The position numbers and the translations under genes were made by a program. A stretch of DNA of 62,930 nt, the filler included, from Folioceros fuciformis (taxonomy: Eukaryota), in assembly GCA_049999805.1 (NCBI GenBank). It is 7 parts of 7 records of this genome, joined end to end, with 100 filler letters (N's around TTAATTAATTAA, not from the genome) between each part and the next. Parts side by side here need not be neighbours in the genome. Positions count along the whole stretch, not along the records: positions 23,393 to 44,248 come from JBNGIO010003578.1; 6 more parts are not named here. One strand, given 5' to 3'. Every line of letters starts with the position of its first letter. Position 1 is the first letter of the stretch. This document shows positions 1 through 62,930 of the stretch, piece by piece. Below the pieces are notes generated by a model that ran no database searches, was not told where the DNA came from, and was given only the letters and a program-made list of their open reading frames with translations.

Positions 1-487
1 TCTTCCCACAGCTCTGCTTCATCGGGACTGCCACCTTTACACCTCATGTCCCAATACATTTATCTAAACCTAAAATAAGGGAAACATAACTTTGTTTTAG
101 GTTAATAAACCAAACTACATAAAGAGTTTAGGGTTTAGGGTTTGGAGAAGACTAATTGCTAGGCCTTCAAACCAAGTATTGAAAAGTTTCCCTAATCTCA
201 TCTTTTAGTTGTGAGATGCACAAGACACTCCTTACTACTTGTTTGTTTGAAGTGGTCCAATACCTAGCCTGTTTATAAAATATATTTATTTTATACCTAG
301 CCACATTATTAGTTAGCTATATAAGAGGTAGGCTCGGCGGCCATAAAGCACTTTAAGCTCCTAAGAGGACAAAACAGTTTTCAAAACAATCAAATACTTG
401 ATGTTGCGTCGGTTTCCTAAACATCAGAAAATGATAAGAAAGGCGAGAAACGCGGGAAACATGCAGTAGGTTGGTCATGGCTTGTCG

Positions 488-2479
488 TTAGGATGTCCAA
501 GGCAACTGGCACCGTTTGCTGATGTAACAAATGTGCAGAGATCCTTCCTGATCTGAGAAGGTCACCCATGTGTTGCGGCACAGATCGTCCCTGGCCGTGA
601 GGTAGGGTGCACAGCTGATGTCCTTGCCCGCTTCCTCCCGCATAATTTGCAGCAACCGAGGCGTGAAGACCTGCGGGCTGGCATCTGTCGTGACGCCGTT
701 TAGGGTGAGCTCCCGATAGATGCGGCGGGCGATGGCCAGCAAGCTCTGGATCTGCAGCAAGTCGTCCTCTGTGAGCTCCACGTTCCGGTGGTGGAGAAAG
801 TTCTCCTTGCACTCCGAAGCCGTGGTCATGCACTGCGGGTACGAGAGGCCGTGGAACTTGTTGTCGAGCTTCTGCGGGGTGGCCTGGTCCAGCTGATGGC
901 CGAAGTAGATGAGGCCGGACTGGAGGGCTTGCGTCTCGTACATCCGGTGGAGGGCACGGAACGGGTGCAGCTCAATGAGGATGGAGCCTCCCCGCGACAG
1001 CATGGACGGGTTCACCAGATTCGCGCCGTGCAGCGAAATGCTCACGTCAGCTTGCTGTGCCAGTCTGAATTGCTCTCGGAAGCTCATGTTGCTGAAGCTG
1101 ATGCTCCGGAATGTGAAGCCGTCCGCGGTCTGGAGAAGCTGCGTAAACAGCTGCTCGGATTTTGGGAAGAAGACCCTGCGCCGCCCGTCTCTCCTGATGT
1201 AGGCCAGCACCGGGACCTCCGTCTCCTCCAGCTGGATATCCAGCCATGCCCTGAAGTGCTGTCGCACGATTTGGGGTACCGGCTTGCCTGAAGGATAAAG
1301 CCCCTCCTGGAACATGAAAGCAAACAGTTGTTACTTGCAAGCCGTTACAATCACGCCGACCACGACAACAAATCGGTTCTTTAGGCTAGACACGCATTGA
1401 TGCACCACCTTGAGGAAACCCGGAATTAGAGCCTGATCGAAACAGATGGGCCTGTCCTCCGAGGCCTGCATGAAGGGCTGGCTACCCAAACGAACTCGTC
1501 CTCCAGCTGCCACAATTCCGAGATCGTCAGCGCTGGCCAGGAGGTCTGAGCTTCGAAGCTCCTGCACATCAGGAAAGGGCGAGAGCACCCTGTTGAGAGC
1601 TCCCGCCAAGTACGTGGGAAGAAAGCCGTCTTCATTGCCCCGCCCAGGCACCCACTGCTGCTCTCTACGCAAGCGGTGCAGCACGAAATAGAACCGANNN
1701 NNNNNNNNNNNNNNNNNNNNNNNNNNNNNNNNNNNNNNNNNNNNNNNNNNNNNNNNNNNNNNNNNNNNNNNNNNNNNNNNNNNNNNNNNNNNNNNNNAGA
1801 TGGCATTCACCTTGCCGAGGAAGTGCGCGCAGTTTGCGGTGGACCTGTCCAGATAGATGAAGGAGGAAAGCCCTGTCTCCCAGGTGATGTTGTCGCCTCT
1901 GCTGAAAAACCACTCCTCGTCTCTGGCGTCGAACGGCAAGCCATTCTCTCTCACGAGCATCTTCTGGTACATCGCCAGCCGCGCGGAGTTGTTGCAAGCC
2001 TGGAGACGGAGAGGCGAGTACGCCGGAAGAGTATCAGTCGGCTCCAGACCGTCCTCCTCGCAGGCCACGCTCGGGCCGATGGTCAGGACGTGGCTTCCAT
2101 TGTAGCACAGATTCCGGAACACTCCCACCAGCTGCGTGCTGATGAACGCGGTCGAAAGCACGTACATTCGCAGGGAGGTCTGCCTGCTCAAACCCCGGTC
2201 CGCTAAGGAAACTGAATGCTGGCCATGACTATCCGCAGCTCCAGCTGCAGCGGCAGGAGAGGAATTCCTGTGCCACGACGTCGAGAAACTGGGAATTGAA
2301 AGGTCGAATGCCGCGCCCCCGGGAAAACCCAAGGTCGTCTGGGCCACGGACACATAACTGGAGAGGAAATTAATGCAGACAAAGCACAGAATGACGAACA
2401 GGATCCGCATGAGGAGGCCATCTAAGCGGATCCCCCTCACGGATTTGTCCGCCATCGCCGTCATGGCAGCAGCGGCCAT
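488..2479 (-). CDS. Glycosyltransferase family 61 (DUF563-type), type II membrane protein; 2 exons, intron ~1307-1408; 100-N gap inside exon 1
   Basis: N-terminal signal anchor (ILFVILCFVCINFL). GT61 signature 'MSFREQFRLAQQADVSISLHGANLVN...GSILIELHP'. GT-AG intron AAG|GTGGTG...TTCCAG|GAG joins ORFs 1331-2506 and 488-1315 in frame. Confidence 0.8.
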
Positions 2480-2739
2480 GGGATCGGCATGATGTCTGCA
2501 GTGCACTCCTGACCTGCTTCGCCCTCGTCACCCTTCCTCCGAGCTTGTGGAGTTGGTGGAGCTTGAAGAGCAGAAGAGAAGTGATCTTCTGCATCGCAAT
2601 TGCGACGCGCACGATAACCTTGCGGGCGACATGGCGACGAACACACCTGCAAGCGACCGGCGATAGAATCAGTTGGCAACCGTTTCGGGTTTGGACTGTC
2701 TGCACTGCACGGTCACGGTTTCCTCACGCCAGACTGATT

Positions 2740-2915
2740 GTTCACCGGAGCGTGATTGAAGCCCATGAATATTTGTTGTGTCCTGGGTCGTGGGACAGCA
2801 GGAGGCTCATCGTATCTCTGCAACTGGCGTACAGATTGTCGTTGTGTCAGTGTAATCATGCACGCCTGCTGAAAGTGCAGGGATGAGAATTAGTCTTCAA
2901 TATGAATGATGTCTT
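2740..2915 (+). pseudogene. Possible older PPR relic
   Basis: 'RSVIEAHEY' (resembles GSVxEAxxxF) and 'CNHARLLKVQG*' (resembles CSHAGLVxxG). Confidence 0.3.
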
Positions 2916-3009
2916 CACAACGAATAGCAAGGTATCTTAGAGGCTCGAAGTCCTAAGTGAGACAAGATGCCGCCGGGTGGGAGTGCCGGTCTTCACCGAA
3001 ATGTGGGTA

Positions 3010-6000
3010 TTACGAGCCTGATATGAGTGGGATGTGACTGAGGAAACCCATGACAGGGGCCTGAAGCTGATGCATGGCCAGATAGGCTCCGATCCCCGCG
3101 ACATACCCAGCTAGAGCGAAGCCACTCACCTGTAGACATGCATGTAGAACGTAAGGATATGTGTAAGGGGAAAAAATACAGCTTCGTGAGGAAAGATCCC
3201 TTCGCGGCACAAGGGCCTACCTTTCGGAGGTACCAAAAAAAATCAGCTTTCTCCATGCCCATGAATGCTACTCCGGCGGCAGATCCGATTATTAAAATCG
3301 ATCCCCCTGTGCCCGCACAAAAGGCAATGAGCTGCCAAAGTTCGGCATCCTGTGGGAAAGTGGTCATGTCATACATTCCCATGGTCGCAGCAACCAGCGG
3401 CACGTTGTCCACAACAGCTGATGCAAGGCCGATGGAGCTAGCAATCAGTTCCGTGCTGTGTATATGCTCATCCAGGAAGTTGGCCAACTGTGTCAGAAGT
3501 CCCGCAGACTGCAAGCTGTGAGGCAGCAACACCAAGTCAGAGATACTTGGCAATAAGCCCGATACCAAGTCCAACCACCAGAGCGTGGTCATGAGGGCCA
3601 CAACTGACCTGCCAACAGAAAGCAGTATACCCAGGAAGAACAGCACACCCTGTGTATCGATCCTGGACAGAGCTTGAGGAACCTTCAACTTCTGCCGGTC
3701 AGATTCGCCATAGTGGATTGCATCAGTCAAGAGCCAGAGTGCGCCCAGACCCAGGAGCATGCCGAGGTAGGGGGGCAGTCCTGTTAAGCCTTTGAATACA
3801 GGAACGAAGAGCAGCGCAGCTACGCCGACCGCAAACACCAGCTGCCCCCTTGGTGCCAGTGATTCTGTTGACAACACTGGGCGAGCATCCTGATTCCCTT
3901 CAACTTCACTATACACATCATAATATCACACTTTGTAAGCAAGATGACATGGCATCCGGGCCGCGACTACGGCAAACAAGAAAAACCCAGCAGCACGTTT
4001 CGCGTTTGACGTGATTGTGGCATTGGCAATCAATGCCAGCCAATGCTTGCATACCTTGTGAAAGACATCAACGCAAGTGGCACCACCAAGGCGAGTGCAG
4101 AAGGAATGAAAAGGTCCTGTAGGATACACCAAACAGCAAGGAATCGTTGAATGAGTTGCGGAACAAGGAAACTGATGGCCAAATTGTTGTACAAAGGCAG
4201 ACAACAATAATGCAACACCCAGTACCTGCATAGTTTGTACAGTTGAGATCTGCCCATGAATCCAAAGCATTGTCGTTGTCACATCCCCAATAGGTGTCCA
4301 AGCTCCGCCAGCATTTGCAGCAATGACAACAACGGCACCCAAAAATCTGCAGGCAAATCCGATGCCCATCATGTGAGGTTCCTCAGTTCCGCGATGGATT
4401 TCATTCCAGGATGACAAACTCGTGCTAAATGTCAAGACCGATTGGATGAGGGCCACATACTTTCTGCGCTCTGGATTGGGAACAAGCTTTCGAAGCAAAG
4501 AAACCATGACAATAGTTGATGTCAGATTGTCCAATACTGAACTAAGGAAGAATGTTATTCCACCCACCTGCAAAATGAGACGAGAGCAAGAGCATCAGAC
4601 ACAAGCAGGAATTTCAGGCAAGAAACGTCAATGGATGATGGAACTTGGAAGGGAACTTGTCACGGGCGTGTAAAGCATGTCCACGTGGGCAAAGCCATCC
4701 TCAAATGTAAAGGAAGAGGAGAGAAGCGCACCCTACCACCCAAAGCAGCATACGAGGTTTGCGCGTTGTGATGGCATCGGTCACCAACTTGAAACCTTGG
4801 TGTGCATCAACGATCTCCACAATTGTCATTGCACCTAACAGAAAGAACACAATCTCACTGACTTCCTCTGATGAATCTGACAACTGCTGTACTGCTTCTT
4901 CAGGTGATGAAGCCTGTAAGCCACTCCTATGGATCAGTTCCAAATGACAGCATCAGCATGCATAGTGCTCCATAGACATATTCATCCATGAATCTCGAAA
5001 ATAGTACAAAATAGATGACTGAAGTGACTTACTCCGAGGCTTCGGATAACCCAAAGCGTCACTGCCATGAGCAGTCCCACCCCACTTTTGTTGAATACCA
5101 ATGACTCCTCAAAAATGATCCCAGCATATCCAGCGCAGAATACTAAGGTCATTGCCAGGTTCTGTGGACAGTAAGCATGTGAGCAAGATAAGACAATCTC
5201 ATGAGGCAGGACATCGTTCAAGATCAGCTAGCTTTAGAAATTTCACCAGTCCAATACAACGCAAAGGCACATTATACCTGGTTCTCTGCAACCCACGAGT
5301 GATTTATGATAGCTGCTCCTCCAAGAATTCCCACACCAATAGCAATGGCTTTTAGGAAATCCGTCTTCGGTTTATAGCTGGCCTCAAATTGCAGTGAGCT
5401 CATCTCATCCACAGAACATAAGGGATCACAGGTTCCCTCGGCAGACTCCATCTCCTGCGAGTCATAATATGTACAACTTCGTGGTCAGTTCTTCGTTCGA
5501 CGGCAACACCACTGACCAATTTGTGTGGAGAGCGGGCAAGCCACGCACTTCTGCCTTCCTACCATCCACTGCAGCCTACACGCTGCACCACACCGCCCCC
5601 CCCCCCAAAAGCAAAGAAGAGGGGGAATAACGTCCATTCAGCTGGTAGCCAATTTGGTGTGCACAATTCAGCGACAGCACATTTTCAAATCATCCCATCC
5701 ACACAAAATGGCCACACATTGGCTGCTCACGTGGGGGGAAATTGAAAACATGGCAGCAGAAGACGTCACACACTGCCTCTCACCTGATTACGACCAATGT
5801 CCTTGCTGCCATCCTCCCGCTCCACCGAAGAAGCCCTGACAGAGACATCCAAAGGCTGTCTCTGAAAAGGAAGGCCGCCGAAGGAGCGATCCGAACCAAA
5901 ATTGCCTCCAAGAAGCCATGGGAATTGTCTGACATGATGCTGGCCTTGCACTCCAACCGGAGACGTAGCAGCCCGCTGACGAAAGGAGTGTCTCAAGACG

Positions 6001-6122
6001 GGGAAGTGCGCTGCTGCCCTCGCAGCTGGTTGAGCCAGTTCACTGGGAGACGAGAAAAGAGGAGAAAGATGCGGCGAGCCTGCGAAGGCCGCGGCTGCCG
6101 GGTTCAGGCGCTGCGAGGCCAT
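3010..6122 (-). CDS. NHD1: Plastid NhaD-type Na+/H+ antiporter (multi-exon)
   Basis: Exons encode 'GIIFEESLVFNKSGVGLLMAV', 'EIVFFLLGAMTIVEIVDAHQGF', 'LDNLTSTIVMVSLLRKL', 'AANAGGAWTPIGDVTTTMLW', 'DNVPLVAATMGMY', 'AGTGGSILIIGSAAGVAFMGME'. The N-terminus is Ser/Ala-rich and transit-peptide-like; the start codon is approximate. Confidence 0.92.
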
Positions 6123-6529
6123 GGAATTCGGCGCTGCTGCCAGCATCACGGACCAATGCGATAGCAAGGACGAGAACACTGGTCTCCAAGGAGACGCAAA
6201 GTCCCTCACCCTCCACTCCGAAGGCGTTTCCTGTGTGCACCACAGCAGTTTTCGTTTCTTGAGAATATCAGGAGGCGAAGTACGGCGAGGCTCGGCCCAG
6301 CGTTGATGACGAAGTACGTGCCGTGTCATGCCCGCCCCAACAAGGAGGCCATCGAAATTCAATCGTGAAATGTCCAAGATCTTTTGTATATTAGTTTGAG
6401 GCGTAATTTGGAGCTCAAAATATGACAAGCAAGCTGTGCAGTCGCCTGTCTCAGCTAAGCAACTTTGCTGAACTGCCGTCTTTCGGCGTTAAGAGTGGAA
6501 TCGAAACTAGAGACTTTGCATGTACCGAA

Positions 6530-7981
6530 TCAACCTAGACCAACTCCTGCGGCTTGTTTGGGCCTGGCATCAGGTTTAATTCTGCCCGGCCTGATGATGC
6601 GGTCGATCAAACCATAGTCCAACGCTTCCTGAGCACTGAATCGTTTTATTCGATTCAAATCCTTAGTCACCTGTTGCAAACCAGACGCGAGTGATGTGAA
6701 TTCGCGTCTCCACAACTCGTACAAGCAATGGTGCAGTGACGAACGCTCAGCATACATGTAGCCTCACCTTTTCCAACGGCTGGCCGGTCTTTTTGGCGAG
6801 TTCTTGGAACACGTAAGACCTCACCCGGCTGAGCTCCTTTGCCTCGTTCTGAATGTCATCAGCCTGTGGTGGCCAGCACGCAAACAACATGACAGGCAGG
6901 TGTTAGTGAAGGTCCTTCATTCATATGAACTGGCAGAGAAGATCAACCTGCTAGCAACAGTAAAGGTTGTACTCACCTGCCCCCGAGCTGCTCCTGCTGG
7001 CGATTGCAGCGCAATTCTCGTCAACGGCATAGCTGCCCTCAAACCCTGCACCAGACAAAGTCACTTCACTACACAACCCTTTGATTGCTTCAAGAATAGA
7101 CTCCCCGCAGCGTTGCGGTTACCTTGGCACCAGCAGCCAGCAAAAATCCAGCATTGTTATACGCATAGCCCAGCGCCAAAGTTCCAACTGGACTTTTTAT
7201 GCTCTCCATGGTATCGTAGAGTGCTAAGCAGGGGGTGATCTGCAGGTTCGAATGAATGATGAATCAAAATAGACCTCAATACTCACTCGCTCAGGAACTC
7301 AGCAGGGCACGGCAGCTCCACCTACATCGCCTCCAGGGCCGTTTAGGTATAGGTAGAGGGCCTTGCTATTGTCGATGCTGTCAAGATAGAGCATTGTCGC
7401 CAGAATCTGGTTCCCAAACTCCTCATCCACATGCTGGCCGACAAATATGATGCGCTCTCGGTACTGCCAAGGCAAAAGCAGGCAGCTCAGCAGAGTACCA
7501 CAACAGAGGGGAAGGGAAAGGGCAAGCGCCTCCTCTGACTGACGGGAGCTCATGAGAGGCGTCACGTACGAGCACATTCCAAATGTCGACCCACTGCCAG
7601 CCTCCTTCCCCAGGGGTTCGATAGGGTACTTTAGGGGTCCCAATTGGCATCATGGTCACTCGCGCACGACAGGCGCCCCTGCTGCTGCTGCTTGCCCTAC
7701 ACCAGGGTGCAAATCCACAGTTTCAGCTACGTTGCAGAGCGCATGGGGGACAGCACATCGGCAGGAAGCAGGAGGGCAGAACCCAGCCAGCACTACCTCT
7801 TACATGTATCCTGCACGCTTTCATGGAGACTGATAGGTTGCTGACTCCTGCTTGGGATCCGCACATGCCCCAACCCCGACCAAGCCGCACTCGCCCCATT
7901 CGCTGAAGAGGAACAGGAAGCAGCACCGGTGCGGGATGAAGCTGACACCACCAGAGAGCGTGGAGAGGCCGCGTTCGCCAT
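6530..7981 (-). CDS. CLPR2: Plastid Clp protease non-catalytic subunit ClpR2 (multi-exon)
   Basis: '[57 protein letters not shown]...NGPGGD' and C-terminal '[26 protein letters not shown]...GLG*' match plant ClpR2. Confidence 0.9.
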
Positions 7982-8309
7982 AGCTTCAACTGGCCACGGC
8001 CTCGTTTCCACCCTCAAGAGTTTCACTTTCCTGTCTACCTCAGTACCTAGTTAAAACTGGTGGTCCTACTTTCACACTAACTTGCCTAATACTTATGCCC
8101 CTTTTCGATTGTAATACTGAATGTATTTGGGATTCCATGAAGCAGCCGGTCAACCGCGGTACACGGGACGGTAATACCAGAGGATATACGAACTAAATTC
8201 TGCCGGTTCTCCAACAGCCACGAAGAAGCAAATGCTATTCCCTAACAAGCAAGAGTGGATAAGCGACATAAGGTTAGGGAATGGATCTACCACAATCTTC
8301 CATAACCTA

Positions 8310-8560
8310 AATTTTAACGCAGGAATAGGATGACCCAATTTGCAACTCGACTTTGTGCACGAGCTGAGAACCGGTTTTGGCATTTGGCCTTCTGAAGACT
8401 TCTGCCGGGACGAGTCTCGTCGTGGACAAAGAATTGCAATCAATCTCACAGCGACACTTACATGAAGTGGACACACTCTTTTCAGAGCGCGCGTCACTTC
8501 AAGGATGGCCTGTACGGTTTGAGGAGCATTGCCTCTGGACGGATCAAACTACCCACAGCT
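8310..8560 (+). pseudogene. Possible older PPR relic
   Basis: 'AFGLLKTSAGTSLVVDKELQSISQRHLHEVDTLF' resembles L motif TFxxLLKAC...GKELH...G.E.D.F; followed by 'FEEHCLWT'. Confidence 0.38.
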
Positions 8561-8754
8561 TACGGACCATGTACATATTAAGTCCCAAGAGGCAGCAAGC
8601 TGCACAACTGTCAGGCCAGTATTCCTACTCTGCACTGTACGCTAAGCCTAATAGTGAAAAGTACAAGAGACTACAGATGTATGTGGTTACTCCCTCCGCA
8701 GTTACCTTGACCACACGACCTCCTTCCTCGACGATCTCTGTAACAGTAAAGAAG

Positions 8755-9045
8755 AACAAAGCTTCCTTTGGGCAGATTGGATTGTCGGGGAAGGAACGCG
8801 TTGTCTCTCCTCAATGTCCAGCAGTGTCCGTCCTGGCCGACGGGTGACAATCCCATACTGAGAAAACAAAGCAAAATCTGTGCTCCCAAGACTACACTAC
8901 TGCAAAAGCAGGGTGACTTTAGCCAAGGGTGACATAGGCTACCTAGTAGTTAGTTCTTGGGTGGTCAATTGTGGCTACACACAACTCGTGGCACACAAAG
9001 GTGCCGACTTGTCACGGTTGCGTTGCCAATTTAGCCTTCTAAAGG
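8755..9045 (+). pseudogene. Degraded inverted partial copy of COBRA immediately downstream of the COBRA stop codon
   Basis: The plus strand reads 'SWVVNCGYTQLVAHK' versus exon 4 'TWNVTCVYTQLVAQK'. 8975-9012 matches the reverse complement of 9963-9999 at 34/38 nt. A weaker match is 'ASFGQIGLSG' versus 'AAFQLAVGRAG' at ~8761. Confidence 0.7.
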
Positions 9046-9054
9046 TTAGGGTGG

Positions 9055-11014
9055 TCAAGAAGCGAGAACTAGAAGAAAGGTTAGAGTGGACGAGCCCATC
9101 ATGAGGAGGCTAGTAATTATTGCAGAACGCCCACTAATGTGCTGTGAGAGGGCTGCGCTGGGCAGTTGAGGATAGTCATCGGGATCAGGTAGCACGCAGT
9201 TATCACCGTTGAAGTAGATCCTGCGAGGGAACGCCCAACCTTGTTTGAATGTAAAGCTCGAAGGATCCTTCCGGAAAAGAATCTCCGACTGCACATTTCC
9301 GTCAGGCCCAGCAGATATCAGCATATCGTTGAAGTACTTCAAGCCATAGAACACGGCTGTGTCGTCTGCAAGACATACAGCCATTTTCAGTGACTAGTAC
9401 TGTGAGTTAAAGCATTGGATACGACGTTGACACAGCCCTGCTGTCAGGAGAAAAAAAACGAAACGAGAAGAAAGACGGGACATCGTACTTGTATCGCCGT
9501 AAGGAGAAATGCCCTTGTAGGTAAAACTGAAGGCCTGAGTGAAGTTGTCAAAGTTGGGATGCTGGGCCACAATGTTCCACTGTGTAAAGTTTTTGAAAAG
9601 GTTCCTATTGGTGATAGTGATCTTAACTCTCCAGTGTTCCACATAGTTGGCCTTGATATGCCAGTGTATTCTGATTGGGCACATATCGTTGGTGCAGTAG
9701 AGGCCAGGACTCTTTGAGCCGCTACTACGGGCAGTGGCAACAGCATACTGATCAGTCCTGCACGCACAGAAAAAGTAGTACGACTTCAGTGGCATTGAAA
9801 GGGGATGACACAGCATGGAGGAAACAGAGGGGACCTGAGGTCGTCTTACGCTTCCACACAAGTCGGCGAAGCAGACAGGCTGGTGATGTTTGCTTGGCAA
9901 GCACAGGAGCATGTTTGACAAGGGACAATTGCGTCGTTGTAGAAGGCTGAGTAGGAGACGCAACAAGTCGGCGCCTTCTGTGCAACGAGTTGTGTGTAGA
10001 CACAGGTGACATTCCAGGTCACTGCATGCCAATACCATGAGGAAAAGGAGGTGAGACAGTGGCTTGGTGAGCAGGCGTTGCAATGCATCCGTGCACACAG
10101 TAGCGGCAGGAGAACTTACTAAGAGCTTGCGCAAACCTTCTACCGTCAGGGGACGGGAACAGTGTCTGCTTGCCAAGCACAGCGGGCCCACAGGTGTAAC
10201 CGGGACCAGGTGTAGCCAAATTGAAGTTTATGGGCAGCTGCACGGTGGTGTTGGATGTACCCGCCCGACCCACAGCAAGCTGAAAGGCAGCCACAGATTG
10301 GGCGGGGTCCTGCAAGTAGGAGGAAAGGACGCCGCCCCGGCAGCAGTTGCCAATCTGACTGTTGTAGGGCACTCCCGGTAGCAAGTCGACGATCTGCGGA
10401 TCTCGCTTGCAGGAGTGCGGCAAGACACCGGTGTGGAACTCGGAGCAATCCCCCTGCATGGTGGCCTGCGCACCCACCATGGACCAGATCACCTCATCCT
10501 GGGCCCAGCTCCACCCCAGGATCCATCCCGGCAACTGGATGTGGCGGTAGAGTTGGAAATTGTACATGGTGACCTCGGCCTGCAGCAGGAAAGGAATACA
10601 ACACCCATCATGCATGATGCAGTGCATCGAATTGCACCCTCAAGGCCACTGGCCGCGACAAGACGAAGGGAGGGAAGGAAAGACGAAAGCAGCTTACCAC
10701 ATAACCGTCGGCAGTCCAGGCCCTGACATCCCACTTGATGGTGATGCTGCCGTGAGGATCCAAGGCATCAAAAGCATCTGCAACGGCGGAGGGAGCGAGG
10801 TAGGGTGAGCAGTAGGAAGAGGAGGAGGCATTTAGGTCCTCAGATGCAGGACCTCAATGGTGGGAACGAGGAACGAGTGAGCGTTGGATGACAACTGACC
10901 AAGCCTGGAAGGGAACGTCCAGAGGAGGAGAGAGAGGAGGAGGAGGAGCAACAACGGTGAGGCTGCTGCTGGAGATTGTGGCAAGAAGGACAACGAGGAT
11001 GAAGAGGTGGCCAT
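9055..11014 (-). CDS. COB: COBRA-family GPI-anchored protein (about 6 exons)
   Basis: Signal peptide, 'DALDPHGSITIKWD', 'NFQLYRHIQLPGWILGW', 'NCCRGGVL', 'TWNVTCVYTQ...PTCCVS', 'HMCP-like NDMCPIRIHWH', 'GWAFPRRIYFNGDNCVLP', and a hydrophobic GPI tail. Confidence 0.93.
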
Positions 11015-11719
11015 TCCTCGTTCCTGTTGCTTCCTCACTCGCGCGCCGCTCTACTCGCGACAAGCCGCCCCGCTCGACCCTGCTCCCACCAGCTCGATAC
11101 TCCGCCACCCCGTTCGCTGCTCCAACCACCCGTAGTACCCGTCTGTCCTCCAATTCCACTGTAGTACCTACCACACCACTGAATACTGGTGCTTGCTTCC
11201 CAGCTCGGCTCTGCTCCAACCACCCGTGGTACCCGTCCCTGCCTTTCTCCTGGGAGCAATACCTACCACTATCACCCAATGCGCTTCTACTCCTTCGCGT
11301 CGTCCCTCCTCCTTTTCTTTGTGTGTCGAAACCCTAAATGAGAGCCTCGCTTCACGACAGGAGCCTTGGGCCTAGGAGGAAGAGCTTCACGACAGGAGCC
11401 TTGCGCCTAGGAGGAGCAGCAGGCGCAGGCGCGAGCCTCCATGCCGCTCCTCCAGCTCCAAGCGTGCGCATCGTTGTTCGCAACGGCTGATGGAAGATTG
11501 TGTGCGCCCGCGCCATAGACCCCGTGGTTCAGCACCGCGCAATGATATGCGGGGCGTGCGCCGAGATGATGCTCGGCGGACGCCCCGCACTCCCAGCCTT
11601 AGCCGGACACACCCGGTGTTTGCCCCAACACCGGTGTGTTTGCATGTCGGCGTCGCTGCTGCTCCACACAACCTGGTCACCTTCGCGTGCCATCGTTGTG
11701 GATCTGCTCCACGCCATGC

Positions 11720-11985
11720 TCCCCCATGCGCACATTCTGCAGCACCGACAGGAAGGAGGCCGGGACTGGAGACTTGCCAACTGCCTGGTGGACTGGTACG
11801 CCGAAGTGCGGCAGCTTGAGAGATGGACGCGCCGTGTGGGAGTCTAACTCCTTGCCCTTGACGGAAGGCACGGGGTGCCATGGACGGCCAGGAAGATGAG
11901 GCCCTGTGCCTCTGGGCACGCAGGGCATAGCGTGGGTGGTGAAATTGTGTCTCTTTTCGCGGCTTCTGGTCACTCCTTGCCCATT
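11720..11985 (+). pseudogene. Frameshifted PLS-PPR relic
   Basis: GCCAACTGCCTGGTGGACTGGTACGCCGAAGTGCGGCAGCTTGAGAGATG reads ANCLVD-YA-KCGSL-D across indels. It is flanked by 'HAHI', 'PWTA' and 'DEALCLW'. Confidence 0.65.
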
Positions 11986-12354
11986 CTCTACATTATCTGT
12001 GTCCGCATCTGTCGTTCTAAGGTGAAAGTTCACTCACTTTTGCTGTCAAAGAATTTTAAACAAATATGTATCGACCAACCACGATGTTTGGACAGTGTGC
12101 CGGACAATGAAGGCTCCTGGGGCTGCGGTCTAAAAATAAGAACCCACGAGCGGGGGCTTTCCACTTGGTCCCATCTCCATTGCCGGTTGCCCTTTACATA
12201 CAGGTGAACTCCCTTTCGTCCGAAGCCACCAAATTGATAGCATTAACCTACAGCTGAGGGCCAGTGAACTTTTGGCTAACAGATCAAAGCAAGGCAAAGA
12301 AATCACTGAGGGTACTGGAAAGTGAGGTCGTGGGGCAAGAGGCGCTCTCCTGTC

Positions 12355-12924
12355 ATGGAGACATTCGCGCTCGTGGCTGAGGCCATGGACGAGGTTTTGG
12401 CCGTGTTCAAAGAATCGCGGTGGGGAGATCCTGCCAAGGAGTTGGTGCGGGAGGTGTTGCAGGCCTCGTCAGGCCATGTTGTTGTCTGCGGGGTGGGCCG
12501 CGAGGGCCTCATGATCAAGGCCTTCGCCATGAGGCTGTTTCACCTAGGACTCAGCGCGCACTGCGCAGGAGACATGAGCACCCCGGCCATTGGCCACGGG
12601 GACCTGCTGGTGGCCAGCGCTGGCCCCGGAAGCTTCTCCACTGTGGACGCCTTAATATCCACAGCACGGGCGGCCGGGGCGCGGGTGCTTCTGCTCACAG
12701 CTCAGCCGGAAGGGAGCGCGGCCCGAGCAGCGGATGCGCTGGCAGTGCTTCCAGCACAGACCATGGCGGACGACTCCGCTGAGCAGCCCCGACATGTTCT
12801 GCCCATGGGGAGCGCCTATGAAGGGGCCCTCTTCTTTCTGTTTGAAGTAGTCGTGCTACGGTTGAGGGACTCGCTCCGCCAAACCCCTGAGAGCATGCGC
12901 GCAAGGCACACAAACCTCGAGTAG
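12355..12924 (+). CDS. SIS-domain sugar isomerase (6-phospho-3-hexuloisomerase/HxlB-like), intronless
   Basis: 'GVGREGLMIKAFAMRLFHLG', 'GDMSTPAIGHGDLLVASAGPG', 'LPMGSAYE', C-terminal 'RHTNLE*'. Confidence 0.9.
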   Translation: METFALVAEAMDEVLAVFKESRWGDPAKELVREVLQASSGHVVVCGVGREGLMIKAFAMRLFHLGLSAHCAGDMSTPAIGHGDLLVASAGPGSFSTVDALISTARAAGARVLLLTAQPEGSAARAADALAVLPAQTMADDSAEQPRHVLPMGSAYEGALFFLFEVVVLRLRDSLRQTPESMRARHTNLE

Positions 12925-13108
12925 ATGCATCGAAGTCAGTTGATTTAGCGGGGACCAACTTCAATAAGGCAGCAAAGTACGCTACCAACCAACCTGGGTG
13001 TTGTAGCGCACTGAAAGTGATCATGCTCAGGCAGAGCTTTCTCTGCCTCGATACTGCAACAGAGCGTCACCTCTGAAGCGTGACTAGTAGATACCTGGAT
13101 GATGCCTT

Positions 13109-16100
13109 CTAGACTAATCCCTCCTTGTAAGAGGCCAGGATTAGTCTTAACAGCTCGTCCGTTGTTTGCGAATGTTCTCGTGGCTCTTGGGACGTTCGAG
13201 CCACATTGACCTGCGCCTCCAATTCTTCTAACTGCCCTAATGTTGTCTCACTCAGTGTCACGTCCAGCCCTCGTTGACTAGGGGGCTTGCAGCCTAGGAG
13301 CCTGTGACAAATTACATCCAGGAGACCAACTACAAGGGAGTATTCCTTGCTAGAGTACAATGATACTGTACATCCTACTAACATACCTACGAACTCTTGC
13401 GCAACAGCACAGCTTCCCTTCCGCACGAGTTTCACAAGGGTGTCCATAAACACACCACTAACCTTCGGGGTTGAACTGTCTCTGTTTCCATCCATATCAG
13501 ACTTGCCTACACGTCCTTCGGGCTGATCCACCTCATTGTCACCCGCTGCAACACCAGAAGCAACAACCTCCGAGGGATCCACTAGGGAGAAGGCTGCCTT
13601 CGCAGCGTAAGTCACCCAAGACCTGAAAGTTCTTTTGTCATCAAACGCAAAAGCCTCAAATTGTTCCTCTCTTGATACTGCTGAGACCATATCATCAGGC
13701 AGGGTTGTCACACTAATGATCACATAAGGAAGCCAGTGCCGCAGAGCCGTCACAAAGGGGGATGATCCCCCAAGCATTGAGTCACTTGCTGCCAATAAGT
13801 CTAGAAGGCTGTGCGCAAGTTCCGAAACGGTAACCCACATCTCTGGGCAATGTCTCAAAATCAAGTAAACTATTTTCGCGGCATGTGTCACACTCACCTT
13901 CGCATATATTATGAAATCTTTCTGCTCCGTGGAAAGGGATGCACCTGCCGTAGAGGTGCTGCAAAGCAACTCCATACAACTTTTTGACCAGAGAACGGCG
14001 TTCTTGGCAAAAGATACACACGTCAGTTTCGAAGACGGCGATGTAAACAGCCTCAGACTTAGCACCTCGGATATTGACTGCATTGTGGTTGCTAGTACGC
14101 TAGCCCTTCCAGTCAATGTGTGAAAAGGGATCTCTTCACCTGTTCAGACAGGATAAACCACCTCGTTACAAAGAGTACGGACAGATTATGCTCGTGACAG
14201 CAGGCCGGACAGGTAAGTGATAGGAATCTGAACTGTTGCCTGGCAGAGGTTGGAGAGGCTCTCTAGTTCGATGTTTACGACTGCTCTTGCGTGCATACTT
14301 TGCCTTAGGTTGCAAAGGAGGTGGGGAGCTTTGACCTGGCTTTGATGCCTCTGGAATCGTGGCCTTATGTACAGCGGTTGACCACCCGATTAGCTCTTCT
14401 AGCAACGCATCGACAGACTTCTGCACACATAAGACATCAGCAACAGATAAGCCATCGATCGATGCATGGCAGACAATCATTCACGACTGTTGGTGAAAAG
14501 AACTCACAACAGAAGGTGCCCTGGGCGGTTGGCTGCTGAAGGTCTGCCGTACTTTTTTCCCCTTCTTGGGAGTCTTATTTCCTGGAACTTCACACTCAGC
14601 TGCCCCATCGTCTCGAATTGCTAGATGAATGGATAGCTTTGAATATGCTAGTAGAGCTGGTAATGCCTGCATCCTACCGTGCATTTGGGAACCATCATGA
14701 GTCCTCAAGACCACGAACCTAGCTACTTCCCTCAAGCAGCGAAGAAGTCCTGGCAGGGCATCACATGAAAGCAGAGCTTCCCGTGTTCCATCCTCTGCAA
14801 GCAAGCTTTCAATCTGACGGGCAGCCCCAGCTGCGACTAGGAGGGACTCCTCGATAGACTCATCCAATTCTCCTGCTGCTGGATTCTGGTTTTCCTGTTC
14901 AGACGCGGTGTTCACGGCCATAGCCTTTAACCAAGCTGATTTCCTTCGCTTGCGCCCCCTACGTGATCCAGTTCCATCTTGGCAGTCCTTCTGGAGTCGG
15001 TGTTCGTTCCACGGCATGACATCAGTAACATGCCTGAAGAGCATAATTAGAGCTTCCAAAAGATCATCGAATCCTCCCCAAGCAAGAATCAATGCATGTA
15101 CTGCCTTCATCTCCTGGACGACAGCTGGAGAAGCACCCGCCCTGCAACTAAGCACTAGATTCCCACAATGAGCAACAAGCTTTGGGACCTCTGTAGGAGG
15201 CAGAAGAGATGCGATTTTTAGAACGCAGGATCTCTCCTGCGACGTACACGCCCTGTTCAGTAAAGACGTTAGGATATTCACATCTATGACCTCACCCAAG
15301 GTCCTCTGCCCCTCCTTCTCTGCAGCCAGGACACAGCAAATCTCGAGGAGAGAGGAAACAATTCCTTCGATTGCTTCTCCTGCGCCCTTGAGAATGTCAT
15401 TACTGCTCAGTGACCTCACAAGCTCCAGCAGGAGTTCAGCTGAGACACCTTCAACGAGAGCCCATTTGCAGAAATTGGCACCAGCCTCGGGGGCACGTTT
15501 AATTAACGTGATGCATCTTCTGCAGGCTTCATCCGGAGAGAGCTTCGATGGAAGGTACGAAGGGATGAGAAGCCTGGTTAAGCGTCGTCCTACCAAAGAA
15601 TTATCTGTTGCAAGACACGAAAGCAAGAAGTCCAGTTTCACGACCTGAAACAAACAACAATACCCCGCTTGAGCGAATACCTCGTGAGTCATCTATTGCA
15701 CCGTCAGACAACAGGGAGAGCAAGCTTACCTTATAAAAGTGCAGGGCAGGAATTCCCTTAATCACCAGAAGCAAGTCTGCAGCAGCAATCCTCACACTCA
15801 ACGCACTGTCATTCAGCAAGGGCCCCACCCTTGGGAGCAAAGCTTGCAGAAGACTGTGGCTCTGAGGATTCTCCAAAAGGTAAGTAAGGCCTGCAATAAC
15901 TGCTAGCCTTACTGCGATACTGGTTTGGTCGTTAGACATATCGTCAACAACTGCAGTAAGCAGCTTGACCGTCGTTGCAGAGGGAAGTACCTCCCAAAAG
16001 AACCGCAAGATCCGGCAAACTCCCTCGACGGCTATACAACGAACATCTGGACAGGGGTCAAGCAGTAGCTTCTCCAGCAAGGAGATTTGTTTCTCCAGTA

Positions 16101-17274
16101 AAGCTTCCTTCTCTTCCTTTGACGCCTGTGGATTCTGAAGCGGAAAGACCTCTACGAGAAGCAGCAGTGCGTTACGCCGAACGTCTGAATTGGCCACCTG
16201 AAGCAGTCACTGTCAAGCTTAGAAAATTCAGGCGATCAATCCAAAGTATGTCAGAAGAAGGATTGGGACGCAGCAGCATCCGGCGCAAATTCAACTTTCT
16301 ACCTGGAGGGATCGAAACAAGAGTGGCTCGTTCAGTCGGAAAAGCATGCTTTCAACCCCGTCTTGAGTTTTCTGTGATATGAATCCGTCCAACACTCTGC
16401 GGACAGAAGAGGCCAAACTTTTGTTGGAGGAATAGATGGCTCCCTCTATCAGCCCTTGAATGCAGTTCTCTTCTATTTCCTGCAAACAAGGCTGCTCGGA
16501 GTCCTTCCAGGCACGATACAATATGTCTCCATAGGCCGCTAGGCCAGATTTGGTGCTAAACGGAATCTGTGACCGAACCAGGGCCACCAATTCCTTCACA
16601 AACTGAGCATTCAATCCGAACAAGGAAGAGATAAACCGGCAGCCCTCAGGTGAGCGTAAGTAGGTTGGTGTCAGGAGGCAGCGAATGAGCAGGTGCTTGA
16701 AGTCCTCCACACTCTCATGGGCAAAATCAAAAAGGGCGAGAGCGCCACGCAACGCATAAACTCGACGGACATCAACTTTCCGTAGCGATTCCAAGGACCT
16801 GGACACGAGAAACGGAAGAGACTGGGCAACCAGACACTCCTTGTTCTCAAAACCATTCCGCCACCACGTCTCGCAAACACCTGCTATAACTTCCTGCAAA
16901 TCCTGATCCTCCTCCAGCTTCACAAGCTTGTCATGCAGCCGCAAGACCGTCGGATAGAGCAGAGCCGTCTCAAATCCGTTGCTGGTTGCAGACACTCCTG
17001 CCTGAACCACCAGTGCACAACCTCGCAGGGCCGCAAGAGTACCAACCCGATCCTCCGAGGCCTCCGACGAAGCCTCAAAACATTCCAGCAGACCGGAAAC
17101 TCGTCGAAGCAGGACATCGCAGAGTTCATCAGCCACATTCCTGCTGCACTTGACCAGGAGCTTGCCTAAAGCTGCCTTGCAATTCCGGCCAGCCCTGTGC
17201 TCTACAACCTCCAAGAGCCTGTCCGGAGACTCCTCGAGAGCCTCCGCCAAGGCCTGCTCCACGGCCCCCCTCAT
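13109..17274 (-). CDS. CAP-G2: Condensin II complex subunit G2 (CAP-G2), multi-exon
   Basis: HEAT-like exons: 'GVESMLFRLNEPLLFRSLQ|VANSDVRRNALLLLVEVFPL', 'DPCPDVRCIAVEGVCRILRFFWE', 'LTRLLIPSYLP'. GT-AG junctions link ORFs 16291-17274, 15601-16197, 14481-15692 and 13109-14116. Confidence 0.88.
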
Positions 17275-17721
17275 GGGACCCCGGCGCCCGTAGCAGTGTC
17301 AAAACCCCACCCATCCGCTGCAAACCCCGCCACCATGTCTCTGCAGCTGCGATTGCAACCGGAAAAACGCAATTCTTGATCCAGGAACTGGCACGCCGCG
17401 CCCTGCACCACCACGCAACAACCAGAACCCGCCGCTTCCTCTCATCGGTCGAGCCACCAGCGCATTGCGCCACGAGCCGCAGCAAGAAGGAGACAGAAAG
17501 CGGAGGAGAAGGCCGCGAAGACGGGGAAAAGCTCAGCTTTCAAAATGCTCTAGCGGCAACGGTACTGGCACAGCCCACGACGGGCCGACGGTTTGAAGGG
17601 ACGTCGGTGGGAAGTGGCACGGTCACGGTAACCTCGTCCAGAATCTACATCGTATTAGTGTGTACCAACCATACGGAGATCGACATCACTAAAACAGCTT
17701 GATGTGTGATGTGCATGTACA

Positions 17722-17797
17722 GATACATACATACATACATACATAAATACATACATACATACATAAATACATACATACATACATACATACATACATA
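17722..17797. repeat. (TACA)n microsatellite in the divergent CAP-G2/SEC31 intergenic region
   Basis: Directly visible tandem TACA/TAAA units. Confidence 0.95.
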
Positions 17798-18453
17798 CTT
17801 TTTACCGTACTAGAAAGAAGCCTAGAAGGGCAAGGCCCGGAAAGTGCCGACACCGAAGCAGAACAGAGAACAAAAAGTGAGGAGCACCAACGGTGGTGCC
17901 GACAACCAACGTGCGGCTTTCCCTGGACAGCAGGTCACCATGGCCTCGTTACCGGACGCTCCCGGTCACCATTTACACGCGTCCAGAGAAAGCACATAGA
18001 GGCGATGGCATACCCTGCCGCTGTCGTTGCTCGCTCCCTCGCTCGCTCCTTCGCCAGCTTGCCTTGCATAGCTGAGGGCCTACGTAGGTGGGCGCCCTAA
18101 CCCCTGCCAATCGGCATCCACACGGGATTCAGGTGCCCAAGTGCTTGCCGTAATTGGGCCTGTCGAATTGGCTGAGATCCGGTGGCAGCTCAGCACCTGG
18201 GGGATCATGCTATTGGGGCAAGGATCGGGGTACGCCTGGACGCAGGGTGGGCAGACTGCAGGGGTTGGGCTGAGCGTGGGGCTCACAGTTTGAGGAGTTG
18301 TGAGGGCGAACGCCGTTCACGTCCGAGCTGGTTGCTGCGTGGACAGTGAACACAATGTCTCAGCCGCTGTAGGGAGCTGAGTAAGGTTTGGTTGCCGCAT
18401 CTTGGGTCCTCGAGGAGGACCGGGGATTTGGATTCGGCTAGGTTGAGGTAACC

Positions 18454-21400
18454 ATGGCGTTGAAGGCCTTTTCCAGATCTTCGTCGGCGACCGTGGCCTT
18501 TGCCCCCTCGGGCCAGTTCCTGGCAGCTGGCTCCATGGCGGGGGCGATTGATCAGTCCTTTGACTTCTCCTCGTCTCTGGAGATCTTGAAGTTGGGTTTT
18601 GAGAGTGACAGCCTAGATTTGTCGGTTCTGGGATCTTGTATCACAAGCGAGAAATTCAATAGGCTCGCTTGGAGCTCGGTAGGATCAGACACTGAGAAAT
18701 ATCCTTACGGCGTGATTGCCGGGGGTCTCACCGACGGCACTGTCAATCTGTTCAATCCAGCTGCGCTAGTCAGGTAGATTTTTGCCGTTCTGGACTTCGC
18801 GTGAGTGTCTGCCCTGATCTTGTGGTTATGGAGGCGCTGTCTGTGTACATCGCTTTTGGTTGAAGTTCCAGGCATTATGGTTTGCATTCTCTGTACATGT
18901 GCTAATCCCAGAGGTCGAGTTATTTATTGGTTCTGGGATACTTGCGCCCCATGGTCGGGTACGATAGCTAGTCTGGTGTTTTAAGGATTTACACATGTAT
19001 CTTCGTTCTTGAATTGTAGTGGGGATGCCGTCAAGGCCAGCTCAGCTCGGTTCGAAACGAAGTCGAAGCATAAAAATGCTGTAGGTGCACATTCCACTTT
19101 CATCACCCGTTATCCAGGTTAGAAATCGGTCTTTTTTGTAGAGATTCTCATTTTTCGTTTCTTTCATGGTGTGCCAGGTGCGTGGTCTGGAGTTCAGCCC
19201 AATCGAGCCTCATGAGCTTGCTTCGGGGGGAAATGAAGGGCATCTTTACATCTGGGACCTGACGAAACCGGCTTCACCTCAAATTTTTCCAGCTCTTGAT
19301 GTATTTGCACAAATCCAGTACAGCCTTTACAGCTTGCCTATGGAGGTCATGGTCGTGGCCTGATTCCGTGGCCTTGCTTTGTAGAGTAACACTGGAGAGA
19401 TAACCGACCTGGCTTGGAATCGGGGGGTGCGTGTCATCATTGCAAACACTTGTGGTGATGGCTCTTGCGGTAGGCAAACCTCTAACTGATTAGCTTGGCA
19501 CACAAGCCTTGATCATATTATACTGTTCTGACTGCTCCATGAACACTACTTACGTAAGAGTTAGCCGTTCCTTGCAGTTGTCTGGGACTTACGAAAGCAA
19601 ACTCCTGTCATCAAGTAGGGTTTTCTTTACTGTGTTCGATTGCATCCTGGTGATGGTGTTCTCAGCACCCAGTGATTGATAACTTTGATGGTATGCAGGT
19701 TTGCTGAACGGAATCGAAAAAAGTTTTCATTGCTTCAGTGGAGTCCCGAAGTTAACACTCAGATTATAGTGGCGTCAGATGATACGTCTCCTGCTTTGCA
19801 GGTAGATCTTGTCCTACTAATGTATTAACGTTATGATTTGTAGCTCCAATTTGTCAGGAATTCGTTTTCAGGCTGCCACACAGCTAACTTCGCTGGCCAT
19901 CTCTCAGATTTGGGATCTTCGGAACCATGTTGCTCCCACGAAGGAAATTGCAGGCCACTCGCAAGGTGCATTAAAGTGAAGGTTTTCCTGTTTGTAGTCG
20001 ATTCGTGATCTGCTTTACACTAGAAGGACTATCTATCTATCTTCATCTCTGTGCTGTGCAGTATCTGATTGTTGGAGTGGCCCTTGAGTGTACAGGCATA
20101 TTAGGCATGGCTTGGTGCCCACATGACAGCTCTTTGCTGCTAACATCTGCCAAAGATTACAAAACTTTCTGCTGGGATACAGAGTCTGGAGAGGTTTGTT
20201 TCACTTCTGCTTGTTCAGGCCTGTCTGTTTTTAAGTTCCTCCACGCTGAATTATCTGGATCTGATGCAAGGGCTGAGTTATTCCATGCTGCCAAATTCAG
20301 GTTGTTCACGAGCTGCCGTCCACTCCACAATGGACCTTTGATGTTCGTTGGTCGCCTCATACACCTGGTGTTTTAGCAACATCTTCGTTCGATGGAAGTC
20401 TGAAGATTTGGAACATAGAGGTGTGAAAATGACTCTGCTAGGTGTCTATACCTGTTGAATCAGCTGCTCTCAACTTCACATTCATTTATAAGTTCCCCTT
20501 TGTTCTGCTCCCAGTCCAGGCCTGCAATGGGATACAATCAGCTGCTAGTGAATATGGAAGTGGTTTTGCTGGTGTTGCACCTGCAGGTTGGCCTGTTGTC
20601 TATGGCGCTTCCAATAATTCCACGTGTTTAACGCCCTCTTGGCATAGTTTTCTTGTGTGATTGGTGCTGATTTCTTTATCTGTTGCTGTAGCAGTTGTGA
20701 AGAAAGCTCCTAAGTGGTTGAAGAGGCCTGTAGGTGTTAGCTTTGGCTTTGGTGGTAAGCTTGTATCTTTTGTGCCAAAGAAGGTACAACAAGGGACCCC
20801 GCCTGCCACTGAGGTACGGCTTTAAGCAATGAGATATGAAGTATTTCTACATTTTCTGTTTTGTGAGCAAGTGTCACTAAAAATTATGATTCGCTTTGTT
20901 TTGCAGATTCGTCTGCATAGTGTTATAACCGAGGAAGGGCTTGTTAAGCGGTCCATTGAGTTTGCAGCAGCAATTGCAGAGAGGGCAAAGCCAGCGCTGT
21001 TCACCTTGTGTGAAAGCAAATCTTTGTCATCAGGGTAGGTGCTTGGCCACTCGTGCCTGACTAGCTATATACTGCAAGGTTTATGCTTTTTTTTTGACAC
21101 TGGTCTTCAGGTCTGAGGAGGAAAAGGAGACTTGGAGCTTCCTGAAAGTGATGTTCGAGGAGGGTGCCAGGCAGAGCCTCCTGTCTCACCTCAACTTTGA
21201 AGTGAAGGGCAATGGTAACCATACAGAGTCTTCAGGAGCCCCAGAAGAGGTGGCCAGTGAAGAGATTGAACAGAACTTAAATGCTCATGACGGGCTTACT
21301 GAGAACAGGGTGGAGACGCTGCCCACTGCTTCATCCGGTCAGCCTCTTGGCCTGAATGGAGGTTCACAACTAGATGACGCAGATGACTTTTTTAACAACA

Positions 21401-23292
21401 TCCAAACTCCTAGGGGAACTCTATCTGAGAATGCAAGCAGAGTTGAGTCCCTTGATAGTGTCTCTGAGCACACTGGTGAGGAGCACACTGAAGGTGAAGA
21501 GGAACGAGATGCAGTGGATGCTGAGCTTGAAGCTGCTATCCAAAAGGCATTGGTTGTCGGTGATTTTGAAAAGGCTGTGGACCATTGCCTTAAAGCGAAT
21601 AAGATGGCAGATGCTCTTATTCTTGCTTTTGTAAAAGGTGGAGATCTGTGGGACAAAACTCGAAACGACTACGTGAAACAGAGTCACCGGCCCTACCTCA
21701 AGGTATGTGGACTGTCATTATGTCTTTTTTAACTGTCTGTAGTCGATTGGTAACTGTTGGGACAAACTATTTTCCTGTAGATTGTTTCTGGAGTAATTAA
21801 TAAGGACTTGCGAGGGCTGGTTGAAAGCCGACCCCTGAAGGCATGGAGGGAGACACTTGCTTTGCTCTGCACGGTATGCATCTGTCACAATGTTCCTGTA
21901 GGTGTTCACAAGATTAGCCTGGACTTGGCTTCTCTTAAACGCGCCTCCTGTGTTTTTGCAGTATGCCCATGGTGACGAGTGGACAGCACTGGCTGATCTG
22001 CTGGCTGGAAAGCTGGATGGCGCACATGAGACTCAAGCTGCTACTCTGTGCTACATTTGTGCTGGGAACATTGAGAGGGCTGTTGAAATCTGGTCGCGTG
22101 ACCTTGAAGTCAGCAGTGCAGGCAAGAACTTTGTGGACAGGCTGCAGGTTATCCCCAGCACTTTTCCCGATTAGCTCTTTTGTTTGTATCTGCTTCGTGA
22201 GATCCGGATGGGAATCTGAGATTTCTTTTCTCTGCAGGACCTGATGGAGAAGACTGTGGTTCTTTTGCTCGCCACGGGGCAGTCAATGGCCAGCACAGCA
22301 GTGGCCAGGCTCTTTGGGACTTACGCAGAGCTTCTAGCAAGTCAGGGGCTAGTGGACACAGCATTGACGTATCTATCATTAGTAACTGACCAGCATTCCG
22401 TGCATGACCTAGCAATCCTGCGAGATCGGTTATCTTCTTGTGGACAAGGTACTTTCTGGGCGGTGTGAACTTCTTGGAGGCATTCCTTAGAATAGTCTCG
22501 TCAGTTGTCTCTTATCCGTCGCACTGTTTGGAGCAGGTGCTACTCATCCAGCTGTCCCTGTTGAAAGAGAGTTTCAGCCTGAGCCTGTGGAGCTAACCCA
22601 ACATGTTCCCAGTCCAGCCAGCGAGGTACTGCTCTGAAGATTGAGAGTGGCAGTTGTGTGGTTAATTGTCTGGGTCTGATGGGTGTGGATGCCCAATGTA
22701 TGTTTCTCAGGATACTTACCAGGCAGTCGCTGCGCCTGCAACTGGTTATGGGTATGGTCATCAATATGGACAACCTTCTGTGCAGAGCTTTGCGAAGCCA
22801 TCTTATCAGCCTCGTTCACAACCTCAACCACTTGTCCCTCAGAATGTATATTCAACTGTCCCTGGTCCACCAAATTATAGTGAACCTGGCAGACAAGCTG
22901 TTCAAGTAAGCTTTGAACACTGCGGCTGCCATTGGGTATTGTTGTACTTTCTAGCCTGCGCTTTAACTATGTGTGCCTGTCTGGAACATCCAGCCAACAA
23001 GCTTTCTCATTCCGAATCAAGCAAAGGCTATTCCTGGGCCGTCCTACACTGTATGTCTTTATGTTTTTTTTTTGTGCTCTTGATTGACAGTGGTTGAAGG
23101 TTGGTCTAATTCGCTAGCTGTCGCCACTCTGATTTATTGGTGCAAGCGCTTTCCAACGTCTCGGTCCTTACATCTTACGGAATGTTTTTCTTGCTGTAGA
23201 GTCCTGCACCAACTCCTTTTGAACCGGCACCATTTCGACCGGCACCAACCTCCTATAATCCGGCACCAACCCCCTACAATCCGGCACCAACC
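18454..23292 (+). CDS. SEC31: COPII coat protein SEC31, 5' portion (many exons), truncated at the contig end in the Pro-rich region
   Basis: '[22 protein letters not shown]', 'KFNRLAW', WD40 exons, '[21 protein letters not shown]', '[15 protein letters not shown]', '[10 protein letters not shown]', '[13 protein letters not shown]'. Confidence 0.92.
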
Positions 23293-23392
23293 NNNNNNNN
23301 NNNNNNNNNNNNNNNNNNNNNNNNNNNNNNNNNNNNTTAATTAATTAANNNNNNNNNNNNNNNNNNNNNNNNNNNNNNNNNNNNNNNNNNNN
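23293..23392. other. Artificial contig linker N-TTAATTAATTAA-N (also at 44249-44348, 49139-49238, 54310-54409, 56318-56417, 60599-60698)
   Basis: An identical 100-nt spacer with a six-frame stop motif occurs six times, and genes are cut at these positions. Confidence 0.97.
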
Positions 23393-24125
23393 CGTTTGGT
23401 ACTCCCTACAATTAGGGAAGGATGCCTTGTGGAGCAAGTTGCTAGATCTAGGGAAGGATAGCCTTTGGTATTCCCTACAATTGGGTGGGTGTAGGGAACG
23501 ATACCGTTTGGTACTCCCTACAATTAGGGAAGGATGCCTTGTGGAGCAAGTTGCTAGATCTAGGGAAGGATAGCCTTTGGTATTCCCTACAATTGGGTGG
23601 GTGTAGGGAAGGATACCTTTGGTATTCCCTACAATTAGGGGAGGATGCCTTGTGGAGCAAGCAACTAGATCTAGGGAAGGATACCCTTTGGCATTCCCTT
23701 GATTAGGAAAGGATGCCTTTTGGCGCAAGTAGGTGGGTGTAGGGAAGGATAGCCTTTGGTATTCCCTACAATTGGGTGGGTGTAGGNNNNNNNNNNTAGC
23801 CTTTGGTATTCCCTACAATTGGGTGGGTGTAGGGAACGATACCCTTTGGTACTCCCTACAACTAGGGAAGGATGCCTTGTGGAGCAAGTAGCTAGATTTA
23901 GGGAAGGATAGCCTTTGGTATTCCCTACAATTAGGTGGGTGTAGAGAAGGATACCTTTAGTACTCCCTACAATTAGGGAAGGATGCCTTGTGAAGCAAGT
24001 AGCTAGATCTAGGGAAGGATACCCTTTGGCATTCAAGGATACCTTTTGAAGCAAGTAGGTGGGTGTAGGGAAGGATACCCTTTGGTATTCCCTACAATTA
24101 GGGAAGGATGTCCTTTGGAGCAAGT
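23393..24125. repeat. Complex tandem array (~112-bp higher-order unit) of palindromic subunits TAGGGAAGGATACCTTTGGTATTCCCTAC
   Basis: CGTTTGGTACTCCCTACAATTAGGG recurs at 23393 and 23505. Each subunit carries GTAGGGA...TCCCTAC and ATACC...GGTAT inverted arms. Confidence 0.9.
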
Positions 24126-25262
24126 TGTTGGATATCTTATAAAACAAGTTGTTAAGTACCAACATAGAAATATGTTCGTAGTAGAATCTAATAAAATTTT
24201 GAGAAAATTTATCCTTAGGGAATTGTAATAAGGTTCATAGAAAATTTATTCTTATTGGACTCTAATAAAATTCTTCATCTTTGTATATGCAATAACCTGC
24301 TTTCAAGAATCTTATCATAAGCAAAATGTTATTTTTTTCCGTACAATTATAGGAAGCAAAGTTGATATTACTAAGTCTCCATTTCATTTAAGGAGGGTAT
24401 GGAGTCAGTAAAAATATTTATTATAAAATTATCTGAACTAAAAAAAATTCTAATTTTTTCTATTGATATATTATTTTTATATTATAAATGATATAATTAA
24501 TTTTATTCATGATGAATCAATCAATCAATTTGATCTATGGTGGCCACGAGCTTGTGCTCCAATATTGATTCTTAGATTATTAATGTAAATATATTTATTG
24601 TAAAATTACTTGTGCTAAAAAACTTCTCTATAATAAAAAAACAAACCAACGCCTTAACTAACCTTGCAGGCAAAACTCCAAACCGGGGCCTGGATGGATA
24701 CAGGTTGCACTGAAGGATCTGTTAGCGAGCGGGTCCGTTTTGAATTGCAGAATGTGTATGGAGCCAAGAGCCGCAAGACATCGTGTACAGCTTTGTACTG
24801 AGGTCTGCCACACAGAGCCTGCCATCTTGCTTTTGCGGAAATTTTTATTCGGACTTGATCTCGACATCTTGGAGCTGGGAGGTCCTGCGTATTGGTTGCA
24901 TCTGATTAGCAGCTTCACCGCTTCTTGCAGCAATTTGTCCAACTGTACCATTTTTTGTGCTCAGCCGGAGACGAGTCTGTCTGTTGGAAGGGCAGAATGA
25001 GGCCTCACATACTGTGCTTTGCATGCGGTAGTGCCGACAATTGCACGGTCCTCCTTTCACACAGCAGCACAAGCAGTCATGGTTGCGCTGTGCTTCTTCG
25101 TATTTTCTGTATCATGGAATCATGGATATGCAATGCGAAGGTCATAGACTGCTACAGCATGCAACAGGGTGGTGGTCGGAGTCGTGAAATTTGCTACCTA
25201 GTGGTCATGGATGGGCTGGTGGATCTTGCACAGCCGTTGTGACAGTGCCTGCTGCTCCTGCA

Positions 25263-28200
25263 ATGGCTGTCATGAGCGGTACAGTGGCTTTGACGCTTGA
25301 AACAAAGCCGGGCCTACCAGGAGGATGGTCGTCTAGTGGGGGTCGTCGGCACAGGCACTTGCAGGAGGTGTTCTGGTTGGAAAAATTCCGCAGGCCAGGT
25401 TGGGGTGAATTTCAGGTCGCTGGTTTGGATAGAGACATGAGTCATGATCGTGACTTTCTCAGGTGTGCTGGTTTTGAGAAGGGTGTTGCGGCTGAAACTG
25501 TGAAGGAGCTGTGTCATGACGGACAGCTCAGGGAGGCTGTTGAGGGTTTGGGGGTCTTGGTGAGGACGGAGGGCTTTGTTTCTAGAGCTCTGTTTTATGC
25601 TGTTTTGAAGACTTGCTTGATGAAGAAGGATCTTGTTCTGGGGAGGCGGGTACATGCCTTCACTGTGAGGCTAGGGTACCAGTCAGACACGTTCCTGGGC
25701 AACCACATCGTGCGAATGTATGCCGTCCATGGCAGGTTGCAAGAGGTGATGGATGTGTTTGAAAGGGTTGCCAAACCTGATGCATTCACGTGGTCTGCCA
25801 TAATATCTGCGCACGTTAAACATGGAGCTGAGAAGCAGGCCATGGAGTTGTACCGTCGGATGCGGAGGTCTAGTGCCAAGCCAGACGGGCATGTGATAGT
25901 GGCAGCTCTACAGGCTTGTGCAAAGGGATTAGACTTGGAATCTGGGCAACAGGTGCATGCGGATGTGTCGGTCTTCGGGGTTGAGAGTGACTTATTTGTC
26001 TGTAATGGCTTGGTGAATATGTATGCAAAGTGTGGGAGCTTGAAAGATGCCCAGAGACTGTTCGACGGGCTTGTTCAGAAAGATGTTGTTACATGGACCG
26101 CCCTAATTGCAGGGTATTCACAGCAGGGCATGGGGCAGGAAGCCCTTCGTCTGTATAGTGTGATGCAAGAAGAAGGCATGGCGGTACCCAATTCCGTGAC
26201 ATTTGTGTGTCTGTTGCAGGCATGTGCAAGTGTAGGCAATCCAGCTTTGGCGATGGGGAAGCAACTTCATGCACAGGTTAGACAACAAGGGCATGAAACC
26301 AACGTGTTTGTGGCCAGTAGTTTGGTGAACATGTTTGCCAAGTGCGGGAGCCTGGAAGATGCTCAGAGAGTTTTCGACCGACTCAGTCAAAAGGAGGTGG
26401 TGACATGGACTGCTCTGATTGCAGGTTATTCCCAGCAGGGCATGGGATATGAAGCCCTTCGGCTATACGGTGAAATGCAAACGGAAGGCATCACCGTACC
26501 CAATTCTGTTACATTCGTGTCCCTCCTGCAGGCATGTGCGAATGTTGGTACCCCAGCTGCTTTGGAGACAGGAAAGCAGCTCCATACACAAGTCAGACAA
26601 TATGGACATGAGACTGATGTGTTCGTAGCAAGCAGTTTGGTCAACATGTATGCCAAATGTGGTTGCCTGGAAGATGCTCGGAAGGTGTTTGATGCTCTTG
26701 GTCAAAAAGATGATGTGACGTGGACTGCCCTAATTGCAGGGTACTCGCAGCGGGGCATGGGTCAGGAAGCCCTTTCTCTCTACGCTGTTATGCGAGAAAG
26801 TGGCATGGCTGTGCCCAATTCTGTGACGTTTGTGTGCCTCTTGCAGGCATGTGCAAGTCTGGGCGCTCAAGCATTGGAGATGGCGAAGCAGCTTCATGTG
26901 GAGATTAGAGAACGAGGACATGAAGCTGATGTGGTTGTGGGCAACAGTCTGGTGAACATGTACGTAAAGTGTGGCAGCTTACAAGATGCGCAAAGAGTGT
27001 TTGATGGACTTTGTCGACGGGATGTGGTGACATGGAATGTCATGATAGCAGGATATTCCCAGCGGGGCATGGGGCAGGAAGCCCTTCGTCTCTTCCGTGT
27101 CATGCAAGTGGCAGGCAACGCTGTACCTGATTCTGTGACATTTGTATCCTTGCTGCAGGCATGTGCAGATGTGGGTGCCACAGCGTTGGAGACGGGAAAG
27201 GAGCTCCATGTGCAAATTACGGGACATGCACATCAAACTGATGCGTTCATAGCCAACAGTTTGGTGAATATGTATGCCAAGTGCGGCAGCCTGAAAGACG
27301 CCCGGAGATTGTTTGACGGACTAGGTCAAAAGGACGTGGTCACATGGACTGCTCTAATTGCAGGGTATTCCCAGCAGGGCATGGGGCAGGAAGCCCTCGC
27401 TCTTTACAAGGCTATGCAACAAGAAGGCATCGCCATACCCAATTCCATGACATTCTCGTGTCTTCTTCAGGCATGTGCAAGTGTCGGCAACCCAGCTCTG
27501 GCCATGGGCAAGCAGCTTCATGCACAAGTAAGAGAAGGAGGGTATCAATCCAATGTGTTTGTAGCAAGCAGTTTGGTGAATATGTACGCAAAGTGTGGGA
27601 GTGTAGAAGATGCTCAGAGAGTGTTTGACAGACTTGGTGAGAAAGATTTGGTGACCTGGACTGCTCTGATTGCAGGGTATTCCCAACAGGCTATGGGGCT
27701 TGAAGCACTTCGTCTATATAATGATATGCAAGAAGAAGGCATCACTGTTCACAATCCTGTTACATTTGTGTGCCTCCTCCAGGCATGTGCTAGTGTGGGC
27801 ACCCTTGCCTTGGAGAAGGGGAAGCAGCTTCATACGCAGATTATTGAAGCAGGGCATCAAGCTAATATGTTTGTAGCTAGTAGTTTGGTGAATATGTATT
27901 CAAAGTGTGGCAGCTTGGAAGATGCTCAACGAGTATTTGCTGAACTGGGGCAAAAGGATGTGGTGACTTGGAATGCCATGTTAGCTGGATATTCCCAGCA
28001 GGGCATGGCGCAGGAAGCGTTTCATCTTTTCAACGCTATGCTAGAAGACAGCATGGTTGTACCCAATTCTGTGACTTTTGTATGCCTCCTGCAGGCATGT
28101 GCGATTGTGGGCCGCCCGGCCTTGGAGATTGGGAAGCATCTTCATGTGCAAATTGGAGAACTAGAGCATCAAGCTGATGTGTTTGTTGTTGGCAGTTTGG

Positions 28201-30956
28201 TGAACATGTATGCGAAGTGTGGGAGTTTAGAAGATGCTCGAAAAGTGTTTGATGGGCTTGCCCACAAAGATGTGGTGACTTGGAATGCCATCATAGCAGG
28301 GTACTCTCAGCTGGGTATGGGGCAGGATGCCCTTTGCCTTTATGACACTATGCAAGAAGAAAAAATGGCTCAGCCCGATGCTGTAACGTACGTGAGCCTG
28401 CTGCAGGCATGTGCCTGCTTGGGCTCCCTGGCACTAGAGAAGGGGAAGCAGCTTCATGAGCAAATTAGAGAGCGAGGGTATCAAGCTTGTGTGTTTGTAG
28501 CCAGCAGTTTGGTGAACATGTATGCAAAGTGTGGCAGCTTGGAAGATGCCCAGATTGTCTTTGACGGACTGGGTCAAAAGGATGTTGTGACATGGAATGC
28601 GTTGATCGCAGGATACTCCCAGCGGGGGATGGGGAAGGAAGCCCTTTTTCTTTATGATGCTATGCAAGAGGAAGGGATTGCTGCACCTGATGCTGTGACA
28701 TTTGTTTCCCTCCTGCAGGCATGTGCCTGTGTCGGCTCCCAGGCTTTGGAGAAGGGGAAGCAGCTTCATACGCAGATTAGTGATGGAGGACATCAAGCTG
28801 ATGGGTTTGTAGCCAACAGTTTGGTAAATATGTATGCAAAGTGTGGCAGCTTAGTAGATGCTCAAAGAGTGTTTGACGGACTTGGTCAAAAGGATGTGGT
28901 GACATGGAACGCCCTGATAACAGGATATTCCCAACACGGGAAAGGGCAGGAAGCTCTTCATCTTCACACTGTCATGCAAAAACAAGGAATTGCTTTACCT
29001 GATTCAGTGACATTTGTTGCCCTCTTGCAAGCATGTGCAAGTGTGGGCTCCCCAGCGTTGGAGACTGGGAAGCAACTTCATGCGCAAATTGGACAACGAG
29101 GACATCAATCTGATTTGTTTGTAGTCAACAGTTTACTAAATATGTATGCAAAGTGTGACGGCTTTGAAGATGCTCAGAAGGTTTTTGAGGGACTTGGGCG
29201 AAAGGATGTGGTGACGTGGAACACTATCATAGCTGGATATTCCCAGCGGGGCATGTGGGTGGAGGCCTTTTCTGCCTACAGTGATATGCAAGAAGAAGAC
29301 GTCAATGTGCCTGATTCTGTGACGTTTGTATGTCTCCTGGGGGCATGCGCCAGTGTGGGTGGCAGCCAAGCGTTGGAGAAGGGCAGGCAGCTTCATATGC
29401 AGCTTAGAGAACGAGGACATCAAGCCGATGGGTTTGTAGCTAGCAGTTTGGTGAACATGTATGCAAAGTGCGGCAGCTTGGGAGATGCACAGAGAGTGTT
29501 TGACGGACTTGGTGAAAAGGATGTAGTCACATGGAATGCCATGATAGCAGGATATGCGAGGCAGGGTAAGGGCCAGGAAGCCCTTCGCCTCCATGCTGCC
29601 ATGGAACAGGAGGGCATCACCGTACTGGATTCTGTGACATTTGTGTGCCTTCTGCAGGCATGTGCGAGTATGGGCACCCTGGCCCTAGAGAAGGGAAAAC
29701 AGCTTCATGCTCAAATTAGAGAACAAGGACAACAAGCTGAAGTGCTTTTAGCGAACAGTTTGGTGAACATGTATGCAAAGTGTGGCAGCTTGGAAGATGC
29801 TCAGAGTCTGTTTGACGGACTTGGCCAAAAAGATGTTGTGACGTGGAATGCCATGATAGCAGGATATTCCCAGCAGGGCATGGGGCAGGAAGCCCTTCGC
29901 CTCTACATTGCTATGGATGAAGAGGGCATCTCTGTGCCTGATTCCGTGACATATGTCTGCCTCCTGCAGGCATGTGCAAATGTGGCAGCACTGCATCTGG
30001 GCCGGCATCTACATGCGCAGATTCAAGAACAAGGGCTTGAAGCTGATTTATTTGTAGCTGGAAGCTTGATAAACATGTACGGAAAGTCTGGAAGTATGCT
30101 TGATGCAGAGCTGGTCTTCAATGCATTGCCTGAAAAAGACGTTGTCACCTGGAATGCTCTGATTGCTGGCTACACCTCTCAAGGAGACAGTGAAGTCGTC
30201 TTCAATCTTGTCCAGAGAATGGAACAGGAGGGTCTACAGCCCGTTGGCATCACGTTCTTAAGTGTATTAACAGTATGCAGTCATGCGGGTCTCGTAAGCA
30301 AGGGGCGAGAATATTTTGAGTCCATGAGCAGAGACTATGGAATCACTCCAACTGTGCTGCACCTCACGTGCATGGTGGATCTCCTGGGCCGTGCAGGGCT
30401 ACTCGACGAGGCACTTGCTTTGGTAAGGTCATTGCCTGTAGTGCCGGATGCCGCAGTGTGGCTCACTCTATTGGGTGCTTGTCAGAAGTGGGGCAACGTG
30501 GAGGTCGCAAATCATGCTTTCAACCAAGCAGTGAAGCTGGACAAGAAAGATGCCTCAGCATATGTCCTTATGTCTAACATATACACTGGTGCCCACATGT
30601 GGGAGCAGGCACATGTTATGCAGGCGAGTAGAGTAAGCAGCAAGGCATGGAAAGATCCTGGCCAGAGCTGGTGGACAGACGATGACGGAATGGTGCACAG
30701 TTTCCTCACGGGGGCGAAGAATCATACTCGTAGTCCAATTAGTCTGAACCTGCAGGTCTCACAAGGAGAGGCGACATTTGTGGGGACACCACCGCCAAAC
30801 TTATCTGCAAATGGGATGGCTTTTCAGTTGTGTAGGCGCAGCAAGAAGCTGGCAATCCCCGTTCATACGAACCTCCATAATCAGTGCTACAATTGTTCAG
30901 GTGGTTGTTCATTGTCAACCTGCCAAGCCACCGAGAACGGTGTCGGCATCAGGTAA
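25263..30956 (+). CDS. Giant intronless PLS-class PPR protein (~1,897 aa, ~15 P-L-S triplets) with E1/E2, WW-type PG box and vestigial DYW tail
   Basis: Repeats of 'DVVTW[TN]ALIAGYSQQG', 'VTFVCLLQACA', 'VFVASSLVNMYAKCGSLEDA'. Terminal 'CSHAGLV', 'CMVDLLGRAG', 'VWLTLLGAC', 'AYVLMSNIY', 'PGQSWWTD..G.VHSF'. First ATG at 25263. Confidence 0.95.
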   Translation: MAVMSGTVALTLETKPGLPGGWSSSGGRRHRHLQEVFWLEKFRRPGWGEFQVAGLDRDMSHDRDFLRCAGFEKGVAAETVKELCHDGQLREAVEGLGVLVRTEGFVSRALFYAVLKTCLMKKDLVLGRRVHAFTVRLGYQSDTFLGNHIVRMYAVHGRLQEVMDVFERVAKPDAFTWSAIISAHVKHGAEKQAMELYRRMRRSSAKPDGHVIVAALQACAKGLDLESGQQVHADVSVFGVESDLFVCNGLVNMYAKCGSLKDAQRLFDGLVQKDVVTWTALIAGYSQQGMGQEALRLYSVMQEEGMAVPNSVTFVCLLQACASVGNPALAMGKQLHAQVRQQGHETNVFVASSLVNMFAKCGSLEDAQRVFDRLSQKEVVTWTALIAGYSQQGMGYEALRLYGEMQTEGITVPNSVTFVSLLQACANVGTPAALETGKQLHTQVRQYGHETDVFVASSLVNMYAKCGCLEDARKVFDALGQKDDVTWTALIAGYSQRGMGQEALSLYAVMRESGMAVPNSVTFVCLLQACASLGAQALEMAKQLHVEIRERGHEADVVVGNSLVNMYVKCGSLQDAQRVFDGLCRRDVVTWNVMIAGYSQRGMGQEALRLFRVMQVAGNAVPDSVTFVSLLQACADVGATALETGKELHVQITGHAHQTDAFIANSLVNMYAKCGSLKDARRLFDGLGQKDVVTWTALIAGYSQQGMGQEALALYKAMQQEGIAIPNSMTFSCLLQACASVGNPALAMGKQLHAQVREGGYQSNVFVASSLVNMYAKCGSVEDAQRVFDRLGEKDLVTWTALIAGYSQQAMGLEALRLYNDMQEEGITVHNPVTFVCLLQACASVGTLALEKGKQLHTQIIEAGHQANMFVASSLVNMYSKCGSLEDAQRVFAELGQKDVVTWNAMLAGYSQQGMAQEAFHLFNAMLEDSMVVPNSVTFVCLLQACAIVGRPALEIGKHLHVQIGELEHQADVFVVGSLVNMYAKCGSLEDARKVFDGLAHKDVVTWNAIIAGYSQLGMGQDALCLYDTMQEEKMAQPDAVTYVSLLQACACLGSLALEKGKQLHEQIRERGYQACVFVASSLVNMYAKCGSLEDAQIVFDGLGQKDVVTWNALIAGYSQRGMGKEALFLYDAMQEEGIAAPDAVTFVSLLQACACVGSQALEKGKQLHTQISDGGHQADGFVANSLVNMYAKCGSLVDAQRVFDGLGQKDVVTWNALITGYSQHGKGQEALHLHTVMQKQGIALPDSVTFVALLQACASVGSPALETGKQLHAQIGQRGHQSDLFVVNSLLNMYAKCDGFEDAQKVFEGLGRKDVVTWNTIIAGYSQRGMWVEAFSAYSDMQEEDVNVPDSVTFVCLLGACASVGGSQALEKGRQLHMQLRERGHQADGFVASSLVNMYAKCGSLGDAQRVFDGLGEKDVVTWNAMIAGYARQGKGQEALRLHAAMEQEGITVLDSVTFVCLLQACASMGTLALEKGKQLHAQIREQGQQAEVLLANSLVNMYAKCGSLEDAQSLFDGLGQKDVVTWNAMIAGYSQQGMGQEALRLYIAMDEEGISVPDSVTYVCLLQACANVAALHLGRHLHAQIQEQGLEADLFVAGSLINMYGKSGSMLDAELVFNALPEKDVVTWNALIAGYTSQGDSEVVFNLVQRMEQEGLQPVGITFLSVLTVCSHAGLVSKGREYFESMSRDYGITPTVLHLTCMVDLLGRAGLLDEALALVRSLPVVPDAAVWLTLLGACQKWGNVEVANHAFNQAVKLDKKDASAYVLMSNIYTGAHMWEQAHVMQASRVSSKAWKDPGQSWWTDDDGMVHSFLTGAKNHTRSPISLNLQVSQGEATFVGTPPPNLSANGMAFQLCRRSKKLAIPVHTNLHNQCYNCSGGCSLSTCQATENGVGIR

Positions 30957-31874
30957 CCGTGCCGTGTGGACGGACACGGGTCGGATGCATGTGTACAAGG
31001 ATGACTAGATCCGCATGACTACTCGCCAGACTTCGGCAAAGCCCTTGTTTCTTAACAACTTTGCCCCCAAACCTTGAAGAAAAGGGCCACAGAAAATGGC
31101 TTTGAGCCTCCAAGTGAAGGGGAAAAATGGCACCCGAGAGTCCCAGTTTTAGTTTTTGAGAAAAATGGCTTTTAGATTTTTTTCGGCTTTCTACTCCATG
31201 TGTTAGAGAATATATCGCTTCTGTATATTATCACATAAGTTATATCACATAAGTTCATGTGTATATCATATAAGCTTTTATTTCTAAGTAATAGGGAACA
31301 ACTCTCATAAGATTCAAAGTATTTAGAGTACATATTCATACACGAAAACTTCTCTTGAACCAAAAGGACCTTGGATATAAAAAAAATACTATCTGAAAAC
31401 AATAATTGTACTTGATGGCATAGCAGGACAAAGGTTGTAAGCTTGTAAGTTAATATTCGATGACTTGATGACTTAGCAAGACAAAGGTTGTAAGCTATTT
31501 TCATGTTCCTCTTACTTTAAAATATTCTGAGCTCATGTTTTAGGAATAATTAGTTTACTTTTTTTTTTGAGATATTTTCTTCTTTTTTAAGGTAAAATAT
31601 ATGGAATACTGATACGGTCATGAGTTCTTATACAAATTTTTTTGCTCCTCCGCATATAGTCCCAACTTTTCTGGTTAACAAACCTGTCCGTCATAAGGCA
31701 TCTCGATGGGGACAACGAGTGATACACACAAAACATTATCTGCCACACACATTTAGGGTTTTCAATTTAGGGTTTGGCAGGTTGCTTCAGGGTTGGGGCC
31801 TTATAGGGTTTCACGGCGGCCATGCTTTCATGGCTGCTCGCGCTTGCCACACTTCATGGGTTCTACAGTTTAGT

Positions 31875-32020
31875 GCCTCAACCTCGCGTAGGCTAAATGC
31901 CTCAGCCCCGCGTAGGCTAAATGCCTCAGCCCTGCATAGGCTAAATGCCTCAGCCCCGCGTAGGCTAAATGCCTCAGCCCCGCGTAGGCTAAATGCCTCA
32001 GCCCCGCACGTAGGCTAAAT
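31875..32020. repeat. 24-bp minisatellite (GCCTCAGCCCCGCGTAGGCTAAAT) x6
   Basis: Directly visible tandem copies. Confidence 0.95.
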
Positions 32021-32216
32021 GTTGAGCTAGTGACGCCACAAGGGGTTCAGGGTACTGCAAGGTTCCAAATTGGCAATTGCTCGTCCTATGTGCTATGCCA
32101 AAGGGGGCTGAAATCACCTTTGGTTATTGCACAGCCCATGAGGGCAAGCTAAAGGGTCATAGGGTTTCTTCCCAAAGCACAATGCAGGTTGAGACCACAA
32201 ACAACCGCCCCCACAG

Positions 32217-32364
32217 GGGTGCAGGAAACGGGTGAGGAGGCAATCCTGATCCATGGCTGCCTTGAGGGTGCAGGAAACGGGTGTGGAGGCAATCCTGATC
32301 CATGGCTGCCTTGAGGGTGCAGGAAACGGGTGTGGAGGCAATCCTGATCCATGGCTGCCTTGAG
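32217..32364. repeat. 49-bp tandem repeat x3 (GGGTGCAGGAAACGGGTGTGGAGGCAATCCTGATCCATGGCTGCCTTGA)
   Basis: GCAGGAAACG occurs at 32221, 32270 and 32319. Confidence 0.95.
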
Positions 32365-33129
32365 TAGAAGGTTGTGTTTCGGTAAGCTTGTTGTGGTGTA
32401 CATTGTGAGGTGAGTGTGATGTTGGATGGAAGGGACACATGTTTGTTGTGGGAACTGAGGTTACAGCAGGGCTGATAGCTTGTAATTGTGCAAAGGGCGA
32501 CCACGTCCACAGCTTGCCTGCCTTCACGTGGTCCACAGCTTGCTTGCCTTCATGGCTAGGCCCGATTGTCTAGAGATGTGTGCCAGAAACTTTACAAACT
32601 CTTAAAGACGATTCTTTAAAGATTGTATTCCTTTAGGGTTTAGCGTTCCTTTCAGTCCACAAAGAGGTTGTAGATAATTAAAAAAATTAGCTATACGATA
32701 TATAGGATTGGATGATGTGACAAGTACGGAAGAGAAATATTCATTGGATGCTATAGAATATTCACATATAATATACGTGTTCATAAAAAAAAAACATGAT
32801 TATGTAATCCCTGTCCACATCGGCATTCCATAAAAATAGGTTTAGCCTCTAATTTTATACTAAAAATATCTTTTATACTTTTTTGAAGTATAAAATGTCT
32901 AGAGGAATCCAAAATAAAATAAAATATGACTTTAAGCCCCCAAGTAAAAATTATTTGCCGAGGACTACTCACTCTACGCGCAGAAAGGAATTTATCTGGA
33001 TTTGTCCGAATTTATCTGGATTTGTCCGAATGTTTTGCAATCAGGAAGCATCTGTCAAACGTCCCACTTGCAATTTAGTACGACCGTGCAGTGGGCCGGA
33101 TTCCTCAGTATCGAGTCTACTGCGCATGT

Positions 33130-33470
33130 GAGGTATCCGGCAATTATCTTGTATGGGCCCATGCCCTCAGCCCTCGAGTCACAAGATCGTCCTTCCATTC
33201 CGTTAGAGGGACATGGGTCCCCACACTCTATCCATGTCCAACCACGAACTTTAACTGTGCTTCTCCTTAATTGATTACAGGGCTGGACCCATGAGATTGT
33301 GGGTGAGCTGATTGAACCAAGTCTGGAGTGCTTGACCCAGGCAGGCACAGGCTTCAGCGGGCATGCAGGCAACATCGACGGACGTGGTTGGATACCGTGT
33401 CGTGATGCACCGGCTGACCGCATGAACAGAGTTCTGTAACAACTGCTAATCTTGGAAAGGGATGCTAGGG
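33130..33470 (-). pseudogene. Frameshifted PLS-PPR relic
   Basis: 'HGIQP', 'ACACLGQALQT', 'ECG', 'IIAGY' in shifting frames and in P-L-S-P order. Confidence 0.55.
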
Positions 33471-34249
33471 CACTCTTGCGTGTCGAGGCAGGATTGAGGA
33501 GGAAGGGCGATCCTTCGTGCTGTAGCCGCACGGTGAACAAGACAAAAGCTTCTTCCCTTTTTCACGTTTATTGTGGCGGCGAAGGGAGAGTTTGATACGA
33601 ACCCGCAACGGCAGGCAAAGTGTTTTACAGGCTGTTGAGCCACAGCCACCTCACGTTGCTCTGACGACTGAGATCAGCGCTGAGAGCAATGACAGGTGAT
33701 CCAACCTGTCAGTGTCCCCAACCTGAACACCCCGACGATCATCAAGGGCTTGTGAAAACAGGGAGCTGAAATCATGAGTGAGACATAGTGAAAGGGAAGT
33801 AGTACCTCTTTCGTGTGTGAAGAATCAGGGCCCTGATCCTACCCAGGTGGTGGAGAGATACATCCCAATCCCAGATGGGAGGAAGCCATGCAGCCAAAAC
33901 AGACGAGAAAAAGTTGTCATGAACCAACAATCGGCTGCGGCAAATAGATTCTTTACACTTGACCGCGTGCTGCACATCTGCTACGCTGAGAAAGCTATTA
34001 ACATTGTGGCTATCTCCTGTACAAAGTGTATATGAGGGATGCCATCACAGCCTAGCAAGTATGCTGCTGCAAAGACAAGCCCTCTCTACTGGAAAGCGCT
34101 TAATGTGGCATACATACATGCTGATCTATGCTAACTTGGAGGGGGAAGATTGCGCCACTCACATACACAGGATCTGGCTGGTGCAAGCTCTTTTTCCGAA
34201 CCCTTCTGTACAAAGTAGTCCACCACTGGCTGCTGGTGGGCTGCTGCTG

Positions 34250-34885
34250 TCACCAGTTCTCCCTCATGACTTTAGCCTTCTCCAGAATAAACTTACCCTC
34301 CTTGTACTTCTGCGAATCCTCGTAAGCCTTCTCATACTTCCAGCCCAGAGTCTCCTCGCAATCCATGCAGGAGATGTCAGCCACAGTGTGCAAGCCCGTC
34401 ATGAGGTGCCGGTCTTCCTTCTGCCCCACCTTCACATTCACAACGGTTGCGAAAAGGAAGGCCCTCCCATTCCGTCCCTGTAGCCCACTGCACGCATGTA
34501 AGAAGCAAGGAGCACCATCGTACAAAACAAACACACCCCCACCCCTTAGACTGCTAAATGCATCAACGAGACAGTACAAAACCAACCACACGCCCATGGG
34601 CATGGAATTGGGCAAGCAGGAGACGCAACTAGGCCACTGAATTGCCCAGCGAGCGCACGTACCCCCGCAGGAACCCACCATACAAATCAGCTCAGCAAGA
34701 AAAAAGGGGGTAGAATTCCATCGCAAGCCAGGCAAGAAAGCAGGCAGCAACAATTACGCAGCACAAGGGCAGGTGCCCACATGGAAAGCCTTGGAGATGC
34801 AGTCATCGTGGTCGGCGATGTGGCAGCGGCAGTTGCAGCAGCTGTAGATGCGAGGACCAGGCAGGAATTCTCGGCGCCCGTCCAT
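34250..34885 (-). CDS. Yippee-like zinc-binding protein; 2 exons, intron 34478-34780
   Basis: '[38 protein letters not shown]...[47 protein letters not shown]'. Confidence 0.93.
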
Positions 34886-35310
34886 CCGCCTGAGCCTGTT
34901 GGGCAAGGAATACAGCCGGGACAGGGATCCGGGGGAATTCCACACACAGCCGGGCAGAATCACGGCACCAAGCTTCGCAATGGTTCTCTGCGCCACGTAC
35001 TAAGCGCTGTGCCGGGGAATTGAAGGCAGAGCTACCGCCGCGGCAGGCTTTAAGGAAGGAGAGCCGCCATAGCCGAGGAAGAGGAGCAGACAGGGCTGTG
35101 CAGGGGAAACGCCGAGAGAGAGCCGAGACACTGGCCGACAGAGTCTTCCCTCGCTTTTATCTTGCGTCCTCCTGTAGCACAGCCCACATCACTCTTCCAA
35201 ATCTTCCATTTCTGAGAAATTCGCATTTGCATCCTCCTTGCCTCGCGCCTTGGCCTCGTCCCCTGCCCGCTTTTGAGGCGGCAGACCCTCTTCGGCATAT
35301 ATTCTGGAAG

Positions 35311-38028
35311 TTATGATGTTCTCTGCTTTGGGCGGTAACAGCCATCGTCCACTTCTGTAAACACGGGCGGCTTGTATTTCAGCCTTGATCTATTATTAAG
35401 GGGGGTCGGATAATCCTGATCTCCGACCACAAAGCTGTGCACCAGACCATGGATGTCGGTCCACCAGCTCTCACCTGGCTGCTTCCTCGCCCTCATTCTA
35501 TTTCGCCGGGCCTGGATCTCCTGGGCCTGCTCACCCATCTGGGCACCCATGTAGATGTTGGACATCAACACATAGGCAGCGGCATCTTTCTCATCCAGCT
35601 TCACAGCTTCAAAGAAGGCAGGACGTGCCACTTCCACGTTGCACCACTTTTGGCAAGCAGCCAGCAGGGTGTGCCAGACGGCAGCGTTAGCTTGTACTGG
35701 CATTGACCTGACCATAACCAGCGCCTCATCTAGGTGGCCAGCACGGCCCAGAAGATCCACCATGCAGGTGTAATGCTCAACCGCCGGGGTGATTGTGTAG
35801 TGTGAGCTCATGGCTTGGAAGTACTCTCTGCCCTTGTCCACCAGACCTGCATGACTGCACACTGTTAGTACGCTGAGTAGAGTGATTCCGACTGGCCGTA
35901 TGCCATCCCCTGACATTCTCTGCACCAAGTGGAAGACTGCTGCACTGTCTGCCTGGCAAGCGTAGCCTGCAATCAACGTGTTCCAGGCACCGTCGTCTCT
36001 TTCGGGCAAGCCATCGAACACCTGCTGTGCATCAAGCATGCTCCCAGACTTTGCGTACATGCTTATCAAGCTGCTAGCTACGATGACGTCGGCTTGGAGA
36101 CCTTGTTCTACAACATGGGCATGAAGCTGCCTTCCTATCTGCAGAGCTGCCACATTTGCACATGCCTGCAGGAGGCACACAAACGTGACGGAGTCAGGTA
36201 CTGCGATGCCCTCTTGTTGCATAGCATTGTAGAGAAGGAGGGCTTCCTGCCCCATGCCCTGCTGGGAGTACCCAGCTATCATGGCAGTCCATGTCACGAC
36301 GTTCTTTGCATGAAATCTCTGAAATACTGTCTGAGCATCTTCCAAGCTCCCACACTTTGCATACATGTGTACCAGACTGTTGGCTACGAACACGTCAGAT
36401 GCATGTCCTTGGTCTCTTGATTGTGCATGAAGCTGCTTCCCCTTGTCCAAGGCTCGGCTGCCTACACTTGCACATGCCTGAAAAAGACATCCAAATGTTA
36501 TGGAATTGGGCACAACAATGCCTCCTTCTTGCATTGCATTGTACAGGTCGAGGGCTTCCTGGCCCATTCCCTGCTGGGAGTATCCTGCGATTAAAGCAGT
36601 CCATGTCACGACGTCTTTGTGCCCAAGTCCATCAAACACTCTCCGCGCATCCTCTAGGCTGCCACACTTGGCATACATGTTAATCAAACTGCTGGCTACA
36701 AACACATCAGGTGGGTGTCCTTGTTCTGTGATTTGGGCATGAAGCTGCTTCCCTGTCTCCAAAGATGCGGTTCCCACGCTTGCGCAAGCCTGCAGGAGGC
36801 ACACAAATGTGACAGAATTGGGTACCGACATGCCTTCTTCTTGCATTGCCCTGTAGAGATGAAGAGCTTCCTGCCCATCGCCCTGTTGAGAATACCCGGC
36901 AATTAGAGCAGTCCATGTCACCACGTCTTTTTGCCCAAGTCCATCAAACACTCTTTGTGCATCCTCTAGGCTACCACACTTTGCATACATGTTAACCAGA
37001 TTGTTGGCTACTAATAAATCAGCTTCATATCCTCGTTCTGTCATTTGTACATGAAGCTCCCTCCCCTTCCCCAGAGCTGGGGACCCCATGCTTGCACATG
37101 CCTGCAGGAGGCACACAAATGTCACAATATCGGGCATAGCCATGCCATCTTCTTGCATAGCGTTGTGCAGACGGAGCGCTTCTTGCCCCATATCCTGCTG
37201 GGAATACCCTGCTATCAAGGCATTCCATGTCACCACATCTTTTTGAACAAGTCCATCGAACACAACCTGAGCATCCTTTACGCTGCCACACTTTGCGTAC
37301 ATGTCTACAAGGCAATTGCAGACAAACAAATCAGGCTGAACCCCACTGGCCAACACATCTGCATGCACCTGTTTCCCAGCTTTCAAGTCTGATCCCCTTG
37401 CACAAGCCTGAAGGGCAGCCACAAACACATGGCCATCTGGCTTCACATTTGACCTGCGCATCCGACCATACAGTTGTTTTGCCTGTATGTCTTGACCGTG
37501 TTTAACAAGTGCAGAAATCATTGACGACCACATGAAAGCATCTGGGTTGGCCATCTCGGTGAACACATCCATCGCGTCTTCCAACCTTCCATGAGAAGCA
37601 TACATTCGCAAAATGTGATTGCAAAGGAACGTGTCTTCCTGATACCCTTCCTTCAACGTGAGAGCATGGACGCGCCGACCCAAAATGAGATCCTTCCTCT
37701 TTACACATTTGTTCAAGACCGTGTACAACAGAGAAATAGAGATGCAACATGCTGTCTGCACAAGAATTCCCAGAGCCTCAACAGCCTCAGCAAGATGGCC
37801 CTCATGACATAGGTTAATCACGGTTTCAGCCGTTACGCCCCACTTGACTCCTACAGGTAGGTGGACGTTAGGATCATGATGCCTGCCGCAGGTGGATCCT
37901 GTTGAACGAGGTGGCTTTTCCTTGAAAATGCTGCAACTCGAGAGTCGAAGGTTTGCAAACGGTTGCTTCCCTGAAGTCGGCTGCGCACGAGCTGTCCCTA
38001 AAATCCATGCAAACCTCCTACGACCCAT
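35311..38028 (-). CDS. Intronless PLS-class PPR protein (~6 triplets) with E1/E2 and WW-type PG box, ending before the DYW active site; paralog of 25263-30956
   Basis: Same repeat consensus and N-cap ('GVTAETVINLCHEGHLAEAVEALG') as the giant PPR. 'KQPGESWWTDIHGLVHSFVVGD' is followed shortly by a stop. Start placed at ATG 38028 because the upstream ORF part overlaps the monooxygenase last exon; the start is uncertain. Confidence 0.92.
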   Translation of the reverse strand: MGRRRFAWILGTARAQPTSGKQPFANLRLSSCSIFKEKPPRSTGSTCGRHHDPNVHLPVGVKWGVTAETVINLCHEGHLAEAVEALGILVQTACCISISLLYTVLNKCVKRKDLILGRRVHALTLKEGYQEDTFLCNHILRMYASHGRLEDAMDVFTEMANPDAFMWSSMISALVKHGQDIQAKQLYGRMRRSNVKPDGHVFVAALQACARGSDLKAGKQVHADVLASGVQPDLFVCNCLVDMYAKCGSVKDAQVVFDGLVQKDVVTWNALIAGYSQQDMGQEALRLHNAMQEDGMAMPDIVTFVCLLQACASMGSPALGKGRELHVQMTERGYEADLLVANNLVNMYAKCGSLEDAQRVFDGLGQKDVVTWTALIAGYSQQGDGQEALHLYRAMQEEGMSVPNSVTFVCLLQACASVGTASLETGKQLHAQITEQGHPPDVFVASSLINMYAKCGSLEDARRVFDGLGHKDVVTWTALIAGYSQQGMGQEALDLYNAMQEGGIVVPNSITFGCLFQACASVGSRALDKGKQLHAQSRDQGHASDVFVANSLVHMYAKCGSLEDAQTVFQRFHAKNVVTWTAMIAGYSQQGMGQEALLLYNAMQQEGIAVPDSVTFVCLLQACANVAALQIGRQLHAHVVEQGLQADVIVASSLISMYAKSGSMLDAQQVFDGLPERDDGAWNTLIAGYACQADSAAVFHLVQRMSGDGIRPVGITLLSVLTVCSHAGLVDKGREYFQAMSSHYTITPAVEHYTCMVDLLGRAGHLDEALVMVRSMPVQANAAVWHTLLAACQKWCNVEVARPAFFEAVKLDEKDAAAYVLMSNIYMGAQMGEQAQEIQARRNRMRARKQPGESWWTDIHGLVHSFVVGDQDYPTPLNNRSRLKYKPPVFTEVDDGCYRPKQRTS

Positions 38029-38192
38029 TGATGGCACGACTACCCTCGTATTGCAAGTCCTTACAATGTTGGGGAGAGGAGAAATTTTGGTGATGGGATG
38101 GTTGGAACGTGGTGGCACACATTTCAAAATGCAGGCAGTATGTTTGCTTTCAGTGTACAAATCTGGAGCTCTGAGAATTCCTCGTTTACACG

Positions 38193-40268
38193 TCAGCCTC
38201 TTGCGCTTCTGGAGCTGGTTAACTCCACTAGTGACAACCAGGGTCTGTGCCTCTGAACAATCTACATAAGGAGCAGAAATAACTTCAAAAGGCGGCCTGA
38301 CTGACATGAAGGCCTCTTCACACCTTAGTCCAGGAGAACATTTGCCTTAAGAACCACAGCGAGCATCATTTGCTACGTACCTCTGAGTAAGGAGTCAAGG
38401 TCTCTGAGCACAAGCTCTGAATGGTGGGTGGAAGTAGATCTGGAAATGCTTTACCAACAAGCGAGTACAGCACATTCCCTGCCAGGAAGATTGGAAGAAG
38501 CCACTTGGCGGAAGGGAAGGCATTCTCAGACAAGTACGCAGCCGCACCGTCTTCTTTAACCTGCTGTAAGGAGTAGCGCTCCAAGGCAACATTCATGTAT
38601 TCTTCCGTGCGTAACAGATCAGCAAGGACAACTGCGTCCTGAACACAACAGCAGCAGACGTCAGGAACGGATACCTGTAAGATGCAGCAGAGAGCTTTCT
38701 TTCAAGGGGCCAACAAACCTGCAGTGAAGAATTGCAACCTTGACCAAGAGCATTAGACATGGCATGTGCTGCATCCCCTATTAGCACTGCTTTACCCTTG
38801 GGATCGTAGAATTTGCCACAATTTACCTGCAGGAACATTGCCGCATGCATAGTCATTCACAGGGAAGGTGGCAGGAAAGATGTCGAACACTGTCCTGGTA
38901 GGTGTCGAATACCCTCATAGTAGAAGTTGGGCGTTGCTCGATGAAAGCCTCAGCGGATTCCAGAGGGCACGTCAGTGGTGCCATACTTTTCTCAATGAAT
39001 CTTTTCAGCTGTCATCCAAAAAGAGTAAGAACTGTACTCCACCCCTGGACCATGTAGTCCAAGCAAAATCGCTGCAAACATAGCTACCTCTAGGCTTGAC
39101 GTAATTTGCAGCAGGCTAGCTGGTACAGTTTCTGGAGACCATTCAATTAAAACAGATAGTCGACCATTTGGACTTGGGAAGCAAGCGTATCTCAAAGATT
39201 CAGACTTCCTTCCAAGAAACGGATTTGGAAACTGCAGCCAAAATGGTCTCGTGGATGGAGAATCCTCGGACTCCTGCAAGGGCACACGAAAGGAGTGTAC
39301 TGCTGTATCTGAAAGTTCAGCTGGCCTTGGGACATTCAGGACTTTAAACATGTATGGAGGGTTGATCTGCTGATAGTCAAACCCTCTTTGTCGAATAAAC
39401 TCTTCTCTGACAACTGATCTGGCACCATCAGCGCCGACCAGAAGATCGTACAGGACAGGCTTTTTCTGCCCCTCAACCTGCACAGTACGAGTGCTGAAAT
39501 CGGCTCCCAAACACCTTGTTTCGTAGTGCACCTGCAGTTTTGGTCAGAGTCGTAACTCATGAGACACAAGGCTTGCCCCATCCATATAATCGGCATGACT
39601 GCCATGCCGACGTGATGATAAACCACTCCTACCTGAACCTTCTCCTCGCTGTAACGCTGCTGCAGCTGAGCTAAGAGTGCAGCAGACAGAGCTCTCTGAT
39701 TGATGAGAAGCGATGGCTTATCTGGGTTGCGTTTCAGAGGAATGCTGCGTTTTCCTGCATGGAGCACAAACTCTGAGCTCGGCATCCCGGCTGCCTGTAT
39801 CAAGGGCCATAGTCCATCTACGTGCTCTATTGCATTTCGTCCACGGGCACTCAACCCAACAACATATTGCCTTATCTTGTGCCTGACACAACCACCTTCC
39901 CAATCCTGTCATTGTTTAGAAGACAACGAGCAAGGCACAGAACCCATCATCTCACGTTGCCCATCAGTTGCGAGGCTGATCAGACAATCGGACTGTTGTC
40001 TGTCTCTCGAGTTTGTCAGTAAAAGCCGGCCTCAGGAACACAAACAAAAGGATGTCTAGCATGTAAAACAGGGCGTCAATCTTGAAATGAGTCTATTTCA
40101 CAGCAGATGACCAATTCTGTGCCAGGTGACATACGGTGGTAATGGAGTACACGGATTCTGTCTAGCTTCATAGATTCGGATTGGCAGGATTGGAGTTGGT
40201 TGAGCCAGGAGAAGATGTGCCAACAGAAGCCCTGCTGGGCCTGCGCCCACAATCACAACTCCAGCCAT
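38193..40268 (-). CDS. FAD-dependent monooxygenase (kynurenine 3-monooxygenase-like), multi-exon
   Basis: GxGxxG 'VVIVGAGPAGLLLA', 'YDLLVGADGARSVVR', 'LIGDAAHAMSNALGQGCNS'. The inferred last exon 38193-38261 (E|IVQRHRPWL...G*) follows a polypyrimidine-AG acceptor. Confidence 0.85.
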
Positions 40269-40569
40269 TTTCACCACCTGATTGGGACGCAATTTGCCTA
40301 AGGTTCTGCGCACACGAACGGGGAGCTCCGTTTTCTTTGCGTCTCAAAGCAATGAAAAATCAGGCTACAATGAGGTGAGCCCAGCATTTGATGCAGATCC
40401 TAGCTGAAACCTGCATTCTGAGATGTGACTATGTTTGAAGTTGTTGGGTTAGTGGGCGGAGAAGTACCTCTGGCTTGCTCACCACTCCCGCAATTCACAT
40501 ATCCCTGTTAGTTGCGACCAGTTCAAGAAAGCCACTCTACTCTAGGTCATTTGGGTCCAGTTTGCACTG

Positions 40570-41200
40570 CAGGACAGGATCCTCTGGTCCATCTGCAAGG
40601 AAGTGCCGTTGTAAGGCTGAGCATTCGGCACTTTGCCGTTCAGGGTTTTTTTGTCGCGGAATTATATTCTTGGAGGATACGAGCACCAAGGGCCGCATCG
40701 CCGGCTCTCGGAGCAACGACGAAAGAAGATCATGTTCCTCAGCATTCTGAAAGCGTGCTGAGACATGCCTCAGGGAAGGTGATTCATGCTCAGTCGTTGA
40801 TGCGTTTACAGTTTTTCTGCCGTATGGCTAGTGTGCTGCCTAGAGAAGGAGTGGAAGCCCTTGGTAGTGTGCGAATGAAAACGGTGGTGCATCGGAATGC
40901 TATGATCACTGGATACTCTGGACCAGCACGCACAAACCGAGGGCTTACTACCAAATTGGGTAACACCACTCTGGAAGGCACAGAGGTCTCGTAACCTGCA
41001 ACATTGCAGATCACATTGTCCGCACGGGTATCCTACTGCTGTTTCACACAAAGCAGGTGTCACCGGTTAGACCGAGACCAGTCCAACCCACAATCTCTTT
41101 CCTGTCTATTGCAGTCTTTTGGTGTTTTGGGTTGCAGGCCAGAGTGCATGACTGCTCCAATCAACGTCCTACATCCTCAATGTATGGCCGAGTCCAAGAT
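40570..41200 (+). pseudogene. Frameshifted PLS-PPR relic
   Basis: 'IMFLSILKAC*', 'GKVIHAQ', 'KTVVHRNAMITGYS', 'PQSLSCLLQS', 'SMYGRVQD'. Confidence 0.65.
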
Positions 41201-41512
41201 ATGGAGCCTTATTGCATCCTAGCAGACCCTGCACAAGACCATTGAAACATCTCACCATGTTGATGCTGCCTAAGATTGTAGACACTCCCCAGATTCTATT
41301 CGCAAATTCCAATATTCTTTGCTCGTCCGATCAACCTATGTTGATCCCAGAACTCAGGGGATTCAGACAAGCTGCTCAGCTCTTCAAGAGGACAACAGAG
41401 TATAAAAAGTACGAAGCTTTACAGGGGCCATCCCTGCTAGGATGCTGGTCGACCAGTCTAATCAGAGCTATGTACACTGTACTCTTCCCACCGTTGATGA
41501 AACCGTTTCCTT

Positions 41513-41926
41513 TCACCGGTCAAAGGTGCCTTCCTCCCAAGGCACATTTCTTCCTTGAATAGGTGATACAATTCTGAAGTTGTTCCTCGTAAGAAGATTC
41601 AACACCACCGGCTTACTGCTAGCCACGGTCGGCCAGCCATTATCTATCTTCCGGGCGGTCGCTTCTCTCCACTCCTTAGACAGTATCCTAGGAACGGTTC
41701 CTGTCTTAACCAGGTTGGAATCAATCGGACTCACCATACAGCCCGCAGAAAACATGCATCGTGGCTTCAGTTCTATGGAGTCCTTCGTTCCAGCGTATCC
41801 ATGATCACAGGACTGAAAGAGGTGCTCACTGCCAAAAATCTTCCTGTTGCGAACCAAATCCCAGTAGATGTAGGGCACGAAGAAGGCTCCCGTGACGGAG
41901 CCCACAATCAGCCTGGTTTGACCCAT
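41513..41926 (-). CDS. DUF1138 / ozone-responsive OZI1-like small protein; probable in-frame intron 41701-41829
   Basis: 'LIVGSVTGAFFVPYIYWDLVRNRKIFG|TVPRILSKEWREAT...WP......PVVLNLLTRNNF' matches the DUF1138 pattern (KIFG.T.P....EW...T....WP....PVV.NP..RQNF). Divergent copy. Confidence 0.7.
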   Translation of the reverse strand: MGQTRLIVGSVTGAFFVPYIYWDLVRNRKIFGSEHLFQSCDHGYAGTKDSIELKPRCMFSAGCMVSPIDSNLVKTGTVPRILSKEWREATARKIDNGWPTVASSKPVVLNLLTRNNFRIVSPIQGRNVPWEEGTFDR

Positions 41927-42019
41927 GAACGCTGCCTTGTCGCTTCTCGTTTGTCGATTGCAAGGCTCAGCACAGAGTTGGCTCACATATAGGAGTCCAC
42001 TGTGACTGAGCTCAACAGG

Positions 42020-42370
42020 GTACGTCCCGGATGTTTGATGCAGTCTGGCAGTGGTCTGAACATACCAAATCCGTATTGGCTACGGGCAGACAGAGGAAAG
42101 TGCTCCTTGGACCGATCTTACAGCTCGCTTTAGCAACGTCTGCAACTGGCTGCGACAACAACTTCTGGTCGGCAAGTGTTTTATGGGTGCATCCAGGTCC
42201 TCCTCTACCGCGACTGTCGGGTTTCTCTTCGCCAGCAGCTGGACACGGATGCCTATGGCACTTGACATGGAACCCGCGTGGAAAAGCAGCTACCCAGAGA
42301 GCTTCGGCAGAACAGCTCGGACGGATAGGACAGGGTTCTGAGCTTTCCATGTCCTACGGGATCTTCTATC
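42020..42370 (+). pseudogene. Possible older PPR relic
   Basis: 'RMFD', 'GCDNN..VG.C', 'LTWN' in PPR-like order; weak. Confidence 0.28.
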
Positions 42371-43474
42371 GGCAATAAAAATAGTTAGAACAACGACGAG
42401 GCGCGGGAAGCCAAGTGTTTCGAGAAGTTGAAGAAGGCAGAGCTGAACGCAGAAACCAGAGCAGGAGGAGGAAGAGGAAGGCTCGTTGCTGCTCCCCAGA
42501 CTATTGCCGGCCACCGTCGACCACCCTTCCTAATGGCAGACACTGGGCTGCGATAAGCGCATTTTGGCGCATCAGGAGTCCAGGCTGGCCGAGAGCTTCA
42601 ACGAGATCTAGACAGCCTGTGAAAAGTGTGGAGGAGGGTCGCAAAGCAATGCTCGAGGGTTCGAGCAGGGAACACAGTACTGCCTGTACTTGGACGTACG
42701 CTTCTTGATTCTCGGTAAATTAGACGTGGAGGGAAACAGGATGAGTTTTCCAATTCATTCTAGAGTGAAATTCTCATCACACTACGAAGAGAACACTTAG
42801 GTTCAGAACTCTTGGTATGTTATTGAACCCTGATCCTCTCGTCCAGTTTGAACCTATATCGAGCGAAGAATTATCGACATGTGTCTCCGCTTCTGAGTTC
42901 CCCAATGTGGGATAATTTGCCACTCAAGATTGTATCGAAAGGATCCTTCAACGCCGCACAACAAGCTCTTGTGGTGGATCCGCCAGACTAGTTAGCATCT
43001 TTCCACTGGTGTATGCAGCTCCTTCCGATTCGCTACACGCGCGTTCGGATCCTGATTTTGTAGATTGGCTGGCAAATTACAGCACACGGGCCACAGAACC
43101 CCTCGCAAATCAAATTCCGGTCCTGTTTGATATATTTCTAGAGGCTTAAACAGAGTTCTAGATGCAATATGCGACAGAACACCCTTGGTTTGCACCCAAT
43201 CACAGCGCCCTGCCCCGACCTCGCACGCGCACAAGCGCACTGCACATTTGATAGACCTTCGTCAAAAACCATTCATATATCTTTGGACGAGGTAGGTGCT
43301 CGTGGTGGTGACGTTTTTAGTCTGGTTTCCTTTGTCTTCACCTCGGGAGGCTTCGGAGCAGGAGACTCCTCAGCTGTGGAACTGGGTTTCGGGGCAAAAC
43401 ACAGTGCCCGAGCACCTGGCTCAGAACCCTGTAAATCAGGCTAGGCTAGGGTAGGCTTTGCCCGTTGCGGCAGT

Positions 43475-43820
43475 TTGGCATGTGCAGGAACGTGAGCTTG
43501 AGCTTGAGCATGGGAGGAAGCATGGGTTGGTCGTCACAGGTTGTCCGAGCGTTGAAGCAGCAAGGACATGAGAATAAGCATGTGTTGTCGTGACATGTTT
43601 TCCGGGCTTTGAAGCAGGAGGTGACGGGCAACTTGCAGGCTCATGCTCCAGACGAAACTAGGGCAAGTCCTGGCCAGCCTTGGGTTCGGGGCTGGGATGA
43701 TATTCGCAAGCAAGGAGGGCCACCGGCAGGGAACCAGTAGGCAGTCTAACGTGCGAGGTTGAATGGGCCTACTTCACCTCTACGATGCCAGGGCATGATT
43801 GTGTCTGCTCAGCCTGGATC
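43475..43820 (+). pseudogene. Frameshifted relic of the same PPR subfamily as the two intact genes
   Basis: GCATGTGCA (ACA), CAGCAAGGACATGAG (QQGHE), GTCGTGACATG (VVT-W), GATATTCGCAAGCAAGG (~GYSQQG), CTCTACGATGCC (LYDA), TGTGTCTGCTCAGCCTG (~VCLLQAC). Confidence 0.6.
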
Positions 43821-43959
43821 TCTGCCAAGAGGCTTAGCACCCCACCTCCAGTGAGACTTTCCATGACTATGATAGTTAAACAAGTGTCAACAATAATGGA
43901 AGGGATGAATTTTCTTGACACCTGGTTGTTGAATTCCTTTTTAAGCATTTGTGCATCCC

Positions 43960-44248
43960 TTTAAGCTTTCCATCCCCTTTGAGCTGTGTATGCATCTTCA
44001 CGCTTTTAGCTACCCAAAGCTTCCCCTTTGAGCTGTGGATGCATCTTCACGCTGTTAGCTACCCAAAGCTTCCACTTTGAGCTGTGTATGCATCTTCACG
44101 CTGTTATCTACCGTGTATCCACTTTTACACTTTTAGCTGCTGGCGTATCCATCTTCACACTTTTAGCTCCTGTGTATCCATCTTCACACTTTTAGGTGCC
44201 GTGTATCCATCTTCAGCCTGTTAGCTGCTGTGTATCCATCTTCAGCCT
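43960..44248. repeat. Degenerate ~29-bp tandem repeat (TGTGTATCCATCTTCACACTTTTAGC) at contig end
   Basis: Repeated GCATCTTCAC / TATCCATCTTCA units. Confidence 0.85.
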
Positions 44249-45344
44249 NNNNNNNNNNNNNNNNNNNNNNNNNNNNNNNNNNNNNNNNNNNNTTAATTAA
44301 TTAANNNNNNNNNNNNNNNNNNNNNNNNNNNNNNNNNNNNNNNNNNNNCAGACTCCTACGCCAAAGTCGCGATCCAACCGCTCTCGGGCCCCCAGCATTC
44401 ACAGCCTCCTCCCAGCCAGCCAAACCAAAATTCGCACTCCAGGATTCAGCGACAGCAGGAATGGCTACACCAAACTCCACATGCATCAAAGCAGCAGATC
44501 CGGTGGTACTACGACGTTCACACTACAGGACGGTAATCCGATGTCACAGAACGACAGCAACACCACAGCCTGCATCGCAACTCTTGGGCGGCCCCAGAAT
44601 TGTGCCGAATTGTGCCGCCACGCTCAGATGCCTCACACGATTGCAATTCTCGGAACGCCCAGCGAAGAGCGAACCAGAGAGACGGAATTCAGGACAGCAA
44701 GAAGCAACCGACGCGGGCAGGAGACCCCGCGAGCCAGAGCGCGCGACAAGCCTGTTGAACAACACAACCACCGGGCCGAGCAAAGCCGAGCGCTCGAGAA
44801 CGGGAAAGGAAAGACAAAAAGGCAGAGGAGAAGGCAAGCGAGCAAGGGTGGCTGAAGGAGGCAGGGAAAAAAACGCGCACAAACTCGAATAATAGTGACC
44901 TGCCTGCCCTCGTTCCCGTTCCCACAGACATATATAGACACGCCAGTCTTCACTCGAGAACAGTTTCTCGAGTTTACCTTCCGAAATCACGGCCCCGGCC
45001 CCGGGGCACGGCTGGTCCCGTGGGCGACCCGTCACCGCCGATCGAAAGGATCTCAGGGCGCATCGTGGAGGCCACGGTCGTGACTCGTGCCGCGCGCTGG
45101 GAGCATATCAATCGCTCTTCTCTCGAATACGCGCAGTCACACCGAACGGCTCGGGACGTGCCGCAACATTATAACACAGTAAACAAAAGATTTTAGAGCT
45201 TGAAACATGATTTTCCAAAAGAGCGCGTGGCGAGGAGACGGCATGCCGGATGGACGCCGTGCACCTTCGCGGCCTGCTTCTTCTGCGTTTGCCCTAGAGC
45301 TCAGGGGTCTGGGAGGACGCTCATTGGTGGAGCGAGGCGCGCGG

Positions 45345-45735
45345 GGAGATGGAACCGCTGCCCTGTGCTTGCCGAGTGCGCAGATTTTTGTTTGGGAGGG
45401 TGGCCGGAAGGAGCGAAGAACAGCTGGAATAGTGTGATGTATGCAACGCAATTCCATGGAAGGCAGCAAGTACATGTAGGCATGGGGAGGATGAGGTGTG
45501 CCGGAGTACTGTACTCCCGCTCAAGGCTGCAGTGCATGAGGCGTCCATGCTGGACAGGAAATTGCTCAATAACTTCACCTGACAATTGGAGCGGTTTGAT
45601 GTTGATTTGGTGGGGATCCGTTGTGTGGCAATGAGGTCGTGATGTGTGTAGACGGTGCTTGAAGTGGCTGGTGTCGGCGCAGTACAGAAGCTGTTTCCGC
45701 GGATTTGGAGATCTTCTTTGGAAGAATGTCAGGTC
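45345..45735 (+). pseudogene. PPR C-terminal relic (S-P2-L2-S2-E1-like)
   Basis: 'NSWNSVMYATQFHG...MRCAGV', 'LKA', 'VDLVG', 'IWRSSLEEC' (resembles VWxSLLGAC). Confidence 0.5.
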
Positions 45736-47980
45736 AGGTCAGGGCAGGCCAGGTCAGGGCAGGCGAGGCTGGCCGCTGCTCCACAGCCAGCCAGAACGCG
45801 TTCAGGGCCGGGGCCCTGCCAGCCCCTACGTTATCCGTGTCCCCGGCAGAGTATGGAGTGTACGGGAGGAAGAAGAGCCGTGCGGGGGAGGAAGCAGCTT
45901 GCGAATAGCAGAGAGTCCGGATCTGGCCTCCAGTGCGGTGATGAGCATGACCTCAGCGAGTTGTGAACAGTCTGATCCAGGGCGGCCATTGGAGCTCCCG
46001 GGTTGCCGCACTCATGCAAAATCTGAGCTCTAGACAAACACACGCACGCACTTTGCGAAGCCCTTGCCAGTTCGTCCACACAATACCTGCACGGACGGCA
46101 GCGGAGTGTACTGCAGGGCAAGGGCTTGATATGCTCTGTGGAAACCTGGACAAAGGAGGGTGCTGTATGCCACACAGCTTTAGGAAATGGGCCATGGCAG
46201 GGCAATAATGAATGTTCGGCACAGCTCCACCAGGGACAGATGCAACATTGGACCCTAGCGATCACATGTTGTGGTAGGAGCTTGGGAACCATCTCGAGGA
46301 CATCAAAAGGTGTCTCCTCGGGGTCAAAATATGTTTTGTTTTCTCTGGAAACTGGGGTGTTTATTATTAAAAAAGAGACTATCCGTTCTCTTTTTTACCA
46401 TTTTTGTATGAGAAAGAAAGGCGATGAGTAAGGCTTTTCAAAGATGCCTCATGCATCTCTACAAAGTACTAAAAGGTCGTGAGGGAGTATTATAGTCTCA
46501 AGCATATGATTGGCCTCTTCTCCTTTCTGGGCGGCTTTTTAAGTGCAACAAGTCTCATTCTCCCCTTCTCCTCTTCTCCTCCCTCCAGTATTGTGCTCTA
46601 TGCTGTATTGTTCTCCATGTTCTCCATTGTGTTCTATGTGCATTGTTCTCCACCCTTGTGTTTCACTCTACATTGTTCTCCATTGGGCATTGGCCAGCAT
46701 TCTATACAGGACAATACAGGACAATAACATATTGAGAGGACAATAACATATTGAGAGGGCAGGCATTGGCCTGAGTTCAAGAGCATATTCCATACATGGG
46801 CATTATCTCATGTCCTATGCAGAACAATACTAAAGCTTTCATAGTTGATCTAGGATTGTGTTAAGACTTGCCAAATTTTATAAAGGAGGTAGGTCACCCT
46901 CCATAGTAGATGGTACCAACGAGATTTCCATGGCTTTTGAGAAAGGCTAGTCAGGGCAATTTACAAGAGGACACAGGGCAATTTACAAGAGGGCTAATGA
47001 GTGCTGAAAATAAGGCATGAGTCATTAGTACGAGTTGTGCATAAAGTTTTATTCATCTCAAAGCACAACATTCTTGTAGCTATTGCTAGCTGCTTTGTTC
47101 TTAGCTCCATGGTGGGTTCTTCCTTCTTAATATGCGAATCTAAGGGATGGTCTTTAGCTTTCAATAATCTTCACATTCCATGTATTATACTCATGTTGTT
47201 TCAATGTTTTTAACTTAATGGTAGTTAACCGTACATATTTTATAGAACTTAGATGGATCATCTATTCATACAATGGATCATGGCAATAGATCATCTATTC
47301 ATACATCAAACAACTAATTATTCCATACTTGAATTTAACCTGCATGAAATAAAGATAATGAGTAATATCCTGTTATCTATCCTAATAAACTTTTTGCATC
47401 CACATTAAGTTAAGTTAAGTGCGGTCAATCTCAAGCCATGAAAGCTGTTTTGTAATGTGGAGTGGTGTACATCTAGAGTATGAAGCAACTAATCTTTCTT
47501 ATCACATATTTGATTAAGTTTGTTCTTACTTGGTGCGTTTCATACATAGAATCAAACAATGCTAGAGAACGTTTGTGTCTATCTGTTTGTGGACATGTGC
47601 AACAAAAGTACGTCTATGCTTTCTTAGACAACAAGTGCAAGAAAAGACCCAATAAAATGTAGTACTCATAGATTTACAAAAAGACGTGTCCATTCTTCAA
47701 TACAAGAACATGAGCAGTTGTTGCCTTGACTTGTGCAAGACTAGCATTCTACATTATGGATTCAATGTCAATACACCATGAAATAAATGGAAGGGGAGCT
47801 CAAGTGCCTAAAACCAACCATGGCACACATAATAGTGAGAAAGGAGTACAAGTGAAACCTAAACAAACAATGATGCTCATGGTGCATAAGTAATACAAAG
47901 AGGAAGTAAATTAACTATTGACTATAACAGGAGTAGCTTCTATTGGAGGGATAGAGGATGGCCAAGGAATTGAATTAGGC

Positions 47981-49107
47981 TCAAACGTTGTTAGGTACAG
48001 ATGGAACAGAAGTGCCTATGGGCACAGTTGCACTAAAGGGGAGAGCAGTAGAAGTGGGTATGGGCACAGTTGCACTAGAGGGGGCAGGTGGATCTTGAGT
48101 AGGTATTGTGGGATTACCATTTGATGTCACAATCACTTGCTCATTTGATGTAGTTGTGGGTGCATTGCTAGTGGAAACAACATGAGGAGTCTTACCTGCT
48201 GATTTCGGAGGTTTCCCATAATCTTTTGTAATAGGTTCTTTAGCTGTAAATGGTGTAGTGTGCATTAAGNNNNNNNNNNNNNNNNNNNNNNNNNNNNNNN
48301 NNNNNNNNNNNNNNNNNNNNNNNNNNNNNNNNNNNNNNNNNNNNNNNNNNNNNNNNNNNNNNNNNNNNNCTGTAGTACTTTGTGGCATATAATGTCTCCG
48401 CACAAGAATTTTTGGGGTAGCAAAACTCAGGATTGCTAGGAATCTGCAGCAGCAAAAGCAAAAGCAAGCAAACAAATAATCATGTTGGTCCATTCTTGTT
48501 ACCACATGTACTTCATTAAATCTTATAATATGTCATTCCAACAACATACCAGCGGCTTAGACACCCAACCATATTCATGAGATGAAGTTTGAGGACAATC
48601 CCATTTCTCAATTGGAGTTGCATCAGGCCTTTTCAGAATGGAGACCATTCCCAGCACCTTCAAGGAGGCTTCATACTCTTCCTTGGTAACTTTACATCTT
48701 CAATGCAAAGATATACAGACATTACATCTTGCTAGTTCCACAACTTCGTGAACCAAAGTTGAAATCAGATCAAGAAACTCAATCTCCATCAGAGCCATCA
48801 TAGTTGACATTGAAACATACCTCTTGTCTTAGGATTACAATACTGCGGTCTATCTGGAATATTAATCACTACACCACACAACCATGCTGTAATTAAAAGG
48901 TGTTAAACTTTACAAACATAAGCCAAGAACTTATTGAGCATTCAAAGATAGGACCATGTGTAAAGCCTCATACACATGTAATGCCCTACATGTGAGAGGA
49001 TTCATCATAAAAGGGCCTCCTACATTGTTATAGATTGCATTTTCTTTCTCCACATGTTCAGACCAAATCTTGTTTACTCCAACCTCATCTAACTCCTTAG
49101 ACCACAT
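47981..49107 (-). CDS. CFAP144: FAM183/CFAP144-like axonemal microtubule-inner protein; exons 49107-48990, 48868-48821, 48689-48550, 48443-onward; 3' end uncertain
   Basis: Spliced: MWSKELDEVGVNKIWSEHVEKE...FMMNPLT|LINIPDRPQ...|...PIEKWDCPQTSSHEYGWVSKPL|IPSNPEFCYPKNSCAETLYATKYY. All introns are GT-AG and phases are consistent (118+48+140 nt). The 'P.EK...PQT.S.E.GW..KPL' core resembles FAM183. Confidence 0.75.
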
Positions 49108-49757
49108 CCCCCCATGAGCATATGATGCTACTTCTTTCNNNNNNNNNNNNNNNNNNNNNNNNNNNNNNNNNNNNNNNNNNNNTTAATTAATTAANNNNNN
49201 NNNNNNNNNNNNNNNNNNNNNNNNNNNNNNNNNNNNNNAAGCCAACCTCTTCCCGAGGTACCAGTTAACTTCCTCCTTTGTGTTCACTCCCTCGATTTGC
49301 AGCAGGGAGGTGCTAGGGTACTGATTGGACTTGGACCTTCAAGATGCCGTTCACTATTACATTAAGCCCTACAAGTGCGCAGCCCTCCCAACTCCCCTCC
49401 CAGGAGGTGCAAACCGTAGGTCAAGCAAAAGACGCTGGCAACGATGAGCTTACCTCTTGTAGCCCAAAACAATCCCTCGGACGTACAACCTGCGCGTTAC
49501 AGCACGCCAACACAGGGAACCTGAAAGTCAGCAAAACATACACCAGCCACAGTCCGGAAGAATTCGGGCTCGATACACAAGTCAGTCCAGGACTCCTACA
49601 ACAGAGGAGATCAGCGAGACGGAAAAGCCGACGTACCTCACGTTCTCGCCTTTGGTTCCTGGCATCCTGAGCGACGATGAACGATCTGGGCGCTGGCGGC
49701 CGGAGCAGTGAGAACACGAAAGAGAGCTTCAGGTTTCAATCCGAGCACTATATGTAA

Positions 49758-49765
49758 AAACCCTA
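49758..49765 (+). promoter_or_regulatory. Telo-box (AAACCCTA) upstream of RRF
   Basis: Exact motif ~190 bp before the ATG of a translation-factor gene; telo-boxes are common in such plant promoters. Confidence 0.4.
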
Positions 49766-49955
49766 GGAGGCCATATGTGTACGTCTGTCTGAAAAATATG
49801 TACATACGTATTCGTATGTAAATATGGAATATTGGTAGCAGGCAAATAACGCAAAATCAAGATAACGGGGAACGGAGTTTTCTATTCACCGTTTGATCCT
49901 CAACTCTGATCACATTCAAAACGGGGTGATTTGCGCAGACGGCGTCATCCGCAGA

Positions 49956-51591
49956 ATGGCTATGGCGATGGCAGGCGTTGCTGCCACCTGCTCTACTTCC
50001 CACACACTTGCTGCCTCGCCGACTCCACGGTACTACTGCCACCAGCAGCTGCATTCAGGCACCAACTCTATCCGTCCTACTTCGTGGTGCTGGATTGGAA
50101 ATTCAAGGGCTGGCGGATTGGCATGAAGTGCTGTCTCTGCACTCTGATAGTGTGGTGCTTTGGTTTGCAGACACTGGATTCAGCAGGTGCTACTTGGTTT
50201 CCGGATCGAAGCGGGGGCTATGGAGCTTGCCGCATCAGCTGAGCACGCCCACCAGGCAGCGGGCGTTGCAGGCTTCCAAAGTTGCTACCCGGCCTCATGT
50301 TGGGAGGTGGGTTCTGCGGGAGTGTAGCAACTTGGCTGTAATTTGGGTTTTGGTTGGGTGACGCGTTGAGGGTTACTGTGGTGGCAGGTTCATGCCTGCG
50401 CGAGCTGCCACTGCCGAAGACGTAGAAGCTGAGAAGGAGCTTATTGAGGAGGATGCTGTGAGTATGTGGGGAAGGTTCGGATTTTGCTGCCAAATTCTGT
50501 GCTGGAAAGTTTTGGCTCTCAGTGGCTAAACTTGGGTTGATCTGAGCAGATGGAGAGGATGGAGAAGAGCTTGGAGGCTGTGAAGGCGAATTTCAACACA
50601 GTGAGGACGGGAAGGGCTAGCCCGTCTTTACTTGACAGAGTGGAGGTTTGGGGATCGGACCCTGGTTTTGGGTTGTAGCTTGGAGCTTGTGGAATGGGCT
50701 TAATTCTCTGGATTTTGTGGGATCTGTCAGGTAGAATACTATGGTAGCTCGGTTATTCTGAAAAGCATTGCTCAGGTGACCACACCGGATGGCAGCACCA
50801 TTCTCGTCCAGCCATTTGACAAGTCCAGGTGACTGGATGTCTTCTTGTCACATCCTCGTATGTCCTTGTTCTCCTTCTGAATCAGTAACGCTGAAAGTAT
50901 GCAAGTTGATGCCGTCCTGCAGTCTGTCAGCCATTGAAAAGGCTATCACGAAGTCTGACTTGGGGCTGACACCGAGCAACGATGGAAGTGTAATACGGCT
51001 TATCATACCGCAGCTGACAGCTGAAAGGAGGAAGGTTTGTGACAAATTGTGGCCAATACAGCATTCCGATTGGCCATCTAGCGTAACAGAGAGGACGGGC
51101 TGCTTGTTGCAGGAACTTCTGAAACTGGTGTCAAAATTGGCAGAGGAGGGCAAGGTAGCAGTCAGGAATGTTCGACGGGATGCAATCAAAGCATATGAGA
51201 AACTGGAGAAGGTTTTGCTTCACTCTTGTAATCGGTGACATTTGGAGGGTTTATTCCAAAAGGAAAGAAGCGTCACTCTGTAGTGGTGCTTGCTTTCAGG
51301 AGAAGAAGCTATCCACCGACAACGTGAAGGACCTTTCAGGGGAGATCCAGGTTGGTTGTGAAGGCTCAAGTTGGACTTTCTGGCTAACATAGGTTGATTG
51401 ATCGACAAGCCATTGAACCTGGTGGCGAGGTGCTTCGCAGAAACTCACGGACGATTATGTGAAGAAAATCGATGGCCTGTTTAAGCAGAAAGAGAAGGTA
51501 TGTATAATGCATAAGGTGGTGAGGATCTTCATGACGGTGGTTGAAAGCACGATCTGACATTCATGAGATGCAGGAGCTTACCACGGTCTGA
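49956..51591 (+). CDS. RRF: Chloroplast ribosome recycling factor (multi-exon)
   Basis: '[35 protein letters not shown]', '[27 protein letters not shown]', '[16 protein letters not shown]', 'QKEK|ELTTV*'; transit-peptide-like first exon. Confidence 0.93.
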
Positions 51592-51939
51592 GCTGGCCCA
51601 GGATCTGCGCCATCAGGGGGCACATGCTTTGCAAACGGGCTCTAAAAGCAATGTAAAAGCTTTTGTCCGCCTCAAGGGAACTCTTGGGAACAAAACGACC
51701 TACTCATGGACTAACAACTTTCAATGCGAGTAAGCTGGAGTTTGACAACCATCCTTCTCCATCGATTTTTCCTTGGCGATCTAAAATTTACAAAATCGCC
51801 CATCACGGTAAATGCTGTAGCTACCTGGAGGGGCTGCCTTTGGAGGTTGTAGCTTATTTCAAACTTTCATCTTGCTTCTGTTTGTAGAGCCTTTCCTGCG
51901 TCCCCTAGATTCGAGCTTAGCTTGCTCGATTGTATTATG

Positions 51940-52300
51940 AAGGAGTCCATCTTGGTGGTGGTTGTGGTTGCCTACCAAAAATGAGTGCACCGTCAGTCTC
52001 CTCATGCTGAATCCAGCTCTGGTGAGGCCTCTTCGACTCACCTACTGTGTGTCTCGTGTCATCTGCGTCACGTGTGAGATGGACATGTAGTGCTTGAAGA
52101 GAGGCGACGACACGAAGTGTATCCAGATCACCCGTTTTGTCAATGGAGACTATGCTGCAGCCCACCTCACGCGCATGGCAACCAGTGCACTGCCGACGAA
52201 GACATCCTGCTCAATCCCCTAGCAAGCAGCTTCAGCATGTTGATNNNNNNNNNNCCGCATCCGTGCAGAGCACTACCAAGGCCATTAGGCAAAGCCGTCA
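51940..52300 (-). pseudogene. PPR relic with S motif and canonical (SWI-type) PG-box/E+ remnant
   Basis: 'GIEQDVFVGSALVAM' (52174-52218), 'KRPHQSWIQ' (~52007-52035) and 'VHSFLVGNHNHHQ' (51951-51990) in different frames. Confidence 0.7.
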
Positions 52301-53370
52301 CTTGGTTGGATCCAAGCACAGAGTTGGCTGACCTCGAGGTGATCACGCTTGTGAACTGTGGTAGCCTCGCAGACTGCATGGCCATCGTTTTGGATGACTG
52401 CCCTCACAGTTTTGTCCTGGACAGCCATCAAAGCATGTTATCCCAAGGCAGGGCAATGCAACGAAGCTATTACGTGGTCCTAGCGGATGCAGCAGAATGC
52501 AGTGGAGCCCAACCCTTCATATGCGTGAGGCTTCATAATACCCACCACGGTACAAAATTCTTTTGTGGGTGTGGTCAAATCTTGTTCACAGCAGATCAAA
52601 TCTTGAATGCTGAACGGGGCATGAGGGTTCACGCTGAAGCAAGGATGTACCTGTCTACGCACATATTTCCTCCGGTTCACGTATCTTTCATATCCATAGG
52701 ACGGTGGAGATACCGTGACACGTTTGCTTACAGATGTCATGCACTTTGGGTTCTCTGGGAGGGAGAAAAATCGTGGAAACAGACCCACACATGTTCCATG
52801 GCCTCTCACACAAGTCAGCAACAGCTGTTGTTTTGTGTACAGCTTTACCCAACTGGACATCGTAAAGGTGAAGTCAGCGACCCAAGGGAGCAACCGGCAG
52901 CCCGCTCGAGATCTGCAGAAACTGCAGGCAGGACAGCAATGGCGGCATCCGCTGGACAACCCAACGAACAAGGTATCCTGAAAACAGAGACCTATGCTGT
53001 GCCCTGTAACAGAGTGGTCAAGTCAATTTGGGACAGTGACATGGCTATTTTGAAAAGACGAAATCCGCGAAGCAAGGCTTCCTCGCTGTCAGGCCGCCCT
53101 TCTGGGTCGTCTCCAGACCCGCGCTGACCTCGGACCTATGTATATATATTCCTGTTGTTATCCACCGTCTGCTATCCAGTCCCACGTCAGCGTGCTCTCC
53201 CGTCACATCCTTAAATCTCCATCGCAAGCCTCATTCTTGACGCCTTTCACACGTTCAGCTTCCCGGCTCGTGCTTCCATTACAGAATCCGGCTCCCCATC
53301 GCAAGCGTCGCCGATCTTTGCTTGCCTGGGCATTTCAGCCGCCATCCAAGTTCCAAGAAGGTTGTGGGTC

Positions 53371-54309
53371 ATGGCCAGCGCGCGGGATCGTGCAGCTGCG
53401 GGCCTCTCGTTTCTGCTGCTTCTGCTCATGAGCTCGGTGCTGGCTCCAGTAGCAGAGGCGGGTGCCTCCGTTCCCAGCGGCCTCAACCCGTTCTTCTACA
53501 AGAAGTCGTGCCCTCAGTTCTACGCGATCGTGAAGCAAAACATCGACAAGTGGCTGGCTCAGGATGTCCAGAATGCTGCCCACCTGCTTCGTCTCCTCTT
53601 CCACGATGCCGTGGTGAATGTACGTATCGTGTGGTGCACACGTCTTGGCTAGCGCTGGAAGCTGCATCTGCAGGCCTAGGCCACTCTCGTCTCCTAATCA
53701 CCAGAACGTGCTCACGGTGTGCGGTGCGTCTCTGTGGAAATCACAGGGGGTCGACGCCTCTGTCATGATCGACAGCACTGCCACAAACAGCGGTGAAAAG
53801 GATGCGATTCCTAACAGGTCGCTGGTTGGATTCAACGTGATCGACGACATCAAGGAGCAACTAGAGGCAGTGTGCCCCAACACCATCTCTTGCGCCGACA
53901 TCCTGGTCACCAGCGTCAGAGACGCCATCGTCAAGGTAGCCAAACCTGCAGGCCAGACTTTTTCGCACTGCCTGCATTGCATCCACCAATTCTATCGTGC
54001 ATTCTCCTCATACTTCCTCCTTTCTGTCCTGTATCCGACCGCAGAGGGGCGCACCCTTCTACACCACGTACCTGGGCCGCAAGGATGGATTAATCAGCAG
54101 CGTGGGCCCGGCAAGCACCAACAACCCCTCCCCCAACCTGTTCGTAGACGGCGTGCTGGCCTCCTTCTCCTCAATCGGACTCGGGACGCCGGACGCAGTG
54201 GCTCTGTCAGGGGCCCACACCATCGGCAAGGGAGCTTGCGGCGCGGTCAGGAGGAGGCTCACCAACTTCAACGGGACCGGGCAGGCGGACCCAACCATCC
54301 CCCCGGGCT
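53371..54309 (+). CDS. Class III secretory peroxidase, truncated by contig end
   Basis: Signal peptide, 'FYKKSCP', 'LLRLLFHD...G.DAS', 'CPNTISCADIL', 'LGRKDG', 'VALSGAHTIG'; two introns at the usual class III positions. Confidence 0.92.
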
Positions 54310-54409
54310 NNNNNNNNNNNNNNNNNNNNNNNNNNNNNNNNNNNNNNNNNNNNTTAATTAATTAANNNNNNNNNNNNNNNNNNNNNNNNNNNNNNNNNNN
54401 NNNNNNNNN

Positions 54410-56317
54410 GGAACCTGACCAGCAGCCAGGTCGGCCAGCTGCATGCAAGCCGCAGCCAGGGCCGGTCGGGCTAGCAACAGGGTCAGGGAACTAGGAGTCG
54501 GACCGACCACAGGAGTGGGCCGGGACGAAGGTAGGCAGGCCAGCAAGCCGGCTGCCTGAGTGGATCAGGCATGGCGGTTGGTCAAGTTGGGCTGATAGCA
54601 GGAAGGCGCCTGGCTTGCAAGGAGCTGGCCGGGGTGGGCTTGAGTCGGGTAGTTGATGGCTGCAACGCGGGGAGCTGATTGGGAGGACTCGGGGGTGAAG
54701 TGCCTGGCTGTAGGAGCCAGGCGGCTCAGCAGGAAGCCAGGCCAAGCAGGCGGGCTGCCTGGCTGGNNNNNNNNNNNNNNNNNNNNNNNNNNNNNNNNNN
54801 NNNNNNNNNNNNNNNNNNNNNNNNNNNNNNNNNNNNNNNNNNNNNNNNNNNNNNNNNNNNNNNNNNGGCGGTGGAGAGATCTAACCAGCAGCGGCAGATG
54901 ACGGCTGCCTGCCTGATTCTGGAGCCGGGCTGGTTGCAGCTGGACCAAGCAACCAGCAGGCTGGCTGGGCAGGGGTTGGGTCATGACGACTCATCGCGGC
55001 GGGCCCAGACAGGCGCTGGCCGGATTGCCAGCCAGCTAGCGGGCAGGCCAGAAGCAGGCGATTTCGGCCAGGCATCCAGGCAGTTGCTAGGTAGCTTGGC
55101 AGCGGCTGCTGAGGAGCTGGCCGACGCCCCAGCGGCAAGGGCAGCCTGCAGGCAGATCCAGGCAGTCACCTAGGGTGGCCGATTGGCTAGGGGAGTCCTA
55201 GCCGGAGGGGGTGTCGATCGGCAGGCTGGCTACCTACTGGATCCGGAAGCCAAGCACCGGCCTGGCTGGAGGAGCCCAAGCAGCCAAGCAGGCTAGCCTG
55301 GCCTCTAGGCAGGTGAATCCAGCAAGCAGCCAGGTCGAGCAGGCTGGCTGCCTGGCTAGATCTAGAGGCCGAAGGCCAGCTAGCGGCCTCTGGCCAATTG
55401 GCCTGGGCCAACGGGCGATGGCCAGGGGAATCGGGCAAGTGGGCTAGTGCAAGACGGCTACCTAACCAGGTGCGGGAGAAGTAGGCCGCTCTGTGGGTTG
55501 GCTGCCTAGCCAGATCCAGGTCGGGCTAGCCAGTAGGCAAGCCTAGGCACACGGGCAGGTTGGCAAGGGGGGGCTTGCCAGGTCCGGCTGACTTCCCAGC
55601 CGGATCTAGCCAGCCAGCGGGCTCAGGTGGCCCCCTGGCTGGATCAGGGGATGCGTAGAGGGGTTGGCTCTTGGCGGACGGATCCAGCAAGCTGCCAGGC
55701 CGAGCAGGTTGGTTGCCTGACCGGATCCAGAAGGAGAGCAGGCTAGCTTGTGGCCTTTGGTAGGCAGCCGGCTGGGGGAAGTCTAGGCCGGGGAGGGATC
55801 CTAGCAAGTTGCTGGCCTAGCAGCAGCTGGTTGAGGATCAGGCAGCCCTGCCCGGCCAGGCAGCCAGGCAAGGCTGCCGGATCCAAGAGGCGGGCATGAT
55901 CGATGAGGCAGCAAGGCGGCCGGGGAAGCCGGGCAATCACTGGCTGCAGGAACCCAAGCAGCCAGGCAGACTGGCCTGGATCGTGGTGGGCAGGCGACCT
56001 TTGGGCAAGCGCCCGACTGCTAGGCAGCCGAGGCTGAATCGGGAGGCCGGCAGGTTGCTTAGAAGCTGCATGATTCGGGAGTAGGCTGGCGGATTCCGGC
56101 AGGCAAGAGGCTGATTTGCGGCCTCTGGGATGGAGGAGCCCATGGCGGCTGGCCAAGTCGGGTTGCTAGCAGGCAAGCCGCCCGGCTTGTAGGAGCTGGC
56201 CGGGGTGGGCTTGGGCCGGGCAGCAGAGGCTGAGCCGGCCATCAGCGGCCAGCCAGCGGATCAGGCTGCAGGTGAGCAGTCCGACAACCCTATATGGCAA
56301 GCGGCCCGGTAGGGTGC
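54410..56317. repeat. GC-rich low-complexity repetitive contig (CCAGC/GCTGG/GGATCC motifs) with a diverged internal direct repeat
   Basis: ~54580-54650 resembles ~56150-56220 (AGGAGCTGGCCGGGGTGGGCTTG shared). No credible ORF. Confidence 0.6.
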
Positions 56318-57179
56318 NNNNNNNNNNNNNNNNNNNNNNNNNNNNNNNNNNNNNNNNNNNNTTAATTAATTAANNNNNNNNNNNNNNNNNNNNNNNNNNN
56401 NNNNNNNNNNNNNNNNNGCGGAGTAGGAAGTGAGTGGACTCGGCGCGGGAGACCGTCGAAGCTGCACCTGCGGCTTTCCCCAAGCTTCCTCCGGCGCGAC
56501 CGTCCTGCTTCCGGGTCTGCTCATGCCGCACAAACTTCCTCCTGAGGGGCGACCCTGGGCACCGGGTTGCTGCTTCACCACCTCGTCCTCGTCCTCATCC
56601 GCCTGGCTACACGCTCCCACACGCCGCGCCAACAGCGACGCCAGCAAACGCAACGGCAGCGACAGCAGTAGCTCTGCAGAAGCTTCAAGGACGCCGACAA
56701 TGGCCGTCCTTGCCTAAGCCCCGCATTCGGCCCTCGCGCCAGGTCTAGTCGTCCTGGCCATACAAGGCCGTCCCCAGGCGGTCGACGGGCGCACTAGGCC
56801 TGTCGTCCCCGGCGGCCCGTTGCTGGTGGTGTGCACTCGCGGCAAACCCTGGACACTTCGCGAGTTTGACCGGCAACCAGGCCGGGTTACCGGTACCGGG
56901 ATAAGCCGGGACCCGCTCTTGACCGGTCAACGTGGAACACGCACGCACTTTCGACGCACTACAGTAGTTTCGCGTCCTTTGTAGTCATTTTAAATGCTGT
57001 TATTCTCGCAACGAGGCGCGTGTCCCACCTCCACCCGCGCGTGTCCACCACACTTTGCCTTCAAAACTTCCCATCCTCCCATACCCAGGAAACTTTACAA
57101 AAGATAACACAGAATGAAGAGTTTGACGCTGTGAATCTTCACCTGTGCTTATTAAAAGCTTAATCTTCATTAATTAGTA

Positions 57180-57640
57180 ATAAAAATAAAAATAAAAATA
57201 AAAATAAAAATAAAAATAAAAATAATTTCTATTATTGAAAAAAAAAAAAGATGAAAAATCCCATCTACTTCAAAGATTGGAAGAACAACAATCCATCTAC
57301 TCCAAAGATTGGAAGAACAATAATCCATCTATTCCAAACATTGGAAGAACAAACAATCCATCTACTCCAAAGNNNNNNNNNNNNNNNNNNNNNNNNNNNN
57401 NNNNNNNNNNNNNNNNNNNNNNNNNNNNNNNNNNNNNNNNNNNNNNNNNNNNNNNNNNNNNNNNNNNNNNNNCATCTACTCCAAAGATTGAAGGAACAAC
57501 AATCCATCTACTCCAAAAGATCATCTACTCCAAAGATTGAAGGAACAACAATCCATCTACTCCAAAAGATCATCTACTCCAAAGATTGAAGGAACAACAA
57601 TCCATCTACTCCAAAAAAAAATCTACTCCAAAGATTGGAA
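57180..57640. repeat. (TAAAAA)n run followed by ~33-bp tandem repeat ATCCATCTACTCCAAAGATTGGAAGAACAACA
   Basis: Directly visible, spanning a 100-N gap. Confidence 0.9.
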
Positions 57641-57702
57641 AAAGAACAATAAAAAGGCAAACAAAATTAGTAGCCCTTTCTAACAAAGCCTATGTACGTG
57701 AA

Positions 57703-57760
57703 GGGTTTGGGGTTTATGGTTTATGGGGGTTTAGGGTTTAGGGTTTACGGGGTTTAGGGT
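57703..57760 (+). repeat. Degenerate interstitial telomeric (TTTAGGG)n-like tract; shorter ones at ~127-143 and ~31752-31775
   Basis: GGGTTTAGGGTTTAGGGTTTACGGGGTTTAGGG. Confidence 0.75.
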
Positions 57761-59002
57761 GAATGAAATCACCAACATCTATTTTATGTCAAAATGGCTT
57801 AGACAAAATGGACACAATTTCATGAGAACTCTTGCCTTAAATCCTTCCTTAGAAAGAAGATGTCCTTTCAAGGAAGTAGTTAGGTAGACCACGGTACAAG
57901 TTATAAAGTGTCGTGTCCATGATGAAAATTTGTCCTGTGGACTTTAACAAAATTCTTCTTCTTTTTTTATTCAACTTGAAGTTTGCTTGCGGAATTCGGG
58001 ACAGGAGGGTGCCAAGATAGGAGAATTGTTTGTAAGACTACAAGTGAAATAATTGTTATTTTTAAATTGAATGTATTTTTATTAATATTTTTTATTAATA
58101 ATTTAGGTGGATGAGGTTTGGTGTTTGAAAAGAGAGAAACCGGCCCAAATCTAGACATAAATATGGTAAAAGAAAAGAAAATAGAACTGGCATTTGATGT
58201 TATGGGAATAGAGTGTGCAGAGAGAACTGAGATAGCATAGTAGGACAAGGAGGCGAGGAAGAGTGACATGAACTGAATCATGAAGCTTGGGCAAAAGAGG
58301 CGGGCAAATGAGAGGGACCAAGTAATGCGGAGAGATTCATAACAAATTAGGCTCGCCATTGAAAGGACGGTGGAGCATGTGTGAAGATTTGGGGGGAATA
58401 GATGAAGGCGGCGAGCTGGAAGAAAGGACGGTTGTTTCCGGGGAGGCATGAGAAGAGGAGATGAGCTTGGATTCGGCCCGGTTTTTCATGGCAGGGCAGT
58501 GAAGAATTGACCTGGTATTGGAAGCACTTGCTGGACTGACTGCGTCGTGCTAAGCCTTGCTGGAACATCGCAATGTTGTGCTGGAGATGTCTATTTTTAT
58601 CTGGCAACCGGATGCCTGGAAGAGTTATTTTTGAAGCTTCTTGACTCCAGATGTATTGGCCAGATCTATCCACTGTTCCCGCGGCCGATGGAGGGGATCC
58701 ACAGGCGGGGACAATCAATTTCTGGCCTTGTTGTGGATGAATAAGAAGTTGCGTCAACTTGAAGTTGTCTCTGCTGCGGATGGTGTGTGACATGCTTGTC
58801 ATTCTGCAGATTCTTGACTGGTTCTTGTTTGAGGTGGAAGAATCAAGATCGGATCTACAGCGGCGGTTTCTTGCTCTGGAGATCACATGAGTCCGATCTA
58901 CGTTTCCTTGGAGGCAATTGTTGGAGTGTATCGTCTGGTAGCTGTATCGTGCACAATCCGGTGTTGGACTAGGTCGTGGTGACGCGTTGCAGTAGCACAC
59001 AG

Positions 59003-60044
59003 ATGGCTGCAGCCGTACGCGCGCACCGTCCGGTGTGGAGTGTTGGCGATTTCTTCCCACCCCAGCCGTTGGAGATCCCTGAGTCTCCGCTTCCAGCTGC
59101 GATTGCGCACCGTCTTTGGGGAGATGAGTGCGACACCTGCGGCTTCTCGGCTCCGTCTCCTGTCGCCGTCCCGGCAGAGGCTCATCTTGATGCTTCCGAC
59201 GCGGATCACACGCTTCTGGCTGCGCAGCGGCTTGTCCAGGGAGGCCTCGTCATGGCAACTATAAATGGCTACGTTGTGTGCCTGGCGGATGCGGACCGGC
59301 CAGATCTGCTACCAGTGCTTGCCAGCATTTCGGGAAGGTACTGGTCTTGCAATTTCTGTGCGCTGGAAAGCACAAATTGTGTGACAGGCTTCCAAAGTGT
59401 TCGACGGTGCCCGTGCTTCTGTCGTCGTCCTGGTGCAGGCCTCAAGAGGAAGCAACTCTGTTGTGTGCGCCAGAATGGGTATCCGAGCATGTCGATATGG
59501 AGGCACTTGCCAAGTCCCACAGTTACGCTAACATCATGAAGTTCAACCAGGATATGACCAGCCTGAATCCCGTGTTGCTTGGCCTCAAACTTCCAGCCAA
59601 CGCTGAGTGCGGGGCTCCACAGCACTTGGTACACGACGGAGTTGTCGTCACCATGTGGATGGAGCATAAGGCCATCAGGTGAGCACAGCTTCTGCCACTG
59701 CTGAAACATGCTGCCCGCCAGTACTTGTGTCCTCTACCTGCGTGTGCAGCTGTTTAGGCTAATACACTTTCCGGCTTTGGTTCAGAGATATTTTCACCCA
59801 CGTCCGATACTCTGGAGAACGTGCTCTCATGGCAGTCCCGGTTTCCTCCTCTGACTTCCAGGAGACGCTGCCGAGTCACGGCATTCGCCTCACCTTCCTT
59901 CACGACTCGCTGCCTCACTCCTCCCCACACAATGCCACTCTTCTGGACTTCAGTGGAGAGCGCCCACTTCTTACAAGCCAGGGTGCCACGTCTGTCGACG
60001 AAATTCAGCAGCTCCTGCTCAGATGGAACTTGGGAAGCGTGTGA
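59003..60044 (+). CDS. Divergent YrdC/Sua5-fold protein (~294 aa); exons 59003-59337, 59388-59678, 59786-60044
   Basis: 'LLAAQRLVQGGLVMATINGYVVCLADA' resembles 'AA..L..GGLVA.PTETVYGL.ADA'. C-terminal 'ATLLDFSGERPLLTSQGATSVDEIQQLL' resembles 'STIVDL....P.LLRQGAIS.EEI'. GT-AG introns (50 and 107 nt) keep the frame. Confidence 0.6.
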
Positions 60045-60989
60045 ACAGCAGCAGAGCAAGAAGATGGAAAACCCACTGAGGTCAGCCTTCACCGTCTCGT
60101 ACACCACCCGTAGTGTGAGGCTGTGTAAACATCAAGACGATCAAACGGACAGAGAAAAGCGTAAACTGCGACACACAGGATTGAGGGGTGTGTGTGTCCA
60201 AAAATTCCAAACACATTTGTGCGTGTTGCTTTGTGAGAAAAAAGCGGCGTGCCGAATCTCAAACTCCCAAAAATACGGATAAGTCGCATCCGGGGCATTC
60301 TTTGCTCTGTCAGTCTGCCATTGTGTCGATAACTTGTGCTCAGAAAGGTTTGATTGGGTGTCCTTGAAGCCTCTACCATCGCTCTGGTCCATGAGAGTGA
60401 GCTTCGTAGATTGCATCCCGGCCAAGAAGTTGGAAGGTCGGTCTTGGAGGCATGGTGTCTCTGTGCGAATGGCATGTCACGGGAGGGGCAGTTCTGGCCC
60501 AAGCAACATCCAGCGGAGGGGAAACCTGCAAGTTACTTGCTGGGCGGCTGAGTGCTCTTGTTGTTGGCATCTCTGGAACCAGCAGCAGATGCAGGAGCNN
60601 NNNNNNNNNNNNNNNNNNNNNNNNNNNNNNNNNNNNNNNNNNTTAATTAATTAANNNNNNNNNNNNNNNNNNNNNNNNNNNNNNNNNNNNNNNNNNNNTT
60701 TTACACTTTCATGTAGCTTGGAAAAGACCATGTCATCTCACATTCAAATTGTAATAGGTTTTGGTAGCTCTTGCATTTATTTGTGAAGGCTTTAGATCTA
60801 ACATGTATTCGCCTTCTGGGCACGCTCTGCTTGTTAACGTTAAATACGCTAGGACATCGTTACACACGAAAGGCTTCTAAAATCACATATTTTGAGGTAT
60901 TTTTCTATTTTAGTTTCTCATAATGGAGCTACTAATTGAGAGGTAAGTGCTTAGGTTTCTGCAATAAATTTAGCATACCAATTTCTGCT

Positions 60990-62290
60990 ATGACCATAGA
61001 TCGAATTTTCAAGAAGGAAGATGAGCTAACTGTAAATAGAGTAACCTGAAGGCTTTATAGAAAAAAAGAGATGGGAAGTTTCATCTACCTCATGACAAGG
61101 GGAACAACCTGCAATGGGGAAAAGCAAAGAATGGGGGCTAACCCCCTCGTATCCTTATTCTAAAGATTACGTTCATCTTAAGGTTGAAGAGGCTTTGTTT
61201 TCATAGTTTGTGATGATGGAAGCAAATGTCACTATCTCTAATGATATGTTGTATGAAATGGGAAAACAATTCAATGATAGGTTACCAGAAGCAAAAAAAT
61301 TGGAAAAACCACTAACATTTTCTCATGGTAGGGTGGCAAAGTTTAAGTATCTATGTGAAGCATGGAAAAGCTGCAAGTGCTGACANNNNNNNNNNNNNNN
61401 NNNNNNNNNNNNNNNNNNNNNNNNNNNNNNNNNNNNNNNNNNNNNNNNNNNNNNNNNNNNNNNNNNNNNNNNNNNNNNNNNNNNNCGTCATAGGTGGTCC
61501 AAAATAGAATGGAAGCTATTAAAAGTATCATGCGAGGATATGAGTCTCAAAATATTTTTAATATGGATGAAACAGGGTTGTTCTATAGGTTGGAACTGAA
61601 CAAAATATTGGTAATGAAAAGGCTGACTGGGAAGAAAACTCTTAAGGAAAGGCTAACTATTGCATTGACAGCCAATGTAGATGGTAGTTATAAATTACCA
61701 CCCTTCGGGATCAACAAATTCTTGAGGCTAAGAGCTTTTATAAGTCACAACATTAGACAATTGGAGAATATGAGTATTCATTAGTCAGCAAACCTAAATG
61801 CTTGGATGTCAGTACCTTTATTTGAGCAATTTATTTTCTTTTTTGATATGATCAAGAGAGTTAGGGGCCGTACTAATGCCTTGCTTCTTTTGGATAATGC
61901 TGCTATTCAAAAACTATCAACTGAGACACATAGTAGGCTTTAAATTACAAGAGTTGATTTTTTTTTTTCTCTCTTAATGTTATGGCTCGTTACCAACCCA
62001 AGGATGCAGACATTATATAGTCTTTTAAGACTACTTATAGGAAAAAAGCTCATTCGACATCTAAACCAAGAGATTCAAAATGGTAATTGTCCTCTTATTG
62101 ATATATATCATGTTGTACTTATGTTGGAAAAAGCTTGGCATATCGATGTTAAAGGGAAAATCATTAAAAATTGTTGGAATCACTTTGGGTTATTGCAAGA
62201 GAGAGCAAGTGGTAGTGTGTTGGATATAAACTTGAATCAACTTAGTTTTGAGACATCAAATACTGATAGTGATGATGAGTAATAGTAAGA
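60990..62290 (+). mobile_element. Decayed pogo/Tigger-like (CENP-B HTH + DDE_1) transposase
   Basis: 'IFNMDETGLFYR...KERLTIALTANVDGSYKLPP', 'NAWM', 'LLL.DNA', 'IKNCW'; multiple stops and frameshifts; AT-rich. Confidence 0.85.
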
Positions 62291-62930
62291 CAACCAAGCA
62301 ACACGTGAAGATTTGTTCAATAGAGATTACATAGAAATAAAAATACTTCTTTTATCAGCTGAGGAATTTAGGAAACAATAAAATTGACCCCTACTATATT
62401 TGCACAAGAATTTGTTGATTATGAGATGACAAATACATGTGCTATCTTTTCTACTCCGGATGTAGATGATATATATGGGCTTTTGTTCAATCTCCATCCG
62501 AAAATGAGGTTGCCAATGTTAAAAATTCTTCTAAAGAATATTATCAAGAAAGGCCTATTTTGCGTCGTGCTCAAGTGGAAGATGTGATTGGGGGTCATAT
62601 GCATGTTTTTGGAGCAATAACTAAATGATATGATGTCTACAATTAGGAATTTGCAACAAATTGAGAAAGAAGTTTTAAAGCAAGTTAGGTCCTCTTTGAA
62701 ACTAGTAGAAATAAGGGTTCCAATGCCCTTACTGACCAAGGGGGACCAGGCTTCTATAGTGGATGTGGTGGTCACAAACTCCACTCAGACAACCATCAAC
62801 GAGCACGTTGTTATCAACCCCCCTTAGTTGGGCAATAGAAGGAAGCGGGACAAGAAAGACTTGCAAGTACAGGCCCATGCAGTAGGGTCACTTGTTCATC
62901 CCCCTTGCTATTGAAACACATGGGGCCATG

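Follow-up and report, generated by a model that had tools for sequence, protein, structure and literature searches.

Probable relics of PLS-class PPR genes beside two live PPR genes in nuclear DNA of Folioceros fuciformis

The window analysed here, a stretch of 62,930 nucleotides with filler included, is land-plant nuclear DNA in which two intact PLS-class PPR genes lie among about 12 unrelated genes. PLS-class PPR proteins are a family of organellar RNA-editing factors, built on a degenerate helical motif (PPR) of 31–36 residues. The two live genes and one non-PPR neighbour that bears on the analysis are as follows.

25188–30953, plus strand: live PLS-class PPR gene A, a stop-to-stop ORF of 1922 aa in which residue 26 is the first Met
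35314–38346, minus strand: live PLS-class PPR gene B, an ORF of 1011 aa
49956–51591, plus strand: coding sequence of a chloroplast-type ribosome recycling factor (RRF), 10 exons, 279 aa
51592–52417, plus strand: part of the 3′UTR in the last RRF exon, in one RNA contig; the RRF stop codon ends at 51591

Both PPR ORFs matched the Pfam families PPR_2 and E_motif (PF20431), with E-values of 9.7e-228 and 1.6e-15 for gene A and 9.9e-96 and 9e-09 for gene B, which bears out the two live PLS-PPR genes proposed in an earlier, sequence-only reading of this DNA. Gene A has about 15 P1-L1-S1 triplets and gene B about 6, and both end in P2-L2-S2-E1-E2; P1 motifs are spaced about 104 aa apart, and 21 triplet units were aligned. 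The two genes are paralogues in inverted orientation, with 58–62% amino acid identity (blastp). A C-terminal E1/E2 extension is present in both, as judged from the Pfam E_motif match and from alignment to an E1E2 profile. DYW_deaminase (PF14432) was not found by Pfam in either gene, and a complete DYW domain is therefore absent. The alignment of gene B stops at column 11 of the DYW profile, and gene A offers only a possible degenerate DYW tail (30816–31002) that, at 28.0 bits, is at noise level. Judged by motif content, gene A is without a functional DYW domain, and genes A and B both classify as live E2-type members of the PLS class.

The sequence-only reading had also listed nine decayed PPR genes, six of them clear (11.7, 33.1, 40.6, 43.5, 45.3 and 51.9 kb) and three possible (2.7, 8.3 and 42.0 kb). 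We searched for relics with purpose-built motif profiles and a purpose-built dynamic-programming aligner that used a single set of gap and frameshift penalties. Generic profiles (P1, L1, S1, E1E2, DYW) were made from 150 unrelated PLS proteins in the database, and a codon-DNA profile was made from the triplets of live genes A and B. Window-wide maxima of the frameshift-aware scan were 22.4–33.9 bits, plus one outlier at 42.6 bits, in 46 dinucleotide shuffles, and 25.1–38.4 bits with 44 scrambled decoy models. Four of the nine sites (8.3, 11.7, 40.7–41.0 and 51.9–52.65 kb) stood above the shuffle and decoy controls and five did not. The supported segments, each 66–283 nt long, are the following.

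8320–8458, plus strand: probable DYW deaminase domain relic (profile columns about 31–80), with an in-frame stop and/or frameshifts
11676–11958, plus strand: probable L1-S1-P1 relic of a PLS-PPR gene, frameshift-aware alignment of 44.5 bits with several frameshifts
40735–40965, plus strand: probable L1-S1-P1 relic of a PLS-PPR gene, frameshift-aware 37.3 bits, with 1 stop and about 4 frameshifts
51868–52096, minus strand: probable relic running from an E2 motif into the first 28 or so DYW columns, frameshift-aware 40.0 bits, with 1 frameshift
52174–52239, minus strand: probable relic of the end of L1 and the start of S1, S1 profile 10.8 bits (ORF mode)
52415–52650, plus strand: probable P1-to-L1 relic, the best preserved, frameshift-aware 44.4 bits

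The score at 11.7 kb exceeded the maxima of all 46 shuffles and all 44 decoys, and the codon-DNA profile (nhmmer) independently matched 11774–11825 with 15.0 bits (E 1.7e-4), where the best of 20 shuffles gave 4.5. An L1-like word also occurs upstream of this relic, at 11456–11497. At 40.7 kb, one shuffle in 46 and two decoys in 44 equalled or beat the frameshift-aware score; the codon-DNA match there (40894–40921) reached 9.5 bits (E 0.0078) and the motif cluster sum was 15.9. At 8.3 kb the DYW profile, reading through the stop, gave 16.5 bits over 8320–8457 (+), compared with a shuffle maximum of 9.4 (n = 46). The frameshift-aware score of 32.2 bits at this site is borderline (2 of 46 shuffles and 13 of 44 decoys did as well), and the catalytic motifs of the DYW domain are not preserved. 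Because one shuffle reached 42.6 bits, neither the 40.7 kb nor the 8.3 kb relic is secure individually, and by its sequence the DYW relic is probable, less secure than the other supported sites.

Three segments make up the site at 51.9–52.65 kb. The segment at 52415–52650 holds a full-length P1 with 1 in-frame stop, followed by an L1 with an insertion and 2 frameshifts; read through the stop, its P1 scores 23.8 bits, versus a shuffle maximum of 7.9 (n = 46). The codon-DNA match here (52416–52526) is 8.0 bits, and the generic P1 profile gives 12.7 bits versus 8.0 for the profile specific to A and B. On the minus strand, 1 of 46 shuffles and none of 44 decoys attained the E2/DYW score, and the E1E2 profile gave 8.7 bits. 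The small L1/S1 segment is at noise level by itself in the frameshift-aware scan (26.5 bits), and it lies upstream of the E2/DYW segment on the same strand, the intervening motifs having been deleted; together the two give a cluster sum of 16.1.

The RRF gene model rests on a Pfam RRF match (E 4e-22), spliced GT..AG joints seen in run X3 RNA contigs and the spliced translation. One contig of that run (record 16) covers 51572–52244 and 52255–52417, so that the 3′UTR part is at least 884 nt long, including 68 nt hidden beneath a run of 10 N at 52245–52254. Both minus-strand relics lie antisense inside this contig-covered last exon and 3′UTR, and the plus-strand relic starts where the contig ends. 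The contig is unstranded and is no proof of a single transcript through the RRF 3′UTR. At least for this pair, the suggestion that PPR debris occurs in UTRs holds, with RNA contigs covering 51.9–52.2 kb.

The remaining listed sites fell within the noise. Among those called clear, 33.1 kb scored 20.9 bits frameshift-aware; 43.5 kb (43457–43494, +) is a single 10-residue S-motif word of 23.0 bits frameshift-aware, whose S1 profile score of 10.8 bits (ORF mode) about equals the shuffle maximum of 10.9; and 45.3 kb (45422–45563, +) is a weak P1/L1-like stretch of 25.7 bits, a score bracketed by the shuffle and decoy maxima, where a profile match of at least 5 bits was not found. Frameshift-aware scores at the possible sites at 2.7 and 42.0 kb were also noise. 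Thus 11.7, 40.6 (signal at 40735–40965) and 51.9 kb survive from the six clear remnants, and 8.3 kb, as a probable one, from the three possible. The reading had itself named, as the outcome that should count against it, most listed spacers scoring no better than shuffled sequence, and by a narrow majority (five of nine) this is what was found.

Across the window, the frameshift-aware scan gave 10 peaks of at least 36 bits, several of them belonging to one alignment, against 0.05 per decoy model; they resolve into 4 distinct loci with collinear motif order. The codon-DNA profile produced 3 matches above all 20 shuffles (maximum 4.5 bits), at 11774–11825, 40894–40921 and 52416–52526. In ORF mode there were 17 matches of at least 7 bits, compared with 3.64 expected and at most 8 in any of 39 shuffles; at a cutoff of 8 bits the counts were 11 observed and 1.51 expected. 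Ten of the 17 fall at the four supported sites and 1 at 43.5 kb; the 6 elsewhere are close to the chance expectation, and we therefore see no further detectable debris in the window.

Canonical motif order is kept in the relics: those at 11.7 and 40.8 kb read L1-S1-P1, the one at 52.4 kb reads P1-L1, and the one at 51.9 kb runs from E2 into DYW. All of them have 1–6 frameshifts and/or a stop, internal deletions also occur, and they lie in non-coding DNA between unrelated genes. Their matches to the P1, L1, S1, E2 and DYW profiles follow the order seen in live E2-type PLS PPRs (A, B and the 150 database representatives), which the same profiles recognise; the relics differ in spanning at most 2–3 motifs, in being broken by stops and frameshifts, and in having no blastn similarity to A or B. 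At E ≤ 1e-3, blastn found no match between relics and genes A and B or between one relic and another, which indicates that the relics are old and not local copies; by sequence comparison they are not recent copies of the live neighbours.

We take these features to mean that PPR pseudogene debris, heavily decayed, is present in the window, and that the supported segments are probably what is left of PLS-class PPR genes that became pseudogenes long ago, two or more of them of DYW or E2 type. Whole intronless PPR genes would formerly have stood at or near the relic positions, although we infer such complete-gene sites from segments whose ends are undefined. Selection would have been lost, for example when an organellar editing target disappeared or a copy became redundant; disabling mutations would then have built up, and deletions would have shrunk the genes within a compact genome until the most conserved motif cores alone could be recognised. 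The residual DNA, presumably without PPR function, would have been passively taken into spacers and a neighbour's UTR.

It is conceivable, though improbable, that whole genes never stood in these places and that short pieces arrived by transposon capture, as filler DNA in double-strand-break repair, or through small inversions or duplications. The pieces are indeed very small, and at 52 kb two of them are in head-to-head orientation, about 180 nt apart on opposite strands, an arrangement that two complete genes in place do not explain. Yet within the window the relics are not connected by inverted or direct repeats or by further copies, and each holds its order over 2–3 motifs while carrying many private lesions, as slow decay in place predicts. 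Self-blastn of the window returned local tandem repeats only, all of them away from the relics, and no repeated flanks, terminal repeats or further relic copies. In the several hundred bases 3′ of the relics there is no run of 8 or more A or of 8 or more T and no 20-nt window with at least 15 A or T. The relics thus show neither the 3′ poly-A of processed (retroposed) pseudogenes nor, within the window, the marks of a transposon-borne gene fragment. The idea that these genes disperse and die at a rate like that of a transposon family finds nothing in its favour here, with neither poly-A nor repeated flanks or copies, and one window gives no rate.

Chance resemblance, in which random and non-homologous matches to a degenerate motif were chosen post hoc from six frames of 54 kb, is somewhat less probable still. 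Pfam detected no relic: its PPR, E-motif and DYW families matched 0 of 294 small ORFs (147 + 147) at the nine sites at E ≤ 1, those at 8.3 kb included, and 0 of 129 other ORFs of at least 108 aa at E ≤ 0.01. That search is unable to read through stops and is therefore biased against broken motifs; the evidence for the relics comes entirely from the purpose-built profiles and aligner. Single motif matches are short (8–20 residues) and individually close to the top of the shuffle distributions, shuffles also yield single matches of 7–11 bits, and the 42.6-bit shuffle and the five noise-level sites chosen by eye point the same way. Against chance, three independent statistics (the DNA profile, the read-through protein profiles, and the frameshift-aware scores set against shuffles and decoys) all rise above their null distributions at the four supported sites, the surplus of matches is concentrated there, and the motif order is collinear. 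We consider it very improbable that the antisense PPR-derived sequence in the RRF 3′UTR, or any other relic, is retained as regulatory RNA that pairs with PPR transcripts or supplies small RNAs: seed-plant PPR gene clusters do yield siRNA, according to the available text of PMC13612597, and RNA contigs cover 51572–52417 with its minus-strand relics, but these unstranded contigs indicate presence only, and the relics' undetectable nucleotide similarity to the live window PPR genes makes RNA pairing with A or B implausible.

Decay of old PLS-class genes, the reading we prefer, fits a published model. The available passages of Geddy & Brown (2007; PMC1892557) describe birth-and-death, "nomadic" evolution of PPR genes and "false PPR genes" in Arabidopsis and Brassica, with gene positions that are not conserved, duplication to unrelated sites, and death by frameshifts and premature stops; they mention a cluster of "18 PPR genes and pseudogenes". 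Birth-and-death diversification, put forward in the sequence-only reading, was already in print for PPR genes. That system, as those passages present it, is mostly of P-class, restorer-like genes in flowering plants, whereas the relics here are very small pieces of PLS, E and DYW type, surrounded by housekeeping genes in a plant genome that is compact and has short introns. The same passages report no remnants where one of two related regions is missing a PPR gene. For editing factors, the portions available of PMC6424221 and PMC5992886 describe loss of PLS-PPR genes (CLB19, CRR28, RARE1, DOT4) after loss of the organellar editing target; target loss is the accepted reason for relaxed selection and decay. 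Those accounts follow named orthologues across species; for the relics in the window, we infer the step from target loss to decay.

The debris is sparse. The supported relics sum to 1201 nt, or 1.9% of the window; of the DNA that is neither PPR nor N they make up 2.3%. At about 2% of non-PPR DNA the window is not a PPR "graveyard", nor is much of its spacer, UTR and promoter DNA recycled PPR sequence, and over half of the by-eye sites were chance matches. What does stand from the first reading is that decayed PLS-PPR fragments occur on both strands, scattered among unrelated housekeeping genes: between ClpP and COBRA genes (8.3 kb), in a GC-rich spacer with COBRA (−) on one side and a SIS-domain gene (+) on the other (11.7 kb), between a FAD-binding-domain gene and a DUF1138 gene (40.7 kb), and at RRF. 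Tiny, badly decayed scraps of this kind, four or five here, are what a gene family with fast turnover ordinarily leaves behind; they are a modest addition to the accepted birth-and-death picture, with no new mechanism.

Some 45 kb of gene-dense DNA thus contains at least 4 dead PPR loci and 2 live ones. Were this density typical of the genome, which we think improbable, dead editing-factor genes would outnumber live ones several-fold, debris would routinely enter housekeeping UTRs and promoters, as in the RRF 3′UTR, and turnover would be much faster than published angiosperm comparisons suggest, tracking rapid gain and loss of organellar editing sites. If the relics are what they appear to be, they are concrete PLS, E and DYW-type PPR genes at the last recognisable stage of decay, remnants of the kind sought and not found in the flowering-plant comparison as given in the available text of PMC1892557, with one pair in the RNA-contig-covered 3′UTR of a neighbouring gene.

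The window is land-plant nuclear DNA, densely packed with genes. When 131 stop-to-stop ORFs of ≥108 aa were scanned against Pfam, plant-type families were matched for GT61, a citrate-transporter-like protein, ClpP, COBRA, a SIS-domain protein, condensin-II, a Sec16-like protein and Yippee, along with a FAD-binding protein, DUF1138 and ribosome recycling factor (RRF). Ten GT..AG joints, nine of which belong to the RRF gene, occur in contigs from sequencing run X3 and identify it as RNA; the introns that these contigs reveal are 76–127 nt long with GT..AG ends. The claim that two live PPR genes are present was borne out. Outside these two, no large ORF (0/129 of ≥108 aa, E≤0.01) matched a PPR-related family. 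These two genes, and a third gene defined by RNA contigs, are listed here.

25188–30953, plus strand: live PLS-class PPR gene A, an ORF of 1922 aa that matches every Pfam PPR family as well as the E motif
35314–38346, minus strand: live PPR gene B, an ORF of 1011 aa that likewise matches every Pfam PPR family as well as the E motif
53254–53619, 53747–53933 and 54043–54309, plus strand: exons of a spliced, expressed gene whose ORFs have no Pfam match

Genes A and B are inverted paralogues (58–62% amino acid identity) composed of arrays of ~104-residue P1-L1-S1 triplets, with ~15 triplets in A and 6 in B. Within and between the two genes, 17 core triplets share 58–82% protein identity and 68–81% DNA identity, and this similarity, combined with very unequal array lengths, shows that the arrays grew as entire 104-residue triplets were tandemly duplicated within them. 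Alignment places the C-terminal end of both proteins after E2, and neither has a Pfam match to the DYW deaminase. The last ~45 codons of A and ~50 bases past its stop (30816–31002, plus strand) align weakly to DYW profile columns 51–104, with one frameshift and loss of the catalytic motifs; alone, this stretch reaches a noise-level 28.0 bits. It may represent in-place decay of a DYW domain while the gene itself is still live.

The sequence-only reading had placed nine decayed PPR remnants around A and B, six of them clear (11.7, 33.1, 40.6, 43.5, 45.3 and 51.9 kb) and three possible (2.7, 8.3 and 42.0 kb). No uninterrupted ORF at these sites matched a PPR-related Pfam family (0/147 and 0/147, E≤1). 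As the Pfam ORF scan does not read through stops, dedicated profiles were constructed and their scores compared with those of controls. A codon-level DNA profile derived from 21 A/B triplets and run with nhmmer gave 3 matches above all 20 dinucleotide shuffles (shuffle maximum 4.5 bits). Narrow protein profiles from A and B only, which gave a weak and unconvincing excess, were superseded by generic P1, L1, S1, P2L2S2, E1E2 and DYW profiles built from 150 database representatives. These yielded 17 matches at ≥7 bits, where 39 shuffles gave an expectation of 3.64 and at most 8, and 11 at ≥8 bits, where the shuffles gave an expectation of 1.51. Ten of the 17 fall at 8.3, 11.5–11.9, 40.7 and 52.0–52.5 kb, one lies at 43.5 kb, and the remaining six are scattered, consistent with chance expectation. 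The excess of motif matches is fully accounted for by four places. With stops translated as X and overlapping 90-residue chunks searched by hmmsearch, the real sequence had same-strand clusters summing to ≥14 at five separate positions, compared with 0.15 per replicate in 46 shuffles. For frameshift-aware scanning, DNA was compared with the concatenated profiles using our own local aligner and a single set of penalties (frameshift 4, gap open 5, gap extend 0.5 bits). Across 46 shuffles the window-wide maxima spanned 22.4–33.9 bits, except for a single value of 42.6; across 44 reversed or column-permuted decoy models aligned to the real sequence they spanned 25.1–38.4 bits.

Relics, or short decayed pieces of PPR genes, are supported at four of the nine sites (8.3, 11.7, 40.7–41.0 and 51.9–52.65 kb), and are listed here with scores from the frameshift-aware scan.

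8345–8458, plus strand: DYW relic, 32.2 bits
11676–11958, plus strand: L1-S1-P1 relic, 44.5 bits
40735–40965, plus strand: L1-S1-P1 relic, 37.3 bits
51868–52096, minus strand: E2-into-DYW relic, 40.0 bits
52174–52239, minus strand: L1/S1 piece, ~80 nt upstream of the E2/DYW-start piece
52415–52650, plus strand: P1-L1 relic, 44.4 bits

The analysis shows the homology, motif order and lesions of the relics. Between one and three motifs survive in each, always in the canonical order, and stops, frameshifts and internal deletions interrupt them. The nhmmer matches lie within three of them, at 11774–11825 (15.0 bits, E 1.7e-4), 40894–40921 (9.5 bits) and 52416–52526 (8.0 bits). With stop read-through, the P1 motif at 52415–52513 reached 23.8 bits versus a shuffle maximum of 7.9 in 46, and the DYW profile reached 16.5 bits at 8320–8457 versus a maximum of 9.4 in 46. 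Three of the six sites called clear hold, as does 8.3 kb from the possible set, which is the least secure of the four. The other five are noise by frameshift-aware alignment: 33.1 kb (20.9 bits), 43.5 kb (23.0 bits) and 45.3 kb (25.7 bits) among the clear sites, and 42.0 kb (17.6 bits) and 2.7 kb, where nothing was found, among the possible ones. The generalisation to a PPR graveyard is not supported, since the excess is confined to four places and detectable debris makes up about 2% of non-PPR DNA (1201 nt in total, or 1.9% of the whole window; the share is 2.3% once PPR and N positions are set aside).

Three other candidates were set aside. A plus-strand chain at 52.65–53.95 kb resembled a complete E/DYW tail, but arose because the strong 52.4 kb alignment was carried over under cheap gap extension; realigned alone, its stretches scored 19.7 and 20.9 bits, which is noise. 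A minus-strand peak of 33.1 bits at 3407–3537 falls within a transporter-like gene's long ORF, away from the 2.7 kb site, and was treated as chance. An open frame of 349 aa (52078–53124, plus strand) has no Pfam match and spans the P1-L1 relic in another frame. No RNA contig from run X3 covers 52469–53148, and the frame probably stayed open by chance in spacer of high GC content.

The relics at 52 kb adjoin the chloroplast-type RRF gene, whose spliced coding sequence (49956–51591) specifies 279 aa. One RNA contig links RRF exons and runs on through 51572–52244, 68 hidden bases and 52255–52417, implying a 3′ UTR of at least 884 nt, although the contig is unstranded and may include an overlapping second transcript. 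The implied UTR contains the minus-strand relics and stops where the plus-strand P1 relic begins. In contigs of all three runs, the 10-N run at 52245–52254 is replaced by 68 bases. Position 52197, inside the minus-strand S1 relic, is T in all three runs (two DNA, one RNA) versus C in the window; because the DNA runs also read T, this is a strain or assembly difference and not RNA editing. The remaining relics occupy three spacers, flanked respectively by ClpP and COBRA, by COBRA and the SIS-domain gene, and by the FAD-binding gene and DUF1138.

Self-blastn of the window detected no nucleotide similarity among relics or between relics and A or B. The 52.4 kb relic fits the generic P1 profile better than the A/B-specific one (12.7 versus 8.0 bits), and DYW sequence is present in the 8.3 and 51.9 kb relics and absent in A and B. 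Taken together, these observations indicate that the relics are old, with origins in PPR lineages other than those of their live neighbours. The supported segments are most likely pseudogene relics of PLS-class editing-factor genes, dead and eroded by deletion. Whole PPR genes would once have occupied these positions, and their death may be a consequence of editing factors co-evolving with their targets, as is accepted (PMC6424221 and PMC5992886).

That the relics are inserted fragments and not genes that died in place seems rather unlikely. On the minus strand at 52 kb, motifs expected between the L1/S1 and E2/DYW-start pieces are gone, and the plus-strand P1-L1 piece starts ~180 nt away, head to head with them. 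No pair of complete genes in place could give rise to this arrangement, which needs either deletion and rearrangement or fragment insertion. No poly-A or A-rich tract was found beside the 3′ sides of the relics, and nothing in the window points to transposon-like dispersal. Chance matching, which does account for the scattered matches and yielded one shuffle maximum of 42.6 bits, is an improbable source of the supported relics. A retained regulatory role is very improbable, even with minus-strand relics lying in an implied UTR.

The sequence-only observation is confirmed in part, and its interpretation is likewise supported in part. The relics are most likely PPR pseudogene fragments, which are of a known kind, and constitute no new system. 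A birth-and-death, "nomadic" model of PPR genes was already proposed by Geddy & Brown 2007 (PMC1892557), who mention PPR pseudogenes and report no remnants at vacated positions in Arabidopsis versus Brassica comparisons. The relics described here would be such remnants, from PPR genes of the PLS, E and DYW class, in a plant whose genome is compact. Full-text searches, mostly of papers outside subscription journals, returned no account of intergenic PLS-PPR debris for hornworts, lycophytes or ferns.

Self-blastn also revealed local tandem repeat arrays, with copies 77–100% identical, at 23393–24127, 31874–32021, 32217–32364, 43973–44244 and 57248–57650; no PPR relic overlaps any of the five. 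Apart from 52245–52254, N runs follow fixed patterns (44 N, 12 bases and 44 N, or 100 N), and they look like masking, not assembly gaps.

Follow-up and report, generated by a model that had tools for sequence, protein, structure and literature searches.

Do two neighbouring PPR genes of Folioceros fuciformis, alike at both ends and unequal in the number of repeat modules between them, form an active accordion that rewrites its own RNA specificity? A first-pass annotation of a 62,930-nt stretch of assembly GCA_049999805.1 (hereafter the window) proposed that unequal crossover or gene conversion among modules does so, by analogy with TALE or PRDM9 arrays. Our analysis points instead, with good confidence, to old paralogous E-type PLS PPR genes, in one of which an ancient burst of whole-triplet duplication was followed by divergence and has now settled into a stable tract.

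The annotation placed two PPR genes within 25263–38028, and both open reading frames were recovered, intact, adjacent and in convergent orientation. Gene A (25263–30956, + strand) is an intronless ORF of 1897 aa with 48 PPR motifs followed by E1 and E2. Gene B (35311–38307, − strand) carries E1 and E2 after 21 PPR motifs; its ORF is 998 aa at its longest, reaching past the annotated boundary to 38307, and its likely start is an internal Met at 38028, giving 905 aa. Pfam matches were strong in gene A (PPR_2 PF13041, 5.9e-228; PPR PF01535, 4.6e-189; E_motif PF20431, 1.4e-15, aa 1744–1803) and in gene B (PF13041, 8e-96; PF01535, 7.2e-82; PF20431, 8.6e-09, aa 889–948). These family-profile matches and the repeating P-L-S triplets (14 in A vs 5 in B, built of P motifs of 35/36, L motifs of 35/37/38 and S motifs of 31 aa) place both genes in the PLS class, and a C-terminal P2-L2-S2 followed by E1 and E2 places them in the E/E+ subgroup. 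The nearest solved chains belong to synthetic PLS proteins: 9kfx, a PPR-DYW protein (E 6.6e-156), and 5iww, PLS9-PPR (E 8.2e-76). Similarity between the two genes is limited to the PPR region (25481–30703 vs 37840–35432, ~74% nucleotide identity), and blastn found the flanks dissimilar.

The caps that the annotation had described as common to both genes are indeed present in both, from the N-terminal motif to the PGxSWWTD ending. The N-cap consists of a PPR-like motif, an L and an S motif; that of A (25482–25781, +; GVAAETV...AKPD) is the positional counterpart of that of B (37540–37839, −; GVTAETV...ANPD; alignment with the A N-cap and blastn), with a dN of 0.26. Each N-cap is followed by a first P-L-S triplet of 101 aa, A00 (25782–26084, +; 35+35+31 aa) and B00 (37237–37539, −), which pair on the DNA tree with 100/100 support. 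They share 76% nucleotide identity, whereas A00 is only 51–55% identical to all other triplets (A01–A13, B01–B04). The central arrays comprise twelve in-register modules of 104/105 aa (312/315 bp) in A (A01–A12, 26085–29834, +) and three of 104 aa (312 bp) in B (B01–B03, 36301–37236, −), as given by TRF and, in A, by anchor spacing of 104/105 aa. The 312-bp period runs for 12.7 copies at 26010–29985 (74% matches, score 3575) and for 3.8 copies at 36156–37334 (76%), and our motif parse agrees with the annotated module of 36 (P) + 37 (L) + 31 (S) = 104 aa. A last triplet of 102 aa closes each array: A13 (29835–30140, +; 36+35+31 aa), with a distinct L motif (NVAALHLG), pairs with B04 (35995–36300, −) at 99/99, and the two share 81% nucleotide identity. 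The annotated count of 13 vs 4 modules thus holds only if these distinct triplets are included; the strict count of 104/105-aa modules is 12 vs 3. The C-caps, defined by motif parse and Pfam E_motif, carry P2-L2-S2-E1-E2 and a PG box in A (30141–30725, +; KDPGQSWWTD...VHSF) and in B (35410–35994, −; KQPGESWWTD...VHSF), where the ORF stops 33 codons further on, at 35311. Beyond the PG box the tails are unrelated; the 77-aa tail of gene A (30726–30956, +) resembles neither B, blastn similarity to which stops at 30703, nor a DYW domain.

Both genes lie outside the DYW subgroup. Pfam gave no match to DYW (PF14432) or PF20430 in A or B, the HxE..CxxC pattern is absent from the six frames of 30400–35600, and tblastn with four DYW-bearing homologues found no trace of a deaminase in the whole window, the alignments at A ending by 30857. 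A separate DYW exon downstream of B was considered and ruled out; the spliced RNA contig running on from gene B codes for a Yippee-like protein. PLS proteins of the E/E+ type are editing specificity factors that lack DYW, and Arabidopsis CRR4 and CLB19 work with DYW1 and DYW2 in trans. Genes A and B resemble such proteins in their P-L-S triplets, P2-L2-S2-E1-E2 series, PG box, canonical code pairs and lack of a deaminase. Because the deaminase is missing from both, any C-to-U editing by A or B would need a DYW protein in trans. By analogy with other members of the family, the 5th and last residues of every P and S motif would recognise one RNA base, and the L motifs, nearly all V/D at the code positions, probably discriminate little between bases. 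Of the P and S motifs in A's 14 triplets, 28 in all, 25 carry canonical code pairs (TN, ND, SD, NN), and every one of the 15 central P motifs has TN, ND or NN. At the P and S positions the predicted code of A is G.U A.? A.G A.U U.U A.G A.G Y.? U.G U.U U.U U.G U.U U.?, followed by P2/L2/S2 with S2 = G, and that of B is G.U U.U A.G A.Y G.G, followed by S2 = A. Editing-factor cis-elements span roughly 20–25 nt; a 48-nt footprint far exceeds these, and part of the tract may bind RNA in a non-standard way.

Both genes are transcribed. An independent study of 2017 (run X3) supplied RNA contigs that match gene A with 0 differences at 25083–25490, 26510–26847, 28892–29466 and 30476–31126, and gene B at 34780–36041 and 37708–38261. 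The run behaves as RNA: one contig skips 33721–33803 and 34477–34779, stretches that DNA contigs read through, and 31296–32687 has no cover. These pieces, like those from the other runs used here (X1, X2 and X4), are from short-read contigs and are among the longest few of ~26,000 pieces.

In another reading gene A would be no site-specific editing factor. It might instead be a long-footprint RNA stabiliser or chaperone, or be on its way to losing its function now that DYW is gone, a proposal that we find doubtful but worth weighing. The tract is code-poor, its P and S code being mostly A/U/G and its L motifs nearly uniform; the absence of DYW from both genes, the unrelated tails and a motif number above the length of known cis-elements all fit such a role. 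PLS proteins with non-editing roles are also reported (PMC4872118). Against decay, the 1897-codon frame has stayed open despite a dS of ~1 between modules, the code pairs have been kept, E1, E2 and the PG box are conserved among A, B and relatives, and both genes are expressed. These features speak against decay, but they do not separate editing from stabilisation.

The difference in length calls for its own explanation. Whole-unit, in-register gain or loss is the only simple way to arrive at 12 vs 3 modules between orthologous caps, and to this extent the annotation's unequal crossover among modules stands, as history. In the reading we prefer, A and B are two old paralogues in the nuclear genome of a non-seed land plant, encoding RNA-binding PPR proteins and descending from an ancestor with about five triplets, as in B and the closest relatives. 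At about the time of the A/B gene duplication, or shortly afterwards, unequal recombination or slippage would have driven an in-register burst of tandem duplication of the 312-bp triplet, and the copies would then have diverged by point mutation under purifying selection. We infer expansion as the direction of change: the seven closest family members examined (P0003, P0019, P0025, P0028, P0071, P0091 and P0110) all have 3–5 triplets, which makes a short ancestor the more parsimonious one.

The module trees bear on the opposite course, in which the A/B ancestor was already long and B and its relatives lost ~9 modules by in-register deletion. B01–B03 are interspersed among the A modules without forming a clade; B03–A05 (85/76) and B02–A02 (70/86) pair in collinear order; and the free tree is 20.9 lnL units better than one with A01–A12 as a single clade. 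That clade is disfavoured but not formally rejected by the AU test (p 0.061), and the B-to-A pairings are weak, for which reason positional orthology of B01–B03 to particular A modules was set aside. With all seven of the closest members short, we regard contraction as unlikely. The 15 central modules together form one clade (92/88) nested in a clade with P0003 triplets (97/91), and their DNA tree is a star on which the A/B labels need five changes, as many as shuffled labels. The annotation had named position-orthologous modules with no intragenic clustering as the pattern that would speak against it; the lack of clustering is what we found among the central modules, with only the first and last triplets pairing by position.

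Expansion followed by stability differs from an accordion still at work, in which ongoing unequal crossover and conversion among near-identical modules would rewrite RNA specificity. Several features fit such a process: the arrays are perfectly in register at a 312-bp period, the copy number differs between orthologous caps, and P5, P-last and S5 alternate among code-competent residues. Elsewhere in the family, proteins of the ENA set that are 87–92% identical differ by in-register indels of one 101-aa triplet, and triplets reach 99% identity. The process therefore exists in the family, and whole-triplet amplification is apparently still under way in other lineages.

At this locus the modules themselves argue otherwise. 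The annotation called them homogeneous, which overstates their likeness: the 15 central modules average 68.1% amino acid identity (57.7–82.7) and 74.5% nucleotide identity (68.9–80.8), with a mean of 60.1% at third codon positions. Modules are as diverged from one another as the two genes are, third-position identity being 60.9% for A–A pairs, 58.7% for A–B pairs and 58.4–66.7% for the caps. NG86 dS values (A–A 1.01, A–B 1.09, N-caps 1.08, A00–B00 1.12, A13–B04 0.63, C-cap 1.91) allow only coarse dating, as a dS of ~1 nears saturation with ~70 synonymous sites per module and the C-cap value shows the noise. Exact matches between module pairs have a median of 16 nt and a maximum of 45 nt, and by this measure no conversion tracts between modules were found. 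Identity plotted against lag along the array is flat (mean 72.8–75.6% at every lag from 1 to 11), with no distance decay and no sign of higher-order or block duplication inside A; A01/A05 is the sole pair to stand out (81% nucleotide identity, 94/80 on the protein tree). With no detectable homogenisation, the array is best described as a stable 48-motif tract and not as an active accordion.

Selection points the same way. Among modules dN/dS is ~0.19, purifying overall. The toggling of specificity residues on a conserved scaffold, as annotated, is real in its first half (P5 is T/N, P-last N/D and S5 S/N/G), but the scaffold is not fixed: only 23 of the 104 columns are invariant, the most variable being P22, P25, L16, L17 and L32, and the six specificity columns rank 40, 41, 53, 24, 29 and 60 of 104 by entropy. 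The per-position comparison suggested by the first-pass annotation showed that specificity codons are not hotspots: they rank 31st–63rd of 104 by pN, none of the six exceeds the overall pS of 0.549, and neither measure gives an excess of non-synonymous change at positions 5 and last of the central modules.

A related organism (run X4) offers a further view. Its pieces match gene A at 28230–28519 (18 differences, 3 gaps), 29190–29456 (12 differences, 3 gaps), 30066–30196 (7 differences) and 25772–25913 (10 differences), and gene B at 35857–36175 (15 differences). All are much closer than any module pair within the window; those that span the A07/A08 and A10/A11 junctions are 93–95% identical, and the array has therefore been stable across the split from this relative. 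One X4 joint, 26177>29310 (skipping 3132 nt, with a side of 30 and 9 foreign letters), was examined as a shorter allele in the relative and rejected because 3132 is not divisible by 312 and its anchors are too short. Taken with the divergence and selection data, this makes an active accordion very improbable.

TALE and PRDM9 arrays combine near-identical DNA repeats with variation at specificity residues and rapid copy-number turnover. The PPR logic is likewise modular, one repeat to one base with specificity in a few residues per repeat, but the first two of those features are absent from A and B, as is any clustering of modules within genes, and the module comparisons showed no sign of the third. 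The annotated TALE- or PRDM9-like rewriting of specificity is accordingly not borne out, and a hypervariable system of that kind is not supported at this locus. Restorer-of-fertility-like (RFL) PPR genes offer another comparison; for these, PMC5075784 documents unequal crossing-over, variation in gene length and in the number of motifs, and changes at positions 5 and 35. RFL genes, however, are arrays of 35-aa P-class motifs that lie in multi-gene clusters, are highly similar within a cluster and evolve under diversifying selection, whereas A and B are two diverged PLS-class genes, ~74% identical in the PPR region only, built of PLS triplets, under purifying selection and with no excess change at 5/last. 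In the literature that we searched, a dynamic of this kind is described for P-class RFL genes only; Rivals et al. 2006 and Gutmann et al. 2020 may also treat it.

That the long array is over-expanded or chimeric from PPR paralogues is scarcely credible: although the draft is gapped (19 N runs in the window), holds many similar PPR sequences, shows array depth in the thousands and has no short-read contig spanning either array, so that module number rests on the assembly, there is no N run inside 25263–38307, a single frame with exact 104/105-aa spacing crosses all junctions, the RNA contigs match four parts of A exactly, the second organism's pieces cross two module junctions, and every module differs by at least 19% from all others with at most 45 nt of exact sharing, which makes repeat collapse or expansion unlikely. 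The summed contig depth of run X1 (thousands in the array bins vs ~10–13 in the flanks) reflects a pile-up of thousands of paralogue contigs at ≥90% likeness, and most listed joints, with sides of 21–41 nt, likewise come from paralogues; the DNA runs X1 and X2 are possibly from the same sample as the assembly.

How unusual is gene A? Its 14 triplets and 48 motifs are the most among the 166 proteins compared, and it is ordinary in kind, unusual solely by this length. Other long triplet-amplified PLS proteins include Cryptomeria japonica P0002 (1593 aa, 12 triplets found) and P0122 (1828 aa, 11), Diphasiastrum complanatum P0077 and P0141, and ENA proteins P0112–P0145. Like them, A has in-register triplets more alike than those of a typical PLS protein: per-protein mean triplet identity has a median of 48.5% over the 166 proteins and is 62.9% in gene A (from 13 regex-found triplets, the last being missed). 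Many are more homogeneous than A (P0077 has a mean of 83% and up to 96%; P0141, P0127 and P0139 reach 99%), and several keep DYW; gene A is longer, older and more diverged. The triplet also differs in size, at 104 aa (P 36, L 37, S 31) in A and B against 101 aa (35/35/31) in the Diphasiastrum, Cryptomeria and Ginkgo matches. Lycophytes and hornworts are reported to have many PLS, E and E+ proteins that are truncated at the C-terminus (PMC13386178).

The locus reveals no new mechanism. It is a clean natural case of length change in PLS proteins, in which whole triplets of 312 bp were probably gained between caps that stayed fixed, and diverged afterwards under purifying selection. It is possible, and we put it forward only tentatively, that non-seed PLS PPR genes gain longer RNA footprints by whole-triplet bursts, gene A being a selected fossil of one such burst and a reader of ~48 nt served by a deaminase in trans. 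At the upper end of the PLS lengths compared, transcribed and without a deaminase, gene A is a sensible choice for asking whether RNA is bound along the whole of a very long PPR tract and whether non-seed plants use DYW proteins in trans. Sequence comparison points to a land plant, probably a non-seed one: a COBRA-domain exon matches lycophyte, fern and unnamed transcriptome proteins equally well, at 69–74% identity, and named seed-plant proteins mostly at 58–69%. PPR matches to other plants were highest for Diphasiastrum, at 43–47% identity.

Two long open reading frames lie in convergent orientation within 25263–38307: gene A (25263–30956, + strand, 1897 aa) and gene B (35311–38307, − strand, 998 aa at longest), for which an internal methionine at 38028 (MGRRRF...), the end assigned by the first-pass annotation, is plausibly the true start. 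Pfam searches returned PPR_2 (5.9e-228) and E_motif (1.4e-15) in gene A, and PPR_2 (8e-96) and E_motif (8.6e-09) in gene B. Tandem Repeats Finder detected a 312-bp period in both, with 12.7 copies in gene A (26010–29985, 74% matches, score 3575) and 3.8 in gene B (36156–37334, 76% matches). Measured between VVTW[NT] anchors at the P motif start, triplet spacings were 101, 104, 105, 104 (x8), 105, 104, and 102 aa in gene A and 101, 104, 104, 104, and 102 aa in gene B; because these match in kind, the layout is common to both genes. An N-cap (PPR-like motif + L + S, GV.AETV..LCH.G.L.EAVE.LG.LV) is followed by a first triplet of 101 aa (35+35+31; A00, B00), central triplets of 104/105 aa (P 36 + L 37/38 + S 31; A01–A12, B01–B03), a distinct last triplet of 102 aa (36+35+31; A13, B04), and a P2-L2-S2-E1-E2 C-cap ending in a PG box (PGxSWWTD..VHSF). 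PPR motifs total 48 in gene A and 21 in gene B, each plus E1/E2. The paralogs thus carry the same caps, as first proposed, and the proposed 13 versus 4 modules hold only if the variant last triplet is included; strictly counted, modules number 12 versus 3, and all triplets 14 versus 5.

Neither gene had a Pfam match to DYW_deaminase (PF14432) or E+ (PF20430), a six-frame regex did not find the HxE...CxxC pattern between the genes, and when four DYW-bearing homologues were used in tblastn to seek a DYW remnant, alignments to genes A and B were limited to the PPR, E, and PG-box parts. Similarity between the genes stops just past the PG box (30703 in gene A, 35432 in gene B). A contig of the RNA run X3 reaches from position 36041, within the 3′ portion of gene B, to 33057, skipping 34477–34779 and 33721–33803, across both of which DNA contigs are continuous; a DYW exon downstream of gene B was rejected, as the reading frame of this contig there is that of a Yippee-like zinc-binding protein. 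With no DYW in three checks and a Yippee frame downstream, genes A and B are E-type (DYW-less) PLS proteins. In the seven closest relatives examined, the caps and a PG box of the SWWTD type are likewise present; six are C-terminally truncated as in A/B (P0003, with 58% identity to gene B, P0091, P0110, P0019, P0028, and P0071), and only P0025 has a full DYW domain. Lycophytes and hornworts reportedly have numerous PLS, E, and E+ proteins with truncated C termini (PMC13386178). Two further relatives from Logan contigs, P0041 and P0109, end in ...CSCGVDH and ...CSCGDDL, with HAEK replacing HSEK.

A protein tree of the A/B triplets and 23 triplets from the seven closest relatives united all A/B triplets but the first with the three later P0003 triplets (97/91). 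Within this clade, the 15 central modules were monophyletic (92/88), indicating a single origin of the 104-aa module in the A/B lineage. Six T/N-type modules (A01, A02, A05, A06, B02, and B03; 83/86) grouped apart from the other central modules, and judging from these sequences the common ancestor of A and B probably had at least two module types already. The length difference may reflect expansion in gene A or contraction through loss of modules from gene B; since all seven relatives are short (3–5 triplets per protein), expansion appears more parsimonious and contraction less so.

The first-pass annotation had regarded the modules as homogeneous and subject to crossover or conversion among themselves, analogous to TALE or PRDM9 arrays. 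The central modules are, however, only 68.9–80.8% identical in nucleotide sequence (mean 74.5%; 68.1% in amino acids, 60.1% at third codon positions). By the Nei-Gojobori method, A modules differed from one another by a mean dS of 1.01 (66 pairs, range 0.57–1.95), B modules by 0.98 (3 pairs), and A from B modules by 1.09 (36 pairs). Positional cap pairs gave values of 1.08 (N-cap), 1.12 (A00-B00), 0.63 (A13-B04), and 1.91 (C-cap), so that at silent sites the modules are as old as the A/B gene split. In the maximum likelihood tree of all 19 triplets, caps paired by position (A00+B00 100/100; A13+B04 99/99) and central modules showed star-like branching, support being below 80 on 13 of the 16 inner branches. 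Gene labels were scattered over this tree, with 5 changes, no fewer than with shuffled labels. Forcing A01–A12 into one clade cost 20.9 lnL units (AU p 0.061) and forcing B01–B03 15.0 (AU p 0.112); intragenic clustering, whose absence had been named as evidence against the exchange model, is therefore disfavoured by these module sequences, if formally unrejected. The longest exact match between triplets was 45 nt (A08/A12; median 16 nt), and only three pairs contained a 60-nt window at ≥93% identity. Mean identity stayed at 72.8–75.6% at each lag from 1 to 11 modules, meaning that neighbours are no closer than distant copies and that there is no higher-order repeat. Together, dS near 1, the lack of gene-wise clustering, the short exact matches, and the flat lag profile argue against ongoing exchange, and a hypervariable TALE/PRDM9-like system at these genes finds no support.

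Misassembly of the long array is unlikely because every module differs from each other by at least 19%, making repeat collapse or expansion improbable; the read evidence consists of short-read contigs. X3 comes from a study separate from that of the best-matching DNA runs and behaves as RNA, with two splice-like skips that DNA contigs cross and no cover over intergenic 31296–32687. In gene A, separate X3 pieces matched with 0 differences at the 5′ and 3′ ends and in two interior parts; in gene B, they did so at each end. Contigs from X4, a run with another organism label, cross, at 93–95% identity, the N-cap/A00, A07/A08, A10/A11, and A13/P2 boundaries of gene A and the B04/C-cap boundary of gene B. 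As window modules reach at most 80.8% identity to one another, these pieces are most simply orthologous modules, and at least the junctions they cover would predate the split of the two species. Summed contig depth, which is not a copy number, was hundreds to thousands in array bins versus ~10–13 in flanks, suggesting that the genome contains many related PPR sequences.

dN/dS was ~0.19 in A-A, A-B, and B-B module comparisons. The specificity positions do alternate as first described (P5 T in 8 and N in 7 modules; last P residue N in 8 and D in 7; S5 S, N, or G), with L5 being V in 13/15. Toggling on a conserved scaffold is only part of the picture, however: the six specificity columns ranked 40, 41, 53, 24, 29, and 60 of 104 for entropy and 34, 38, 40, 31, 32, and 63 of 104 for pN, only 23/104 columns were invariant, and the codons at which pN exceeded overall pS (0.549), P22, P25, L16, and L32, included no code position. 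Under the PPR code, pairs of 5th and last residues are assigned to RNA bases. The pairs seen here are canonical: each of the 15 central P motifs has T/N, N/D, or N/N, and across the 14 triplets of gene A a base-assigned pair is present in 25 of 28 P and S motifs, which fits a maintained RNA-binding surface. We lean slightly towards genes A and B being RNA-recognition subunits with an editing role, in which each P and S motif would read one base and the proteins would depend on a DYW deaminase in trans.

Genes A and B are of a known kind and notable for length only. Long triplet-rich PLS proteins were common among public matches. In Cryptomeria P0002 (1593 aa), 13 P-anchor spacings in a row measure 100–101 aa, compared with 104/105 aa in central gene A, and Cryptomeria P0122 reaches 1828 aa. 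Adiantum PLS proteins have 102-aa periods, whereas P0056, P0057, P0095, P0098, P0100, and P0111 have a triplet period of ~117 aa rather than 101–104, which suggests other lineage-specific lengthened motif variants. The A/B genes gave their highest identities to Diphasiastrum PPR proteins (43–47%); with the COBRA exon matches given below, this places the source lineage among land plants, probably outside the seed plants. Among 166 proteins with at least three regular triplets in a regex survey, gene A had the most (13 by this regex), at a mean triplet identity of 62.9% (median across proteins 48.5%); triplets are more alike in Diphasiastrum P0077 (mean 83%), and pairs in P0141, P0127, and P0139 reach 99%. 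A set of ENA PLS-DYW proteins of 1128 aa (P0112, P0142, P0152, P0159, P0162, P0167, and P0175), 1229 aa (P0139, P0143, and P0145), and 1308 aa (P0138) is 87–92% mutually identical, with in-register 101-aa (one-triplet) indels at differing positions and internal triplets up to 99% identical, of two alternating types (KSG and KCG). By sequence, the arrays of this set, from another organism, are truly accordion-like, and such indels between similar proteins indicate that the process does occur in PLS genes. For P-class RFL genes, gene length changes by unequal crossing-over are described (PMC5075784); in the literature searched, accordion-like gain and loss of triplets was not described for PLS genes, and such an account may be given by Rivals et al. 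2006 or Gutmann et al. 2020. The window array is an old, frozen product of this accordion process. The A/B length difference, 14 versus 5 triplets, most probably dates from an ancient burst in which 312-bp triplets duplicated in register, the copies then diverging under purifying selection.

Immediately downstream of gene B, and likewise on the − strand, is the Yippee-like gene (33057–34885; PF03226, 7.1e-10, in its second coding exon), with introns of 303 and 83 nt. The X3 contig (2599 nt, depth 81) is unbroken from gene B through both spliced introns, reflecting either overlap of the gene B 3′ end with the Yippee 5′ region or read-through. Between gene A and Yippee are two tandem repeats (31874–32021, 24 bp x 6.1; 32217–32364, 49 bp x 3.0); at 32122–32375, several bases differ and 1 bp is inserted in contigs of the DNA runs X1 and X2, and X3 cover is almost nil. 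No N run falls within 25263–38307, and 19 occur in the rest of the window. Stretches of 44 N + 12 bases + 44 N at 23293–23392, 44249–44348, 49139–49238, 54310–54409, 56318–56417, and 60599–60698 are filler joints; six 100-N gaps and two 10-N gaps also lie outside the gene A/B interval. The only PPR-like tblastn signal outside the two genes is a weak match at 52394–52591 (+ strand; E 3.9e-4, 32% identity to residues 118–170 of the public protein P0089). The window is gene-dense: exon-sized ORFs at 488–1330, 3926–4594, 9394–10639, 15601–17298, 41513–42079, and 53618–54361 match GT61, a CitMHS transporter, COBRA (both its N- and its C-terminal domain), a HEAT-repeat non-SMC subunit of condensin II, DUF1138, and a class III peroxidase. 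The COBRA exon is 69–74% identical to lycophyte, fern, and transcriptome proteins and mostly 58–69% to named seed-plant matches, an overlapping range.
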